Origin: Gammaproteobacteria bacterium
GTDB lineage: Bacteria > Pseudomonadota > Gammaproteobacteria > CBDBNL01 > JAAOII01
DNA: 64,000 nt
Direction of reading: 5' to 3'
Assembly: GCA_965209035.1 (NCBI GenBank)
Contig: OZ242372.1
Coordinates: forward strand, 1,888,001-1,952,000
Shown: piece by piece, positions 1 to 64,000 of the stretch
Layout of the letters: every line of letters starts with the position of its first letter
Numbering within the stretch: position 1 is the stretch's first letter
Notes under the pieces: model-generated
What the model was told of the DNA's origin: nothing
Databases searched by the model: none
What the model saw: only the letters and a program-made list of their open reading frames with translations
Translations under genes and position numbers: made by a program

Positions 1-36
1 TTGTTTATTATTCAATCATAAAGTGAGGTCATTATT

Positions 37-1605
37 ATGAACGCAAATACAAGCAATAAAACGGAATATTCCCGCACGCTTATCATAGTCAGCGGTGTTA
101 TTCTGTTGTTATTTATCCTTTGGGGACTTCTTTCCCCAAAAAACTTTGCCTCTGTTTCTTCGGATACTTCCGGAGCAATTGTTGCCAATTTTCGTTGGTA
201 TTACATCGGCATTGTTTCTATGTTTCTGTATGTTTGTCTGGCTTTGGCAATCGGTCCCTGGGGAAAGATTCGCATAGGCAAAGATTCGGAAGAGCCGGAA
301 TTCGGCCTGTTATCCTGGATCGCGATGTTATTCGCGGCCGGCATGGGAATCGGTCTGGTATTCTGGAGTATCGCCGAACCAATGTGGCATCTTTCCGGGA
401 ACCCTTATATAACCGAAGATCAAGCATTTACCGGGGTAGCCGCGGACTCGGCACTGTTACTTACCATATTTCACTGGGGATTGCATCCCTGGGCTATCTA
501 TGGCATAGTCGGTCTGTGTATGGGCTATTTTACTTTTCGTAAGGGCCTGCCTTTGACGATCAGTTCCACGTTGAGCCCGATGCTGGGCACCAACACAAAC
601 GGCTTATGGGGCGGGACGGCAAACGCCTTGGCAATCTTTGCCACGGTCGGCGGTCTGACCACTTCCTTGGGTCTGGGTGTTTTACAAATCAATTACGGAC
701 TGAACACCCTTTTTGGTGTTCCCACAAACAAAGTGATGCAAGCGGTCCTGGTGATATCTATTTCGGCATTGGCAATCATTTCGGTTATTACCGGATTGAA
801 AAAGGGGATCCTTTTTCTTAGCCGCCTTAATGTGGGACTGGCAGTCATCATGATGATTGCGATGCTACTTTTGGGCCCGACCATCTACCTGCTTAGCCTG
901 TTTGTTCAACTTCTTGGCGATTACATTGTTAAGGTGTTTCCGTTGGGTAGCAACACTTTTGCCAACCAACCCGAACAAAACTGGCCCAACTTCTGGACTA
1001 CTTTTTATTGGGCATGGTGGATTTCCTGGTCGCCCTTTGTCGGTAGTTTTGTTGCGCGTATTTCACGCGGTCGCACCATACGCCAATTTATTGTCGGCGT
1101 TCTTTTGGTGCCGGCGTTGCTTTCCATCGCCTGGTTGACTGTGATGGGCGGAACGGCTCTCAATATAGAACTCTTGGCTGATGTTCCGGGAGAAGGGGGC
1201 ATATTCGCCGCGACAAAAGAAGGTTCCGAAAGGGCAATGTTTGCAACCTTTTCCGCAATGAATATTGGCGCTGTCCTTGAGTTCCTTTTGTCCGTAATAG
1301 GGCTGCTGCTGGTGGTGATCTTCTTTATCACTTCTTGTGACTCGGGTACTCTGGTGCTTTCCATGATTACTTCCAAAGGTAATCTGCACCCGCCCAACGC
1401 ATTGCGCCTGTTTTGGGGTGTTCTGATTGGCGGTGTCGCTCTGGTGCTTTTGCTAACCGGAGGTCTGGGTGCTCTGCAAACCGCCGCTATTGTTTCCGCC
1501 TTGCCTTTTTCGGTGGTGATGATATTGATGTTGGTTTGCCTCTTCCGCTCTTTGGGCGAAGAGACCATGGCGGCTTCTCGGATGAAATCGAGCAAGCAAT
1601 CGTAG
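37..1605 (+). CDS. BCCT-family betaine/choline/carnitine transporter
   Basis: Polytopic membrane protein with BCCT motifs SWIAMLFAAGMGIGLVFW, FHWGLHPWAIY and WTTFYWAWWISWSPFVGSFVARISRGRTIR; heads a betaine catabolic cluster. Confidence 0.95.
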   Translation: MNANTSNKTEYSRTLIIVSGVILLLFILWGLLSPKNFASVSSDTSGAIVANFRWYYIGIVSMFLYVCLALAIGPWGKIRIGKDSEEPEFGLLSWIAMLFAAGMGIGLVFWSIAEPMWHLSGNPYITEDQAFTGVAADSALLLTIFHWGLHPWAIYGIVGLCMGYFTFRKGLPLTISSTLSPMLGTNTNGLWGGTANALAIFATVGGLTTSLGLGVLQINYGLNTLFGVPTNKVMQAVLVISISALAIISVITGLKKGILFLSRLNVGLAVIMMIAMLLLGPTIYLLSLFVQLLGDYIVKVFPLGSNTFANQPEQNWPNFWTTFYWAWWISWSPFVGSFVARISRGRTIRQFIVGVLLVPALLSIAWLTVMGGTALNIELLADVPGEGGIFAATKEGSERAMFATFSAMNIGAVLEFLLSVIGLLLVVIFFITSCDSGTLVLSMITSKGNLHPPNALRLFWGVLIGGVALVLLLTGGLGALQTAAIVSALPFSVVMILMLVCLFRSLGEETMAASRMKSSKQS

Positions 1606-1621
1606 CATAAGAAATATCCGG

Positions 1622-1661
1622 CGCGAAGCGAGTGGGACTTCTGTCTCACTCGCTTTTCGCG
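1622..1661 (+). terminator. Hairpin / probable intrinsic terminator after the BCCT gene
   Basis: Inverted repeat cgcgaagcgagtgggac-ttct-gtctcactcgcttttcgcg followed by T-rich sequence. Confidence 0.55.
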
Positions 1662-1718
1662 TTTGTATTAAACGATTAAACGGGCGACATATGTTTTTTA
1701 GTATTTTTGTTTTTGGCG

Positions 1719-2969
1719 GTGCGTTATTCTTTTTTTAATCTTCTAAAACAGTCTTTCCATAATCATACCACTTGGCAGCCCGCTTGGCGGGAAGCCAAAC
1801 TGGGTTCAAATTATGATGTTGTGATCGTCGGCGGCGGCGGACACGGTCTGGCAACCGCTTACTATTTGGCAAAAGAGCATCGTCTTCGTAATATTGCCGT
1901 TTTGGAGAAAGGTTATATTGGCGGCGGTAATACCGGACGCAATACGACCATCATCCGCTCAAACTACTTGCGAGATCCTTCCTCCAAACTTTACAATCAT
2001 TCTTTGGATCTTTGGCAAGATTTGACTCGTCAATTAAATTTTAATGTGATGTTCAGCCAAAGAGGGGTTTACAATCTTGGGCATAGTTTGCAGGATATGC
2101 GCGATATTGAACGGAGGGTGAATGCCAATATTCTCAACGGCATCGTTGCGGCAGTTGTCCTGCCGGATGAACTTAAACGCCGCATTCCGTTGTTGAACAC
2201 TTCATCCAACGCGCGTTATCCAATTTTGGGAGCTTCTTACCAAAAAGCCGGCGGAGTTGCACGACACGATGCGGTAGCATGGGGATTTGCCCGGGCGGCT
2301 TCGGCTCTGGGGGTGGATGTGATCCAAAACTGCGAGGTTACGGGGATGGACATCCGCAACGGAAGTATCACGGGATTACAAACCTCACAGGGGCCTGTGG
2401 TCACGGAAAAAGTGGGTGTAGTGGTTGCCGGACATACTTCGCTACTTGCGGCCATGGCCGGTTTGAAACTGCCCGTCGTCAGTCGACCTTTGCAAGCATT
2501 TGTTTCCGAACCGCTTAAACCTGTTTTGCATACTGTGGTCATGTCCGGGGCGGTTCACGGGTACATTAGTCAGTCCGACAAGGGCGATATGGTTATAGGC
2601 GCGGGCGTGGACGGATACGGCGGCTATTCGCAACGCGGGAGTCCGCAGATCATTGAGCATACCGCACAGGCAATGATAGAATTGTTCCCTTTTCTGAGCA
2701 GAGTGCGTATGAACAGACAGTGGGCGGGTATTGTGGACATATTACCGGACGCATGTCCGATTGTCGGTAAGACGCCGATTAAGGGGCTGTTCTTAAATTG
2801 CGGTTGGGGGACCGGAGGATTTAAAGCCACGCCCGGATCCGGTCATGTGTTTGCCCATACTATTGCCCGGGACGAACCGCATAAGTTGAACAGGGCGCTT
2901 TCCATGGAAAGATTTGTCACGGGGAACCTGGTGGACGAACACGGGGCGGCCGGCGTGTCACAGCATTAA
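1719..2969 (+). CDS. soxB: Sarcosine oxidase beta subunit
   Basis: VVIVGGGGHGLATAYYLAK, GGGNTGRNTTIIRSNY, GWGTGGFKATPGSG, C-terminal EHGAAGV. GTG at 1719 (MRYS...) is preferred to the ORF-track TTG at 1707. Confidence 0.95.
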   Translation: MRYSFFNLLKQSFHNHTTWQPAWREAKLGSNYDVVIVGGGGHGLATAYYLAKEHRLRNIAVLEKGYIGGGNTGRNTTIIRSNYLRDPSSKLYNHSLDLWQDLTRQLNFNVMFSQRGVYNLGHSLQDMRDIERRVNANILNGIVAAVVLPDELKRRIPLLNTSSNARYPILGASYQKAGGVARHDAVAWGFARAASALGVDVIQNCEVTGMDIRNGSITGLQTSQGPVVTEKVGVVVAGHTSLLAAMAGLKLPVVSRPLQAFVSEPLKPVLHTVVMSGAVHGYISQSDKGDMVIGAGVDGYGGYSQRGSPQIIEHTAQAMIELFPFLSRVRMNRQWAGIVDILPDACPIVGKTPIKGLFLNCGWGTGGFKATPGSGHVFAHTIARDEPHKLNRALSMERFVTGNLVDEHGAAGVSQH

Positions 2970-3015
2970 TAGAAATAGAGTAATATAAGTTAGTGAATGA
3001 TCCGGTGAATCAAAA

Positions 3016-3312
3016 ATGTTATTAATCACTTGTCCCCATTGCGGAGAAAAACGCGAAGAGGAGGAATTTGCTTATGCGGATGAGGCATTTATTGTCCGCC
3101 CGTCGGACCCCGAGAGCCTGAACGACCAAGAGTGGGCGGAATATTTGTTTGTGCGCAATAATGTGAGCGGTCTCCAATATGAAAAGTGGGCGCATACGGC
3201 GGGTTGTCGCAAGTTTTTTATTGTCAAGCGAAACAACCTGACCAATGAAATTGAAACGACGATGACCATGCAAGATGCATTGGCACAGCGTAAGAAAGAA
3301 AAGAAGAAATAG
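3016..3312 (+). CDS. soxD: Sarcosine oxidase delta subunit
   Basis: MLLITCPHCG..REEEEF and W.H..GC zinc-binding pattern; lies between soxB and soxA. Confidence 0.95.
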   Translation: MLLITCPHCGEKREEEEFAYADEAFIVRPSDPESLNDQEWAEYLFVRNNVSGLQYEKWAHTAGCRKFFIVKRNNLTNEIETTMTMQDALAQRKKEKKK

Positions 3313-3324
3313 GATCTGGGCACG

Positions 3325-6300
3325 ATGAGATTGAAGGCAAACCCGACAGAGTCTATTAACAGAGACAGACCGATTACCTTTTACTGGAACGGCAAGCCAC
3401 TGCCGGCATATGAGGGCGATGTGTTGGCATCGGCTTTGCTTGCCAATGGTGTGCGTCGTGTTGGCGCAAGTTTTAAGTATGGCAGACCGCGCGGCATTTA
3501 CACCGCTTGGAGCGACGAGCCTAACGCCATTGTGAGTTTGGAAAGTGGCGGTCTGCTCACGCCCAATGCCAGAGCAACCGAGGCGGAAGTTTATGACGGC
3601 ATGAACGCCCGGGCCACATCCGACGGGGGAGGAAACGGACTTTTGGGGATGGGGAATCTGAACTTAAAATCTCTGTTTCGTCCGTTGCACGGTGCCATGC
3701 CGGCGGGTTTTTACTACAAGACTTTTCAGTCACCGCAATTTCTTTGGCCTGTTTACGAAAAAGTCTTACGGCGTTTTGCCGGTTTTTCGATGCCGCCCGC
3801 GGTAGAGGATAAAGAATCTTACGATGCGGTGCATCACCATTGCGATGTTTTAATCGTCGGCGGGGGTGTTGCCGGCCTCACCGCCGCCCGTTCTCTCGTA
3901 AACTCCGGTCTTTCCGTCATTTTGGCGGACGATAGGCCGCATTTGGGCGGTCAATGGTGGACGGATGCCGAAGCCGAATTGGACGGCATGCCTGTTTATG
4001 AATGGGTGCAAGATAGCGAACAAGCGATACGGAAGACCTGTAAACTGCTCAAAAGAACGGTCGCATATGCACTGCATGATCATAATCTGGTATTGGCGGC
4101 GGAGCGTATTCAGGATCACCTTTCGCCCGGCCAACGTAATCCGGCGCGCCCCCGTCAGCGGCATCACCGAATTCGGGCAAAGGAGATCATTTTGGCAACA
4201 GGCGCCTATGAACGCGGTGTTACCTTTTCCAATAATGATCTGCCGGGTGTCATGCTGGCAAATGCGGTGCAGGCCTACTTGAAACTTTATTCCGTATTGC
4301 CCGGGGAAAATGTATTACTTTTTGTTAACAATGACGGCGGCTATGCTCTGGCAAGAGATCTGCATACGGCCGGTTGTAAGAATATTACGGTTGCGGATGC
4401 CCGCCCGCAAGGATCTCCGTCTTTACCCGAGGGGATTAAGTTTTTACCGGGGTATGTTCCGTTGCAGGCACAGTCGCGGGGGGGGCATCTCAGCGGTGTG
4501 CGTATGCAAAAAGTTGCGGATGACGGCAGCAGCATCGATAATAGCAACGGGGGCAACGGCAACGGGCAGACTGTGGGCACCGTGGGCACCATGGAGATTG
4601 CTTGTGATCTGTTTGCTCTTTCCTGCGGTTACGATCCGATTGTGCATCTGACCTGCCATAAGACAAATCGGCCTGTGTGGTCGGAGGAACTGGCGTGCTT
4701 TCTGCCGGGGGATTCCGCAGAGGAGTCTTGCCATTTGGCGGGAGCGGTTTGCGGCTACTTTCGCGCCGATGCGGCCAAACAAAGCGGATTGCGGGCGGCA
4801 CAATTTGCGGCGAAGCAACTGAACACCGAGATATCGGATAAGTTGCCGAATTCTGCAATGCTGGCAAGGCCAAAACGGGACAATTTTGGTATTGCTCCGC
4901 TATTTGTTACCGAAGGGGGCGGAGAAAAGAGGTTTGTGGACTTACAAAATGATGTGACCGCCGATGATCTGGAACTGGCTCTGCGCGAAAATTATCGCAG
5001 CATTGAACATGTCAAACGATATACGGCTATGGGCTTTGGGACGGATCAGGGAAAAACATCCAATGTAATCGGCTTTAATTATGTGGCAGAAAAATTGGGT
5101 GTGAGTGTGCGCGAAGTGGGCACTACCACCTATCGGCCGCCCTATACGCCCGTGGCGTTTGGAGTGCTTGCCGGACAGCATGTTCGGGGCCTGTATGATC
5201 CGATCAGGTATACGCCCATGCAGCAGTCGCATATTAAAAGTAATCCCGAATTCGAAAGAGTGGGACAGTGGATGCGTCCGCGTTACTTTCCGCGGGACGG
5301 CGAAGACATGCAACAGGCGCTAAACCGCGAGTGTCTGGCGGCTCGTCAGGCAGTGGCGGTGATAGATGCTTCGACCCTGGGCAAGATAGATGTGCGCGGA
5401 CCGGATGCGCGCGAATTTCTTAACCGGGTTTACACGAATTCTTGGACCAAACTTGCGCCGGGTAAGTGTCGCTATGGGATCATGTTGGACGAAAACGGCA
5501 TGGTTTATGACGACGGTGTCACAGCCTGTATTACCGACGAGCATTTTTACCTGACGACCACTACTCCGGGTGCCGCACCCGTGTATCAGTGGCTGGAAGA
5601 CTGGCTGCAAACCGAATGGCCGGATCTGCGCGTCTTTTTGACCAGTGTGACCGATCATTGGTCCACGACGGCGGTGGTGGGGCCGCACAGTCGTGCGCTC
5701 CTTGCAAAGGTCTGTTCGGACATTAATTTTTCACGCGAGGATTTTGATTTCATGGAATGGAAAGAAGGAATAGTCTGCGGTGTCCCGGCAAGAGTCATGC
5801 GGATTAGTTTTTCCGGCGAGTTGGCTTACGAGATTAATGTTCAGTCAAACTACGGCAGGCATGTATGGGACTCTGTTTGTGCGGCCGGCGAGGAGTTTGG
5901 GATTACCCGTTACGGCACCGAGACGATGCATGTTTTGCGAGCCGAAAAAGGGTTCATCATTGTTGGTCAGGATACGGACGGTTTTGTAACCCCGACAGAT
6001 CTGGGAATGGATTGGATCCTGCCAAAGAAGAAACCGTTCAGTTATCTGGGCAAGAGATCTTTGTCGCGCCCCGAAATGCTAAGCGAAGAACGGAAGCAAT
6101 TGGTGGGATTGTTCCCCAAGGACATGCAGAAGATCCTGCCGGAAGGTTGCCAGTTGGTGAATTCGCGCGAGACTGCGGATGATATGCAAGGACATGTCAC
6201 TTCTTCTTATTACAGTCCGATTTTGAAACGATCCTTTGCGCTTGCTTTGGTGAAGCGCGGTCTGAAACGCCAAGGTGAGACGCTCTTTGGCATGACCAAA

Positions 6301-6375
6301 GAAGGCGAACTCATTGAGACCGAGATTACCGATTCGATTGTTTACGATAAAAAAGGAGAGAAAAGGGATGGTTAA
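3325..6375 (+). CDS. soxA: Sarcosine oxidase alpha subunit
   Basis: SFKYGRPRG, IEHVKRYT..GFGTDQGKTSN, and a GcvT-like C-terminus (RISFSGELAYEI, MHVLRAEKG). Confidence 0.95.
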   Translation: MRLKANPTESINRDRPITFYWNGKPLPAYEGDVLASALLANGVRRVGASFKYGRPRGIYTAWSDEPNAIVSLESGGLLTPNARATEAEVYDGMNARATSDGGGNGLLGMGNLNLKSLFRPLHGAMPAGFYYKTFQSPQFLWPVYEKVLRRFAGFSMPPAVEDKESYDAVHHHCDVLIVGGGVAGLTAARSLVNSGLSVILADDRPHLGGQWWTDAEAELDGMPVYEWVQDSEQAIRKTCKLLKRTVAYALHDHNLVLAAERIQDHLSPGQRNPARPRQRHHRIRAKEIILATGAYERGVTFSNNDLPGVMLANAVQAYLKLYSVLPGENVLLFVNNDGGYALARDLHTAGCKNITVADARPQGSPSLPEGIKFLPGYVPLQAQSRGGHLSGVRMQKVADDGSSIDNSNGGNGNGQTVGTVGTMEIACDLFALSCGYDPIVHLTCHKTNRPVWSEELACFLPGDSAEESCHLAGAVCGYFRADAAKQSGLRAAQFAAKQLNTEISDKLPNSAMLARPKRDNFGIAPLFVTEGGGEKRFVDLQNDVTADDLELALRENYRSIEHVKRYTAMGFGTDQGKTSNVIGFNYVAEKLGVSVREVGTTTYRPPYTPVAFGVLAGQHVRGLYDPIRYTPMQQSHIKSNPEFERVGQWMRPRYFPRDGEDMQQALNRECLAARQAVAVIDASTLGKIDVRGPDAREFLNRVYTNSWTKLAPGKCRYGIMLDENGMVYDDGVTACITDEHFYLTTTTPGAAPVYQWLEDWLQTEWPDLRVFLTSVTDHWSTTAVVGPHSRALLAKVCSDINFSREDFDFMEWKEGIVCGVPARVMRISFSGELAYEINVQSNYGRHVWDSVCAAGEEFGITRYGTETMHVLRAEKGFIIVGQDTDGFVTPTDLGMDWILPKKKPFSYLGKRSLSRPEMLSEERKQLVGLFPKDMQKILPEGCQLVNSRETADDMQGHVTSSYYSPILKRSFALALVKRGLKRQGETLFGMTKEGELIETEITDSIVYDKKGEKRDG

Positions 6376-6377
6376 AT

Positions 6378-6995
6378 ATGATTAATCCTATTTTTGAAAC
6401 AGCCCTGGAACATTACGACTTCCCGTGCGGCGGTGAAGCGTTTGCCGCCAAGGAGATGCGCGACCATGCCTTTGTGGTGTTACGCGGCAGAACCGAAGAT
6501 CGGGAATTCGTCAATGCTTGCAAGGAGAAACTGGGTATTGTTTTGCCGTCTCCTCTAAGTTTGGTAAGTTTGGTAAGTTTGACAAGTTTGACGAAACCGG
6601 GTGATGCGGAGTGCTTATGGATTGCATCCGATGAGTTTCTTGTTCTCCTGCCCCGGTCTCAAAAAGACAAGTTTTTGCAAACCGCAAAAGAGGCATTCAA
6701 CGGTGTGTTTGCCGCCGCGGTGGATAACTCCGGCACCTATTCGTACTTGCGTCTTGACGGTCGGCATGTGAAAGATGTTCTCGCCAAGGTGAGCTCCTAT
6801 GATGTTTCGGATGTCGGGCTGCCTGCGGGGAAAGTGGTGACGACTTTGGCGGGCAAGGCGCAGGTCGTTCTTTTCAGAGAGCCAAACGAATCCGGCACGG
6901 GTTTGTTGGTGCGTTTTTCGTTTGCCGATTATGTTTGGCGATCTCTTGTCCGGGCAGCCGGCGAATACCAAACCGATTTACTTATAAATCATTAA
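6378..6995 (+). CDS. soxG: Sarcosine oxidase gamma subunit
   Basis: LRG...LW...DEFL...LLVRFSFADYVW pattern; follows soxA directly. Confidence 0.9.
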   Translation: MINPIFETALEHYDFPCGGEAFAAKEMRDHAFVVLRGRTEDREFVNACKEKLGIVLPSPLSLVSLVSLTSLTKPGDAECLWIASDEFLVLLPRSQKDKFLQTAKEAFNGVFAAAVDNSGTYSYLRLDGRHVKDVLAKVSSYDVSDVGLPAGKVVTTLAGKAQVVLFREPNESGTGLLVRFSFADYVWRSLVRAAGEYQTDLLINH

Positions 6996-7025
6996 TCTAA
7001 CAATCAATCAAAGAGGTACATCATT

Positions 7026-8204
7026 ATGTCAAAAATCTTATGTGTGTTATACGAGGATCCGGTTGCGGGCTACCCGCAAACCTATCCGCGTGATGATATC
7101 CCGCAATTAACGGGATATCCGGACGGCCAGACAGTTCCGTCTCCGTCCGGCTTGGGCTTTAAGCCCGGCGAACTATTGGGCTCTGTTTCCGGAGAATTGG
7201 GACTTCGGGAGTTTTTGGAGAAAGAAGGGCATAGCCTGGTAGTCACTTCCGACAAGGACGGCTCCGATTCCCTGTTTGCCAAAGAGTTGCCGGATGCGGA
7301 CATTGTCATTTCGCAGCCCTTTTGGCCTGCTTATCTGACAGCCGAACGCATTGCCAATGCGCCAAAATTGAAGTTGGCGGTTACGGCCGGTATCGGCTCA
7401 GACCATGTGGATCTGCAGGCGGCCATAGAAAGAAATATCACCGTCTGCGAAGTCACCTATAGCAATAGCCTCAGTGTGGCGGAGCATGTGGTGATGATGA
7501 TCCTGGCATTGGTGCGAAACTATATTCCTTCTTACAAACAGGTGATTGAAGGAGGATGGAACATTGCCGATTGTGTGCAGCGTGCCTACGATGTGGAAGG
7601 AATGCATATCGGCTCGGTTGCCGCCGGCAGAATCGGTCTTGCGGTGCTGCGCCGAATGCATCCTTTTGATGTCCGCTTGCACTATACGGACAGACACAGA
7701 TTGCCCGCCGAGACAGAGAAAGAACTTGGGTTAATCTTTCACGAATCCGCGGAAGATATGGTCCGGGTTTGTGATCTGGTCACCATTAACTGTCCCTTGC
7801 ATCCGGAAACCGAGCATCTGTTTGACAAAGAAATGCTCTCCAAGATGAAGAGGGGAGCCTATATTGTCAATACCGCGCGCGGTAAGATCTGTGACAGCAA
7901 AGCAATTGCGGACGCACTGGAAAGCGGACAACTTGCGGGCTATGCCGGCGATGTTTGGTTTCCGCAACCGGCACCCAAGGATCATCCCTGGCGCAGTATG
8001 CCATACCATAGCATGACCCCGCACACCTCCGGTTCCACACTTTCGGCACAGGCGCGCTATGCGGCCGGTGTGCGCGAGATACTGGAATGTTGGTTTCAGG
8101 GCAAACCCATTCGCGACGAGTACTTAATTGTCAGCGGCGGGAAACTTGCCGGCGCGGGTGCGCACTCTTACAGCGAGGGGGACACCACCGGCGGCAGCTT
8201 GTAA
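7026..8204 (+). CDS. fdh: NAD-dependent (metal-independent) formate dehydrogenase
   Basis: ISQPFWPAYLT, TAGIGSDHVDL, AAGRIG, GYAGDVWFPQPAP, MTPHTSG motifs. Confidence 0.95.
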   Translation: MSKILCVLYEDPVAGYPQTYPRDDIPQLTGYPDGQTVPSPSGLGFKPGELLGSVSGELGLREFLEKEGHSLVVTSDKDGSDSLFAKELPDADIVISQPFWPAYLTAERIANAPKLKLAVTAGIGSDHVDLQAAIERNITVCEVTYSNSLSVAEHVVMMILALVRNYIPSYKQVIEGGWNIADCVQRAYDVEGMHIGSVAAGRIGLAVLRRMHPFDVRLHYTDRHRLPAETEKELGLIFHESAEDMVRVCDLVTINCPLHPETEHLFDKEMLSKMKRGAYIVNTARGKICDSKAIADALESGQLAGYAGDVWFPQPAPKDHPWRSMPYHSMTPHTSGSTLSAQARYAAGVREILECWFQGKPIRDEYLIVSGGKLAGAGAHSYSEGDTTGGSL

Positions 8205-8411
8205 CCTGTTTCCGGTACCCTTCGGGCTCTTCTTCTTCTCTTCGATGAGAAGTTGAAGGGCCTCGCGGTTGTTCGATAATAATGATCCGGTGTTAAATAA
8301 TATGACGCACGCACAATTTTTTGTTCGTTCGGTAGATTCTGCTTGGCAAGAAATTGAAGATCCTTGTGATTGTTTTATAATAATACGTACTTACAGTATT
8401 ATGATAGCGTT

Positions 8412-9185
8412 ATGACTTTTACACAAATTTTTGCTTTTATTCCGCATATCTCACAGGATCAATGGGTTGCCTTATTGATCGTTTTATTGGTGATGGTAGC
8501 TTGGTATATGAGGGGTGTTTATGAAAAATGGAAAAATGCGCCAAAGGATATCAAGCAATTACAGGGGCAATGGCAATCTGTGTCAACGGATGTTAAGCGA
8601 TTGGATGGACAATTGGCATCCGTATCAACGGATGTCAAGCGGTTGGATGGACAATTGCAATCTGTGTCGGCGAATGTCAAGGGATTGGAAAAAAGGTGGG
8701 ACAGAGACATACCCGTCTTACGGCACCAAATAAGCGCGATAATGGCCGCGTTATCATTATCGACTAAGAGTCCTTTATTGTGGGGCAAAAGTCCTCTCGG
8801 TCTTTCAGATGAGGGTGAAGAGGTTGCCAAAAAAATAAATGCCGATAAAGTCATAAATGATCATTGGGATAACTTATGCAAGTTAGTCTATGAGAGGAAT
8901 CCGACAGACGCTTATGAAATTCAACAAGCATGTTTTTTCGTTACAAGCAGCCATATGCCTTCTGTCCTTACAAAAGAAGAACTTCATAAGGTGAGAGAAG
9001 TGGCGTTCCAACAAGGAAGATCCTTGGAACTGATCCTAAATGTTTTTGCTATTTTGTTGCGGGATAAACTCTTAAAAGAAAAAGGGCTTGCCGGGGCTTA
9101 TCTTGATAAGATTGATAAGGAGAAAAACAAAAAACAAACAAACCCGAAAAAGCGTCTTAATAAAACCAAAACCAAACCAAAATAG
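8412..9185 (+). CDS. Hypothetical membrane-anchored coiled-coil protein
   Basis: AT-rich ORF with an N-terminal hydrophobic helix, 14-aa coiled-coil repeats and a Lys-rich tail. ATG 8412 is preferred because TATAAT lies at 8376-8381. Confidence 0.75.
   Translation: MTFTQIFAFIPHISQDQWVALLIVLLVMVAWYMRGVYEKWKNAPKDIKQLQGQWQSVSTDVKRLDGQLASVSTDVKRLDGQLQSVSANVKGLEKRWDRDIPVLRHQISAIMAALSLSTKSPLLWGKSPLGLSDEGEEVAKKINADKVINDHWDNLCKLVYERNPTDAYEIQQACFFVTSSHMPSVLTKEELHKVREVAFQQGRSLELILNVFAILLRDKLLKEKGLAGAYLDKIDKEKNKKQTNPKKRLNKTKTKPK
8547..8690 (+). repeat. 42-bp coding tandem repeat, about 3.4 copies
   Basis: Units start at 8547, 8589, 8631 and 8673 and encode DVKRLDGQLxSVST-type double heptads. Confidence 0.9.
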
Positions 9186-9226
9186 TCGGCCGGCAAGTCG
9201 GCCGGATACTTGGCGACTAAGAACTT

Positions 9227-10378
9227 TTATTCCAATTCCAAGTCGGAAAGTGGCAGACTGCAACAGGGCAGAATGTACCCTTGATCTACTTCGGATTGTC
9301 GAATGCCGCCCTGATGATTCATGTCCGCCTTGCCGGATAGCATGCGGGTTTTACAGGTTCCGCAGATTCCCTGAGTGCAGCCAAACGGGAGAGGCAGACC
9401 GGATTCTCGGCCGGCGGTTAGAACAGTTGTGTTTGCCGGGCAGTCTACAGTTTTGTTGAACTTCTTAAAAACCACCTTGTATATTTTTACTCCTTCTTGA
9501 GCGGCCTGCTGTTTGAAAGGTTCTTCCGCCTGAGCGGGGGCATCGGCTTCAAGCGTTTCAAAGGTAAAACTTTCTTGGTGATAATGCCGCATATCATAGT
9601 TGAGATCTTTCAAGATTTTGCGAGCATTATCCATATAGGGCTTGGGACCGCAGCAAAATACTTCCCGTTCGCAAAGATCCGGGACACAGCGCGAGAGTGC
9701 TGCCGGGCTTAAGAAGCCGATCTCACCGTCCCACTTTTGACCGGTCGGAGCACAGTCACAAAACAGGCGGGTTTGAAAGGACGGCAGACTCAATTCCATC
9801 ATTTCCAATTCTTTGGCAAAGATGATATCTGCCGGTGTGCGCGCGCTGTGACTAAACACAAGATCTCGGTTGTGTCGCAGATCCAACAGATAGCGACTCA
9901 TGGACATCAGAGGTGTTATACCGCTGCCGCCGGAAAGAAAGAGAAGTTTGTCGCGACAAGAATAATCCAAAAAAGTGAACTTGCCGCCGGGTGCCGTGGC
10001 GTTGATGACCTTGCCCGGCTCCAGCCAGTCATGCAAATGGTTGGAAATGATACCGCCGGGAACGCGTTTTACCGTGATTGAAATAAGATAAGGACGCGTC
10101 GGTGTGGCGGAAATCGTGTAGGTGCGGGCGATTGTTTTGTCTTCAACGGGAACTTCCAGGGTGATGAACTGTCCCGGCTTGTAAGAAAAAATACTGTCCG
10201 TGCCGCCGGTAAAAAAGAACGACTTGACATCATGAGTTTCCTGCCGGGTATCACAACATAGCAAGGGAGTTTCTCCTTGCCAGATGGTTGCATTGCGTCC
10301 GTCAGACGCTAACGGAGATGGTTTGGACAGTTTAGACATTGGGGCTTTGGGCATGTGGGCATTTAGGCATGTGGGCAT
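9227..10378 (-). CDS. gbcB: Glycine betaine monooxygenase reductase subunit (FAD/NAD-binding plus 2Fe-2S)
   Basis: PGQF, RTYTISATP, GGSGITPLMSM, CCGPKPYM, C-terminal CTQGICGTC. True start is probably 10339. Confidence 0.85.
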   Translation of the reverse strand: MPTCLNAHMPKAPMSKLSKPSPLASDGRNATIWQGETPLLCCDTRQETHDVKSFFFTGGTDSIFSYKPGQFITLEVPVEDKTIARTYTISATPTRPYLISITVKRVPGGIISNHLHDWLEPGKVINATAPGGKFTFLDYSCRDKLLFLSGGSGITPLMSMSRYLLDLRHNRDLVFSHSARTPADIIFAKELEMMELSLPSFQTRLFCDCAPTGQKWDGEIGFLSPAALSRCVPDLCEREVFCCGPKPYMDNARKILKDLNYDMRHYHQESFTFETLEADAPAQAEEPFKQQAAQEGVKIYKVVFKKFNKTVDCPANTTVLTAGRESGLPLPFGCTQGICGTCKTRMLSGKADMNHQGGIRQSEVDQGYILPCCSLPLSDLELE

Positions 10379-10445
10379 TTAGGCATGCGGAGTTCAATTA
10401 CAATAACAGGTTTGGGTTTGAAACAGAACGGTCAGAGGCAAAACA

Positions 10446-11717
10446 TCAAGGAGCCATAGCCGCCGTTTTTTTCATTTCATCGACATACCAGGAGACGAAA
10501 TGATCTACGAACACTTCGGCGGGCGAATAGGGTCCCGGGCGGTAGCCGGCGGAGAGAATTCCCCGGTAGTTCCGCTCCGCCAATCGGCGATCCTGATCAT
10601 TGGTTTGAGTCCAGCAGTGGGCCAGATGCTTAATGTCATAATCTTTTCCTTCCTCGGCATTTTCATCCACCAGCCATTTGGTGCGGACCAGTGTTTTGTC
10701 CTTGGACAAAGGTATCACCTTGAAGGTGGTGATGTGATCGCACATAAAGTGATGCCACGAGTTCGGGTAGGTCCATACGGACAGACTGCTACTTTCCGCG
10801 GCTTTGAAGGGAGCGAGCAATTTCTTGCACCCCAGTCGTCCGTCCGTGGTATGAGAAACTGCATTGTGTGCCAGCGGCAGGCGGGCTGCGCGAAACCACA
10901 GGTCGTCCGGAAATTCTACCGCTTTGTATGGCAGACCGACCGCCTCCCATTCCTTGCACTTGGCATCAAACAGCTTGTTAAACTCCTTGTCTTCGGCACA
11001 AACCTTTCCTTGATCATCCGGCAAGCCGTAGCCGAAACCATAGTCATACAAAGGTACCATTAATTCCGGGTGATTGCTGTTGCAATGGTAGCATTCGCGG
11101 TTGTTTTCCATTACCAATTTCCAATTTGTATTTTCCACGAGATCCGAGGTAAAGGCAACTTTGGTGTTCTCCATCCGATAGATGTCCAGATACTTGGACA
11201 GAATCTCTTTGACGCGCTTAATGGAATTCGGCGGAGATTCGCTCAGGCAGACAAAGAGAAGCCCGCCGATATTCTCCAATGCAATCTCTTTGAGACGATA
11301 CTTGGATGCGTCAAAATCCGGTGGCATTTGCGGTGCGTACAAGAGTTTTCCGTCCAGGTCGTAGGTCCATTGGTGATAAGGACAAACGATTTTTGCAAAC
11401 TGCCCGTTCACCGCATCGCATAGTTTGGAGCCGCGGTGACAGCAGGTGTTGTAAAAGGCGCGAATGTGCCCGGCATCGTCTTTGATGATGATGATAGGAT
11501 TTTCGGACAAATTGAAACTATAGTATGAGCCCGGTTCTCTAATATCGGCAACACAGGCAACATATACCCAGTTTTCGCGAAAGACAGATTCCATATCCAC
11601 ATCAAACATTTCGGGTTCGGTGTAGAAGGGAGAGGGCAAACTGTGGTTTTTTTGGTATTCGCCAAGCAAGCCGGTGAGTTGCCCGTTTAATTTTTGTGCG
11701 TGTTTTAAATGTTTCAT
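10446..11717 (-). CDS. gbcA: Glycine betaine monooxygenase Rieske oxygenase subunit
   Basis: Rieske CCHRG...CPYHQW, NWKLVMENNRECYHC..NHPEL, W..TNDQDRRL. Confidence 0.9.
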   Translation of the reverse strand: MKHLKHAQKLNGQLTGLLGEYQKNHSLPSPFYTEPEMFDVDMESVFRENWVYVACVADIREPGSYYSFNLSENPIIIIKDDAGHIRAFYNTCCHRGSKLCDAVNGQFAKIVCPYHQWTYDLDGKLLYAPQMPPDFDASKYRLKEIALENIGGLLFVCLSESPPNSIKRVKEILSKYLDIYRMENTKVAFTSDLVENTNWKLVMENNRECYHCNSNHPELMVPLYDYGFGYGLPDDQGKVCAEDKEFNKLFDAKCKEWEAVGLPYKAVEFPDDLWFRAARLPLAHNAVSHTTDGRLGCKKLLAPFKAAESSSLSVWTYPNSWHHFMCDHITTFKVIPLSKDKTLVRTKWLVDENAEEGKDYDIKHLAHCWTQTNDQDRRLAERNYRGILSAGYRPGPYSPAEVFVDHFVSWYVDEMKKTAAMAP

Positions 11718-11730
11718 AATGTTAGATACC

Positions 11731-12564
11731 TCATTTATTATTGTGATGATTATTGTGATCGGAAGTACAAACCTTCCGTTCTTTTAATATATTATAGACA
11801 AACTGTGCTTTTGCGCGAGCGTCCCCTTCTTTAAGAATATTCCCGCCGCCGGTCTGCAGAGAGATTGCACGTTGCATACGCTCAAACCCGCTGCGGTTGG
11901 AACGGACGGATAACCTGGCGCGCTTCTTTTGGGCGGGCGCATAATGCCAATTCGCCGACAGAGGCGAATTGAAAGAGGCGGAGTCAGCGGTGCGGGTGCC
12001 GGTGGGGTTGGAGTTATTAAAAGAAACTTCCCGAATCTCACCTTTGTGTTGCCTTGCCCAAACATATTGAATTTTTTGGAATGCCCGGGGATGCACTGTA
12101 ACAAACAGAGGCGGTGCCACCGTAAAGTCTCTGCGCCGACCTTTGGGCAGATATTGAGAGCAGTGCAGTTTGCCTGCTGATTCCTTAATGGAAACGATGC
12201 CGGAAATGAGCGGATAGCCCAACCTTTCCGCCAGCATGTAGGGCAGGAGACCACTGCCTATGCCGCCAAGGGCCCGCATCCCGGCAACTACAAGCGCCGG
12301 TTTGTTTTTGGAAAGGTATTCCGCAAGAGAATGGACAGTCTCGTCCGTTTTTTCGGTCTTGATGACATCAAGCGCCGGGATGCCATAACCAAGATATGTG
12401 TGCAAAGCGGGATGCCCGGGGGCGCCGACATGCAGCGCGGAAAAATCCGGGAATGCCTCGGTCACCAAAGACAGAGCGCGCAGATCGTTGGGCGAACAAA
12501 TTTCCTTGCCGGACAAGGGGTGTTTTGCCAGGCTGAGCAGGACCAAAGGTTTGACAGGGTTCAT
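11731..12564 (-). CDS. Electron transfer flavoprotein beta-like subunit (dgc cluster)
   Basis: HPLSG and GIGSGLLPYMLAE; overlaps the ETF-alpha stop; matches the Pseudomonas dgc operon layout. Confidence 0.8.
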   Translation of the reverse strand: MNPVKPLVLLSLAKHPLSGKEICSPNDLRALSLVTEAFPDFSALHVGAPGHPALHTYLGYGIPALDVIKTEKTDETVHSLAEYLSKNKPALVVAGMRALGGIGSGLLPYMLAERLGYPLISGIVSIKESAGKLHCSQYLPKGRRRDFTVAPPLFVTVHPRAFQKIQYVWARQHKGEIREVSFNNSNPTGTRTADSASFNSPLSANWHYAPAQKKRARLSVRSNRSGFERMQRAISLQTGGGNILKEGDARAKAQFVYNILKERKVCTSDHNNHHNNK

Positions 12565-13700
12565 GCCACTTGTTTCTTGTGATGGGTTTCGCCGATCAAC
12601 TCAAGCATGGCATCCATCCATTCGCCGGCGTCACAAATGACAGCCAGATCCGCTCGTTTGACCATATCGCAACTGTCATCCGTATTGACCGCCACAACAT
12701 AGCGACAGTCTTTTATTCCTTGCAGATGCTGGACGGCACCGGAGATACCGACCGCGATGTAAACCCCCGCATTGACGGTGCTACCTGTGGCACCCACCTG
12801 ACAGGAACGCGGTAACTTGCCGTCATCTACCACAACCCGACTGCCACCGACCGATGCTTGCATCGCTTTGGACAATCGTAAAAACTTGTCAAAATCTTTA
12901 ATGCCGTTACCGCCGGCAAGAATGAAATTGGCTTCTTCCAAAGGCACCTCCGCGGCGGACAGGGTACGCATGCTCCCGGTGATACCGGCGGCGGGCGTTG
13001 CCGAGTTTGCCACCGTATCACTGTCGGCGGTTGCCAGCGGTTTGGCTTCGGTTTCAAAATCAAAATCCGTTTCCGCGGTCCCGCTGTTTAGAACCAAGAT
13101 GTCGGTGAGTTTGTGCGTGCCTTCCTGCCAACCGTTATCACAAAAACGCCGAACCGTTTCATCGTCCAGTTCAATGACACCCGGCGCGATACTCATTTGG
13201 GTGCGCACCGCCAAGCGGCGAGCGAGATCGCTGTCCCCTGCGTCGCTTTCGCCGAACAGGATATGTTCCGGTTTTATTTTTTTTATTAACTTTTCCAATT
13301 GGTCGATCTTTTCCTCCGGCGCATAGCCGTCGTACTTGTCTTCGTCCAAGCAAAGTACTCTGTCGGCGCCGTAATTTTTTAAGTCCGCCGCGATCTTGCC
13401 AAAGATAACCGCCGCCACCGCCGTATCCTGTGTGCGCCCCGCCAAGACACGACCGACATAAAGGACTTCGCGATCCAGATTGGAGAGGACACCATCCCGG
13501 CTGTGTAAGCAAACCAGGATATATTGTTTTGGCTCCCGAATAACGATTGTGGGTTTGTGTTCTTTCCGGGCGTGAGAAGACAGCGGGGCGGATGCATTTT
13601 GTGCGGTACGGCTTTTGCCGCGGGCAATGCGTTTGCGACCGCTTGAGCCGAGAAACCCCTTGTTTTCGGCGTGCGGATCCGGGCGTCTGAGGCGTTTCAC
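12561..13700 (-). CDS. Electron transfer flavoprotein alpha subunit
   Basis: VGGSRVVVD, QVGATG and YIAVGISGAVQHLQGI FAD-binding motifs. Confidence 0.9.
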   Translation of the reverse strand: MKRLRRPDPHAENKGFLGSSGRKRIARGKSRTAQNASAPLSSHARKEHKPTIVIREPKQYILVCLHSRDGVLSNLDREVLYVGRVLAGRTQDTAVAAVIFGKIAADLKNYGADRVLCLDEDKYDGYAPEEKIDQLEKLIKKIKPEHILFGESDAGDSDLARRLAVRTQMSIAPGVIELDDETVRRFCDNGWQEGTHKLTDILVLNSGTAETDFDFETEAKPLATADSDTVANSATPAAGITGSMRTLSAAEVPLEEANFILAGGNGIKDFDKFLRLSKAMQASVGGSRVVVDDGKLPRSCQVGATGSTVNAGVYIAVGISGAVQHLQGIKDCRYVVAVNTDDSCDMVKRADLAVICDAGEWMDAMLELIGETHHKKQVA

Positions 13701-15622
13701 AGGCTAACCGCGCGTGCGGTAACTTCCGCGATGTCGGCAACTTCCGGACCGGGTTCTGTGACACCGTCTAACATAGTCATACAATTCGGGCAGGAAACAA
13801 CCAGTGTTTCCGCTCCCGTGCGTCTGGCATCTTCCATGCGCATGTCCGGTATCCTGCGTTTGCCCGGAATGTCCGAAAAGGCGGCACCGCCTCCCCAGCC
13901 GCAACAGCGCGAACGCATGCCGGAGCGTTCCATCTCGGTTGCATCCGTAACGATCTTTTGCAGTAGTTTGCGCGGCGCATCCGTAATACCGTTATATCGT
14001 CCCAGATAACAAGGGTCATGGTAGGTGTACTTTTTGTCGGAAATTTTTTCCCGAACGGTGAGTTTGTTTTCTTCCAGCAGTTGCAGTAGAAATTCGGTGT
14101 GATGATAAACATCATAATGACCGCCATATTGGGAATACTCGTTTTTCAGAGAGTGGTATACATGCGGATCCGCGGTCAAAATTTTCTTGAATTGATAAGA
14201 AGCAAGCAGTCGTATGTTCTTGCGGACCATTTTTTCAAACAAAGATTCTTCGCCAACTCTGCGGGCGAAATCGCCGATATCCGCTTCGCGCAGATCCGGT
14301 ATGGCGAATTCTGTGCCCGCTTTTTGCAGCAACTGCGCCACAAGTCTTAGCGTCTTTTGATGTCTTAATTCAAAAGCGGCTTCGCCCGGCCAGAATAAAA
14401 CTTCCGTTTCTTCGCCGTCCTGCAACACCCGCACTCCGAGATCCAAAGCCCAGTTGGCTCGCTGTTTGGGGTCATGTCCGCCGAGGTTTTCCGTGTGTCG
14501 CAGGTTTTCCAATACCTCAAAAGTTTTTTCGGGGATATTGCCGCGGCGCATTGTCAGATCACGGCGAATGTCTGTGATGGCATCCACATGTTCAATCATC
14601 ATCGGACATTCCCGGACACAGGCGCGACAACCGGTGCAAGACCAAATGGTATCCTCTTCCACAAGTTCGGAGACGATGGGGCTGTCCGCGTTGCCGCCGT
14701 GCTGTCCGAGGGCGATGCCCGGTGTCGGACTGCCCGCATAGGAGAGGTCATTGCGGTTCTCCATGCCGGCAACAAAATCTTGAATCAATTTTTTGGGGTT
14801 GAGCGGTTGTTCGGCCGCAAAGGCCGGACAGGCTTCCTCGCATTTTCCGCATTCCACACATGCGTCAAAACTGAGCAAGCGATTCCACTCGAAATCTCGG
14901 AGTGTTTGGACACCCGGGCTCTTGTCTTGGTCGGTCGGCCATTGCACCGGTTTCAGGGAGGCGGATAAAAATCCCTTTTTCTTAAATCTGTCTTGGCGCG
15001 GATGAAATGCCAGATGCAAGGAACCGGAAAGGAGATGCTTAAAAGGACGATTGAGCAAACTCCCGCCGGCAATTTCCAAAATACCCAACGCGGCAAGAAG
15101 AGACAACAGAATCGGAGTGAGTGGGTGCAGATTGTCGGTCGCAATATAGCCGGCATGAATGAGTGTTAAGCCGCCGAAACCCATGGCAAAAGAGAGGAGG
15201 GCAATTGGGACGCCGTTCCATTTGCCGCGCGACAACCGGGATGGCTTGCCGGCTCGCCGCTTCCACACAAAGACACCGCCGATGAGGGCGGACAGCAGGG
15301 CAATAAAAAAACAGGCATAAACAATTTGGGAATTCATACCGAATACATACAGAGGGATCATCAAGATGATCGATGCCACCACTCCGCCGGCTGCGGCTAC
15401 ATGTGTATGGGCGATATAGGGATCGCGCATCACAATGTGGTGCAGGTCAACCAGATACCGTTTGGGAATTCTTAACAGAAGTTTCCACTCCGGTTTGGGT
15501 TCCGGTCGCCCGAGTCGCCACAATCGGACGCGCTTTAGAATCCCGGCCGCAAAACCAAGCACTGCCAAGGCAAGCAGCAGGGCGGGCAGATAGGGCAGAT
15601 ATTGTGTTAGAAATCCTTGCAT
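13697..15622 (-). CDS. dgcB: Dimethylglycine catabolism protein B (membrane Fe-S/CCG oxidoreductase)
   Basis: N-terminal TM region, CVECGKCEEACP, CTGCRACVRECP, HDPCYLGRYNG, CCGWGGG. Start 15622 is preferred to 15673. Confidence 0.9.
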   Translation of the reverse strand: MQGFLTQYLPYLPALLLALAVLGFAAGILKRVRLWRLGRPEPKPEWKLLLRIPKRYLVDLHHIVMRDPYIAHTHVAAAGGVVASIILMIPLYVFGMNSQIVYACFFIALLSALIGGVFVWKRRAGKPSRLSRGKWNGVPIALLSFAMGFGGLTLIHAGYIATDNLHPLTPILLSLLAALGILEIAGGSLLNRPFKHLLSGSLHLAFHPRQDRFKKKGFLSASLKPVQWPTDQDKSPGVQTLRDFEWNRLLSFDACVECGKCEEACPAFAAEQPLNPKKLIQDFVAGMENRNDLSYAGSPTPGIALGQHGGNADSPIVSELVEEDTIWSCTGCRACVRECPMMIEHVDAITDIRRDLTMRRGNIPEKTFEVLENLRHTENLGGHDPKQRANWALDLGVRVLQDGEETEVLFWPGEAAFELRHQKTLRLVAQLLQKAGTEFAIPDLREADIGDFARRVGEESLFEKMVRKNIRLLASYQFKKILTADPHVYHSLKNEYSQYGGHYDVYHHTEFLLQLLEENKLTVREKISDKKYTYHDPCYLGRYNGITDAPRKLLQKIVTDATEMERSGMRSRCCGWGGGAAFSDIPGKRRIPDMRMEDARRTGAETLVVSCPNCMTMLDGVTEPGPEVADIAEVTARAVSL

Positions 15623-17664
15623 AGTCTCAACGAATCGTAAAGGGCACCGTGGATGTTGTGCATGGAAATACAATCACCGACACGAAACAACACAAATCCC
15701 TTTTTTGCTCCCGCTTCCAAACATTTTTGCGGTCTGTTGGCATAGAGATCCTCAATGTCGGTAATCCCTTTGTTGTGCGATTCTTCCCGCAGAGCATGGT
15801 AGAGTGTTTCGTTTGGGACAATCCCGTTTTCTATGATCACCTGGTCTGTCTCGCGTTCCTCTTCGGCATCCGTGTATTCGTTTTGTATGACCGCGATGCA
15901 CTTATCTTTTTCTTTGTAAACTTCAATCAGCCAATAGTTGGGCGTGAGAATGACTTGCTGTGCATACAGACGCCGATACATAATCGGAAAAGTCGTTCCG
16001 CCGACATCGTCTGCTACCTTTGTTTCCGGCGTGATTATTTCTACCTGCGCGCCTTTTGCCGCAACAAAGTCTGCCAGCCCGGCACCGGCATGCTGTCCCA
16101 TACCGTCATAAATCAAAACATTTTTTGCCGGCTTCACCTTTCCGTTGAGGATATCCCAAGAAGAGACGGACAAACCTTCCGCATGCCCCCACTTTTTCTC
16201 CGAATGAATATTTTCCAGACCACCTGTTGCCAAAACAACAATATCCGGCTCTTCGGCTTTGATTGCCGAAGCATCGGCTGCTGTGCCGAGGCGAATATCC
16301 GTTCCCAAACGCTTAAGTTCCAAATCATACCAGCGGATAATTCCCGCCATCTGGTCTCTTTGCGGCACCCGCGCCGCCAGGTTCACCTGCCCGCCAATTT
16401 CCTCGTTCTTTTCAAAGAGGATGACCGCGTGTCCCCGCTCGCGGCTGACACGCGCCGCTTCCAGCCCGGCCGGTCCGGCCCCAACCACCAGAATACGCCG
16501 CATCTTTTTGTTGCTTCGGGCGATGATGTGCGGCATGGTTTGTTCGCGCCCGGTGGCGGCATTTTGAACGCAGAGAACATCCAAACCCATATACTGCCGA
16601 TCAATGCAATAGTTTGCCCCCACACATTGTTTGATGCGCGTTTCTTGTCCGTCGCGAATCTTGTTAATCAGATGCGGATCCGCGATCTGCCCTCTGGTCA
16701 TGCCGACCAGATCTACGAGGCCCTGTGCCAGAATCCGCTCCGCTTGTTGCGGGTCTCGCACACCCTGGGCATGCATGACCGGAATATTCACGCGGGAGCG
16801 AATCCCCGCCGCCAGATGCAAGAAGGGTTCGGGCGGCAGAGCCATGGGAGGCATGCAGTTCGCCAGGGTGTTATGTGTGTCCGCGCCGGAGCCGACAACA
16901 CTGATGAAGTCAATCATCTTTGTCTCTGCCATTTCTTGAGCGATGTCTTTAAGGGTATCGTGGTCCAAACCGTCCGGATGAAACTCATCGCCGCACATCC
17001 GCAGGCCCACACAAAAATCGGCGCCCACTTTTTCGCGAATGGCTTCAAATACCTGTTTGCCGAAACGCATCCGTTTTTTTAAGTCGCCGCCGTATTCGTC
17101 CGTGCGCTTATTGCTGCGGGGACTCCAGAATTGATCAATCAGATGTTGATGGGCCGCCGAGATCTCGACGCCATCCATACCGGATTGACGAACACGCTCC
17201 GTAGCATCCGCATAATCCTTAATAATTCTTTTGATCTCGTGTTTTTCGATGGTCTTGCAAAAACCGCGATGGACGGGTTCGCGAATCCCGCTGGGACTGA
17301 CAAGATGCGGCCAGTGGTTGCCGAAGTAATTGGTGCGCCTTCCCATGTGGGTGGCTTGGATCATGATTTTGGCTTTGAACTTATGCATGGCATCGGCCAA
17401 GTTCGCCAAATGGGGAATCACTTCGTCCGTTGCCAGGCGAACGGAACTCCACCATTCCCATGGACTGTCTTTGGAGACCGGGCTGGAGCCGCCGCAGATA
17501 GCAAGCGACAAGCCGCCTTTGGCTTTTTCTTCGTAATATTTGATATAACGCTCTTTGGGAAATCCGTTTTCTGCATAGACTTCCGCATGTGCGGTGCTGA
17601 TGATACGATTTGTAATCGTTACTTTGTTGAGAGTGATTGGAGTGAAAATGTGTTTGTAAGACAT
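15607..17664 (-). CDS. dgcA: Dimethylglycine catabolism protein A (NADH:flavin oxidoreductase)
   Basis: STAHAEVYAE, HQHLIDQFWSPR.N.RTDEYGG, CVGANYCIDRQY, VVGAGPAGLEAAR. Confidence 0.92.
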   Translation of the reverse strand: MSYKHIFTPITLNKVTITNRIISTAHAEVYAENGFPKERYIKYYEEKAKGGLSLAICGGSSPVSKDSPWEWWSSVRLATDEVIPHLANLADAMHKFKAKIMIQATHMGRRTNYFGNHWPHLVSPSGIREPVHRGFCKTIEKHEIKRIIKDYADATERVRQSGMDGVEISAAHQHLIDQFWSPRSNKRTDEYGGDLKKRMRFGKQVFEAIREKVGADFCVGLRMCGDEFHPDGLDHDTLKDIAQEMAETKMIDFISVVGSGADTHNTLANCMPPMALPPEPFLHLAAGIRSRVNIPVMHAQGVRDPQQAERILAQGLVDLVGMTRGQIADPHLINKIRDGQETRIKQCVGANYCIDRQYMGLDVLCVQNAATGREQTMPHIIARSNKKMRRILVVGAGPAGLEAARVSRERGHAVILFEKNEEIGGQVNLAARVPQRDQMAGIIRWYDLELKRLGTDIRLGTAADASAIKAEEPDIVVLATGGLENIHSEKKWGHAEGLSVSSWDILNGKVKPAKNVLIYDGMGQHAGAGLADFVAAKGAQVEIITPETKVADDVGGTTFPIMYRRLYAQQVILTPNYWLIEVYKEKDKCIAVIQNEYTDAEEERETDQVIIENGIVPNETLYHALREESHNKGITDIEDLYANRPQKCLEAGAKKGFVLFRVGDCISMHNIHGALYDSLRLCKDF

Positions 17665-17676
17665 GGCTGTGTGTGG

Positions 17677-18333
17677 CTATGTGTGACCTATTTCGTATAA
17701 ACAAAAATCTTTTTCCGGTGCCGCGTCTTCCGGGGAAACTGTATCCTCACATGCGCTCCCGGAGGCACCCTCAAAGGCACCCCCAAATGCGCCCCCAAAT
17801 GCACAATGCGTCTCCCGGCATTGAAAGGCACGAAAATCATCCGGTTTATCGTCCTGTTCCGCCACCCAGTCCGCAGCCCCGGCAAACCAGCCGGCAAACA
17901 TATAGCAAAGCGTCTTGCCTTCGCTGCTTTTTTTGCCCGGTTCGGGAAACTTGCGCGCATGCAAAACAAAAGCGGAATAGTCCAAACGAATGACCAAAGG
18001 CGGATTGTGATGGTTATCCCGCCCCGCAACAAAAGAGAAACGCCCCCAACCGCGCAGGGATAGCCTTTGCAGATAATGCCGAAAGACATCCATTCCCTTC
18101 AACCCGTGTTGCCGGGCTTCGTGGGTGCACCATTGATAAGCGGATTTGTAACCGGCTTGCCCCAGAATTTTTTCATATTCTTCTCTGCCAATAATCCGCT
18201 CAATGGCATCGTGGTTATTGACGAAAAAATGCCGCGGGACATACAGCATCGGCAGGCCGTCCGTCTGCCATACGCCCGTCTTGGCGTCAACTTCAATCGG
18301 AAGAGACGGTTTATTCACCCCAGATTTCTTCAA
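17677..18333 (-). CDS. V4R (4-vinyl reductase)-domain protein of the dgc operon
   Basis: PIEVD..TGVW.TDGLPMLYVPRHFFVNNH, LSLRGWG, YMFAGWFAGA; sits between the dipeptidase and dgcA as in Pseudomonas. Confidence 0.85.
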   Translation of the reverse strand: MKKSGVNKPSLPIEVDAKTGVWQTDGLPMLYVPRHFFVNNHDAIERIIGREEYEKILGQAGYKSAYQWCTHEARQHGLKGMDVFRHYLQRLSLRGWGRFSFVAGRDNHHNPPLVIRLDYSAFVLHARKFPEPGKKSSEGKTLCYMFAGWFAGAADWVAEQDDKPDDFRAFQCRETHCAFGGAFGGAFEGASGSACEDTVSPEDAAPEKDFCLYEIGHT

Positions 18334-19288
18334 GGAGATTCACCCAATTCAATCCCATCAAGCGTTCAATCTTGGTTTCCGACCAGCCGGCCTTTTGCAT
18401 GGCCGCGGTGAGATTCGGAAAATCGCCTATGACACGCATACCCTCGGGGTTGACAATTTCGCCAAACTCCGTCAGTTTGCGTCCGTACCCTTTGTCGCGG
18501 GTAATCCAATCAAAGAAATCGGGACCATAACCCTGGGTGAAATCCGTGCCGATGCCAACCCGCTCCTCGCCGACGATGTTGACCACATAGTCAATGGCGG
18601 CAACATAGTCGCCGACTGTGGAATGGACTCCTTTGGGCAAGAACGGGGCGAACATCGTCACCCCCACAAAGCCGTCCCTTTTGGCGATGAACTTCAGATC
18701 TGCGTCGCTCTTGTTGCGCGGATGCTCCTTTAATCCCGCCGGCAGACAGTGCGAATAGCAGACAGGTTGGCGGGATGCTTCTATGATATCGCGGGCACTC
18801 TTGGCACCCACATGCGAGAGATCGCAAAGGATACCGACCCGATTCATCTCCGCCACAACATCTCTGCCGTAATCGGAAAGGCCTTTGTCTTCTTCGTAGC
18901 AGCCCGTGCAAATTAAATTTTGCGTGTTGTATGCCATTTGAACGATGCTGACACCGACCTGTTTGAACAGGTCTATGTAGCCAAGTTTGTCTTCAAACGC
19001 ATGCGCATTTTGAAAGCCGAGGATGATGCCGGTCTTGTTTTTTTGTTTTGCCGTTCGGATATCCGCCGCCGTTTTTACTTGCGACAGTATTTCCGAATGT
19101 TTGGCAATATGGCCGCGCATGGCGGCAATATTATTCATTGTTTCTTGGAAGCCTTCCCATACGGACACTGTGCAGTTGGCAGCGGTAATGCCGCCGCGTC
19201 GCATGTCCCGGAAAACGGATTCCTCCCAACGAGAGATGATCAAACCGTCTATGACGATGATCCGGTCGTGTAAATTGGTTGTGTTCAT
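18311..19288 (-). CDS. Membrane dipeptidase family (M19) protein of the dgc operon
   Basis: IDGLIIS, ILCDLSHVG, HPRNKSD, VGIGTDFTQG. Confidence 0.9.
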   Translation of the reverse strand: MNTTNLHDRIIVIDGLIISRWEESVFRDMRRGGITAANCTVSVWEGFQETMNNIAAMRGHIAKHSEILSQVKTAADIRTAKQKNKTGIILGFQNAHAFEDKLGYIDLFKQVGVSIVQMAYNTQNLICTGCYEEDKGLSDYGRDVVAEMNRVGILCDLSHVGAKSARDIIEASRQPVCYSHCLPAGLKEHPRNKSDADLKFIAKRDGFVGVTMFAPFLPKGVHSTVGDYVAAIDYVVNIVGEERVGIGTDFTQGYGPDFFDWITRDKGYGRKLTEFGEIVNPEGMRVIGDFPNLTAAMQKAGWSETKIERLMGLNWVNLLEEIWGE

Positions 19289-19579
19289 GTTTTTTTGTTT
19301 TTTATTTTTTAATGATTAAATATAGAGATTGGGCTTATTAAAGATAAAAGATTTTTCCATCCTGTTCTCTCGCCATAGAAGTGGAAAAGAGCAGTAGAAA
19401 AGAGCATGGAAAAGAGCATGGAGACGAAAGGCGAAATATAAAAAATAGGAAGACGGGCGCGACTGTTCGCATAAATCGTTTCTTCCCGGTTTCCAAAAAC
19501 ATCTCCAAAAATGTTTCCGGGAAAAACTGCTTCCGTAAAAGTCCATTGGGTTATTTTACCACTTTGGAGAATGTTTTAT

Positions 19580-20329
19580 TTATAAAGAATAAACGGAAAG
19601 AATTTCCGCCGCATCCAACGAGGATCCCCCAACCAGCAGGCCGTCAATGTTCGGTTGGCAGATAAACCCGACCGAGTTGTTGGCCTTGACACTGCCACCG
19701 TAAAGCACGGCCGGCTCATAATCTGTTTGCTGCCGAACATCTTGTTTGATGTTGGTATGAATCTTATTGACGAGTTCGGGAGATGCCGCCAGGCCGGTGC
19801 CAATCGCCCAGACGGGTTCGTAAGCGATCCGGGGCGGATGGGCAATCTTTTTGCCGGCCGACAAAAAACGCAGAAGCGGTCTGAGTTGCTCTTTAAGAAC
19901 GGCGTCCGTCTTGCCGGCACGATATGCGTCTTCTGTTTCTCCTATGCAGAACACGGAAGTGAGATGTTGACTTTCCGCCAGTTCCAATTTGGCAAACAAA
20001 AGGTCATCGTTTTCGTTGAACAGGGCGCGCCTTTCCGAATGTCCTGTGAGAACATAACGGCAACCGAGATCTGCGAGCATGCCGCCGTGCACTTCGCCCG
20101 TGTAGGCACCGCTTCCGTAGGGGCTGAGGTTTTGCCCGCCGAGAAAGATTTCCTGCCGTTCCAATAGTTCGCCGAGAAGTTCACGAAACAAGGAAAGATA
20201 CACAAAGGGCGGACAGATGACAAACCGTCGATCTTCGCGCGGTTCAAACTTTGCTCGGGTTAATTGACACCACTCGGCAATCGCTTGTTGATTGCCGTTT
20301 GATTTCCAGTTGGCGATGATGTATTTCAT
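19580..20329 (-). CDS. tpiA: Triosephosphate isomerase
   Basis: NWK, GAYTGE, GHSERR, IAYEPVWAIGTG, LYGGSV. Confidence 0.97.
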   Translation of the reverse strand: MKYIIANWKSNGNQQAIAEWCQLTRAKFEPREDRRFVICPPFVYLSLFRELLGELLERQEIFLGGQNLSPYGSGAYTGEVHGGMLADLGCRYVLTGHSERRALFNENDDLLFAKLELAESQHLTSVFCIGETEDAYRAGKTDAVLKEQLRPLLRFLSAGKKIAHPPRIAYEPVWAIGTGLAASPELVNKIHTNIKQDVRQQTDYEPAVLYGGSVKANNSVGFICQPNIDGLLVGGSSLDAAEILSVYSL

Positions 20330-20342
20330 TTTTCGGTAAGGG

Positions 20343-20927
20343 TTATTTTACATTTTTTACGACAGAGGCGGCGGCATTGACTACCGCCCGGGATGTAATA
20401 GTGGCGCCTGTCAGCGAATCAAAATCTCCGCCGTTTTGTTTCAGTTGCCAGACAGTATCCGCGGTGCGGTCATTAAACTGCAGGACCCAGTCGGATTTTT
20501 CGCGGTCAATCTTGTCGCCCAGACCGGGCGTTTCCGAGTGAGCGGTGACGCGCAACGAGACAAGCGAGCCGTTGTTTGCAACGGCGGCGAGCATCTCAAT
20601 GTTACCGCTGTAACCCGCGTCCGTTCTTGCGGGAAGGATCGTCCCGACGGGCACGCCGTTTTTTAGAATGTCATACCCGGCTGTCGGGCTGCCCTTGCCT
20701 GAGAATTGCAACTCGTCCTCCTTGCCAAACGAGGAGCCCAGCACAAGCAGAATCTGCCGCTCGTATTCCGCTTTGCCGCGGGCAATCGGTTCCAGAGTGA
20801 GCACATAAAAAGCGAACACCAAACTCATCGTAAGCAGGGCAAACACACCGAGCGCGGCCGCGTTGGACAGGGGCGGGATGAACGGCGATGTTAATCCGCT
20901 TTTATTCTGTGAGTCTTTGTTTGTCAT
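20343..20927 (-). CDS. rnfG: Rnf electron transport complex subunit G
   Basis: GYSG.I, HSETPGLGDKI, FMN-attachment motif DSLTGATITS. Confidence 0.92.
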   Translation of the reverse strand: MTNKDSQNKSGLTSPFIPPLSNAAALGVFALLTMSLVFAFYVLTLEPIARGKAEYERQILLVLGSSFGKEDELQFSGKGSPTAGYDILKNGVPVGTILPARTDAGYSGNIEMLAAVANNGSLVSLRVTAHSETPGLGDKIDREKSDWVLQFNDRTADTVWQLKQNGGDFDSLTGATITSRAVVNAAASVVKNVK

Positions 20928-21010
20928 ATGTTCCGTCTATTCCATTCCTTTTGGGCTGCCTGTGTTCTTTTTAAATGTTTCAATTTTTTTCTGTGCGGAT
21001 ATTTTGTGTC

Positions 21011-22075
21011 TTATTTTTTGTCAGACTGCCGGGCCGTAGCGCGATAACCGGTCGGCAGAGGGCGCGTATACTTGTCAATGAAGGGGGCCGCCACATTAAA
21101 AAACAGAATCGCAAAAGCAATTGCATCCGCATATCCGCCCCATGTGCGGATGATATATGTCATGATGCCTATGCCGAACCCATAAATGAGCCGGGCCCTG
21201 TAGCCTGTGGCGGCGGATACCGGGTCCGTGGCGATGAAGAACGCGCCGTATAGCCCGGCACCGAACACCAAGTGAAACCAGACGGGCGGGAAAGCGGGGC
21301 CGCCCGACAGATCAAACACTAAACTCGGCAGCAGCAGCCCGGCCAAAAGTGCCAGCGGGATGTGCCAGGTGATGATTCTTTTCCAAAGTAGCCAGGCACC
21401 GCCCAGGACAGACATCAGATTCATTAAGAGAAACGCGGGCAGTGAATGTGCGGGGGAATGTGCGGGGGAATGCGCGGAGGAATGTGCGGAGGCATCTCCC
21501 GAACTCCACCATGTGCCAAATACCGGCTTCGCCTCCTGCTGAAAGACACCGCGATAAGCATCCAAGGCGGTAGCGCCTGTCATGCCGTCCGGTGCGGTCG
21601 CATCGCCGATCAATTTTAGTCGTAAGAGAGTCAGATCATTCAGGTAGATTAGCAATTTGGGTTCCAGCCAAGAAGTCATCGCAACGGGGAAACTTAAAAG
21701 AAGCATCGCATAGGCGAGCATGGCCGGATTGAACGGGTTGTTTCCCAGGCCGCCGTATATGTGCTTGCCGATCACTATCATAAACACGGCACCCAAGGCG
21801 AGTTCCGCAGGAGGTAACTGGGGAGGCAGACAAAGTGCGAGCAGGACACCGCCGACAAGGGCGCTCAGATCCGCAAGGGCGTCCGGGATGTTCTTGCGGG
21901 CGATGGCAAGGCAGGCGACCTCCGTGGCAAGAGCGACCGCACAGATCACGAGAATGTTGATTAGGACACCCCAGCCAAAAAATAAAATCTGTGCAACAGT
22001 TAAAGGCAGGACAGCCAGTAAGACATGCAGCATCACCTGTGTCACTGTCGTTTGTTTGGAAATTTTGCCCGGCAT
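21011..22075 (-). CDS. rnfD: Rnf electron transport complex subunit D
   Basis: KHIYGGLGNNPFNPAM, DGMTGATAL, GAFFIATDPVS. Confidence 0.93.
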   Translation of the reverse strand: MPGKISKQTTVTQVMLHVLLAVLPLTVAQILFFGWGVLINILVICAVALATEVACLAIARKNIPDALADLSALVGGVLLALCLPPQLPPAELALGAVFMIVIGKHIYGGLGNNPFNPAMLAYAMLLLSFPVAMTSWLEPKLLIYLNDLTLLRLKLIGDATAPDGMTGATALDAYRGVFQQEAKPVFGTWWSSGDASAHSSAHSPAHSPAHSLPAFLLMNLMSVLGGAWLLWKRIITWHIPLALLAGLLLPSLVFDLSGGPAFPPVWFHLVFGAGLYGAFFIATDPVSAATGYRARLIYGFGIGIMTYIIRTWGGYADAIAFAILFFNVAAPFIDKYTRPLPTGYRATARQSDKK

Positions 22076-22206
22076 TTTTTATTGGTATTACTTATAAGTT
22101 ATAAAGGATTTTGATATGGGTTGTGCAAAACGCCAAGGGCAGTGACGGTAATCATTGGAAAAAGTGAGTGCCCGATTGATGATGTGTCTTGCTACCCGGT
22201 TGCGTG

Positions 22207-22314
22207 CAAGGACTTAATGCGTTAGGACGTTATGGTGTTAGGGTCAATGTCTTTGTGAGAAAGGCCACTGCCGATCACAAGGACTTAATGCGTTAGGACG
22301 TTATGGTGTTAGGG
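22207..22314. repeat. Perfect 37-bp direct repeat pair flanking a 34-bp unique segment
   Basis: caaggacttaatgcgttaggacgttatggtgttaggg at 22207-22243 and 22278-22314; the second copy contains the mcrC stop codon. Confidence 0.95.
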
Positions 22315-23759
22315 CCTGCAGGGGATGGATGTTGTGATGCCTGTTTGATGATTGTTTTCAGTTCCTTTTCTGTTTTTATTAGAACCTTATTGGCCGGTCC
22401 TGCCTCCAATGCCGATGACAGGTCGACCGGAACGATGTACAAATCAAGCCCGCGGTTCAAATTGTCGGCGTTTTGTTGTTTCATTTCTTCGAAAGGCTCG
22501 CGTAAATGAACAGTGTCCTGAAAGTTCTTGTTCTCCGGGTAAAGCAGTGCCAAGGACACAGGTCGTTTTTCCGCACGTGCATAACGCATACCATAAGAAT
22601 ACAGTTGATAAAGATCCGCCTGCGAGATGCCATAATTGCTTTCCTTGTTTTTCGTATTGATGATTTTCCACTTGGTATCCAGTATGAGGAGTGCCCGGTT
22701 GTCGGGTGAATTTTTGGGGGACCCGGGTCGCATCACCATATCCGGCCTCATTTGAAAACTGATTCCGTTACTTTTCTTTTCTTTCATTAAATAGTGACTT
22801 TGGTCTTGCGATTTGAGATTGTAGTTTTGATCTTGCGCGAAGCCGGACAACTTTTCGGCAACATAGCATTCAAAGACATCGTGCATCTGAAACAGAAGAG
22901 AATACAGTTTTTGTTGTGCCCGCCAACCGGCCGGATGCCATCTTGACAAAATAAGACGCGCCAGCTTTAGCGGGGTGGTGTAGTAATCGCGGATGTTGCG
23001 TTGCAGATGGATGCGTTTGTCCTCTTCCCGCCAATCCTGTGCCTGTGTATGTGTAATAGAGCGGACACCGTCAAAATAAGGAAGGATCTGCATCATCTTA
23101 TTGCGAGTCGCCGTATTCTTTGCCAACATTAATCCTACTTCTATGGCGGCCCTGATGACCCGATTGACCGGCCTGTCCGGGGTGAATTCGTCATACCGGA
23201 CATAAAATCGCTCCTTGTGTGCGAAGTTATGACGCAGATGTTGGTTCATATCCAACTTGCCTTTGAATCGGTATAGGTTATCTTCCCTGGTGACATAGGC
23301 ACGTGCCAGGCCGCGGCGCAGCAGTTTGGTAACCTCCGCATGCAACAGAATTAACAAGAAATCCATCAACGGCAAGTTCTTATGGGTCTCAATATGGACA
23401 TCGTCAATTTGAATCATCTTGTCTCTTGCCAAATAGGCAGCAAGCATCTTGAGAAAGATTTCGCGTGTGTCTTCGTCTTTTTCCGGTTGAGATTTCTTTT
23501 CCGCAGACTGTCCCAGATCAATTTTGGGCAGAACTTCTACCGACGTGCCACCCGGGGTTTCTATGGTGCCGACGAATCCGCGAGCTTGTAACTTCTGATC
23601 TCCTATGCCAAAGAGTTGTTTGGCGTGTTCGTCGTTATATTTGCAAAGACAAGTTTTTAATTCTTTAAAGCGTGTTTTGTTAAGGCGTTCTTTGCCAATG
23701 TTTTTACTGCTTGAATGAATGTACCCAAACTCTCTGACAGTTAAATGGAAGCCGCTCAT
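22293..23759 (-). CDS. mcrC: McrC-family restriction nuclease subunit
   Basis: VEVLPKI, YDEFTPDRPVNR, FECYV, PD-(D/E)xK core MRPDMV...ILDTKWK, SQADLYQLYSYG; 4-nt overlap with the mcrB stop. Confidence 0.92.
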   Translation of the reverse strand: MSGFHLTVREFGYIHSSSKNIGKERLNKTRFKELKTCLCKYNDEHAKQLFGIGDQKLQARGFVGTIETPGGTSVEVLPKIDLGQSAEKKSQPEKDEDTREIFLKMLAAYLARDKMIQIDDVHIETHKNLPLMDFLLILLHAEVTKLLRRGLARAYVTREDNLYRFKGKLDMNQHLRHNFAHKERFYVRYDEFTPDRPVNRVIRAAIEVGLMLAKNTATRNKMMQILPYFDGVRSITHTQAQDWREEDKRIHLQRNIRDYYTTPLKLARLILSRWHPAGWRAQQKLYSLLFQMHDVFECYVAEKLSGFAQDQNYNLKSQDQSHYLMKEKKSNGISFQMRPDMVMRPGSPKNSPDNRALLILDTKWKIINTKNKESNYGISQADLYQLYSYGMRYARAEKRPVSLALLYPENKNFQDTVHLREPFEEMKQQNADNLNRGLDLYIVPVDLSSALEAGPANKVLIKTEKELKTIIKQASQHPSPAGPNTITS

Positions 23760-25894
23760 CCGTTGTCATCGTCCGATTTTTTGTTCTCTGCGTTTTTATA
23801 GATTTCTTGATAACTTCCCGGCTTATTTAAAACATCTTTTAACTCCTGTCCTTCGCGGAGCATCATCTTGCCTTCTTTTGTCTTGCAAAAACCCTTACCC
23901 AGAATCTCGGCAATATCATCGTCTTGTTCGAAATAATACTCTCGTAAAAGGGGGATGATGTTATGTTCAAAGATCTCTTGTAGTTTTTCGAAAGCGTCTT
24001 TTCCGGATAATTGTTTAAGTTTTAAAAAATAACTGTGACCAATTTGGTGATCCCGGTCCAGAAGTTTCTTAATTTTTTTATTGATCTGTTCGAGAAGTTT
24101 TTCGATTTCTATGCCTTCGATATTTACTTCTTTTAAGAGCGTAGGATCCGGCATCACTTCCTCAAAATGAAACCTGCGTCTTAGTGCCGTGTCCAGAAAG
24201 GCAATAGACCTATCCGCCGTATTCATCGTGCCGATTATATAGAGATTGTTTGGGACACCAAATAACTCCTGAGAATAAGGCAGAGTGACGCTTAATGCTT
24301 CGTCATTCCCGATGCGTTTGTCCTCTTCCAACAGAGTAATTAATTCGCCCAGAATTTTGGAAATGTTTCCGCGGTTAATCTCGTCAATAATCAAGACATA
24401 GTTTCCCGGTAAGACATCGCTTTGTTTATATTCTTTAAGGTCTAACTTCTCACGCATGTAATCATAAACTCCACGGACATAAGAAGGAAAATGACCGTCG
24501 TATTCACCGGTCATATATAGTGTTCTTACCCCTTCTATGGATACAGGTATGGGTACAGGGTTTGGATTATTGTTCGTGCTACTCTCGGGTATGATGTAAA
24601 AAGTGTTTTTACTTTTATCCACTATATTAAATTTTTTCTTGTGCCAAATAGTTGCAAAACCCGATAAAATCTTATTTTTGGATTCTTGGCGCAATTCTTC
24701 TATACTCTCAATTGCGTCGCCAAAATAATCTTCTTCGCCTCTTTGTGCAATACTACAAATTTCTTTGAATATACCCGGTTCAACTCTATAAGCAATATTC
24801 CCTTCAACCATCTTCGGCTTGATACCTTCCACAAAATCTTCATAGCCATAACTCTGATGAAATGTTACAAACCTAATCTTGCCTTCATCTCTTAGTTCTT
24901 CATAGCGAGTATTAATACTTTTTCTGTCTCCCGGGATATCCGGTCCGTCAATAATTTTTACCGCTATTTCTTTGGTAATATAAGTTTTGCCTGTCCCCGG
25001 AGGGCCTTGCAAAATCTGATTTAGCGGATATGCGATCTCCGTATCATGATTTTGTATCTCACCGGGTCGCCATTTCTTTTTTAATTCGGGCTGGTAAAAA
25101 GTAAAGCCATTTTTCCATTTTTCTTCTTTGGCAAGGTCATTTCTTATGTCAAAGAGCATACGATCAATCTCTATCTTGGTTTTGTGAGTGGCAGACTCTT
25201 TGGCAAAGGTTTTTACAATTTGACGCTTGGGATCAATGGCCACAATCGCTTCATATGTATCCGGGAACAGGGTGTAAAGAAGGGCATGGCGAGTAGTGCG
25301 GTTCATTGTTATGGGTAAACTTTTTTTCTCTTGTTCTTTTTCCCATCTCTCTAGATATTCTCCAAACTTCCACGCATCGCTTAGCAATGCCTCTTTTTCT
25401 GTCCGGTTTTTGGATGTCCATTTCTGAAAGAAAAGAATGAAATAGTAGAGTTCGCGATGGATATGTGTTTGGAAACCGGTCCCTATCCCTATGAGACCAC
25501 CCAGTGTGTCTGTCAAGTGATACTGTTGAATTTTTATTTTCTTGTCATCCAATTCTTCACCGGACCATCTCCAAATTTCTTTGATTTTTTTTATTTTTGT
25601 TTCCGGTTTTCCGTTTTTTAGAAGATACATGATCCAATAAATTTCAGCCATTAATTGCTTTACTTCTCCGGGGGCATATTCTAAATGAGATTTCAATTTC
25701 TCTATAAAAGTTCCGGTGCCGGTGTCCAAGTTTTCGATAAAGGCATTTTGCAAACCGACGTTAAAGTTCTCATGTGTCCAGAGTTCCTTGTCCGTGAAAA
25801 CAGATTTGTTGTTGAGGAGGCAGCGGTCTTTCCAGTATTCGGCTGCTGTTAATACGGGTGTGGAGTCTGCTCCTTCCCAAATGTATCGTGACAT
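23756..25894 (-). CDS. mcrB: McrB-family AAA+ GTPase subunit (type IV modification-dependent restriction)
   Basis: GPPGTGKT, FVTFHQSYGYEDFVEGIKP, IIDEINRGN, GTMNTADRSIAFLDTALRRRF; about 290-aa N-terminal extension. Confidence 0.95.
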   Translation of the reverse strand: MSRYIWEGADSTPVLTAAEYWKDRCLLNNKSVFTDKELWTHENFNVGLQNAFIENLDTGTGTFIEKLKSHLEYAPGEVKQLMAEIYWIMYLLKNGKPETKIKKIKEIWRWSGEELDDKKIKIQQYHLTDTLGGLIGIGTGFQTHIHRELYYFILFFQKWTSKNRTEKEALLSDAWKFGEYLERWEKEQEKKSLPITMNRTTRHALLYTLFPDTYEAIVAIDPKRQIVKTFAKESATHKTKIEIDRMLFDIRNDLAKEEKWKNGFTFYQPELKKKWRPGEIQNHDTEIAYPLNQILQGPPGTGKTYITKEIAVKIIDGPDIPGDRKSINTRYEELRDEGKIRFVTFHQSYGYEDFVEGIKPKMVEGNIAYRVEPGIFKEICSIAQRGEEDYFGDAIESIEELRQESKNKILSGFATIWHKKKFNIVDKSKNTFYIIPESSTNNNPNPVPIPVSIEGVRTLYMTGEYDGHFPSYVRGVYDYMREKLDLKEYKQSDVLPGNYVLIIDEINRGNISKILGELITLLEEDKRIGNDEALSVTLPYSQELFGVPNNLYIIGTMNTADRSIAFLDTALRRRFHFEEVMPDPTLLKEVNIEGIEIEKLLEQINKKIKKLLDRDHQIGHSYFLKLKQLSGKDAFEKLQEIFEHNIIPLLREYYFEQDDDIAEILGKGFCKTKEGKMMLREGQELKDVLNKPGSYQEIYKNAENKKSDDDNG

Positions 25895-26214
25895 AATGAT
25901 TTTTATTTTTCTATTTCTTAATGTTTAATCCGCCATTCAGTTAATGGCGGTGATAGATGTATTTTACTCGTTTTTCGGGGGGCAAGCATTTTGAGTGGCT
26001 TCTTTCATATATAACAAACTTTATTCGTTTGGCTTCATATATACCTCATATTCAAAGTATTTTTTCCAATGCAACTTAATCATGCAACCTACACACAACT
26101 TGGGGGGAGTTTTTACGCAAACAAACCGGAAACAAACGAAGCAAGATGCATCTGAACAAAACCGGTTTCTCGGTCTTTGGGTTTATTCACTTGAAGCGAT
26201 CACGAACAGGGTTT

Positions 26215-27168
26215 TTATGCCTTACTGCCATATAGTGCTTTATACAATTTATGCCACTTTTCCTTATATCCCGCTTCGTAAAAGTCAAAGCTTTTTTTCG
26301 CGCTGTTATTTACAAATAGTTTATTCTCTTCTTCTTTGCGTATCAGATACAGTAATTTGTCGTTTTCCAGTCTGTTCTCGCTCTTTTCTTTCGCCTCGTT
26401 TATTCTGCCCCATGCTATTATGATCGCCGCATGATGGCTTCGGTGCAGTATTCGTTCATAGTAATCCGGGAATAGGAGATACAACAGGGCGTGGCGAATT
26501 GCGGTGTTGTATAGTTTGATAGTTGAACCCTGTTGCCGCGTCTCCCGCTCCACCCGAACACTGTGCGATTCTTCCCATGTTTGCAAGTATTTGCCAAACT
26601 TCCAAGGATTGCAACATTCCCGTGGATCTCCCCATAACAAGTCCTCTTGTTCTGTCTGGGATTTTGACTTCCAATCCTGTAACCAAAGAGTGCAATAGTA
26701 TAGTCCTTGCCATGCATAATCAATAATGATTTTGAACTCGGCAATTCCATCCTGCAGACAATCAAGGAGCATCTTGTTTATTCGTCCTGTTTCGGGGAAA
26801 ATTTCCTTCGGGCCCGACCATTCCCATATTGTTTTAATGTCTTGGATTTTACTATCCTTTCTTTTGGTGTAGTTTGGCAACATTAACATCATGAACCAGT
26901 AGATTTCGGCGACCAGTTGTTTTACTTCCGGCGGGGCGGATTTTAACTGATTCTCCAAACTCCCAATGAAATGACCTCTTTTAATGTTCAAGTTTTCAAT
27001 ATAGTGGGTTTGCAAATGTTTAAAGTTCTCCGGCGTCCAGAGTTCCTTATCCGTGAAAACGGATTTGTTGGCGAGCAGGCATCTGTTTTTCCAGTATTCC
27101 ACCGCATTCAGAATAGGGGTTATGTTTTTGTCTTCCCCATTCTCATCTTTCCCAATGTAACGAGCCAT
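26215..27168 (-). CDS. Stand-alone paralogue of the McrB N-terminal domain
   Basis: Aligns by eye with McrB residues 1 to about 280 (EYWK.RCLL.NKSVFTDKELWT.ENF; EVKQL.AEIYW; WKFG.YL; RHALLY.LFPD.YE); lacks the AAA+ domain. Confidence 0.88.
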   Translation of the reverse strand: MARYIGKDENGEDKNITPILNAVEYWKNRCLLANKSVFTDKELWTPENFKHLQTHYIENLNIKRGHFIGSLENQLKSAPPEVKQLVAEIYWFMMLMLPNYTKRKDSKIQDIKTIWEWSGPKEIFPETGRINKMLLDCLQDGIAEFKIIIDYAWQGLYYCTLWLQDWKSKSQTEQEDLLWGDPRECCNPWKFGKYLQTWEESHSVRVERETRQQGSTIKLYNTAIRHALLYLLFPDYYERILHRSHHAAIIIAWGRINEAKEKSENRLENDKLLYLIRKEEENKLFVNNSAKKSFDFYEAGYKEKWHKLYKALYGSKA

Positions 27169-27429
27169 AATTTATATTCTTTTGTGATGTAAATGTATTA
27201 CTTAAATTCCCGGTTAATTTGCATCTGCGATATTGATGTAAAGCATTGTAAGAGGATAACGGCAAAAATCCGGCAAGATCCGACACAACATACTATCTGT
27301 GAAATGTCCCTGTGATACCAAATGGGAACAGAGTTTCGTCGTTTTAGCCATTAGGGCAATATTTTAGTTAAGTTAAAATGGTGTGATGGAATATAAAGTT
27401 TTCTACGCAAGACCCCTGTTTTATTATTG

Positions 27430-28395
27430 ATGAGCATTACATACCATAATCAACAGTTCGCTTCCGCTGGCTATCCGCAGGTCTTTGTGATTAATTTACG
27501 CCGTAGCGCGGAAAGGCGCGAGAGTGTCCGGGAGCAACTCGGCAAGGCGAATATTCCCTATGCTCTGGTTGAAGCCGTTGACGGTAAGGAGATAACGGCG
27601 GATACTCTGGCTGCTTATAACTATTTCAAGGGTCAAAGAAAAGAATTGCCGGCGAACAATACTGCCTACCTCAATGGCGGTAAGAACTATCAGATACTAT
27701 CTTCAATTCTGGATCACGATATGGCAACGGGGGAAATAGGCTGTTTTCTCAGCCATTGCAAGATATACGCTCATATCCTCCAACACAAAATCCCGCTGTC
27801 AGTGATTTTGGAAGATGATGTATTGCTATCGCCGGATTTTTGCAAGGCACTCCTCGGATTAAAAAATTATTATCATGAGTATGGGGTTATTTTTCTGGGG
27901 ACTCACTACTTCCGCCCCAAATCTTTTATAGAAAAAAACTGTCCTATGTCCTTGTGGGGAAGAAAGAAGGTAACATCCGCGACAAAACTGGGTCATTTTA
28001 TTGATATCCCGTTTGCTTCTCATGGTTATGCGGTTTCTTGGCAGGGGGCTTGCGGTCTGCTTTCTCTCGCCATGCCGATGAGTGTTCCTTTGGATTGGTT
28101 ATTCACTCTTGGTCTTTATGACGATCGCTATCAAATTGCAGGCGTGAAACCTGAGATCGCCATGCAAGATCCTTCGAAAAATTCTACGATAGAAAGACAA
28201 CCCCGAGTTAATTCGACTGACTATGGACCCGGGAGGATACCTTGGAAAAATTATTTGAAGAAACGGTTTCCGTTATTACATCGTTTCTGGCTGGCAGTCA
28301 GGCAGGCAAGGTTGGCGGTCAGGCAGGCGGTCAAGCACTTGTGCAAACGGCTGAGGACAACCATGCTTCAGATGCTTCCAATCCGGCAGGTTTGA
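27430..28395 (+). CDS. Glycosyltransferase family 25 (LPS/LOS biosynthesis), copy 1
   Basis: FVINL..S.ERR, EAVDG, GEIGCFLSH, ILEDDV. Confidence 0.9.
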   Translation: MSITYHNQQFASAGYPQVFVINLRRSAERRESVREQLGKANIPYALVEAVDGKEITADTLAAYNYFKGQRKELPANNTAYLNGGKNYQILSSILDHDMATGEIGCFLSHCKIYAHILQHKIPLSVILEDDVLLSPDFCKALLGLKNYYHEYGVIFLGTHYFRPKSFIEKNCPMSLWGRKKVTSATKLGHFIDIPFASHGYAVSWQGACGLLSLAMPMSVPLDWLFTLGLYDDRYQIAGVKPEIAMQDPSKNSTIERQPRVNSTDYGPGRIPWKNYLKKRFPLLHRFWLAVRQARLAVRQAVKHLCKRLRTTMLQMLPIRQV

Positions 28396-28415
28396 GGCGG
28401 AATTGTTTTCATCGG

Positions 28416-29348
28416 ATGAGCATTACATACCATAATCAACAGTTCGCTTCCGCCGGCTATCCGCAGATCTTTGTGATTAATTTACGTAGCAGTGCGGAAA
28501 GACGCGAGAGTATCCGGGAGCAACTCGGCAAGGCGAATATTCCCTATGCTTTGGTTGAAGCCGTTGACGGCAAGGAGATAACGGCGGACACTCCGGCTGC
28601 TTACAACTATTTTAAGAATCAAAGAGAAGAATTGCCGGCGAACAATACTGCCTACCTCAATGGCGGTAAGAACTATCAGATACTATCTTCAATTTTAGAG
28701 CATGATATGACAACGGGAGAAATAGGCTGTTTTCTCAGCCATTGCAAGATATATGCTCATATTGTTGAACACAAAATCCCGCTGTCAGTGATCTTGGAAG
28801 ATGATGTGTTGCTATCGACGGATTTCTGCAAGACGCTCCTTGGATTAAAGCATTATTATCACGAGTATGGGGTTATTTTTCTGGGGACTCACTACTTCCG
28901 GCACAAATCTTTTATAGAAAAAAATTGCCCTATGTACTTGTGGGGAAGAAAGAAGGTGACATCTAAGACCAAACTGGGTCATTTTATTGATATCCCGTTC
29001 GCTTCTCATGGTTATGCGGTTTCTAGGCAGGGGGCTTGTGGTCTGCTTTCTCTTGCTATGCCGATGAGTGTTCCTTTGGATTGGTTACTCACTCTTGGTC
29101 TTTATGACAATCGCTACAAAGTTGCAGGCGTAAAACCTGAGGTCGCAGTGCAGGATCCTGCAAAAAATTCCACGATAGAAAGGCACCCCGGGGTTAATTC
29201 GGCTGATTATGGACCCGGGAAAATACCTTGGAAAAATTATCTGAAGAAACGGTTTCCATTATTACATGGTTTCTGGCTGGCGTTCAGGCACTTTCGCCGC
29301 CGGCTGATGACAACCATGCTCCAGATTTTTCCGACCCGGCCGGCTTAA
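28416..29348 (+). CDS. Glycosyltransferase family 25, copy 2
   Basis: Same motifs; start set at MSITYHNQQ by homology to copy 1. Confidence 0.9.
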   Translation: MSITYHNQQFASAGYPQIFVINLRSSAERRESIREQLGKANIPYALVEAVDGKEITADTPAAYNYFKNQREELPANNTAYLNGGKNYQILSSILEHDMTTGEIGCFLSHCKIYAHIVEHKIPLSVILEDDVLLSTDFCKTLLGLKHYYHEYGVIFLGTHYFRHKSFIEKNCPMYLWGRKKVTSKTKLGHFIDIPFASHGYAVSRQGACGLLSLAMPMSVPLDWLLTLGLYDNRYKVAGVKPEVAVQDPAKNSTIERHPGVNSADYGPGKIPWKNYLKKRFPLLHGFWLAFRHFRRRLMTTMLQIFPTRPA

Positions 29349-29368
29349 GGCGCAATGATTCCAATCGG

Positions 29369-30349
29369 ATGAGCATTGAATATCATAATCAACAGTTCGC
29401 TTCCGCGGGTTATCCGCAGGTGTTCGTCATTAATTTATCGCGCAGCGTGAAAAGACGCAAGAGCATGCTGGAACAACTTGGCAAAGTAAATATTCCTTAC
29501 GCTCTGGTTGAAGCCATTGACGGCAAGGGTATAACGGCAGATGCTCCGGCTGCTTATAACTATTTCAAGGATCAAAGAGAAGAATTGCCAACGAATAATA
29601 CTGCCTATCTTAAAAGTTTCATGCTGCCCGGCGGCGGAAAAAACTTTCAAGTGTCATCTTCAATTATAGATCGCGATATGACGAGAGGAGAAATAGGCTG
29701 TTTTCTCAGTCATTGCAAGATATACGCTCATATCCTTCAACACAAAATCCCACTGTCAGTGATTTTGGAAGATGATGTGTTACTATCGCCGGATTTTGGT
29801 GATGTGCTCCTTGGGTTAAAACATTATTATGATGAGTATGAAGTGATTTTTCTTGGCACTAACTACTCCGGTTACAGATCTTTGATAGAGGAAGGCTGCC
29901 CTGTCTCTTTGTGGGGAAAAAAGAAGGTGACATCCGCGACTAAAATAGGTCATTTTGTTGATGTTCCCCTTGGTAGTCATGCTTATGTTGTTTCTTGGCG
30001 AGGGGTTCGCTGTCTGTTTTCTCTGGCTATGCCGATGAGCATTCCATTGGATTTGATGCTTACTCTTGGTTTCTATGATAATCGCTATAAAATTACAGGC
30101 ATAAAACCGGAGGCTGTCATGATAAAAGAAGATTTACAGAAAAATTCTGCAATAGATGGAATAGATATACGGCCGATGCTGCTTGTCAGACCGCCCTGGA
30201 GAGACAGGCTGGAAAAATGGCTTCCCTTATTACATCATTTCCTACGTGTGCTCTGGCGCTTTCCCCGACGTCTGAGAATAACCATGCTCCAGGTTTTTCC
30301 AACCTGGCCGGCTCAAAAGACGAAATTATTCCAATCGGATGAGCATTGA
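29369..30349 (+). CDS. Glycosyltransferase family 25, copy 3 (more divergent)
   Basis: Same motifs; start at MSIEYHNQQ. Confidence 0.9.
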   Translation: MSIEYHNQQFASAGYPQVFVINLSRSVKRRKSMLEQLGKVNIPYALVEAIDGKGITADAPAAYNYFKDQREELPTNNTAYLKSFMLPGGGKNFQVSSSIIDRDMTRGEIGCFLSHCKIYAHILQHKIPLSVILEDDVLLSPDFGDVLLGLKHYYDEYEVIFLGTNYSGYRSLIEEGCPVSLWGKKKVTSATKIGHFVDVPLGSHAYVVSWRGVRCLFSLAMPMSIPLDLMLTLGFYDNRYKITGIKPEAVMIKEDLQKNSAIDGIDIRPMLLVRPPWRDRLEKWLPLLHHFLRVLWRFPRRLRITMLQVFPTWPAQKTKLFQSDEH

Positions 30350-30383
30350 ATATCATAATCAACAGTTCGCTCCCGCGGGCTAT
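30339..30383 (+). pseudogene. 5' remnant of a fourth GT25 copy
   Basis: atgagcattgaatatcataatcaacagttcgctcccgcgggctat repeats the copy-3 start (with the same upstream attccaatcgg), then homology stops. Confidence 0.85.
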
Positions 30384-30480
30384 TTTTTTGATATCGAATT
30401 CAAGAGTGCCGCATAGGGAGAGGGGAGTGTTATCTTATCCATAACTTAGGGCATGCAAATCCTTCCATAAAATAACAACG

Positions 30481-31407
30481 ATGATACCAAATCAGTTAGA
30501 AAAAACGCAAACAAAAGGCGCGGATTTCGTCACTCTGGAAGAGACCATCGGTGAGACACCTTTGGTGCGGTTGCAACGATTACCGGGGACAGCAGACAAC
30601 GCGGTCTTATTGAAATTGGAAGGTAATAATCCGGCCGGCTCGGTGAAGGACAGAGCGGCAATTAATATGATTCGGACGGCCGAGCGGGATGGGACCATCC
30701 GCCCCGGCGAGCGTCTGGTAGAGGCGACCAGCGGCAATACTGGGATTGCTTTGGCGATGGCGGCCGCATTAAAGGGATATCAAATGATTTTAATTATGCC
30801 CGCCAACGCCAGCCAAGAGCGTAAGGACATCATGGGTGCTTATGGCGCAGAATTGATAGAGGTGACACAAGAGGAGGGCATGGAAGGTGCGCGCGATCTT
30901 GCCGAAGAGATGTCGCGCCGCGGTGACGCCAAGAGACTGGACCAGTTCAATAATGCCGCCAATCCGTTGGGACATTATCACGGGACGGGACCGGAAATCT
31001 GGCGACAGACAGAGGGGCGAATCACTCACTTTGTCAGTTCTATGGGGACTACGGGAACAGTCACGGGATGCAGTAGGTTCTTTAAGGAGAGAAATAAGGA
31101 TATTCGGATTATCGGCTTGCAGCCGGCCGAAGGAGCAAATATACCCGGTATTCGCAAATGGCCGTCGGCTTATATGCCGGGTATTTTTGATGATACTTAT
31201 ATAGACGAAATCCGGGATGTCAGTGAAGAGGAAGCGGTTGAGACGGCAAAGCTGCTCGCAAGAAAGGAGGGTATTTTTTGCGGTATTTCTTCCGGCGGGG
31301 CGGCCAGTGTGGCTCTGCGAATTGCCTGCGAGAGTAAAGATGCTGTCATCGTTTCCGTCGTTTGTGACAGGGGCGACAGATATTTGTCCACGAGAGTATT
31401 CGGCTGA
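30481..31407 (+). CDS. cysM: Cysteine synthase B
   Basis: KLEGNNPAGSVKDRAA, EATSGNTGIALA, SMGTTGT, CDRGDRYLST. Confidence 0.93.
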   Translation: MIPNQLEKTQTKGADFVTLEETIGETPLVRLQRLPGTADNAVLLKLEGNNPAGSVKDRAAINMIRTAERDGTIRPGERLVEATSGNTGIALAMAAALKGYQMILIMPANASQERKDIMGAYGAELIEVTQEEGMEGARDLAEEMSRRGDAKRLDQFNNAANPLGHYHGTGPEIWRQTEGRITHFVSSMGTTGTVTGCSRFFKERNKDIRIIGLQPAEGANIPGIRKWPSAYMPGIFDDTYIDEIRDVSEEEAVETAKLLARKEGIFCGISSGGAASVALRIACESKDAVIVSVVCDRGDRYLSTRVFG

Positions 31408-31486
31408 TTTTACGGTTTTTATAATAATGAACGATAATGAACAATAATAAATAATAATAAACAATAATAAACAATGAAAAGAAAAA

Positions 31487-32287
31487 ATGAAACAGTTATT
31501 GCAAAATAAAACGATATTGATTGTCGGGGTGGCAAGCAAATTGTCCATCGCCGCGGGTATTGCCGAGTCCATGAAGGAGTGCGGTGCAAAGTTAATCTTT
31601 GGTTATCAAAACGAGAAGTTACGCAGTCGGACCGAGGAGATAGCGGCCCTGTGCGGTAGCACCAAGGAGGACTGCTTTGAGTGTGACCTTGGCAGTGACG
31701 AGCATATCGGTGAAATGTTTGCGGCCATTAAAGATAAGTACAAAAATTTGGACGGGGTTGTGCATTCGGTCGGTTTTGCGCCTCAGGATCAACTAAGGGG
31801 TGATTTCACCGAGGCAACAACCAGGGAGGGATTTCGTATTGCACACGATATCAGTGCCTATACTTTTATTGCTTTGGCGAAGGCGGCCGCACCTATGCTA
31901 AACCCCGGTTCCAATCTGCTGACTCTGACCTATTATGGTTCTCAGAAAACACTGCCGAACTATAATGTGATGGGTCTGGCAAAGGCAAGTTTGGAAGCAT
32001 CGGTGCGCTATTTGGCGGCAAGTTTGGGTGAGCGGGAAATTCGGGTTAATGCCATCTCTGCCGGTCCGATCAGAACACTTGCCGCTTCGGGCATCGCCGA
32101 TTTTCGCAAGATGTTGAAATATAATGCCGGGCGTTCGCCGCTGGGGCGCAATGTAACTGCACGCGAGGTTGGCGATGCCGCCTCTTTTTTGGCATCGGAC
32201 ATGGCGAGCGGGATTACCGGCGAAGTGTTATATGTGGATGCGGGCTTTCAAGTTACCGCGATGGGTCTCAGGGAGGAGACGGATTAG
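31487..32287 (+). CDS. fabI: Enoyl-ACP reductase
   Basis: [43 protein letters not shown]. Confidence 0.97.
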
Positions 32288-32458
32288 AGTGATTTTTGTT
32301 CCTGCCGATATTCATTTTTTTAGGGGCATTTAAGAAGATCATTTTGAAATTCAGCCTCTCGGTAAACAGAGAGAGTGTGCGCCTTGATAACACCTTATAA
32401 TAAAATCAATCATTTTAGCGGATATAACTTTAAAGCAATAAACAAACAAATATAAGAT

Positions 32459-34657
32459 ATGCAATTTGCCGATACTATTACCATTCAGATTAAGAATCTT
32501 CTTTCGTTGGAAAAAGAAAGAATTTCCGCCAAACAAACCTTGTTATTGGTACTGATCGCCTATGCCTTCGGTGCCGGTTGCCGGTTGTTTTACTTATTTA
32601 AGGCGTTGGATAATCCGACGATGCTCTTGGATGGTTTTCCAATGATCAGCACCGAAGACGGCTACCTGTTTGCCAATTATGTCAAAGCGGTTGTCAATGA
32701 CTTTTCGCTTGCGGACAGTCGCTTTTTTAAGGATATATCCGGTCGCGGACTTCTTGTTTTGCTCGCTTGGCTGGGGTATGTAATCACCCCTTTTACGATA
32801 GAGCAGGTGGCGGTCTTTTTGCCGGTCATCTTCCCGCCTCTGGTCGTATTGCCGTTGATTTACTTGGGCCGCTTGCTGGGTAGCACCATTTGGGGATTTT
32901 TTGCCGCTGTGATTACGGTTGTTGGCACCAGTTTTCTGCGACGCACCTCTTTTTCTTATTTTGATACGGATTTCTTTGTGCTTACTGTGCCGTGTTTGCT
33001 CATTCTGTTAGGCGTTTATGCGATCCTAAATCCGGGGTTACGCGCTGTCTTATTGTTATCCCTGTTTGTGGCATTGACCGATTGGTTGGATAAAGTGCAG
33101 GTTACCGGGACCCTGCATTTGGTCATTATGTTGATTTACTTTATGAGAAACTTTAAGCGGCCGACTCTTCCGCTTGAGTTGATCTTGATGGCATCGGCAC
33201 TTGCGCCGGATTTTCGCCAGTATTATGAAAGATTTTTATTGGTTGGGGTTCTGGGCTGTGTGATGTTTTTTCTCAGACGCTATTATTTTTTGATAGATCG
33301 CAGATGGTGGTTGGGAATATCCCTCGTTTATTTGGGCTATGTTCTTTGGAATAACCAGCTTTTCGGCACTATTCGTTTCTATACGAGTTACTATGGCGAT
33401 GCGGGACGAGGCGTCGGTGGTGGCGGCGGAAATTGGAATTATTACCAAGTTTCCGGAACCATTGCGGAGGCACGCACGGTCAATATGGAACAACTCGCCA
33501 GGGAGACCATCGGTTATACCTGGATGTTTCTTTTCGGTTTTGTCGGTGCTTTTTTTGCGCTGGCGCGTTATCCTGTGCTGGCTGTGGGCGGAGTGCTGTT
33601 GGGCGTCGGCGGTTTTGCCTTGCAGGGCGGCATTCGTTTTGTGGTTTACTTGATTCCGATTGTGGCAATCGGTGCGAGTTTCTTCATACTTTTAATACAG
33701 CGTTATGTGCATCGCTATGTACCGCGACAATATTTTAGCCATTACTTCAGTTGGCTGCTCGCTGTTGTTATGCTTGCCGTATTTTTATATCCGGGGGTAA
33801 GGCTCGCTTACAAGAATCAACCAAGGTTTGTCGCTCATCCGACCCAAGTTCAGGCGTTGCAGAGATTGGAGAAAAAGGGCTCACCGAAAGACTATGTTGT
33901 ATCTTGGTGGGATTACGGATATGTGATGTCCTATTATTCCGGCATGCAAAATATCATCAACGGCGCCAAGCATAACGAGGACAATTATATTGTTTCCAAG
34001 GCTTTTTCTTCCACCTCGCAAGCACTGGCTGCCAATTTAATCAGAGAATCTGTGGAAGCATACGAGGCCGGCGGGCGAGGAAAGAAAGCCACCAGTATAC
34101 TCTTTGGCGGCCGGCGTCCGGACTTTTCTCCGAGCACATTCGTTAGGAGCATGGCATCACCCGATTATGTTTTGCAGCATAATGCAACCCGAGACATCTA
34201 TTTGTATGTGCCTTATCAAATGTTACGCATCTATGGTGTGGTGCGTTATTTTAGCGATCTCAGTCTGGAAAGTGGCAGGCAGCAGCGTGCTCCCTTGATT
34301 GTCGGGAATTTTTACAGAGTGGACAGAGAAAAAAATAGGATCATTTTGCCGAATTCTATGACCGCCGACCTGACCACAGGGGAGCTGCGACAACGCGGGC
34401 AGGTTGTGGGCAAAATCAATACCATATACAATCATCAAGTTAAAGGACAGAACTCGGAAATGGTCGCTTTCCCCGTAAGCGGGATAGGGAACTTCTTTTT
34501 GATACTGTCACCCTATTACAGAATTGCTCTGGTTATGGGACCGGAAGCATTTAATGCCAACTTCATTCAGATGTTCTTTTTTAACAAGTACGATAAGAAT
34601 TATTTTGAACTTGTGGAACGCACACCTGTGACGACGATATACAGATTAAAGATCTGA
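32459..34657 (+). CDS. pglB: STT3/PglB-type oligosaccharyltransferase
   Basis: Multi-TM N-terminus with STEDGY, RT...YFDTD, TIAE and GGIRF; periplasmic WWDYGY, INGAKH and RDIYLYVPYQMLRI motifs. Confidence 0.9.
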   Translation: MQFADTITIQIKNLLSLEKERISAKQTLLLVLIAYAFGAGCRLFYLFKALDNPTMLLDGFPMISTEDGYLFANYVKAVVNDFSLADSRFFKDISGRGLLVLLAWLGYVITPFTIEQVAVFLPVIFPPLVVLPLIYLGRLLGSTIWGFFAAVITVVGTSFLRRTSFSYFDTDFFVLTVPCLLILLGVYAILNPGLRAVLLLSLFVALTDWLDKVQVTGTLHLVIMLIYFMRNFKRPTLPLELILMASALAPDFRQYYERFLLVGVLGCVMFFLRRYYFLIDRRWWLGISLVYLGYVLWNNQLFGTIRFYTSYYGDAGRGVGGGGGNWNYYQVSGTIAEARTVNMEQLARETIGYTWMFLFGFVGAFFALARYPVLAVGGVLLGVGGFALQGGIRFVVYLIPIVAIGASFFILLIQRYVHRYVPRQYFSHYFSWLLAVVMLAVFLYPGVRLAYKNQPRFVAHPTQVQALQRLEKKGSPKDYVVSWWDYGYVMSYYSGMQNIINGAKHNEDNYIVSKAFSSTSQALAANLIRESVEAYEAGGRGKKATSILFGGRRPDFSPSTFVRSMASPDYVLQHNATRDIYLYVPYQMLRIYGVVRYFSDLSLESGRQQRAPLIVGNFYRVDREKNRIILPNSMTADLTTGELRQRGQVVGKINTIYNHQVKGQNSEMVAFPVSGIGNFFLILSPYYRIALVMGPEAFNANFIQMFFFNKYDKNYFELVERTPVTTIYRLKI

Positions 34658-34742
34658 TTAAATCCCGAACCCGACTGCCCGCGGCACCGGTTCAAACCAT
34701 TTCCAAGTACTCTTAGTTTTGCGGCAACGGATGAAAAATCCG

Positions 34743-35996
34743 TTATTCGTTATTTTTTTTAATGTCCTTTCCGCGTGTTTCTATGCGATGTTTGAGTTGC
34801 CGGATTTTTCTCAAAATAACTTTCGGCGAGATCCGACTGTAATCGCCCGGCATGAATGCGTAATTTTGCGGCTCTCTTTCTTTTTTCGTTCTAAACGCAA
34901 AGCCGGCATATTCTCGCCAGGGAAAAGATTGAATGTAGCGGGCATAGTGTAATCTGCGACCGGCTGCCATCATATAAAAAGTATATGTATAGTGCGGTGC
35001 AAAATGACAAGGAAATAATTCCAACAGAGCGCTATTGGGCGGAGTGAGCAGAATATGGCCGAGACCGGCACCGTGCATGCCGATCAATATATCCGTTTCG
35101 TTGATGCGTCTTAATTGCTCTTCCAGCGGAAGGTCTTCCATACGAGCGGGTTCAATGTTTATTCCCAAAGGTTGCAAGTTTTCACGCAGATAATTTAAAA
35201 GAGTTTATTCATTAAAAATACGCCGAATAGTGATGTTATTGGTTTTGTGAAAGTATGCGGGTCCCCTGGAAACCAACAAAACCCGAGTTACTTTTTTGAC
35301 GGGCGGAGCGGGTACTATGTCATAACTTGTCAAAATGTCTTGTCGCAATTCCTTCGCCAGGTTTGTATCCGCCCAGAGTGTCCAAATCAGCGGATTTTTG
35401 ATGCGGACGAATTTGTTGAGACGATAGCATCCGGACATTTCCCGCCCCGGCGAGAATTTTCCGAAGTGCTTGATAAGTTGCTCCCGCCCGATTTCTGCCG
35501 ATGGATAAGGCATGATCATCCGCGGAGAAAAAGATAACAAACGACAGTCTTGTTCATTAATTCCCAAAATTTTAAGATTGTATTTAATCGCAAGAAAAAG
35601 TGAGAGATTGACAGTCAGATTGTAGGGTGTGTGAAAATTTCCCTGAATCCAGTATCTGTGCGGATCCGGGTCCTGTTTGGCCGCTCCTTTTTGTGTTAGT
35701 GGCACAAAAACGGGAGCGCGATTCGGTGTGAATGAGATGGCAACGGACTCGGGCGGTGAAGGGGTAAAAGATGTTTTACGGCTCTTAATCTTGGAGAGAA
35801 GCGAGTATCCGCAGCGGCGATAAAGTATAATATCAAAGAAGGTAATCAGTGCCATTAGAATTCCTTTGAGATTGACTACCAAACGATTCAAAATAACTCG
35901 GAAAGGGACCTTGGAGCGGGATGCCGATTTATTTTGCATTTGGTATTGGACTGAGTCGTTTTTATTTTGGATATATAAAAGAATTATAAGAAGCAA
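34743..35996 (-). pseudogene. GT61 (DUF563)-like glycosyltransferase interrupted by one in-frame TAA
   Basis: ORFs 35205-35996 and 34743-35177 share a frame; read-through gives RRIFNE*TLLNYLRENLQPLG...EEQ...DILIGMHGAGL...LLELFP. Confidence 0.75.
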
Positions 35997-36119
35997 GCAA
36001 ATCTCATATACTCGGCGAGTGAGGGGGAGAAAAACATTTATTATTGATGGTTATAAGAATACTATGAACATTTCGGACATTTTAGGCATTTCGGGCATTT
36101 TGAATAATGCACAAAACAG

Positions 36120-38036
36120 ATGGCACTTAATCGGATAACTTACGACATCATTGTGGTCGGCGGCGGCCATGCGGGGGTGGAAGCCGCATCTGCGGCCGGT
36201 CGTATGTCGGCGAGGGTTTTATTAGTGACGCAGAACCTTGACACCATTGGTCAAATGTCTTGTAATCCGGCGATTGGCGGACTCGGTAAAAGTCATCTGG
36301 TGCGTGAAATAGATGCGATGGGCGGGCTGATGGCACAGGCGGCGGACGATGCCGGCATTCACTTTCGGATTCTCAATTCTACCAAAGGACCCGCGGTGCG
36401 AGCCACCAGAGCTCAGTCCGACAGAGATCTGTATAAACTGGCAATTAAACAAAAACTTGCCGCATACGATAATGTGCAACTCTTTCAACAAACAGTGGAA
36501 GACCTGATTGTCCGCAGAGGACGAGTGCACGGTGTGGTGACCGGCGGGGGACAGGAGATATATGCCCCGGCGGTGATTTTGACGACCGGGACCTTTTTGG
36601 GCGGAATGATTTACCAGGGCGAACAACGCCAAGCGGCCGGGCGTGCCGGCGACGCACCGGCAAATGCCCTGGCCAGCCGTCTGCGCCGCCTGCCGTTTCG
36701 TGTCGGTCGTCTCAAAACGGGAACACCGCCGCGGCTTGACAAGCGAACCATTGACTTTTCGGTGATGGAAGAACAGCCGGGCGATTCGCCGCGTCCCACT
36801 ATGTCTTTTGATGCGACTCCCGCAAGACATCCGCAACAAGTATGCTGTCACATTACCGCCACAAACAAGCGTTCTCACAGAATCGTTACCGCGAACAAGC
36901 ACCGCTCGCCAATTTTTGGCGACAAGGTTCAAGGCAAGGGCCCCAGATATTGTCCGTCCATAGAGGATAAGGTTGCCCGGTTTGCGGGGCGCGATAATCA
37001 TCGTATTTTTGTGGAACCGGAAGGGCTTCATTCCGCGGAAGTCTACCCCAACGGCATTTCCACCAGTTTGCCTTATGAGGTCCAACAAAGGTTTATTCGT
37101 TCTATTGCGGGGTTTGAGAAGGCGCACATCACCCGACCCGGTTATGCCATTGAATATGATTACTTTGACCCGCGCGATCTGTCAATGTCTTTACAGACTG
37201 AAGCAGTTAAAGGGTTATTTTTTGCCGGGCAAATTAATGGAACCACAGGCTATGAGGAGGCGGCAGCCCAGGGCCTGGTGGCGGGGATTAATGCGGTTTT
37301 GTGTTCACAGGGTAAAGAACCTTGGTTGCCCGCCAGAGACACAAGTTATATGGGTGTAATGCTTGACGATTTAACGACTCGGGGAGCACCGGAACCCTAC
37401 CGGCTGTTCACCAGTCGCGCCGAATACCGATTGTCGCTGCGAGAGGACAATGCGGATGCCAGGTTGCGTCCCGCCGCCCACAACCTCGGTTTGCTGGACG
37501 CCCAAACTTGGGAGAGATTTGGCAAGAAGGAGGCAAGAGTCAACGGCGAATTATCTTTTCTCAGACAGAAAATTCTAAAGCCGACCGAAGCCAAGGCGGT
37601 CGGATTGCATGCTATGCTTGCGGCACCGCCGGATACGGCCGTTCGTCTGGCGGATCTTTTGCGGCGACCCGAGGTGCGATACGCACATATCGCAGCATTG
37701 TTGCCAAACGGTGGCTCCGGTGTGCAAATTGCCGCCCGGGTGGAAGCCGAGATCAAGTATGACGGTTACATCAACAGACAGGCAACCGAGATAAGGCGTG
37801 TTCGGGCGAGAGACGAAATGCCCATACCCGCGAATTTTGATTTTGCATCCGTTAAGGGGCTATCCGGTGAATCTTTGGAAAAGCTGTGTTCGGTGTCGCC
37901 GCCTACTTTGGGAGCGGCCGGGCGTATCCCCGGATTAACACCCGCGGCTGTCGGCATTTTGTCGATTTACCTGCACAAGGCGAAGGTTCGGCAATCTTCG
38001 GGTATTGTGCTGCGAGAAACACAGGCCGGTCATTGA
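36120..38036 (+). CDS. mnmG: tRNA uridine 5-carboxymethylaminomethyl modification enzyme
   Basis: GGGHAG.EAA, MSCNPAIGG, RLKTGTPPR, GPRYCPSIEDK, AGQINGTTGYEEAAAQG. Confidence 0.97.
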   Translation: MALNRITYDIIVVGGGHAGVEAASAAGRMSARVLLVTQNLDTIGQMSCNPAIGGLGKSHLVREIDAMGGLMAQAADDAGIHFRILNSTKGPAVRATRAQSDRDLYKLAIKQKLAAYDNVQLFQQTVEDLIVRRGRVHGVVTGGGQEIYAPAVILTTGTFLGGMIYQGEQRQAAGRAGDAPANALASRLRRLPFRVGRLKTGTPPRLDKRTIDFSVMEEQPGDSPRPTMSFDATPARHPQQVCCHITATNKRSHRIVTANKHRSPIFGDKVQGKGPRYCPSIEDKVARFAGRDNHRIFVEPEGLHSAEVYPNGISTSLPYEVQQRFIRSIAGFEKAHITRPGYAIEYDYFDPRDLSMSLQTEAVKGLFFAGQINGTTGYEEAAAQGLVAGINAVLCSQGKEPWLPARDTSYMGVMLDDLTTRGAPEPYRLFTSRAEYRLSLREDNADARLRPAAHNLGLLDAQTWERFGKKEARVNGELSFLRQKILKPTEAKAVGLHAMLAAPPDTAVRLADLLRRPEVRYAHIAALLPNGGSGVQIAARVEAEIKYDGYINRQATEIRRVRARDEMPIPANFDFASVKGLSGESLEKLCSVSPPTLGAAGRIPGLTPAAVGILSIYLHKAKVRQSSGIVLRETQAGH

Positions 38037-38068
38037 TTTTATGATTTCGTTATCAAGGAATAAGACAG

Positions 38069-40669
38069 ATGAATGAAGGAATAACCGAACCGGGTTTGGA
38101 ATTTGTCAGCATAGAAGACGAGTTAAAGCAGTCGTACTTGGATTATGCGATGAGCGTCATAGTGGGGCGTGCGCTGCCGGATGTGCGCGACGGACTCAAG
38201 CCGGTGCATCGCCGGGTGCTGTTTGCGATGCATAAACTGAACAACGATTGGGACAAATCTTATAAAAAGTCCGCCCGCATAGTCGGCGATGTCATCGGTA
38301 AATATCATCCGCACGGTGACAAAGCGGCCTATGACACGATTGTGCGAATGGCACAAGAGTTTGCAATGCGTTACAGACTGGTGGATGGTCAAGGTAACTT
38401 TGGTTCGGTGGACGGTGACATGCCCGCCGCAATGCGATATACGGAAGTGCGGCTGACAAAAATTTCGCATACTTTTTTAAGTGATCTGGACAAGGATACC
38501 GTAGACTTTGTTGCCAATTATGACGGCAGCGAGAAGATGCCGTCCGTTTTGCCGGCGCGTGTGCCGAACTTACTAATCAACGGAACTGCCGGGATTGCCG
38601 TGGGCATGGCGACCAGTATCCCGACACACAATCTTAGTGAGGTAATAGACGGCTGTCTGGCAATTTTGGAGAATCCCGATATTCAAACCGAGGACTTGAT
38701 GCGTCATATACCGGCGCCGGATTTTCCGACAGGCGGTTTTATTTATCGCAGTCGTGAGATTGTCCGCGGATATGCCACAGGTCGCGGGCAGGTGCGTATG
38801 CGTGCCAGGCACGAACTGGAAGAGAATCGTGAAGGGCGCGAAGGGCGGACGCGTATTGTGGTGACAGAAATTCCTTACAGAGTGAACAAAGCGGATCTTT
38901 TAACCAAGATTGCCGAATTGGTGCGAGACAAAAAAATTGAAGGAATTGTCGATCTGCGCGACGAAAGCAACAAGGACGGGATGCGTATTGTAATTGATTT
39001 GAGCCGGACGGCAATTTCTCGTCTGATCATTAACTTGTTATACAAGCATACGGCATTGGAAAGCAGTTTCCCGATTAACATGGTGTGCCTGGTAAACGGC
39101 AAGCCGCGCACCCTGACGCTGAAAGGTATTTTGCAAGAATTTATTTCCCATAGGCGCGAGGTGGTCATTCGGCGCACATTGTATCTTTTGCGCCAGGCCA
39201 AACATCGCGGGCATATTCTGGAAGGTCTCGCCCTGGCACTTGCCAATGTGGATAAGGTCATTGCTCTGATTAAGCAGTCACGAAACGCCGCCGAGGCCAA
39301 ACAGGCCCTATTGGACCGAGTTTGGGACATGCGCGATCTCGCGGATATTTTGGAAAAAGCAAAAGCGGGTGACTGTCGCCCGGATACTTTGGGACCGGAG
39401 TATGGAATTCAAAAAGAAGGGACAAAAACTCTTTACAAGATGTCGCCGCAGCAGGCGCAAGCCATACTGGATTTGCGATTGCAGAGATTAACTTCTATGG
39501 AAAGACGCAAACTCTATGACGAATACGGCGAAACCATTAAGCGTATCGGACAATTTTCCGGTATCCTTAAGAACCCGGACAAACTGCGGGCTTTAATCAG
39601 AGAAGAGTTGGAGGAAATGAAAGAGCAATTCGGCGACAAGCGCCGTTCGGAAATTATTGTTGAAAGAGGTGATCCGGATGCCTTGGATTTAATCAAGTCC
39701 GAGCAACTGGCTATTTTGCTCTCGCGCAACGGGTATATTAAAGCCCAACCCTTGTCCGAGTTTAAACAACAAAAGCGCGGCGGACAAGGCATCACCGCAA
39801 CCGGCATCAAAGAAGAAGATGCGATTGAGAAGTTAGTCAACGCGGACAGCCATGATTGGCTTTTATGTTTTAGCAATACCGGGCGCGTTTATCGTATTCC
39901 GGTGCACGAGATTCCCCAACTGGGCCGGCTGGCGCGCGGGAAGCCGATTGCCAATCTCCTGCCGTTGGGTGCGGATGAAAAAATTATTACGCTTTTCCCG
40001 CAAGGGCGAGATGTTGCGGCGAATGAAGATCGCTTTATTTTGTTGGCAACCGAAAGTGGGCGAGTCAAATGCTTGCGGGCAACCCATTTTGTTTCTGTGC
40101 GATCGAACGGGTTGAACGCCATCAAATTGCTTGACAACGACCGGGTAGTCGGTGCGCTCTCCGTCCGGGGTAAGAGCAATATTTTGCTTGTTTCTTCGGG
40201 CGGGCTTGGTGTGAGATGCAATATGGAATCTTTTCGCCCGCAAGGGCGGGGTGCCGGCGGCGTGCGCGGCATGCGCTTAGGGAAAGGACACAGATTAATC
40301 AGCATGCTGCCCGCGGACGATGCAAAATACCTGATTACGGTTTCTGTGACAGGCTATGCCAAACGAACACGCATTGAGGACTTCTCAATCCGCGGCCGCG
40401 GTGGCAAAGGGATGATTGCTATGCGGATGAACGAACGCAACACAGAATTGGCGGGTGCTTGTGTTGCGAATGATGATGATGAATTGATGCTGATTGTCAA
40501 TAACGGCAAGTTGATCCGATTGGCAGCGAAAGGAATTTCTATCCAAGGCAGAACTGCAAGTGGTGTTCGCACGGTGCGGGTTACGGGAGAAGGATTCGTG
40601 AAGAGTTTGACCTGTCTGTCGGGTGTCGAATCGGATCGGGACGAGTCGCATGAGCCCGACAAAAAATAA
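38069..40669 (+). CDS. gyrA: DNA gyrase subunit A
   Basis: [30 protein letters not shown] and the GyrA-box QKRGGQG. Confidence 0.97.
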
Positions 40670-40715
40670 TTTAATTTTATAAATATCTTAAAATTTTAAG
40701 AATTATTTTCAGGAT

Positions 40716-40943
40716 ATGTTTCGTAAAATTATAGAATTGATTGTGGCACTATTAGCGATTGCGGATAACAGTGCCGATCAAATGCGAGAGAGGCTGATTG
40801 TGAGAACGAGGATATGTTTGTTATTATGCATATTCATATTAATGTTCTCGCATGAAGGGATGCTTAAAGCGGTATGGAAGATAGTTGATTACGGGGTGTC
40901 CGACAAGTTCGGACAGTACTCCTCGTCCGGGCTACAACAGTAA
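40716..40943 (+). CDS. Possible small hydrophobic protein (75 aa)
   Basis: ATG-initiated ORF preceded by agga that fills the gyrA-nrdA gap; two hydrophobic stretches; no family recognised. Confidence 0.3.
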   Translation: MFRKIIELIVALLAIADNSADQMRERLIVRTRICLLLCIFILMFSHEGMLKAVWKIVDYGVSDKFGQYSSSGLQQ

Positions 40944-40954
40944 CACAGTAACTC

Positions 40955-43903
40955 GTGTCAGTTAATCCCCCGGTGCATAAACGCACCAAGACAAAAAACG
41001 ATATTTCCGCCGAATCGCGCGGGACATCATACGCATTACCGGAGAACAGAACACCGTCAACCGGTAATGACAAGGAGCCAACCGCCACTCTTTTTGAAGC
41101 GGGGAAGCTCTATGTGGTGAAAAGAAACGAAGCGGTTGTTCCGTATGACGAGGAAAAAATTGTCATAGCCATTTCAAAAGCCTATCTTGCGGTTGAGGGC
41201 GGACATGCTTCTATTTCTTCCCGGGTGCACGAGAGTGCGGAGGTACTTGCCGGGCAAATTACCGCATCTCTAAAGCGTCATCACAGCGGTCGCGCCATTC
41301 ATATAGAAGAAATACAAGATAAGGTAGAACTTGCCTTAATGCGCAGCGGCGAACACAAAGTGGCTCGCAGCTATGTCTTGTATCGCGAAGAACAGACCCG
41401 CAAACGCGATATCCTGCAGCAGAACGCAAAACCCGCCGAAGAGTCAACAACCATTGTTTATCCGGATGGAAAAAAACAGGTTCTTTCGCATGCGGTGTTG
41501 CGGAAAGATATGGAAAAAATCTGTGCCGGTTTGGAAGATGTGGATCCGCAGGCATTGTGTAACGAAGCGGTGCGCGGTCTATACCGGGAAATGAATCTGA
41601 GAGATATGGAGGAGATGCTTGTCGCTACGGCACGAACTTTTATTGAATCCGACCCGAACTATACTTATGTGACAGCAAGGCTCCTTCTGCATAAGGTTGC
41701 CGGCGAGACATTGAACTTCTTGGGCTTGGATGTCAAGGACAAAGGGAACCTGAAGAAAGTGTATGCCGTCGCCCTGGAAGAATCGGTGCATGCGGGAACA
41801 GAAATGGGCTTGTTGGACGAAGAACTCAAGCAGTTTGATTTTACCGTTCTGGGCAAAGCGATTGATGCAAAGCGAGATCATACTTTTACCTATCTGGGAT
41901 TGCAAACCTTATACGATCGTTATTTTTTGCATAAGGAAAATATTCGTTTTGAATTACCCCAGGTCTTTTTTATGCGTGTGGCGATGGGTTTGGCAATACG
42001 GGAGCAGGAGCGCGAAAAATGGGCGATAGAATTCTACAATGCTTTATCTCAGTTTGACTATATGAGTTCTACGCCGACGCTTTTCAATTCCGGGACGGTG
42101 CGCCCGCAGCTATCCTCTTGTTATCTGACAAGCATAGATGACAGTTTGGCGGGCATTTATAAAGGAATCGGTGATAATGCGATGCTCTCCAAATGGGCGG
42201 GTGGGCTCGGCAACGATTGGACGAAAGTGCGTTCCATCGGTTCTCACATCAAAGGTACAAACGGAAAATCTCAGGGAGTGGTGCCGTTTCTTAAGGTCGC
42301 CAATGATACGGCCGTAGCCGTTAATCAGGGAGGCAAACGCAAAGGGGCACTTTGTTCCTATCTGGAAACCTGGCATTTGGATTTGGAAGAGTTTTTGGAA
42401 TTACGCAAGAATACGGGTGATGACAGGCGGCGCACGCACGACATGCATACCGCCAACTGGATACCGGATCTGTTTATGAAACGATTGCTGGGAGACGCGG
42501 ACTGGACGCTGTTCTCTCCTTCCGACACAGCCGATCTGCACGAATGTTACGGCAAGAAGTTTGAGGAAAAGTATGTCAAGTATGAAAAGATGGCGGCGGA
42601 CGGCCGACTTCAAAATTTTAAAAAGATAAAAGCCAAGGATCTCTGGCGCAAGATGCTATCCATGCTTTATGAAACAGGTCATCCGTGGATTACTTTTAAG
42701 GATGCATGTAATATACGTTCGCCGCAACAACACTGCGGCGTCGTCCATTCTTCCAACCTGTGCACGGAGATTACTTTGAACACCAGTCGCCGTGAAATTG
42801 CCGTATGCAATCTGGGTTCTGTCAACTTACCGCGTCATTACAAAAACGGGAAATTGGATTTGGAGAAGTTACGCAAGACAGTCAAAACAGCCATTCGCAT
42901 GCTGGATAATGTCATTGACATTAATTATTATCCCGTCCCGGAAGCGCGGCATTCCAATATGAAACATCGCCCCATTGGCTTGGGACTTATGGGTTCTCAG
43001 GATGTCTTACATATGCTGCGCATTCCTTATGCTTCGCCGGAGGCGGTAGAACTTGCCGACAGAACGATGGAGCATATCAGTTACTATGCCCTGGAAGCAT
43101 CTTCGGATCTTGCCGCCGAAAGAGGCGCATACGCCAGTTATGATGGTTCTCTTTGGTCGCAAGGCATCTTGCCCATAGATTCATTGCGACTTCTTAAAGA
43201 GGAGCGCGGTGAAGAATATCTGGAAACGGATGTCCATACAACATTGGATTGGCAGGCTTTGCGCGAGAAGATTGGCGTGCAGAAAATGCGTAATTCCAAT
43301 GTCCTCGCAATAGCCCCCACAGCCACCATTGCCAATATCACGGGCGTTAGCCAGTCAATAGAGCCGGCATTTAAAAATCTTTATGTGAAGTCCAATCTCT
43401 CCGGTGAGTTCACTTGGGTGAATCAGTACTTGGTGCGGGAGCTGAAAATCTTGGGAATGTGGGACGATGTGATGGTGAATGACCTTAAGTATTATGACGG
43501 CAGTGTTCAAAAGATTAACCGCATTCCCAATGACTTAAAAAAACTGTATATGACCGCATTTGAAATGGATTTTTCTTGGCTGGTGCGTTGTGCTTCTCGC
43601 CGGCAAAAGTGGATTGATCAGGCACAGTCGCTGAACTTCTACATAGATCAGCCAAGCGGCAAGGTGTTGGATGAGTTATATCGGTCCGCCTGGAAACTGG
43701 GACTCAAAACGACTTATTATTTGCGCTCAAGAAGCGCGTCCCGGACGGAAAAATCCACTCTTGATAAGAGACCGGAAAACGACGAAACCGAGGATCTGGA
43801 AGTTCGTGACGATGCAAACCATCGTCCCATAACGCAGGGTCCCGCTTCGCCGGGGGGGGATGTCTGTAACCTGGATGATCCGGACTGCGAAAGTTGTCAG
43901 TGA
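40955..43903 (+). CDS. nrdA: Ribonucleotide reductase class I alpha subunit
   Basis: N-terminal ATP cone (VVKRN), STPTLFNSGT, LSSCYL, SSNLCTEI, AIAPTATI, KTTYYLR, C-terminal CESCQ. Exact start uncertain. Confidence 0.96.
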   Translation: MSVNPPVHKRTKTKNDISAESRGTSYALPENRTPSTGNDKEPTATLFEAGKLYVVKRNEAVVPYDEEKIVIAISKAYLAVEGGHASISSRVHESAEVLAGQITASLKRHHSGRAIHIEEIQDKVELALMRSGEHKVARSYVLYREEQTRKRDILQQNAKPAEESTTIVYPDGKKQVLSHAVLRKDMEKICAGLEDVDPQALCNEAVRGLYREMNLRDMEEMLVATARTFIESDPNYTYVTARLLLHKVAGETLNFLGLDVKDKGNLKKVYAVALEESVHAGTEMGLLDEELKQFDFTVLGKAIDAKRDHTFTYLGLQTLYDRYFLHKENIRFELPQVFFMRVAMGLAIREQEREKWAIEFYNALSQFDYMSSTPTLFNSGTVRPQLSSCYLTSIDDSLAGIYKGIGDNAMLSKWAGGLGNDWTKVRSIGSHIKGTNGKSQGVVPFLKVANDTAVAVNQGGKRKGALCSYLETWHLDLEEFLELRKNTGDDRRRTHDMHTANWIPDLFMKRLLGDADWTLFSPSDTADLHECYGKKFEEKYVKYEKMAADGRLQNFKKIKAKDLWRKMLSMLYETGHPWITFKDACNIRSPQQHCGVVHSSNLCTEITLNTSRREIAVCNLGSVNLPRHYKNGKLDLEKLRKTVKTAIRMLDNVIDINYYPVPEARHSNMKHRPIGLGLMGSQDVLHMLRIPYASPEAVELADRTMEHISYYALEASSDLAAERGAYASYDGSLWSQGILPIDSLRLLKEERGEEYLETDVHTTLDWQALREKIGVQKMRNSNVLAIAPTATIANITGVSQSIEPAFKNLYVKSNLSGEFTWVNQYLVRELKILGMWDDVMVNDLKYYDGSVQKINRIPNDLKKLYMTAFEMDFSWLVRCASRRQKWIDQAQSLNFYIDQPSGKVLDELYRSAWKLGLKTTYYLRSRSASRTEKSTLDKRPENDETEDLEVRDDANHRPITQGPASPGGDVCNLDDPDCESCQ

Positions 43904-43955
43904 TTTTTTTATCATATCAATCAATATACTTATTACTTATTAAAAGAGAAACATT

Positions 43956-45107
43956 ATGCGTTTATGGGAAGACGAATCACCGGTGTCAAACAACGGTTCA
44001 AAATCTAAAGTGGAAAACCGCAAGGTTGCCACATTAAATAGCGAGAAGCCGGGTCCTGTGCCGGGTTTTACAAACATAAAAAAAGGAGGCGCCCGTGTTC
44101 GGGTGGATGACAAGGCGATCATTAATAGTCGCGCCGATGTCAATCAACTGGTACCTATTAAATATAAATGGGCATGGGACAAGTATTTGTCGGGCTGTGC
44201 CAATCATTGGATGCCCACGGAGGTTAGCATGGCGAAGGATGTATATACTTGGAAGGCGCCGAACGAATTGAGTGACGACGAGCGACTGATGCTAAAGCGC
44301 AATCTCGGTTTTTTTGCTTCCAGTGAATCTTTGGTTGCCAATAATATTGTTTTTGCCGTTTACCGTCATTTGACAAACCCCGAATGCCGCCAATATCTGT
44401 TACGGCAGGCATTTGAAGAAGCAATTCATACGCATACTTTTCAATACATCGTGGAAAGCCTCGGCTTGGACGAGGGAGAAGTTTTTAACTTGTACCGGGA
44501 GGTGCCGAGTGTGCACAACAAGGCCGCATGGGCGTTGGATCATACCAAAGAATTGGAAGATCCGGATTTCCGTACAGGCACAGTTGAAAAGGATCGCCTG
44601 TTCGTCAAAAATCTTGTGGCACTTTATGTCTGCATGGAATCTCTTTGGTTTTATACGGGTTTTGCCCAGGTATTGTCTATGGGAAGAAGAAACAAAATGA
44701 CCGGAATTGCCGAACAGTATCAATACATCATGCGAGACGAATCGCTGCACTTTAATTTTGGCTTTGATGTGATCAATCAAATACGGGCGGAAAATCCCGG
44801 TCTTTGGGACGGTCCGTTTGAGAAGCGAGTCATTCAAATGATTCACGAAGCACTTGAATTGGAAATTGCGTATGCGCATGACACAATGCCGCGCGGTCTT
44901 TTTGGAATTAACGCCAATATGGTGGAAGACTACATGAAGTTCATCGCCAACCGCCGCCTTTCCCAACTGGGTCTGCCAAGCGAGTTTCCCGGTGTGACCA
45001 ATCCCTTCCCCTGGATGTCCGAGATGATCGATCTTGACAAGGAAAAGAATTTTTTTGAAACACGTGTTACGGACTATCAAACAGGCGGGCAGTTAAATTG
45101 GGATTAA
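43956..45107 (+). CDS. nrdB: Ribonucleotide reductase beta subunit, class Ic-like (R2c)
   Basis: [41 protein letters not shown]. Confidence 0.93.
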
Positions 45108-45214
45108 TTGCCGTCCGTAAGGCAACCCACAAAATTCCCGTTCATTCGGTGGTAACCCCGCATTAGCATTACCGGCATTAATTATTGTATTAATTAAAGG
45201 AAGACGGGCATAGT

Positions 45215-46795
45215 ATGTTACGGGAGACTTCGGTCCGACAATTGGATGAGGTCACCCTGTGGGATCTGGTTATTATAGGAGGCGGTGCGGCCGGCTTGGG
45301 CAGTACTTTGGCGGCGGCGCAAAAAGGATACAAAACACTCCTTTTGGAAAAAGGAGGATTTGCCGGCGGAACTTCCGGTCGCAGCAGCAAAATGATTCAC
45401 GGCGGTGTCCGCTATCTCAAACAAGGGGATCTTGCTATGGTGCGTCTTTCTTTGCGCGAACGCGAGCATCTTTTGCGAACTGTGCCCGGATTGGTGAAAC
45501 GACAGGAGTTTGTGATCCCTGTTTACACTTATGCGGACGCCGTAGTTTACCGTGCCGGTATGCTTCTTTATGATCTTTTGGCGGGGAAGAGAGACAGTTA
45601 TTTTTTGAGTCCCCGCCGAGTAACCGAGGAACTGGACGGCATCAAGAGCCGCGCTCTTAAAGGCGGAGTCGTTTATGGCGACGGTGTCTTTGATGATACG
45701 CGTTTTGCCATTACACTGGGCTACGCGGCGGACAAAGCCGGTGCCACACTCATCAACCATGCTCCCGTGGTTGGGTTTGGCAAGAATGCGAAAGGTAAAA
45801 TCGCCTCGGTCCAATTTTTGGACAAGGAAACCGGGCGCGAGCATGAAGTGAAATGTCGTTGTGTCATTAATGCCTGCGGAACCTTTGCGGATAAAATTCG
45901 CATGACGGATAATCCGACCGCACCCGAACTACAAACCATTAGCCAAGGCAGTCATATTATCTTACCGCTTTCCTTTTTGGGAACGCGGCGCGTTACCCGG
46001 GGGATGATGGTTCCGAAAACCACGGACAACAGAGTTCTGTTTTGTTTGCCTTGGCATAACAAACTTCTGGTAGGCACCACGGATATTACGATATCCAACC
46101 CGAGTGATGCCCCTGTTCCCACGCATACCGAAGCGAATTTTATCTTACAAAATTGCGGCGCGTATCTTACCAAGCAACCGGATGAATCGGATATTCTCAG
46201 TGCCTTTGCGGGGCAACGCGCTCTGTGCGGCAAAGGTGCGGCAACAAAAGACATTAGCAGAGAATATCACCTGGATGTGTCCGCTTCCGGCTTGATCAGT
46301 ATTTTGGGAGGCAAGTGGACAACCTATCGTGTTACTGCCGCGGCTGCTGTCAACCGGGCGGCTTCTTTTTTGGGTAACAATAAGCAAGCCCGCGAGAAGG
46401 GCGGGGACCGGCATAACAACAGCCGCAATGGCCACCATGGCCCGGCTGCGGCATTTCTTGAATTGGAATGCCTGTCAAAAAAGGTGCATGCCGAGAACAA
46501 GGAATATGCCGAGCCCATTCATCCCAAACTTCCCTACAGCCGCGGCAATATAGTCTGTGCCTTACGCCATGAGATGGCAAGAAACCTCACGGATCTTTTG
46601 ACAAGACATACGCGCTCGGTGATGCTGGATCGTCTGAGCGCCTTGGAATGCGCTCCCTCCTTGGCGCATTTAATGGCAAAAGAAATGAAACGCGACGCGC
46701 GCTGGGAACAGCGGCAATTAAAAGAATTTTACAAAGCGGCGGAAGAATACCAATTTCCGCCCCAATCACCGCCGGGGCAACCGCCGGCAAAGTAA
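45215..46795 (+). CDS. glpD: FAD-dependent glycerol-3-phosphate dehydrogenase
   Basis: IIGGGAAG, GTSGRSSKMIHGGVRYL, LVGTTD, GGKWTTYR. Confidence 0.9.
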   Translation: MLRETSVRQLDEVTLWDLVIIGGGAAGLGSTLAAAQKGYKTLLLEKGGFAGGTSGRSSKMIHGGVRYLKQGDLAMVRLSLREREHLLRTVPGLVKRQEFVIPVYTYADAVVYRAGMLLYDLLAGKRDSYFLSPRRVTEELDGIKSRALKGGVVYGDGVFDDTRFAITLGYAADKAGATLINHAPVVGFGKNAKGKIASVQFLDKETGREHEVKCRCVINACGTFADKIRMTDNPTAPELQTISQGSHIILPLSFLGTRRVTRGMMVPKTTDNRVLFCLPWHNKLLVGTTDITISNPSDAPVPTHTEANFILQNCGAYLTKQPDESDILSAFAGQRALCGKGAATKDISREYHLDVSASGLISILGGKWTTYRVTAAAAVNRAASFLGNNKQAREKGGDRHNNSRNGHHGPAAAFLELECLSKKVHAENKEYAEPIHPKLPYSRGNIVCALRHEMARNLTDLLTRHTRSVMLDRLSALECAPSLAHLMAKEMKRDARWEQRQLKEFYKAAEEYQFPPQSPPGQPPAK

Positions 46796-46827
46796 CTTCA
46801 AAGTAACTTCAAAGTAACCGGGGGGAG

Positions 46828-47685
46828 CTATTTGGTGCGATGGCTTTCTCGCAGTTTTTTCAACACCGAGTGCGTATCCGGCGTCCGGTCGGCGAGGTCT
46901 TTGTTCCAAATCATAAAACTGAGTGCCGCCTGCTCCGCGAGCATTCCCAACCCGTCGGCAATCCGGAAAACGCCTTTCTTGCGCGCAAGATGCAGAAAAG
47001 GCGTGTCTTGTTTTTGATCGTAAGAGAGATCGTAAACACACATATGCGGCGAGATAAGGCTTGACAAAGCATTTAAATTACCGGGGTTATGAGACACCGA
47101 GGTCGCATTGATCAAAATAGCATAATCCTCTTTAATTTTTGCAAATTGTTCCGGCACCGAACAAGAGATACGCGGTGAATTAAAATGCGCCACCAGCTCT
47201 TCGGCATTGCTATGAGTGCGGTTGACGACAAGAATGCCGTCCGCCCCGGCGTTTAGAATATCCGGAATGATGCCGTAAGCCGCCCCGCCGGCCCCCAGAA
47301 TCGCCAGTCGTTTATTTTTTATATCCCATTGCAGATGTTGTTCCAGATCCCGCACCAACCCGGCGCCGTCCGTATTGGCACCGCCTATACGCGCTGCACT
47401 GTCGCCTTCAAGAAACAGCGTGTTCACCGCCAGTGCCTGTTTGACAATGTCGGACTCCGTCCCCCGCCCCCGGCGAACCAATTGCCAGGCCCTTCGCTTA
47501 AAAGGCAAGGTGATATTCAATCCGCTCCCCCCCTTGTCAAAAAAGTCCCAAACATCCCGTTCAAAATCTGTCGGCTCCCGCAGGGTGTAAGAAATTTCAA
47601 GCCCTGTTTGTTCCGCAAACATAAGATGAATGCGGGGCGAAAGGCTATGCCGAACCGGGCTGCCAAAGACGGCGAAGGTTCTCAT
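46828..47685 (-). CDS. aroE: Shikimate dehydrogenase
   Basis: HSLSPRIH, NITLPFK, NTDGAG, GAGGAA, DGLGMLAEQAA. Confidence 0.95.
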   Translation of the reverse strand: MRTFAVFGSPVRHSLSPRIHLMFAEQTGLEISYTLREPTDFERDVWDFFDKGGSGLNITLPFKRRAWQLVRRGRGTESDIVKQALAVNTLFLEGDSAARIGGANTDGAGLVRDLEQHLQWDIKNKRLAILGAGGAAYGIIPDILNAGADGILVVNRTHSNAEELVAHFNSPRISCSVPEQFAKIKEDYAILINATSVSHNPGNLNALSSLISPHMCVYDLSYDQKQDTPFLHLARKKGVFRIADGLGMLAEQAALSFMIWNKDLADRTPDTHSVLKKLRESHRTK

Positions 47686-47820
47686 ACTAACGGACGGGCA
47701 AGAAAACGAAACAAAACAAAACGAAGCGGGCGCATATTCCTATTATGCTTGAAGTCCGTGCAAAAACAGAGGACCGCCCGGGTTTTACCGCCTGTTTCTC
47801 TTTCCGAATGACCTTCTTCT

Positions 47821-47829
47821 TGTTATAAT
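47821..47829 (+). promoter_or_regulatory. Extended -10 promoter element
   Basis: TGtTATAAT about 70 nt upstream of the 47902 start. Confidence 0.45.
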
Positions 47830-47901
47830 AATGTCCGTATGATTAAAAAAATAATTGGTAAAACATTAATGCGGGGGCAATATTAAAACGATGCCAAAGA
47901 A

Positions 47902-48510
47902 ATGTTAGATGCTCCCCTGCGCAGGGTGATTACCCCCGGCTTGGAAAAAGTCGGTAACTACCTGGCACGCGGTTTCTTGTCGGCAAACCTGATGACTGTC
48001 GGCGGTTTCGCTTGCGGTATTCTTGGCTGTGTCGCCATTGCAATGCAGTTTTATTTTTTGGGGCTTGGTCTGATTCTCGCCAATCGTATGGCGGACATAC
48101 TGGACGGACTCATCGCGAGAAGACGCGACGGCACCACGGATTATGGCGGTTATTTGGATATTGTTCTGGATTTTTTCATCTACTCGGCTGTTCCTTGTGC
48201 TTTTGTTTTTGCCAATCCGGCAAACGGCGCAGCCGGCGCACTCCTTATGTTAAGTTTCATGGGGACAGGTTCCAGTTTCCTCGCGTACGCCATCATTTGT
48301 GCCAAGCGCGGCATTTCTACCGAGAAGCGCGGTAAAAAGAGTTTTTATTATCTGGGCGGACTGGTGGAGAGTGTGGAAACCACCATATTTTTTGCCGCTT
48401 TTTGTATTTGGCCGGCTTATTTTGTGCCGCTGGCTTATGTTCTTGCCATCATCTGTCTTTTGACCTTTGCCCTCAGGGTCTATGAGGCATCAAGGCAGTT
48501 TAATTCTTAA
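47902..48510 (+). CDS. CDP-alcohol phosphatidyltransferase family protein (YnjF-like)
   Basis: DILDGLIARR....TDYGGYLDIVLD signature; KSFYYLGGLVE..ET. Confidence 0.88.
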   Translation: MLDAPLRRVITPGLEKVGNYLARGFLSANLMTVGGFACGILGCVAIAMQFYFLGLGLILANRMADILDGLIARRRDGTTDYGGYLDIVLDFFIYSAVPCAFVFANPANGAAGALLMLSFMGTGSSFLAYAIICAKRGISTEKRGKKSFYYLGGLVESVETTIFFAAFCIWPAYFVPLAYVLAIICLLTFALRVYEASRQFNS

Positions 48511-48558
48511 AAAAAGAACATACTTGAATAATTTATTAGTTAACAAAAAAACATTATC

Positions 48559-50049
48559 ATGACAAAAAAAATATATCATCATATTAATGGTGCCGAGCAT
48601 CGGGGGACATCCGCCGAATTCGGTAAGGTGTATCGGCCCGCCACCGGAGAAGTCGGCGGCGAGGTTGCTATTGCCAATAAAGCGGATGTGGAAAGTGCCA
48701 TAGCTGCCGCAACAGCGGCTTTTCCGGCCTGGCGCGCCACCACACCGATTAAAAGATCGCGCATCTTGTTTAAGTTCAAACATCTGCTGGATAAGCATTC
48801 CGGCACCCTTGCCCGATTAGTTTCGGAAGAACACGGCAAGGTTCTAAACGACGCCAAGGGCTCGGTCACTCGCGGGATCGAAGTCGTGGAGTTTGCTTGC
48901 GGAATACCGCAGTTGTTGAAAGGCGAATATTCGGAAGATGCCGGCACCGGCATAGATGTAACATCTGTGCGGCAGCCCATCGGCGTATGCGGCGGCATCA
49001 CGCCGTTTAATTTTCCGGCAATGGTCCCGCTTTGGATGTTTCCCATGGCAGTCGCCTGCGGGAATACCTTTGTCCTCAAGCCGTCGGAAAAGGATCCTTC
49101 TTGCTCCAACTTTCTTGCCGAACTGGTGATGGACGCCGGCTTACCCCCCGGCGTTCTGAATGTGGTGCACGGAACCAAAGAAGCGGTGGATACCATCCTG
49201 AATGATGCGCGCGTCAAGGCGGTTTCGTTTGTCGGTTCCACGCCGATTGCTCGTTACATTTATGAGACGGCCGCCCGCAACGGCAAGCGTGTTCAAGCAC
49301 TTGCCGGGGCAAAAAATCATATGTTGGTCATGCCCGATGCGGATATGGACATCGCCACGGCGGCCGCTTTGGGTGCCGGCTACGGCTCCGCGGGCGAAAG
49401 ATGTATGGCAATTTCCGTTGTTGTTGCGGTGGGAGATAAAACCGCCGATGACTTCATAGCAAAAATCAAGCCCAAGGTGGAAACATTAAAGATTGGCAAC
49501 AAAGAAGATGACGATATGGGGCCGCTGGTTACCGCCGACCATCTTGCCAAGGTCAAAAGTTATGTGGATCTCGGTGTTGAAGAAGGAGCGGAATTGGTCG
49601 CGGACGGGAGAGGTTTTTCGCTTCCCGGCCATGAAAAAGGGTTCTTTCTTGGCGGTTGCCTGTTTGACAAGGTTAAGCCGGATATGCGCATTTACAAAGA
49701 AGAAATTTTTGGTCCTGTGTTGTCCGTAGTGCGGGTCCCGGACTACGAGACAGCCGTCAAACTGGTTGATGAGCATGAGTTTGGCAACGGCACCGCGATC
49801 TTCACCCGAGATGGCGGACTGGCGCGCGATTTTGCCTATCGTGTTCAGATCGGTATGGTGGGCATCAATGTCCCCATTCCTGTGCCGATTGCCTTCCATA
49901 GTTTCGGCGGTTGGAAAAGTTCTCTGTTCGGCGATATGCACGCCTACGGCCCCGAGGCGGTGCGGTTTTATACCAAACTCAAAGCGATTACATCCCGTTG
50001 GCCCAAAGAATCCATTAATCCGGAATTCGTCATGCCGACAATGCGGTAA
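48559..50049 (+). CDS. mmsA: CoA-acylating methylmalonate/malonate-semialdehyde dehydrogenase
   Basis: GITPFNFPAMVPLWM, AKNHM, GSAGERCMA, EEIFGP, GINVPIPVP. Confidence 0.93.
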   Translation: MTKKIYHHINGAEHRGTSAEFGKVYRPATGEVGGEVAIANKADVESAIAAATAAFPAWRATTPIKRSRILFKFKHLLDKHSGTLARLVSEEHGKVLNDAKGSVTRGIEVVEFACGIPQLLKGEYSEDAGTGIDVTSVRQPIGVCGGITPFNFPAMVPLWMFPMAVACGNTFVLKPSEKDPSCSNFLAELVMDAGLPPGVLNVVHGTKEAVDTILNDARVKAVSFVGSTPIARYIYETAARNGKRVQALAGAKNHMLVMPDADMDIATAAALGAGYGSAGERCMAISVVVAVGDKTADDFIAKIKPKVETLKIGNKEDDDMGPLVTADHLAKVKSYVDLGVEEGAELVADGRGFSLPGHEKGFFLGGCLFDKVKPDMRIYKEEIFGPVLSVVRVPDYETAVKLVDEHEFGNGTAIFTRDGGLARDFAYRVQIGMVGINVPIPVPIAFHSFGGWKSSLFGDMHAYGPEAVRFYTKLKAITSRWPKESINPEFVMPTMR

Positions 50050-50060
50050 CAACTCCCAAC

Positions 50061-50101
50061 ACCCTTACAGGGGTTCTGGCCCGCGGAACCTCTGTAAGAG
50101 T
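50061..50101 (+). terminator. Hairpin downstream of mmsA
   Basis: cttacaggggttc...gaacctctgtaag imperfect inverted repeat between convergent genes; no clear U-tract. Confidence 0.4.
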
Positions 50102-50315
50102 GGCGGCCGGCGGCGGTGAGAGATGGAAGCGTCTTGGTGCTGTTTGACTGCTTTTTGTTGTTTGGCTGTTTAACTGCCTCGCCGAAAAACCCGTCTTAAG
50201 ATATCTCCGAAGAGAAACTAACCCCGAATTTTCGGCGGCGGTTCTTTACTTGTTCCGATTTTTATTCCAATTTTTAGGGGGAGGATAAAAAGTAGCTTAA
50301 AAATCTCTTAAGAAT

Positions 50316-51449
50316 TTAAGAACGCTCCGCCAAAGTAACATAAGCCCGTTGCGGCGGCCCCACATAGTCCGCATTGGGTCGAATTAATCTGTTATCCTTG
50401 CGTTGTTCCATAACATGCGCCGCCCAGCCGGACATGCGGGAACACACGAACAACGGAGTAAACAACGAAGTGTCTATACCCAGATAATGATAGGCGGAGG
50501 CACTGTAAAAGTCCAAATTGGGGAACAGCTTCTTTTCGTCCCACATCACTTGCTCAATAGATTCCGATATTTTGTAAAGAAGATCGTCTTTGTTATTTTG
50601 GGCAAGTTTCTGTGACCAGGATTTAATCACCTCGTTGCGCGGGTCGGAAATACTATACACCGCATGGCCAAATCCCATGATCTTTTCCTTGCGTTGCAAC
50701 TTGCCGCGCACCCCGTCGGCTGCCTCGTCCGGTGTCTTGTAAGCACTGATCAAAGCAAATGCTTCCTCGTTGGCACCGCCGTGTAGTGGGCCGCGCAGGG
50801 CGCCTATCCCGCCGGTGATGCACGAATAGATATCCGCCAGTGTTGCCGCAATCACCCGAGCGGTAAATGTGGAAGCATTGAATTCGTGCTCGGCATAAAG
50901 GATCAGAGAAACATCCATCGCCCTGATACGTAGTTCCGAAGGAGACTCATCGCCAAGCATAGTCAGTATGTGGCCGGCCAGACTGCTCGCCGAGCTTTCG
51001 GTATCCGTTCTCCGGCCTTCCCGGACATAACGAAACCAGTATGTCATCATACCCGGAAAGGTGGCGAGTAGCCTTTTGGCAATGCGCATTTGATCCGCCC
51101 GGGTTTCTTCTTTTTCCAGGGTCCCCAAAACGGAACAGCCGGTTCGCATAACATCCATCGGATGGGCATCCGCCGGAATGGCTTCCAGAACTGTCCGGAG
51201 TTCCCGCGGCAACTTCCGCAATTTTTGTAGTTCCGAGGCATAGGCACGGAGTTGAGTTTCCGTAGGCAACTCGCCGTGCAGCAGAAGATAAGACACTTCT
51301 TCATAACCGGATTTTTCGGCAAGTTCCAAAATGTCGTAACCATAGTAGGTTAACCCTTTTCCTTCAATGCCGCAGGTGCATATCGCGGTTTGGCCTGCGG
51401 TAATGCCGCGCAGCCCGCGGCCGTCCTGTGATTTTTTAACTTCGTTCAT
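50316..51449 (-). CDS. prpC: 2-methylcitrate synthase
   Basis: LYAEHEFNASTF, GPLHGGANE, IMGFGHAVY, FPNLDFYSA; follows prpB. Confidence 0.93.
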   Translation of the reverse strand: MNEVKKSQDGRGLRGITAGQTAICTCGIEGKGLTYYGYDILELAEKSGYEEVSYLLLHGELPTETQLRAYASELQKLRKLPRELRTVLEAIPADAHPMDVMRTGCSVLGTLEKEETRADQMRIAKRLLATFPGMMTYWFRYVREGRRTDTESSASSLAGHILTMLGDESPSELRIRAMDVSLILYAEHEFNASTFTARVIAATLADIYSCITGGIGALRGPLHGGANEEAFALISAYKTPDEAADGVRGKLQRKEKIMGFGHAVYSISDPRNEVIKSWSQKLAQNNKDDLLYKISESIEQVMWDEKKLFPNLDFYSASAYHYLGIDTSLFTPLFVCSRMSGWAAHVMEQRKDNRLIRPNADYVGPPQRAYVTLAERS

Positions 51450-51485
51450 AATTGTAATATTTGGTAGTATGTATTAATAATCTGT

Positions 51486-52382
51486 TTATTTATTCCGTTC
51501 GGTGTCTTCTTGCTTGCCGGCAAAAAGAGAGTCCAGTTTTTTTTCATAAGAATAATAATCCAACACTTCGTAAAGTTCCTCCCGGGTTTGCATACTGTCC
51601 AGAACATCTTTTTGTGTTCCTTGTTCGGCAAGAGTCGCATACGCCATTTCGGCGGCACGGCTCATAGCCCGAAATGCCGACAAAGGATACAACGCCAAGG
51701 AAACGCCCGCCGCCCGCAACTCGTCCAAAGTCCACAAGGGGGTCTTGCCAAACTCGGTAATATTGGCGAGGATCGGCAGACCGGTCGCCCGGGCAAACTC
51801 CCGATACTGACCGAGGTCTTCCGCCGCCTCGGCAAAAATCATATCCGCGCCGGCGTCGCGATAAGCAACCGCTCTTGCCAAAGCGGCTTCCAATCCTTCG
51901 TTCGCCAAGGCATCTGTGCGCGCCATGATCACAAACTCGCTGTTTTGTCTGGCGTCCGCGGCCGCCTTGATCCGATCCGCCATTTCTTCGGTATGCACCA
52001 GCATCTTGGAAGGCCTGTGTCCGCATCGTTTTTGCCCGACTTGATCTTCCAGGTGCATACCGGCAACGCCGGCCCGTTCCAGTTCTTTGACAGTGCGGGC
52101 AATGTTGAATGCGCCTCCCCAGCCCGTATCCGCATCCGCCAATAGCGGCAGATTGACCCGTCCGGTAATGCGTGCCGCATCTTCCGCGACATCCGCAAGC
52201 GCGGTAATCCCCAGATCCGGCAGACCAAAAGACGCATTTGCCACACCCGCACCCGAAAGATAAATTGCCTTGAAGCCGGCTCTTTGGGCAAGAAGGGCAC
52301 TGTATGCATTGATGGCCCCGACCACCCGCAAGGGTGTTTCGGTTTTTAATGCGGTCCGCAGACTTGTTTCTTTGGTTAGCAT
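51486..52382 (-). CDS. prpB: 2-methylisocitrate lyase
   Basis: [39 protein letters not shown]. Confidence 0.95.
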
Positions 52383-52845
52383 ATTATTATTTTACCTTAT
52401 TTTATAAACCCCTTAAACTTGGCGCGGTGACCTGCCGGCTTCAAGTTAGTGATTCGTTAATAGTTGCACCTCAAAGAGTATCTTTAAAAAGAATTAAATT
52501 GCAAATCCGGCATCATTAACGGATCTTTTCCAAACTCCGATCATGCAAAACGGTTCAAGCCCGGACTGCCTCAAAACAAGAACCGCCCCCGGATATTAAC
52601 CAAGTTCGGGGAGTGTTTGTCTTAAGCAAACAATAAAAAAGGGAATTATATACTTGACAACTATTGAAAGGACACTTTTTGATTTCCCGGCCCTCAATAC
52701 TTCCGCCAAAGAATTGGCTGATTCCTAATCCGGCAAAGGATTGGGAAATCTTTTGATTTTGTAAAAGAGATGCCCGGTTAACCGGGTTTGTTAATTAAGA
52801 AGATAAAATTCGCTTTGTGACACGCAGCCCCGCGCTGCTTGATAT

Positions 52846-55602
52846 CTAAGACGATTTGCTGTTTGTGGCTGCGGCGGGCGGCGGGTTGAGAAGTTTTGGG
52901 AGGTCCTTGCGCAGGATCTTACCGACCGGCGATTTGGGAAGGACATCCGCAAACACGATGCGGTCGGGGATCTTGTAAGCGGTCAGCGAACCCCGGCAGT
53001 GTTTCAGCAGAGCCTCTGCGGTGCATTCCTCACCCTTCTTTGGAACAATAAAAGCGACAATCTCTTCGTCATCCTGCTCGTTCTTGATCCCGATACAACC
53101 GCTTTCGGCAACGGCGGGGTGTTTGTCCAGCACTTTTTCTATTTCGCTCGGATACACATTAAAGCCCGAAACAAGGATCACATCCTTCGCCCTGTCCACC
53201 AGATAGATGTAGCCCTTGTCGTCCATATAGCCGATGTCGCCGGTATTCAGCCATCCGTCCGTGCTCAGATCCTTTGCGGTCGCTTCGGGGTTCTCCCAAT
53301 AGCCCGCCATCACCTGCGGACCGCGCACAAACAACAGCCCCACGTTACCGGTTGATACGGGAGTAAGAGTTTTCTCGTCCAGGATAACGGCGAGAGTGGA
53401 CGGCACAGGTAAACCAATGCTGCCGTTGAATTCTTTTTGGTCGTAAGGATTGATCGTAATCACAGGCGATGCCTCGGTCAGACCATAGCCTTCTTTTAGC
53501 AGAACCCCGGTTGCCTTTTTCCAGTCGGCGGCAACCTTCGGATGCACCGCCATGCCGCCGCCGAGGGCGAGTATGAGTTTGCTAAAATCCAAAGTGGCAA
53601 ATTGCGGATGCGCCAGCATCGCTTTGAACAGCGTATTAACGCCGTCTATGCCGTGAAAGGTGTATTTTTTCATCGTCTTGATCAGCCCGTTGATGTCGCG
53701 CGGATTTGCCACCAAGACATTGTGCGCGCCTATGTGAAAAAAGAAGATACCGTTTACGGTGAGCGCGAAAATATGATACAACGGCAGGGCGGTCAGAGTC
53801 ACTCTTTGCTCCTCGGTGGAATCGCAGAAGTTGCGGGATACATGCGCGTAGCACTGGGCGACATTGGCGACCATGTTCCGATGGGTGAGGACAACCGCCT
53901 TGGGTTCGCCCGTGGTGCCGCCGGTAAACTGCAGAAATGCCATATCCTCCGCTGCGATATGCGGGTGATAAAAAGAGCATTTGGCGCCTTGCCGCAGGGC
54001 AGTGCGAAATCCGATGCCGGGCGGACGGCCGAACACAGGTTGCTTGCCTTTCAAGCTCAACACAAGATGGATGAGAACTCTTTTGAGCGGCGAAAGCATA
54101 TCCCCCAGACCGGTAACGATGAGATGTTGCGGGACGAGTTCCTTGGGGCAGGCATTAACTATCTTGAGTGCGCCGCTCCAAACGATCAACACTTTGGGGC
54201 GGGAGATACGCAGAATGGTGGTTAATTCTTCCGCCGTATATAGCGGGTTAATATTGACTACCGCGCCGCCGGCCGCCAAAGCGGCATAAACACTTAAAAG
54301 ATACTGACTGCAGTTCGGCATCATAATGCCAACGCGATCGCCTTTCTTGAGCTGCGAATGTGTCTGCAGCCATGCGGCCAGATGATTGTAGTGTCGGTGA
54401 ACCTGCGTATAGGTTGTCTTGCAACCAAACTCTTCGCATGCCACCCGTTCCGTATTTTCGGCACAGGCGATTTCAACAAGTTCCGCCAGGTTACGCCGAA
54501 CTTCCGTATTGGCAAACGGCGGCGTATCCGGCGGATAGTTGTGCCGCCAGTAGGGTTCCACCCGAAGATCCATAATTCGGGTGCCAGTCGCGATTTGCGG
54601 CTGCTCCTTGCCGGCGATCAGCCGTCTTGCAAAATCGTTGAATACCCTGTCCATAGCGCGCAAATAATTTTCTGTCAGTTCTATCAGGTTCCCAACATTT
54701 TCTTCGGTCGCCAGATCAATGGTATCGGTTTTCTCGTCCGGCAATATGGGGTCAAGCCGCAGATAGCCTTCGGGACTATCGTGAAAGATGGCTTTCATTT
54801 GCTCGTGTCCCTGAATCACGCCGATATCACTCATCAGTTCCACCAAGGGTGCGGCCCATTCCAGTTTCCCCCATTTCTTAATTTCTTTTGGCTCATATTG
54901 TTCCCGATAGAACCCGCCGCCGAGAGACAGAACATTCAAGTGCTTGGCGGATGCGTCCGGAAACAGTCGTCTGATTTCGGCATATGCCAGAAGTGCCGGG
55001 TTACGGGAATAGATGCCGCCGTCCACAAACAAGTATTCTTTCTTGGCAATGCTGGAAATTTCCGCGGGCGGAAAATAAGTCGGCGCACTGGAGATAGCCC
55101 GACACAGATCGCGCATGTAAAAGTTTTCTGCCGGGTTATGCCGGGCGCGATACTGCCGAAACAAAAAACATTCGTTGCCAAGCATATCATAGGCGGTGCT
55201 CAAATAGGGCTTGATGAGTTGGCTTAGTTTGACATCACCGCAATGTTTTTGAAAAACCTTTTCTATGGGTTCGCCCGAGTATTTGGGGCTTGTGATACGA
55301 TGTCCCCTGAGTGCCCTTTGCACTTTATTCAGAGCGAAGGCAATCCCGCCGCTTTCTATGTAAATCTCTTCGGTTTGTTTCGCCGAATGGCACGGCGAGA
55401 TCCCGTCTTTTTGCGGCATCAGGGCAAGGCTGCCGATTAGGCCGCCGCCGGACGCCCCTACAATAAAATCAAAATAGTCGGCAATACGCGCTTCGGGGTT
55501 GCCGGATAGTTCTTGAAGTCTTTCTTCCAAACGCACCAATACCCGCGCCGCAATAACACCGCGGATCCCGCCGCCGTCTATGGCAAGGATATTGCGTATC
55601 AC
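52846..55602 (-). CDS. Fusion of a patatin-like phospholipase and a long-chain fatty acyl-CoA ligase (FadD-like)
   Basis: Residues 1 to about 330: DGGGIRG, GASGG, SAPTYF, DGG. Residues from about 350: FLQFTGGTTGEPK, EGYGLTEASP, TGDIG, KSPVGKILR. Single uninterrupted 918-aa ORF. Confidence 0.88.
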   Translation of the reverse strand: MIRNILAIDGGGIRGVIAARVLVRLEERLQELSGNPEARIADYFDFIVGASGGGLIGSLALMPQKDGISPCHSAKQTEEIYIESGGIAFALNKVQRALRGHRITSPKYSGEPIEKVFQKHCGDVKLSQLIKPYLSTAYDMLGNECFLFRQYRARHNPAENFYMRDLCRAISSAPTYFPPAEISSIAKKEYLFVDGGIYSRNPALLAYAEIRRLFPDASAKHLNVLSLGGGFYREQYEPKEIKKWGKLEWAAPLVELMSDIGVIQGHEQMKAIFHDSPEGYLRLDPILPDEKTDTIDLATEENVGNLIELTENYLRAMDRVFNDFARRLIAGKEQPQIATGTRIMDLRVEPYWRHNYPPDTPPFANTEVRRNLAELVEIACAENTERVACEEFGCKTTYTQVHRHYNHLAAWLQTHSQLKKGDRVGIMMPNCSQYLLSVYAALAAGGAVVNINPLYTAEELTTILRISRPKVLIVWSGALKIVNACPKELVPQHLIVTGLGDMLSPLKRVLIHLVLSLKGKQPVFGRPPGIGFRTALRQGAKCSFYHPHIAAEDMAFLQFTGGTTGEPKAVVLTHRNMVANVAQCYAHVSRNFCDSTEEQRVTLTALPLYHIFALTVNGIFFFHIGAHNVLVANPRDINGLIKTMKKYTFHGIDGVNTLFKAMLAHPQFATLDFSKLILALGGGMAVHPKVAADWKKATGVLLKEGYGLTEASPVITINPYDQKEFNGSIGLPVPSTLAVILDEKTLTPVSTGNVGLLFVRGPQVMAGYWENPEATAKDLSTDGWLNTGDIGYMDDKGYIYLVDRAKDVILVSGFNVYPSEIEKVLDKHPAVAESGCIGIKNEQDDEEIVAFIVPKKGEECTAEALLKHCRGSLTAYKIPDRIVFADVLPKSPVGKILRKDLPKLLNPPPAAATNSKSS

Positions 55603-56774
55603 ACTCTCTCAAAAATACCGGCGGCGCCCATCCCCGTGCCGATACACATTGTGACCATCCCGTAACGCAGTTTTTGCCGCTTCATCCCATGCAACAGGGT
55701 GGCGGTGCGGATTGCTCCGGTCGCCCCCAAAGGATGCCCCAACGCGATGGCACCGCCAAGCGGGTTGACAAGCGTGCGTTCCAGTTTCAATTCGTTGATC
55801 ACCGCAAGCGTCTGTGCGGCAAAAGCCTCGTTCAATTCTATCCATTGCAGATCTGCGATTTTCAGGTTGCTTTGTTGCAGTGCGCGCGGAATTGCCTCTA
55901 CGGGACCTATCCCCATGATAGCGGGCGGCACACCCGCCACCGCATAGCCGACAAACCGTGCCAGCGGCTCCGCCCCCGTTCGTTTGACAGTTTCCGCATC
56001 CGCCAGCACAGCCAGGCCCGCCCCGTCGCTCACCTGCGAACTGCTACCCGCGGTCACAGTGCCGTCTTTGGCAAATGCCGGTTTCAATCGAGCAAGGGCC
56101 TCGGCCGAGGTGTCGCGCCTGGGACCTTCGTCCCGCGTAACAGTCCGTGGCTTGTTCACTATTTTGTTGCCTTCAAGCAACCGACGGGTGGTCTTAATGG
56201 GCAGGATCTCCGCATCAAAATGGCCCGCTGCCGCCGCCGCACAGGCACGCCGATGACTTTCCAACGCATAGGCATCTTGTTCCTCCCGCCCGACGCCATA
56301 CTGCCGTGCCACATTTTCCGCGGTGATGCCCATCCCATAGGCGATGGCAACATCTTCGTCCTCAAAGAGTTTCGGGTTGAATGCCGGCTTGTTGCCGATC
56401 ATCGGCACCATGCTCATACTCTCCAGTCCGCCGGCAAGAATCAGTTTTGACTTGCCCGTGGCGATGCGATCGGCCGCGACCGCGATGGCTTGCAAGCCGG
56501 ACGAGCAGAGTCGGTTCACCGTCATCGCCGGCACGCTCTGCGGCAACCCCCCCAACAAGGAGCAGATGCGCGCCACATTAAAAGCCTGTTCGCTTTCCGG
56601 CAGGGCGCAGCCCAAAACAACATCGTCAACGGTCTCCGGCTCCAGTTTGGGATGCCGCCGCATCACTTCTTTAATCAAGCGCGCGCACAGGTCATCGCTT
56701 CTGGTATGGGCAAAGACCCCGCGCGCCTTGCCCACGGGCGTGCGCAGTGCGTCAAGGATAAATACTTCGTTCAT
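55599..56774 (-). CDS. fadA: Acetyl-CoA C-acyltransferase (thiolase)
   Basis: VNRLCSSGLQA, NEAFA, GGAIALGHPLGATG, MCIGTGMG. Confidence 0.93.
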   Translation of the reverse strand: MNEVFILDALRTPVGKARGVFAHTRSDDLCARLIKEVMRRHPKLEPETVDDVVLGCALPESEQAFNVARICSLLGGLPQSVPAMTVNRLCSSGLQAIAVAADRIATGKSKLILAGGLESMSMVPMIGNKPAFNPKLFEDEDVAIAYGMGITAENVARQYGVGREEQDAYALESHRRACAAAAAGHFDAEILPIKTTRRLLEGNKIVNKPRTVTRDEGPRRDTSAEALARLKPAFAKDGTVTAGSSSQVSDGAGLAVLADAETVKRTGAEPLARFVGYAVAGVPPAIMGIGPVEAIPRALQQSNLKIADLQWIELNEAFAAQTLAVINELKLERTLVNPLGGAIALGHPLGATGAIRTATLLHGMKRQKLRYGMVTMCIGTGMGAAGIFERV

Positions 56775-56819
56775 TTTCTCAGTTCTCTAAATTCTTAATT
56801 CCTTAGTTTCCTAATTTCC

Positions 56820-59258
56820 TTAGTTTCTAAGCGGCTTACCGGTCTTCAAAATATGTTCTATGCGTTTTTGCGACAGGCTCGTCTTAAGCAGACGCAAGAA
56901 CCCCTCGCGTTCCAGTTGCAGAAGGTATGCGTCGCTCGCCGTTTGGTCGGCATCGGTTTCCCCGCCGCAAAGAACATTGGCGATTTCGGCGGCACAGAAA
57001 TAATCGTGTTCGGATATAAAGTTGCCGGCGCGCAAATTGGTAAGCTGTGCGAGAAAATTACCTTTGCCCGGCCTGCCGGCAATCTTAATATCATTGCGCC
57101 GGTACGGCGGCCGATAGCTGCCGCGCATCAATTCCAGGGCGGAGCTGCGCGCCACATAAAGCAATTCCTGCGGGTTGGCGATTACTTTATCCGCCGCGCG
57201 CAGATACCCCATTCGCCGAGCATCGTCCGCACCGGATGCAACCTTGGCGAGAGCGATCTGCTCATAAAACTTTGCCAGAAACGGAAAAAGCGGGGTCTCG
57301 CCCGCGCACTCTTCGGCACGGCGCGCCATTTCCTTGCTGCCGCCGCCGGCCGGCAGGACGCCGACACCGATTTCAACCAAGCCAATAAAACTGTTCGTCG
57401 TTGCCACCACCCGATCGCAGTGCAACAACAGTTCGCAGCCGCCGCCAAGTGCCAAGCCGTCAACCGCCGCCACCACCGGAATGTCGCCGTGTTTGAACGA
57501 CATGCAAATGTTCTGCAATCTTTGGATCACCTCCCGTATGGGCGGCAACTTTCCGAGTTTCGGCAGTTTCGGATTGAGGGCCTCAAATGCCCGCATTTTA
57601 ATGTCCGTTAGCATCCCGCTTTGTTCGTAAGCGCCGAGTTTGGCACTCGCCAAAATCTGATACAAATTGGCGCCCGCACAAAAGGGGGCTTCTTCTTGCC
57701 AAAGAATGAGCGCGCCATATTCCGCGGTCGCCTTTGCCCAAACGGTTTCAAGATCTTTAAGAAGTTCGTAAGAAATCGTATGCATCTTGGTTTTGAAGTT
57801 AACCGCCAGAATTTCATCGCCCAGGTCGGTCGCCCGCAACCATTCCGTTTCCTCAACAACCTTTAACTGCGGGATCTTTTCGGCGGACATCACCAAAGGT
57901 GCCAGGTCGGTCGGCTGGTTTTTGGTTGGCAGGTATTCCTTGGCGGCCGGAGACCAGGCACCCTTGTTATTGTAGAAGCCGTCCGGCGGAGTGGGCGGCA
58001 ATTTCGCATCGCTCATCGCCCGCCCTTCTCTAATGTCTTCTTCAATCAGAGCGGTCAGGGACTTGCCGCCGGCAGACTGCCACAAGGAAAAGATACCGTC
58101 CTTCCAGCCGAAGCCGTGCCGCATGGCAAGATCCGCAGCGCGCGCCGTCTCCGCCAGTTCGGGCAGATGCGTCAGGGCATAATGAAACTGATCGCGATGA
58201 ACGGCCCACAAAAACTGACAGTGGGGGTCTTTAGATTCCCGCAGCTTCGGCAAGGCGGCGGCGATGCCATCGCCGAGCAGTCGCCTGCACTCTTTGGAAA
58301 TTTTCTTGTCCGCGGTACGATAGTCGTTTGTCTCGGTATCAAATACCAGAATATCCTTGCCGACCTTTTTGTAAATGCCTTTGCCGGTTTTTTGCCCGAG
58401 ACTGCCGGCGGCTACCATCTTGGTCATCCACTCCGGCGGGGCGAAGTGTTGCCGCCACGGATCCTGTTTCAATACTTCCGTCAGATTGTTCATCACCGCG
58501 ATGATGATATCCAACCCGACCAGATCCGCCGTGCGAAAGCAAGCACTCTTGGCACGGTTAATGCGTGTCCCGCAAAGAGCGTCCGCCGTGTCAAAACCGA
58601 TGCCCAAACGCCGGGCATGGAAAAGGGCGGCCGCCATACCAAACACACCGAGGCGATTGGCAATAAACCCGGGCGAGTCCTTCGCCCGCACCGTCTGCTT
58701 GCCCGCAACGGAAGTGAGAAATCGTTCCAACTGCGCCGCCGTTTCCTTGTCCGCCTTTTCGTGCATGATCAATTCCGTCAGTGGCATATAGCGCGGCGGA
58801 TTAAAGAAATGCATACCAAAAAATCGTTGCCGCAGACTTGCCGGCATCCACTCACTCATCCGCGTGATACTCAAAGCCGAGGTGTTGGAAGCCAGAATGG
58901 CGTTGGAATTCAAATGCGGGATGACCTTGCCGTAAACCGACTTTTTAATGTCAAGGTTTTCGCTGACCGCTTCTATGACCAGATGGCGATCTTTCAGAAG
59001 CGGCAGATTATCCTTGTAAGAGGCGGGGCGAATACGCCCCCCCCAATTCGGCAGTGCCAAGGCCGGCGGTTTGAGTGACTTGAGATTCTTAATCGCCTTT
59101 TGGGCCGTCGCGTTTGGATCTTCTGCCTCTGTCAGACCGAACAGGACAACATCCAGCCCGCAGTTGGTCAGGTGAGCGGCAATCTGCGCGCCCATAGTGC
59201 CGGTGCCAAGCACAGCAATGTGCTTAAATTCCCGATACAAGTGCGTTTCTCTCGTCAT
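56820..59258 (-). CDS. 3-hydroxyacyl-CoA dehydrogenase / enoyl-CoA hydratase (FadN-type domain order)
   Basis: GTGTMG, SNTS, HFFNPPRY, PGFIANR, followed by a crotonase domain (ALGGGCE, GLVEIGVGVLPAGGG). Confidence 0.92.
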   Translation of the reverse strand: MTRETHLYREFKHIAVLGTGTMGAQIAAHLTNCGLDVVLFGLTEAEDPNATAQKAIKNLKSLKPPALALPNWGGRIRPASYKDNLPLLKDRHLVIEAVSENLDIKKSVYGKVIPHLNSNAILASNTSALSITRMSEWMPASLRQRFFGMHFFNPPRYMPLTELIMHEKADKETAAQLERFLTSVAGKQTVRAKDSPGFIANRLGVFGMAAALFHARRLGIGFDTADALCGTRINRAKSACFRTADLVGLDIIIAVMNNLTEVLKQDPWRQHFAPPEWMTKMVAAGSLGQKTGKGIYKKVGKDILVFDTETNDYRTADKKISKECRRLLGDGIAAALPKLRESKDPHCQFLWAVHRDQFHYALTHLPELAETARAADLAMRHGFGWKDGIFSLWQSAGGKSLTALIEEDIREGRAMSDAKLPPTPPDGFYNNKGAWSPAAKEYLPTKNQPTDLAPLVMSAEKIPQLKVVEETEWLRATDLGDEILAVNFKTKMHTISYELLKDLETVWAKATAEYGALILWQEEAPFCAGANLYQILASAKLGAYEQSGMLTDIKMRAFEALNPKLPKLGKLPPIREVIQRLQNICMSFKHGDIPVVAAVDGLALGGGCELLLHCDRVVATTNSFIGLVEIGVGVLPAGGGSKEMARRAEECAGETPLFPFLAKFYEQIALAKVASGADDARRMGYLRAADKVIANPQELLYVARSSALELMRGSYRPPYRRNDIKIAGRPGKGNFLAQLTNLRAGNFISEHDYFCAAEIANVLCGGETDADQTASDAYLLQLEREGFLRLLKTSLSQKRIEHILKTGKPLRN

Positions 59259-59327
59259 TTATTTATCCTTCACTTTCAACTTCAACTTCGGCAATTCGGC
59301 CGGCAATATTTGCAAGGTTTGCTATAT

Positions 59328-59735
59328 TTAAAGAATCTTGAATTCCCCGTCCAGCACCCGCACACTGCCGGAAAACTTGCGTTGCAGATACACCCGCACC
59401 AAAGTGCGCAGCAAATAAACGCGAAGGGCGGGAACGAGCAACAAGAGACCGATACTGTCGGTAATGAATCCGGGCGTAATGAAAAGACAGCCGGCAACCA
59501 GTAACAGCAAACTGTGCCACAGGGCAAATGCGGGCAGCCGACCCGAGTGCAGTTCGCGATTTATCTTGATCCACAGGGTGACTCCCTGCCGTTTGATGAG
59601 CGACGCCCCGATGAAAGCGGTTAGGACAACCAGCAGGACGGTGGTCAAAGCACCAATCGCACCGCCGACCTCAATCAACAGATAGAGTTCCAAAATCGGA
59701 AAACCGATGAACAGCAAGAAGAGCCAAATCCGCAT
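59328..59735 (-). CDS. fxsA: FxsA family membrane protein
   Basis: PILELYLLIEVG..IG, QG, PGFITD.IGLLLLVP, VLDGEF. Confidence 0.9.
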   Translation of the reverse strand: MRIWLFLLFIGFPILELYLLIEVGGAIGALTTVLLVVLTAFIGASLIKRQGVTLWIKINRELHSGRLPAFALWHSLLLLVAGCLFITPGFITDSIGLLLLVPALRVYLLRTLVRVYLQRKFSGSVRVLDGEFKIL

Positions 59736-59801
59736 CACTCTTTTATTATACAAACTTTCGCATCAATGATGCACCAAAAACCTGCCATAATTTTTGACGG
59801 T

Positions 59802-59912
59802 GATCCAAGTAACACATCGCAAGCATGGGCTGTTGCAACTTGGAACATCATTACGAACGCCCTGTGCCGATGCCGATTCAAGTAACACATTGCAAGCACG
59901 GGCTGTTGCAAC
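59802..59912. CRISPR. Putative degenerate mini-array: two 38-bp repeats and one 35-bp spacer
   Basis: gatccaagtaacacatcgcaagcatgggctgttgcaac (59802-59839) and gattcaagtaacacattgcaagcacgggctgttgcaac (59875-59912), 3 mismatches. The reverse strand reads GTTGCAAC...TTGAATC. The repeat itself is certain; the CRISPR origin is inferred. Confidence 0.45.
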
Positions 59913-60047
59913 CCTGCCGCGCGCTCATCTGCTTTTACCTGCCCGGGCGAGATGCCATACTCTCCCGAAATGCTTTGGTGCTTTCCGGCACACTTAACAA
60001 AGTTGCCTGTATTTAATGATGCCCCGCCGGAATTGTTTGGCTTAACC

Positions 60048-60431
60048 GGTGCGTTCAAGTGCGGCGACCAAATTGGCACAGGAATAACCTTCCTTTCGCG
60101 GATGCATGCTTGCCTAAAGGGTGCTTTCAAGTGTGGCGATCAAATTGGCACAGGAATAACCTTCCTTTCGCGGATGCATGCTTGCCTAAAGGGTGCTTTC
60201 AAGTGGGGCGATCAAATTGGCACAGGAATAACCTTCCTTTCGCGGATGCATGCTTGCCTAAAGGGTGCGTTCAAGTGGGGCGATCAAATTGGCACAGGAA
60301 TAACCTTCCTTTCGCGGATGCATGCTTGCCTAAAGGGTGCGTTCAAGTGGGGCGATCAAATTGGCACAGGAATAACCTTCCTTTCGCGGATGCATGCTTG
60401 CCTAAAGGGTGCTTCAAGTGGGGCGATCAAA
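60048..60431. repeat. 72-bp tandem repeat, 5 full copies plus a partial sixth
   Basis: Units start at 60048, 60120, 60192, 60264, 60336 and 60408; each contains ttcaagtgNggcgaYcaaa, the comM 3' end. Confidence 0.97.
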
Positions 60432-60598
60432 ATCACAACGATAAGCCAACGCTTCCGTGATGTGATGCTTTTCTGTGACTTCCTTGCCTTCCAAATCCGC
60501 CAGAGTGCGCGCCACCCGCAGCAAGCGATGATAACCGCGCATAGAAATCCCCAACTTGGTGCGCGCCATGTTTAGAATTTCCTTGCCCGCCTGGTCGG
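60413..60598 (-). pseudogene. Duplicated 3' end of comM (186 bp)
   Basis: Matches 60721-60906 at an offset of 308 bp with 5 substitutions. Confidence 0.93.
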
Positions 60599-60620
60599 TC
60601 TTGCCTGCTGGGTGCTTTTC

Positions 60621-60727
60621 TTTTAAGGCGTGGCGATTAAGTGCGGCGTTCAAGTCACCAAAGAACTCTGCGACAAAGTATTAAAGCAGCGTTTTTAAGG
60701 TGCGACGATTAAGTGGGGCATTCAAGT
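60621..60727. repeat. Degenerate 35-bp repeat pair with a 72-bp period
   Basis: ttttaaggcgtggcgattaagtgcggcgttcaagt (60621-60655) vs ttttaaggtgcgacgattaagtggggcattcaagt (60693-60727), separated by a 37-bp unique segment. Confidence 0.8.
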
Positions 60728-62230
60728 GGGGCGATCAAAATCGCAACGATAAGCCAACGCTTCCGTGATGTGATGCTTTTCTGTGACTTCCTTGCCTTCC
60801 AAATCCGCCAGAGTGCGCGCCACCCGCAGCAGGCGATGATAACCGCGCATAGAAATCCCCAACTTGGTGCGTGCCATGTTCAGAATTTCCTTGCCCGCCT
60901 TGTCGGGCGCGCAGAACTCTTGCGTTGTGTCCGCATCCAAAAGTGCGTTCACCTTGCCGCAGCGTTTTGTCTGACGCGCGCGCGCCAGTTTCACCGCCGC
61001 CTGCGCCCGCTCGTGTTCCCGCCCGTCGCCGACAGTCTCGCTTTCCGCCACAGGCAGGTTTGCCACATGCACAATCAAGTCCAGCCTGTCCAACAGGGGA
61101 CCCGAAATTCTGGAACGATAATTTTCTATCTGCTGCGGCGAACATCGGCACTCCTTGTAAGGGTTGCCGAGCATCCCGCAGGGGCAGGGGTTCATCGCCG
61201 CCACCAACTGAAACCGGGCGGGAAATTGTGCGTTGCGGGCTGCCCGCGAAATGGTGATATTCCCGCTTTCCATTGGCTGACGCAAAACCTCCAACACCCG
61301 GCGCGGAAATTCCGGCAACTCATCCAAAAACAAAACACCCAGATGCGCCAAAGAAATCTCGCCCGGCATCGGCTTGCTGCCGCCGCCGACCAAAGAAATC
61401 GCCGAAGCCGTATGGTGCGGTGCGCGAAAAGGACGCAACCCCAAAGGAGGAATCTCTTCCTTGGCAACCAGCGAAAAAATCCCCGCCACCTCCAAGGAAT
61501 CCGCATGATTGAGCGGCGGCAACAGAGCCGGCAACCGACTGGCAAGCATCGTCTTACCGCTGCCCGGCGGACCAAACATCAAAATATTATGCCCGCCGGC
61601 GGCCGCCACCAACAGAGCCCGCTTGGCTTTCTGTTGCCCGCGCACACTGTCCAGTCGCGGTTCGCTACTCTTATTGGGCGGCTTCGGCGGCGGCAGATCC
61701 CCAACGGACGACAAGGGACGCACCCCGTTCAGATGTGCAGTCACCTGCGTCAGATGCTCGGCAACACAAACGGGCGTCGTTTTCAAAAGTACCGCAGCCG
61801 CCGCATTCCGCCTGCCGATAATCAAAGTGCGCTTTGCCCGCGCACAAGCCAACCCGGCGGGGATAACACCCCGCACCGGCAGGAGTTCGCCGTTGAGAGC
61901 CAGTTCCCCCAGAAACTCATAGTTCGCCAGGTCATCGGTTTTGATTTGGCGGGCAGCCGCCAGTATGCCCAGAGCAATCGCCAGATCCAGCCGCCCGCCG
62001 CTCTTCGGCAGGTCCGCCGGCGACAGATTGACCGTGATGTGCCGTGCCGGAAACACAAACCCACAATTAATGATCGCACTGCGCACCCTGGCGCGACTTT
62101 CGTTCACCGCTTTTTCCGGCAAACCCACAATATTGAAACGCGGCAACCCGGGCGAGAGATGTGCCTCCACCCGCACCAGCGGGGACGCCATGCCGTATTC
62201 GGCACGGGTCAGAACCGTTCCTAAGGACAC
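60722..62230 (-). CDS. comM: ComM/YifB Mg-chelatase-like AAA+ helicase
   Basis: VGLPE.AV.ES, ITVNLSPADLPKSG, GPPGSGKTMLA, RPFRAPHH, PGEISLAH.GVLFLDELPEF, AAMNPCPCG. Confidence 0.96.
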   Translation of the reverse strand: MSLGTVLTRAEYGMASPLVRVEAHLSPGLPRFNIVGLPEKAVNESRARVRSAIINCGFVFPARHITVNLSPADLPKSGGRLDLAIALGILAAARQIKTDDLANYEFLGELALNGELLPVRGVIPAGLACARAKRTLIIGRRNAAAAVLLKTTPVCVAEHLTQVTAHLNGVRPLSSVGDLPPPKPPNKSSEPRLDSVRGQQKAKRALLVAAAGGHNILMFGPPGSGKTMLASRLPALLPPLNHADSLEVAGIFSLVAKEEIPPLGLRPFRAPHHTASAISLVGGGSKPMPGEISLAHLGVLFLDELPEFPRRVLEVLRQPMESGNITISRAARNAQFPARFQLVAAMNPCPCGMLGNPYKECRCSPQQIENYRSRISGPLLDRLDLIVHVANLPVAESETVGDGREHERAQAAVKLARARQTKRCGKVNALLDADTTQEFCAPDKAGKEILNMARTKLGISMRGYHRLLRVARTLADLEGKEVTEKHHITEALAYRCDFDRPT

Positions 62231-62369
62231 AGGACCCCCACAAACGGAAACACGGGAAAAACATAGCCTTGCATATCCGCTCCTAAACTTATATTTAGAA
62301 ATTATAAGGGGGAGGGGCGGATGGTGTGGGCTTTATTTTTGGAGATTCTTTATTAAATAAAAAAGTTAC

Positions 62370-62399
62370 TTGATTAAATTTTGTAAGGAGGTTTATAAT
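62370..62399 (+). promoter_or_regulatory. Putative sigma70 promoter of cas12a
   Basis: TTGATT (62370-62375)-N18-TATAAT (62394-62399). Confidence 0.5.
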
Positions 62400-62408
62400 T
62401 AATGAACT

Positions 62409-64000
62409 ATGAAAAAGATGTTTGAAGATTTTTCTCACTTATATAGCGTCTCTAAAACCTTAAGATTTGGATTAAGACCCCACGGCGAGACAGCGGATAA
62501 AATAGCAGATTTTAAGAATCAAGCAATTAAATCCGTTATTGCAAAGGATAAGATCCTTGCCGATAATTACAAAAAGGCGAAAAAGATTATTGACCAACTT
62601 CATAAAGAATTCATAGACAAGGTGTTGTCAAGATCGGATGTATTGTTGGCTTCGGATATTCAAAGATATTACAAGGTGTATATGGAATTGAAAAAACTTT
62701 ATGGCAGGGGTCAGGAGGATAAACAAGCCAAAAGAAACAATTTATGGAAAACAAGAATCGCTTTGGAAAAAGAACTTAGGGAAATTATTGCCCGTAAGTT
62801 TACAAGCGAGGATGACTATATAAAAACCATCAAGGAACAAAAAAAATTACCGGAACATGTTGTTAATTGGTTGAAGGAAAAAGCCCGAAAAGGGGAAATA
62901 AGCGATACCGAATATGAAGAAAACAAGGAATGTATAGAAAAGTTTAAAAACTTTACAACTTATTTTAGCGGGTTTGCAAAAAATCGGGACAATCTATATT
63001 CTAATAAAAATCAAGTTACGGCAATTTCAAACCGTATCATCAGTGAAAACCTGCCGCGTTTTTTGGATAATTGGCATGGCTATCAAAAATTGGATGCGGG
63101 GTTATTACAAAATCTAAAACAACATTCCATAGTTCTGCACAAACATTCTCTTTTACCCAAGGGCATGTCTTTGGAAGATTTTTTATGCCCTTCTTCTTTT
63201 GTGTGCTATTTGAATCAAAGGGGAATTGAAAAATACAACGCAGTGATCGGCGGTAAAACTTTGGAAGAGGGAAAAGAAAAAATTCAAGGAGTTAACGAAA
63301 TCATCAATCTTTATCGTCAGCAAAATGATATTAAAGCCAGAAGTTTACCGCGTATGAAAAAACTATACAATCAAATCCTTGCTGACAGGGAAAGTTTTTC
63401 ATTTTTGCCGGATCAATTTGAGAGTGATGCGGAATTATTTGAAACTCTTGGGGAGTACTATGCGGTGATTAATAATGCGGAGAAAGGGAAGAATAGTTTA
63501 CTGAAAAGAATAGAAGAAATTTTTACCTGTTTGAACTCGGACGAGATAGATGCGGAGCAATTTCATATTAGAGGATCAGAAGTTGCTGCAGTTAGCCGGA
63601 CAATTTTTGAGAGATGGGATCTTATAAATCTTGCCCTTGTAAATTATGTAAAGGATAAAGTATATCCGGATAGTCCCGGGAAAAAAGTCTCCGTATCTTT
63701 GGAAAAGAAAAGAGAAAAGTGGCTGAAGAAAGATACTTTTACTTTGACGGAACTGGAAGATGCCCTGGCATATCATCAGAATACGGAAACAGAAAAACTC
63801 CATACCCCCAATCAGATTTTGGAATATTTTCAAAAATGTGTTGTTCGTAGAAAATCAACTGTCCAAGGAGAGGAGGACAAAGAAGAGTTAATTTTTGCTA
63901 AAATACGAGCATCCTTTAAAGAAATAGAATCGTTTTCAGAAATATCCCCGGAACGCAACATGCCGGATCAAAAAGACAAGAAGGGGGGAGAAGGCTTTCG
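62409..64000 (+). CDS. cas12a: Type V-A CRISPR effector Cas12a (Cpf1), N-terminal 530 codons, truncated by the window end
   Basis: Manual translation is open to 64000: MKKMFEDFSHLYSVSKTLRFGLRPHGET...YKKAKKIIDQLHKEFI...FKNFTTYFSGFAKNRDNLYS...ENLPRFLDN...QRGIEKYNAVIGG...GVNEIINLYRQ...LYNQILADR. These match the WED-I/REC1 motifs of Cas12a. Confidence 0.93.
   Translation, partial: MKKMFEDFSHLYSVSKTLRFGLRPHGETADKIADFKNQAIKSVIAKDKILADNYKKAKKIIDQLHKEFIDKVLSRSDVLLASDIQRYYKVYMELKKLYGRGQEDKQAKRNNLWKTRIALEKELREIIARKFTSEDDYIKTIKEQKKLPEHVVNWLKEKARKGEISDTEYEENKECIEKFKNFTTYFSGFAKNRDNLYSNKNQVTAISNRIISENLPRFLDNWHGYQKLDAGLLQNLKQHSIVLHKHSLLPKGMSLEDFLCPSSFVCYLNQRGIEKYNAVIGGKTLEEGKEKIQGVNEIINLYRQQNDIKARSLPRMKKLYNQILADRESFSFLPDQFESDAELFETLGEYYAVINNAEKGKNSLLKRIEEIFTCLNSDEIDAEQFHIRGSEVAAVSRTIFERWDLINLALVNYVKDKVYPDSPGKKVSVSLEKKREKWLKKDTFTLTELEDALAYHQNTETEKLHTPNQILEYFQKCVVRRKSTVQGEEDKEELIFAKIRASFKEIESFSEISPERNMPDQKDKKGGEGF

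Follow-up and report, generated by a model that had tools for sequence, protein, structure and literature searches.

We identified five repeat–insert–repeat modules in a 2.24-Mb gammaproteobacterial genome. Four of these (M1 to M4) lie within the window, the 64,000-nucleotide stretch of DNA analysed here, and the fifth (M5) lies elsewhere in the genome. In every module a local duplication of 36–38 bp surrounds an insert of 34–35 bp (repeat/insert lengths of 37/34, 38/35, 38/34, 37/35 and 36/34 for M1 to M5). We consider it about an even call that these modules are non-functional scars left long ago by off-target Cas1-Cas2 integration, most probably through the type V-A CRISPR module resident in this genome. 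Most documentation of off-target spacer integration comes from Escherichia coli over-expressing type I-E Cas1-Cas2, where the process gives rise to ‘neo-CRISPR’ units (Nivala, Shipman and Church, 2018, Nat Microbiol); in the accessible part of this literature, natural occurrence has circumstantial support from two other species (10.1101/148544). Under our reading, a single genome would keep at least five such scars, and the donor locus can be named for four of them, so that target, insert and source are known base for base. The modules would then record, in a natural setting, how CRISPR adaptation in a Cas12a system damages the chromosome that encodes it, or leaves marks there at the least.

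All four modules in the window are located where a first-pass annotation of the sequence had placed them. M1 lies at the end of an McrBC-family gene (22293–23759, minus strand). Its two 37-bp repeats are identical (37/37, start-to-start distance 71); the first is intergenic and downstream of the gene (22207–22243), and the second (22278–22314) contains the gene end at 22293 and overlaps the stop codon. A 34-bp insert (22244–22277) separates them. The 38-bp repeats of M2 (59802–59839 and 59875–59912) are identical at 35/38 positions, have a spacing of 73 and flank a 35-bp insert (59840–59874), with the first repeat 49 bp upstream of the start of fxsA (encoding FxsA; 59328–59753, minus strand). 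M3 (approximately 60034–60431) has the structure A-B-A-B-A-B-A-B-A-B-A, in which six A segments of 38–39 bp alternate with five identical B segments of 34 bp. Described as a tandem array, M3 occupies 60048–60431 with a period of 72 bp, 5.3 copies and 98% matches. Its last A segment overlaps the stop codon of a 79-amino-acid copy of a comM 3′ fragment, which ends at 60414.

M4 lies at the end of comM itself (60722–62230, minus strand, 502 amino acids, Mg_chelatase families). Its repeats were first drawn as 35-bp segments (60621–60655 and 60693–60727, 30/35 identical). Based on the source of the insert, we re-drew the module as 37-bp repeats (60619–60655 and 60691–60727, 30/37 identical) around a 35-bp insert (60656–60690), and the second repeat overlaps the comM stop codon (60722–60724). 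The stop-codon overlaps reported for three modules in the first pass are thus real, and involve M1, the last unit of M3 (at the comM copy) and M4. Paired repeats differ by 0–19%, a similarity far beyond chance, and in a blastn-short search of the 2.24-Mb genome none of the module repeats had a further copy.

Four of the five inserts (M1, M2, M4 and M5) have exactly one other full-length match in the genome. Identities between insert and source are 32/34, 34/35, 34/35 and 31/34, respectively (91–97%, or a divergence of 3–9%). The sources are the interior of purA, the start of lpxC and two non-coding sites. The M1 insert copies, on the opposite strand, a segment inside the adenylosuccinate synthetase gene purA (G000:C1:1338899-1338932; Pfam accession PF00709), and the M4 insert copies codons 3–14 of lpxC (G000:C1:2133621-2133655; LpxC, Pfam accession PF03331). 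The M2 insert copies a distant non-coding site (G000:C1:1010370-1010404) that has no Rfam match; the sole reading frame across this site is a 45-amino-acid ORF with a TTG start, which coincides with the first base of the source. Source borders are sharp, the flanks of insert and source are unrelated, and junction microhomology is 0–1 nt, with a single ambiguous 3-nt case at M5. Because purA and lpxC, which contain two of the sources, are conserved genes, copying proceeded from source to module. Inserts of local ancestral DNA, which the first-pass annotation named as a refuting outcome, are not what these four modules contain; each insert is a sharply bordered copy of a single distant locus. 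This origin of the middle segment refutes plain tandem duplication for M1, M2, M4 and M5.

For the M3 insert, neither a source at another place in the genome nor a phage-record match was found, so that M3, taken by itself, could be a plain tandem duplication. We think it very improbable that ordinary slipped-strand or unequal-crossover duplication accounts for the modules as a group, with their shared ~72-bp period a coincidence. What speaks for this idea is that M3, a perfect 72-bp array arranged head to tail, has no outside source, that the genome contains many tandem duplications at gene junctions, and that ~190 bp of the comM end is duplicated next door. Unequal recombination would explain the five-fold amplification of M3, the comM 3′ copy and the duplicated spacer units of the resident CRISPR array, but it has no means of setting a distant locus's copy between two local copies. 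Head-to-tail local copying is seen only in the later amplification of M3.

A scan of the whole genome for isolated A-B-A loci at periods of 40–160 also argues against a coincidental period. We identified 85 such loci, 70 of which have a period divisible by three and are mostly coding repeats; M4, with its period of 72, falls in this class and hence outside the test of the remaining 15. Five of those 15 loci, which are of non-coding type, have a period of 70, 71 or 73 (binomial P 1.5e-4). The peak near 72 bp proposed in the first pass thus appears in the scan at 70–73. Unlike the modules, the other A-B-A loci that we inspected are genuine tandem repeats: their ‘spacer’ is found again in the flanking sequence.

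The genome encodes one type V-A locus, cas12a-cas4-cas1-cas2, in which all four genes are intact. The start of cas12a (intact, 1346 amino acids) occupies 62409–64000 on the plus strand, and cas4, cas1, cas2 and an 89-repeat array lie beyond the window. The genome contains a single Cas1 (176 bits) and a single Cas2, both with open frames. Three of the five modules are located no more than 2.6 kb upstream of cas12a, with the cas4-cas1-cas2 adaptation module 2–8 kb away. The chance of at least three of five modules falling within 5 kb of the cas locus is ~1e-5.

The module duplications (37, 38, 38, 37 and 36 bp) are similar in length to the resident CRISPR repeat (36 nt). Array spacers are 25–29 nt long in 85 of 87 cases, with two outliers of 32 and 33 nt; the inserts, at 34–35 nt, exceed the normal spacer length by ~8 nt and differ from the resident spacers. 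A match between module and resident CRISPR lengths therefore holds for the duplication and fails for the insert, and the first-pass caveat that type V-A spacers run shorter than these inserts was well placed. A full self-match was found for 1/87 array spacers, the 32-nt outlier (32/32), and no TTTV is present at its source. This spacer indicates that a long, PAM-less, self-derived fragment did enter the V-A array. The inserts likewise show no PAM: no TTTV was found upstream of any of the four sources in either orientation, and cas4 is nonetheless intact.

The type V-A system of Francisella novicida U112 provides a biochemical comparison, on the points covered by the available text of one report (Hille et al., 2026; PMC13034035). 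Full-site integration in vitro was obtained only with 27–29-nt prespacers, half-site integration tolerated many prespacer sizes, and spacer length in vivo was unchanged whether Cas4 or Cas12 was present or absent. The canonical reaction depends on the leader-repeat junction and on the repeat's initial six bases, and spacers are TTTN-linked. As far as that text extends, the two systems are alike in their 36-nt repeat, which is duplicated on integration in F. novicida, and in the presence of Cas4, Cas1 and Cas2. They differ in that the targets identified here are non-repeat DNA, the inserts are 34–35 nt long and there is no PAM. When the five targets were compared with nucleotides 1–15 of the repeat in an unbiased test, the summed best match had a P of about 0.10.

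The tight insert length of 34–35 nt, unlike the 25–29 nt of resident spacers, may instead reflect a different Cas1-Cas2 module, with rulers for a 36–38-bp repeat and a 34–35-nt spacer, that has since been lost or that resided on a passing plasmid or phage. Some type I and type III arrays characteristically have a geometry of 36–38 plus 34–35. Such a module would also fit the age of the events, evident in the 3–9% divergence from source, and the available V-A data, in which Cas1-Cas2 alone sets the 27–29-nt length (PMC13034035). The first-pass annotation had similarly suggested that a second Cas1 system may be required. In the genome (2 contigs, 92.7% complete by markers) we found neither an additional Cas1 or Cas2 nor any Cas6 or RAMP gene, and no array of the 36–38 plus 34–35 geometry. 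Two of the four other genomes in the family carry Cas1, and both have arrays of 36 plus 29–31, so that the geometry is not matched in these relatives either. A different module also leaves unexplained why three of five scars sit beside the resident cas operon and how a 32-nt, PAM-less, self-derived spacer came to be in the V-A array. We regard this alternative as unlikely. The divergence of the repeats (0–19%) and of the inserts (3–9%) indicates that the events are old, and they cannot be linked to the enzyme present today.

Somewhat less likely again is a Cas-independent process that combines ~37-bp staggered cuts with capture of short chromosomal fragments, through an unknown nuclease with end-joining or a transposase family that leaves long target duplications. 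Insertions of IS1634-family transposons, for instance, are flanked by long target-site duplications of tens of bp. The mismatch between insert and spacer length and the lack of a PAM are consistent with a process of this kind. However, an IS1634-family insertion is a transposon with defined ends, whereas the inserts here are 34–35-bp stretches of unique or housekeeping DNA; they derive from purA, lpxC and unique non-coding sequence and are not element ends. The clustering of scars beside the cas locus and the equality of duplication length and CRISPR repeat length also argue against a Cas-independent origin. To our knowledge, no other enzyme combines a constant stagger of ~37 bp with a constant insert length of ~35 bp.

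We favor integration by the resident V-A Cas1-Cas2, and we infer both the identity of this integrase and the reason for the ~8-nt excess in insert length. The integrase would join both 3′ ends of a 34–35-nt fragment, drawn from the cell’s own chromosome or that of a close relative, to opposite strands of non-CRISPR DNA at positions 36–38 bp apart. Gap repair would then duplicate the intervening 36–38 bp and generate the repeat–insert–repeat arrangement. Hits would survive only in intergenic DNA or in a gene's final codons, where the end of the gene is restored by the duplication. Unequal recombination probably expanded M3 from a single unit to five, since its five units carry the same insert. 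The real array contains tandemly duplicated spacer units (×4, ×3 and ×2), and amplification of the M3 type thus does occur in this genome. Duplication of the ~190-bp comM 3′ end may reflect the same genome’s ordinary habit of tandem duplication. The length-ruler integration put forward in the first pass has survived tests of period, repeat length and non-local insert origin; its weak points are an unmatched insert length and an enzyme that we only infer.

The 8 nt by which the inserts exceed normal spacers pose a puzzle. An unbent, non-repeat target can perhaps be bridged only by an over-long prespacer, which leads to the testable idea that target shape is coupled to prespacer length. More tentatively, and as a proposal that we find possible but doubtful, the resident V-A integrase may have a second, previously undescribed mode that acts off-repeat, completes both joins only with 34–35-nt PAM-less fragments, and operates mainly near its own genes. 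In such a mode, fragment length would approximate the 36–38-bp target span on ordinary DNA that does not have the shape of the repeat. Off-target scars would then form a distinct length class, as opposed to a random sample of normal spacers, and the 32–33-nt outliers in real arrays would be members of the same class that landed on target.

The modules resemble the E. coli neo-CRISPR units, as described in the accessible portion of that work, in three respects: a spacer-sized fragment lies outside an array, a repeat-length direct duplication flanks it, and its source is self DNA. They differ from those units in occurring in a natural genome with a type V-A system, in having inserts ~8 nt longer than resident spacers, and in clustering beside the cas operon. 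Judged from their sequences, the modules do not work as arrays and are better described as scars. Their repeats are missing the Cas12a handle (the 3′ stem-loop part, ...AATTTCTACTGTTGTAGAT) and have nothing in common with the real repeat in its 3′ half, so the modules cannot produce crRNA. Each module, unlike a functional V-A array, holds one insert, which M3 repeats five times. The first-pass suggestion that arrays are being seeded is not supported, as none of the modules has acquired a further insert of different sequence; this also sets the modules apart from the E. coli units on the published points available. Off-target integration bears on the origin of new arrays, and the scars here have not become arrays.

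The comM copy, for which the first-pass annotation gave no extent, sits between M3 and M4 (60413–60598, minus strand; Pfam accession PF13335). It corresponds to the last 186 bp of comM (~197 bp with gaps) at 97% identity and encodes the last ~58 residues identically, within the 79-amino-acid ORF. The 3′ end of comM, TCAAGTGGGGCGATCAAAAT, resembles nucleotides 2–20 of the CRISPR repeat (no more than 3 edits), and only five other independent sites in the genome match that closely. Within the duplicated segment this repeat-like 19-mer occupies the right-hand end instead of the start, and its register differs.

Three short-read runs from one sample (X1 to X3), probably the sample of the assembly itself, cover much of this region. 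Their unitigs span 59616–60098 and 60534–60773 with 0 differences, which indicates that M2 and M4 are not assembly artefacts. Unitig depth across M3 is ~4-fold that of the flanks. Run X1 also contains a strain of ~93% identity, and among 40 relatives and metagenome contigs we found no closer genome than this strain. One of its unitigs (494 nt, low depth of 6, 27-nt sides) joins 60014 to 60724 and skips 709 bp containing M3, the comM copy and M4; for M1, M2 and M5 no empty site was seen. The sample thus seems to include a related strain without the 709 bp that carry M3 and M4.

We recovered all four modules that the first-pass annotation had reported in the window, each a duplicated segment flanking an insert: the repeat pairs of M1, M2 and M4 and the 72-bp array of M3. 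The M1 repeats (22207-22243 and 22278-22314) are identical at 37/37 positions and lie 71 bp apart, and those of M2 (59802-59839 and 59875-59912) are identical at 35/38 positions and lie 73 bp apart. M3 contains 5.3 copies (98%) of its 72-bp unit, with six 38-39-bp repeat segments and five identical 34-bp inserts. M4 was first drawn with repeats at 60621-60655 and 60693-60727 (30/35 identical) and is best drawn as 37 + 35 once the source of its insert fixes the borders. No further copies of the M1-M4 repeats occur elsewhere in the genome. The neighboring genes, all on the minus strand, are an McrBC-family gene (22293-23759, with an AAA_5 partner upstream), fxsA (59328-59753) and comM (60722-62230), and a 186-bp copy of the comM 3' end (97% identical) stands between M3 and M4. 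The gene map bears out the earlier statement that repeats of three modules overlap stop codons.

Short-read unitigs from runs X1-X3, which represent one sample that is probably the origin of the assembly, reproduce M2 and M4 with 0 differences and have ~4-fold depth over M3. The window contains no Rfam match at gathering scores. A 42-bp tandem repeat (3.5 copies, 78% identity) is present at 8542-8689.

The genome (GCA_965209035.1; 49% G+C) consists of a 2.18-Mb chromosome, C1, and a 65.7-kb second contig. Its type V-A locus begins with cas12a (1346 aa), an open frame that starts at 62409 on the plus strand and extends beyond the window. Outside the window follow cas4, cas1, cas2 and an array of 89 repeats of GTCAAGGGGGGCAATAAAATTTCTACTGTTGTAGAT, each 36 nt long. 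The 87 array spacers are mostly 26 nt (37) or 27 nt (35), with the remainder at 28 (7), 25 (5), 29 (1), 32 (1) and 33 nt (1). The array (C1:1956423-1963270) is broken by a 1330-bp insertion at ~1960040-1961370, and three spacer units are tandemly duplicated within it, one x4, one x3 and one x2. The five identical units of M3 are likewise the product of later recombination. One array spacer also reappears four units further on.

A genome-wide scan for isolated repeat-insert-repeat loci identified a fifth module, M5 (C1:1329194-1329299), in which 36 bp are duplicated (35/36) on either side of a 34-bp insert. Its first repeat spans the stop codon of a gene for an FAD-dependent oxidoreductase. With permissive settings (periods 40-160, at least 24/30 matches) the scan returned 85 loci. 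Periods divisible by three account for 70 of these, mostly coding repeats, including 16 loci at 84 bp and M4 at 72. The remaining 15 have periods of 55, 65, 70, 71, 71, 71, 73, 83, 95, 97, 112, 122, 139, 155 and 160. Just three of the 81 possible period values (70, 71 and 73) hold five of the 15 loci (P = 1.5e-4), and the predicted peak near 72 bp is therefore present, at 70-73 bp. These five are M1, M2, M5 and two older candidates, C1:1118354 and C1:1270088, both with a period of 71, ~79% repeat identity and no detectable source locus for the insert. The start of the C1:1270088 candidate coincides with the stop codon that ends a 363-aa ORF. Dispersed repeat families account for the pair with periods of 55 and 65 and for the loci with periods of 112 and 122. 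Eight further loci that we inspected were set aside as true tandem repeats, in which the ‘spacer’ recurs in the flanks, or as lacking a source.

A self-BLAST screen for short isolated duplicates (55 rows) used a flank filter that left out M1 and M5. From the matches listed we chose by eye 12 short duplicate pairs, or 24 other sites. At 22 of the 24, flank identity does not exceed 0.52, as against a 99th percentile of 0.56 for random sites. The other two sites are weak candidates just past the CRISPR array. One, C1:1963888, copies the 35 nt of C1:133226-133260 and has no more than a partial, CT-rich flank repeat; it stands after degenerate array-end repeats (C1:1963800-1963890), first one with an altered 5' half and an intact 3' handle and then a lone 5' half. 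The other, at ~C1:1967380, copies 36 nt of the Walker-B segment of an ABC-ATPase, and its flank repeat matches at 17/19 positions with a period of 72.

The inserts are copies of distant chromosomal loci. When two module regions were searched against relatives, the extra matches were only in the genome under study itself and coincided with the ‘spacers’. By blastn-short, the M1, M2 and M4 inserts each have exactly one other full-length match in the genome. The M1 insert matches C1:1338899-1338932 (32/34), in the interior of the adenylosuccinate synthetase gene purA; the M2 insert matches C1:1010370-1010404 (34/35), which is non-coding; and the M4 insert matches C1:2133621-2133655 (34/35), corresponding to lpxC codons 3-14. 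The M5 insert matches C1:1384857-1384890 (31/34) with sharp borders. Neither the M2 nor the M5 source has an Rfam match at E 0.01. For M1, M2 and M4, similarity between source and module ends at the insert borders, and at the junctions the source flanks share only 0-1 nt of microhomology with the module repeats. As purA and lpxC are both conserved genes, copying proceeded from these loci into the modules. Inserts M1, M2, M4 and M5 are thus not local ancestral DNA, an origin that would have spoken against the first-pass reading. For the M3 insert, no source was found in the genome or in 50,697 phage records.

The sources lack the shared PAM that the earlier reading led us to look for, as none is flanked by TTTV in either orientation. 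Three inserts contain a C(C/G)GAT word close to their right end, but this was dropped as post hoc and inconsistent with the other inserts. Relative to the replication origin and terminus, as judged by cumulative GC skew (minimum near 1.14 Mb, maximum near 0.05 Mb), the five sources show no significant pattern. A word resembling the repeat start, ATCAAGGGGGGCATAAT, occurs within purA at C1:1338263-1338279, 620 bp from the segment copied into M1, and is probably there by chance.

Several observations connect the modules to the CRISPR locus. First, the duplicated length of 36-38 corresponds to the 36-nt array repeat. Second, M2, M3 and M4 are found upstream of cas12a at distances of 1.7-2.6 kb; by chance, at least three of five modules would fall within 5 kb of the 13.5-kb CRISPR-Cas locus with a probability of ~1e-5. 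Finally, M3 and M4 occupy homologous positions, with a 12-nt offset, each next to one of the two comM-end copies, and this site was therefore hit twice. The comM end, TCAAGTGGGGCGATCAAAAT, matches repeat nt 2-20 with three edits, and a match this good occurs at just five other independent sites genome-wide. Within the duplicated segments, the motif is found at the right end instead of the start. Across the five targets, an unbiased test showed no significant resemblance to the start of the repeat (P ~0.10); it compared the best ungapped match to repeat nt 1-15, from -6 to +10 of the left border, with 20,000 random sets. Counting GTCAAG-like hexamers by hand around the borders gave a more favorable picture than this test, and that count was set aside as post hoc. 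The comM stop and the DNA immediately downstream of it (60691-60741) consist of three tandem ~13-nt TT(A/C)AAG(T/G)G(C/G)GGC(G)A words (TRF period 13), each resembling nt 1-14 of the CRISPR repeat. These may determine a hot spot, stem from repeated partial integration or be a chance occurrence.

Taken together, these features point to off-target Cas1-Cas2 integration: stagger and insert length are both fixed, the junctions are of the ligation type, the self DNA is drawn from single distant loci, modules survive only where a gene end is rebuilt by the duplication, and they cluster next to the genome's only cas1-cas2. An IS1634-type footprint was ruled out, as the inserts are pieces of housekeeping genes. 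Off-target Cas1-Cas2 integration is a known laboratory phenomenon, reported by Nivala et al. 2018 according to papers that cite that study. The modules would belong to this known kind of scar, with an unusual class of insert length. They were first described as seeded arrays; we instead regard them as scars, because they have neither a Cas12a handle nor a PAM-linked source. The repeat pairs have diverged by 0-19% and the inserts from their sources by 3-9%, and the integration events are therefore old.

Which integrase was responsible is less clear, and our confidence that it was the resident type V-A module is evenly balanced. Comparison with the true array supports the expected likeness for the duplication (36-38 versus 36) and contradicts it for the inserts, which at 34-35 nt exceed the normal spacers of 25-29 nt. 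In Francisella type V-A, according to Hille et al. (PMC13034035), half-site integration accepts many prespacer sizes and full-site integration is restricted to 27-29 nt; the six bases that open the repeat and the three that close the leader are important; Cas4 confers the TTTN PAM; and spacer length in vivo is the same without Cas4 or Cas12. The modules differ from that description in both insert length and the lack of TTTV.

The 32-nt array spacer bears on this discrepancy. It alone among the 87 spacers has a full self-match (32/32, to an ABC-ATPase gene at C1:2062514-2062545), that is, one of two long spacers versus 0 of 85 normal ones, and no TTTV adjoins its source. A long, PAM-less, self-derived fragment thus did enter the V-A array. 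An unbent, non-repeat target of ~37 bp might be bridgeable only by a prespacer of similar length, a requirement that would select long fragments off target.

Given the usual shortness of type V-A spacers, the first-pass annotation had suggested that a second Cas1 system may be required. The genome encodes one Cas1 and one Cas2, and our search of it found no Cas6 or RAMP protein. That another, since vanished Cas1-Cas2 module made the scars would account for inserts outside the resident length range; we consider it unlikely, as the genome holds no remnant of such a system and nothing supports it directly. Moreover, the two family relatives with Cas1 have arrays of 36 + 29-31. These arrays, at L110 (G001:C1:742000-761999) and L111 (G002:C1:960000-979999), comprise 147 and 151 repeats of 36 nt that start with GTTGTG, and they adjoin a different Cas1; CRISPR type therefore varies between genera of the family. 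Among the papers listed on neo-CRISPR and non-canonical integration, judged by title and the opening of the abstract, we found none that describes naturally occurring off-target scars in a genome with type V-A.

A search for close relatives with empty sites matched only conserved comM or rnfD-type coding parts in 40 other genomes, none of which is from the same genus. In a metagenome scan with ComM, the best of the 80 loci kept had 53% identity. Run X1 contains a second strain, seen at 59616-60841, that is ~93% identical and has roughly one-quarter the read depth. Its 494-nt unitig (depth 6, versus 20-33 for the window's strain) differs at 14/210 positions across 59616-59825 and jumps from 59825 to 59988, with ~139 unaligned letters replacing 162. 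It then jumps from 60014 to 60724 and into comM, skipping 709 bp that hold M3, the comM copy and M4. Run X4, which comes from another sample, contributes a handful of reads that carry variant letters common to the second strain. This suggests that the short comM-fxsA spacer is an alternative and probably older state, a reading based on one low-depth unitig with 27-nt sides that is uninformative for M2. X4 has 0 reads in 59903-60371, at a depth (~1x here) too low to count as evidence.

We also observed dispersed elements on the chromosome. A MITE-like element of ~105-120 bp is present at more than 80 other places (82-96% identity), and two copies stand in tandem at C1:1197887-1198109 with a period of 122. 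The 1330-bp insertion in the CRISPR array carries a copy of a dispersed ~105-bp element. Copies of a ~140-bp element at C1:578542 and C1:1364585 have an internal direct repeat around a (GT)n(G)n tract, with periods of 55 and 65, respectively, and this tract looks length-variable.
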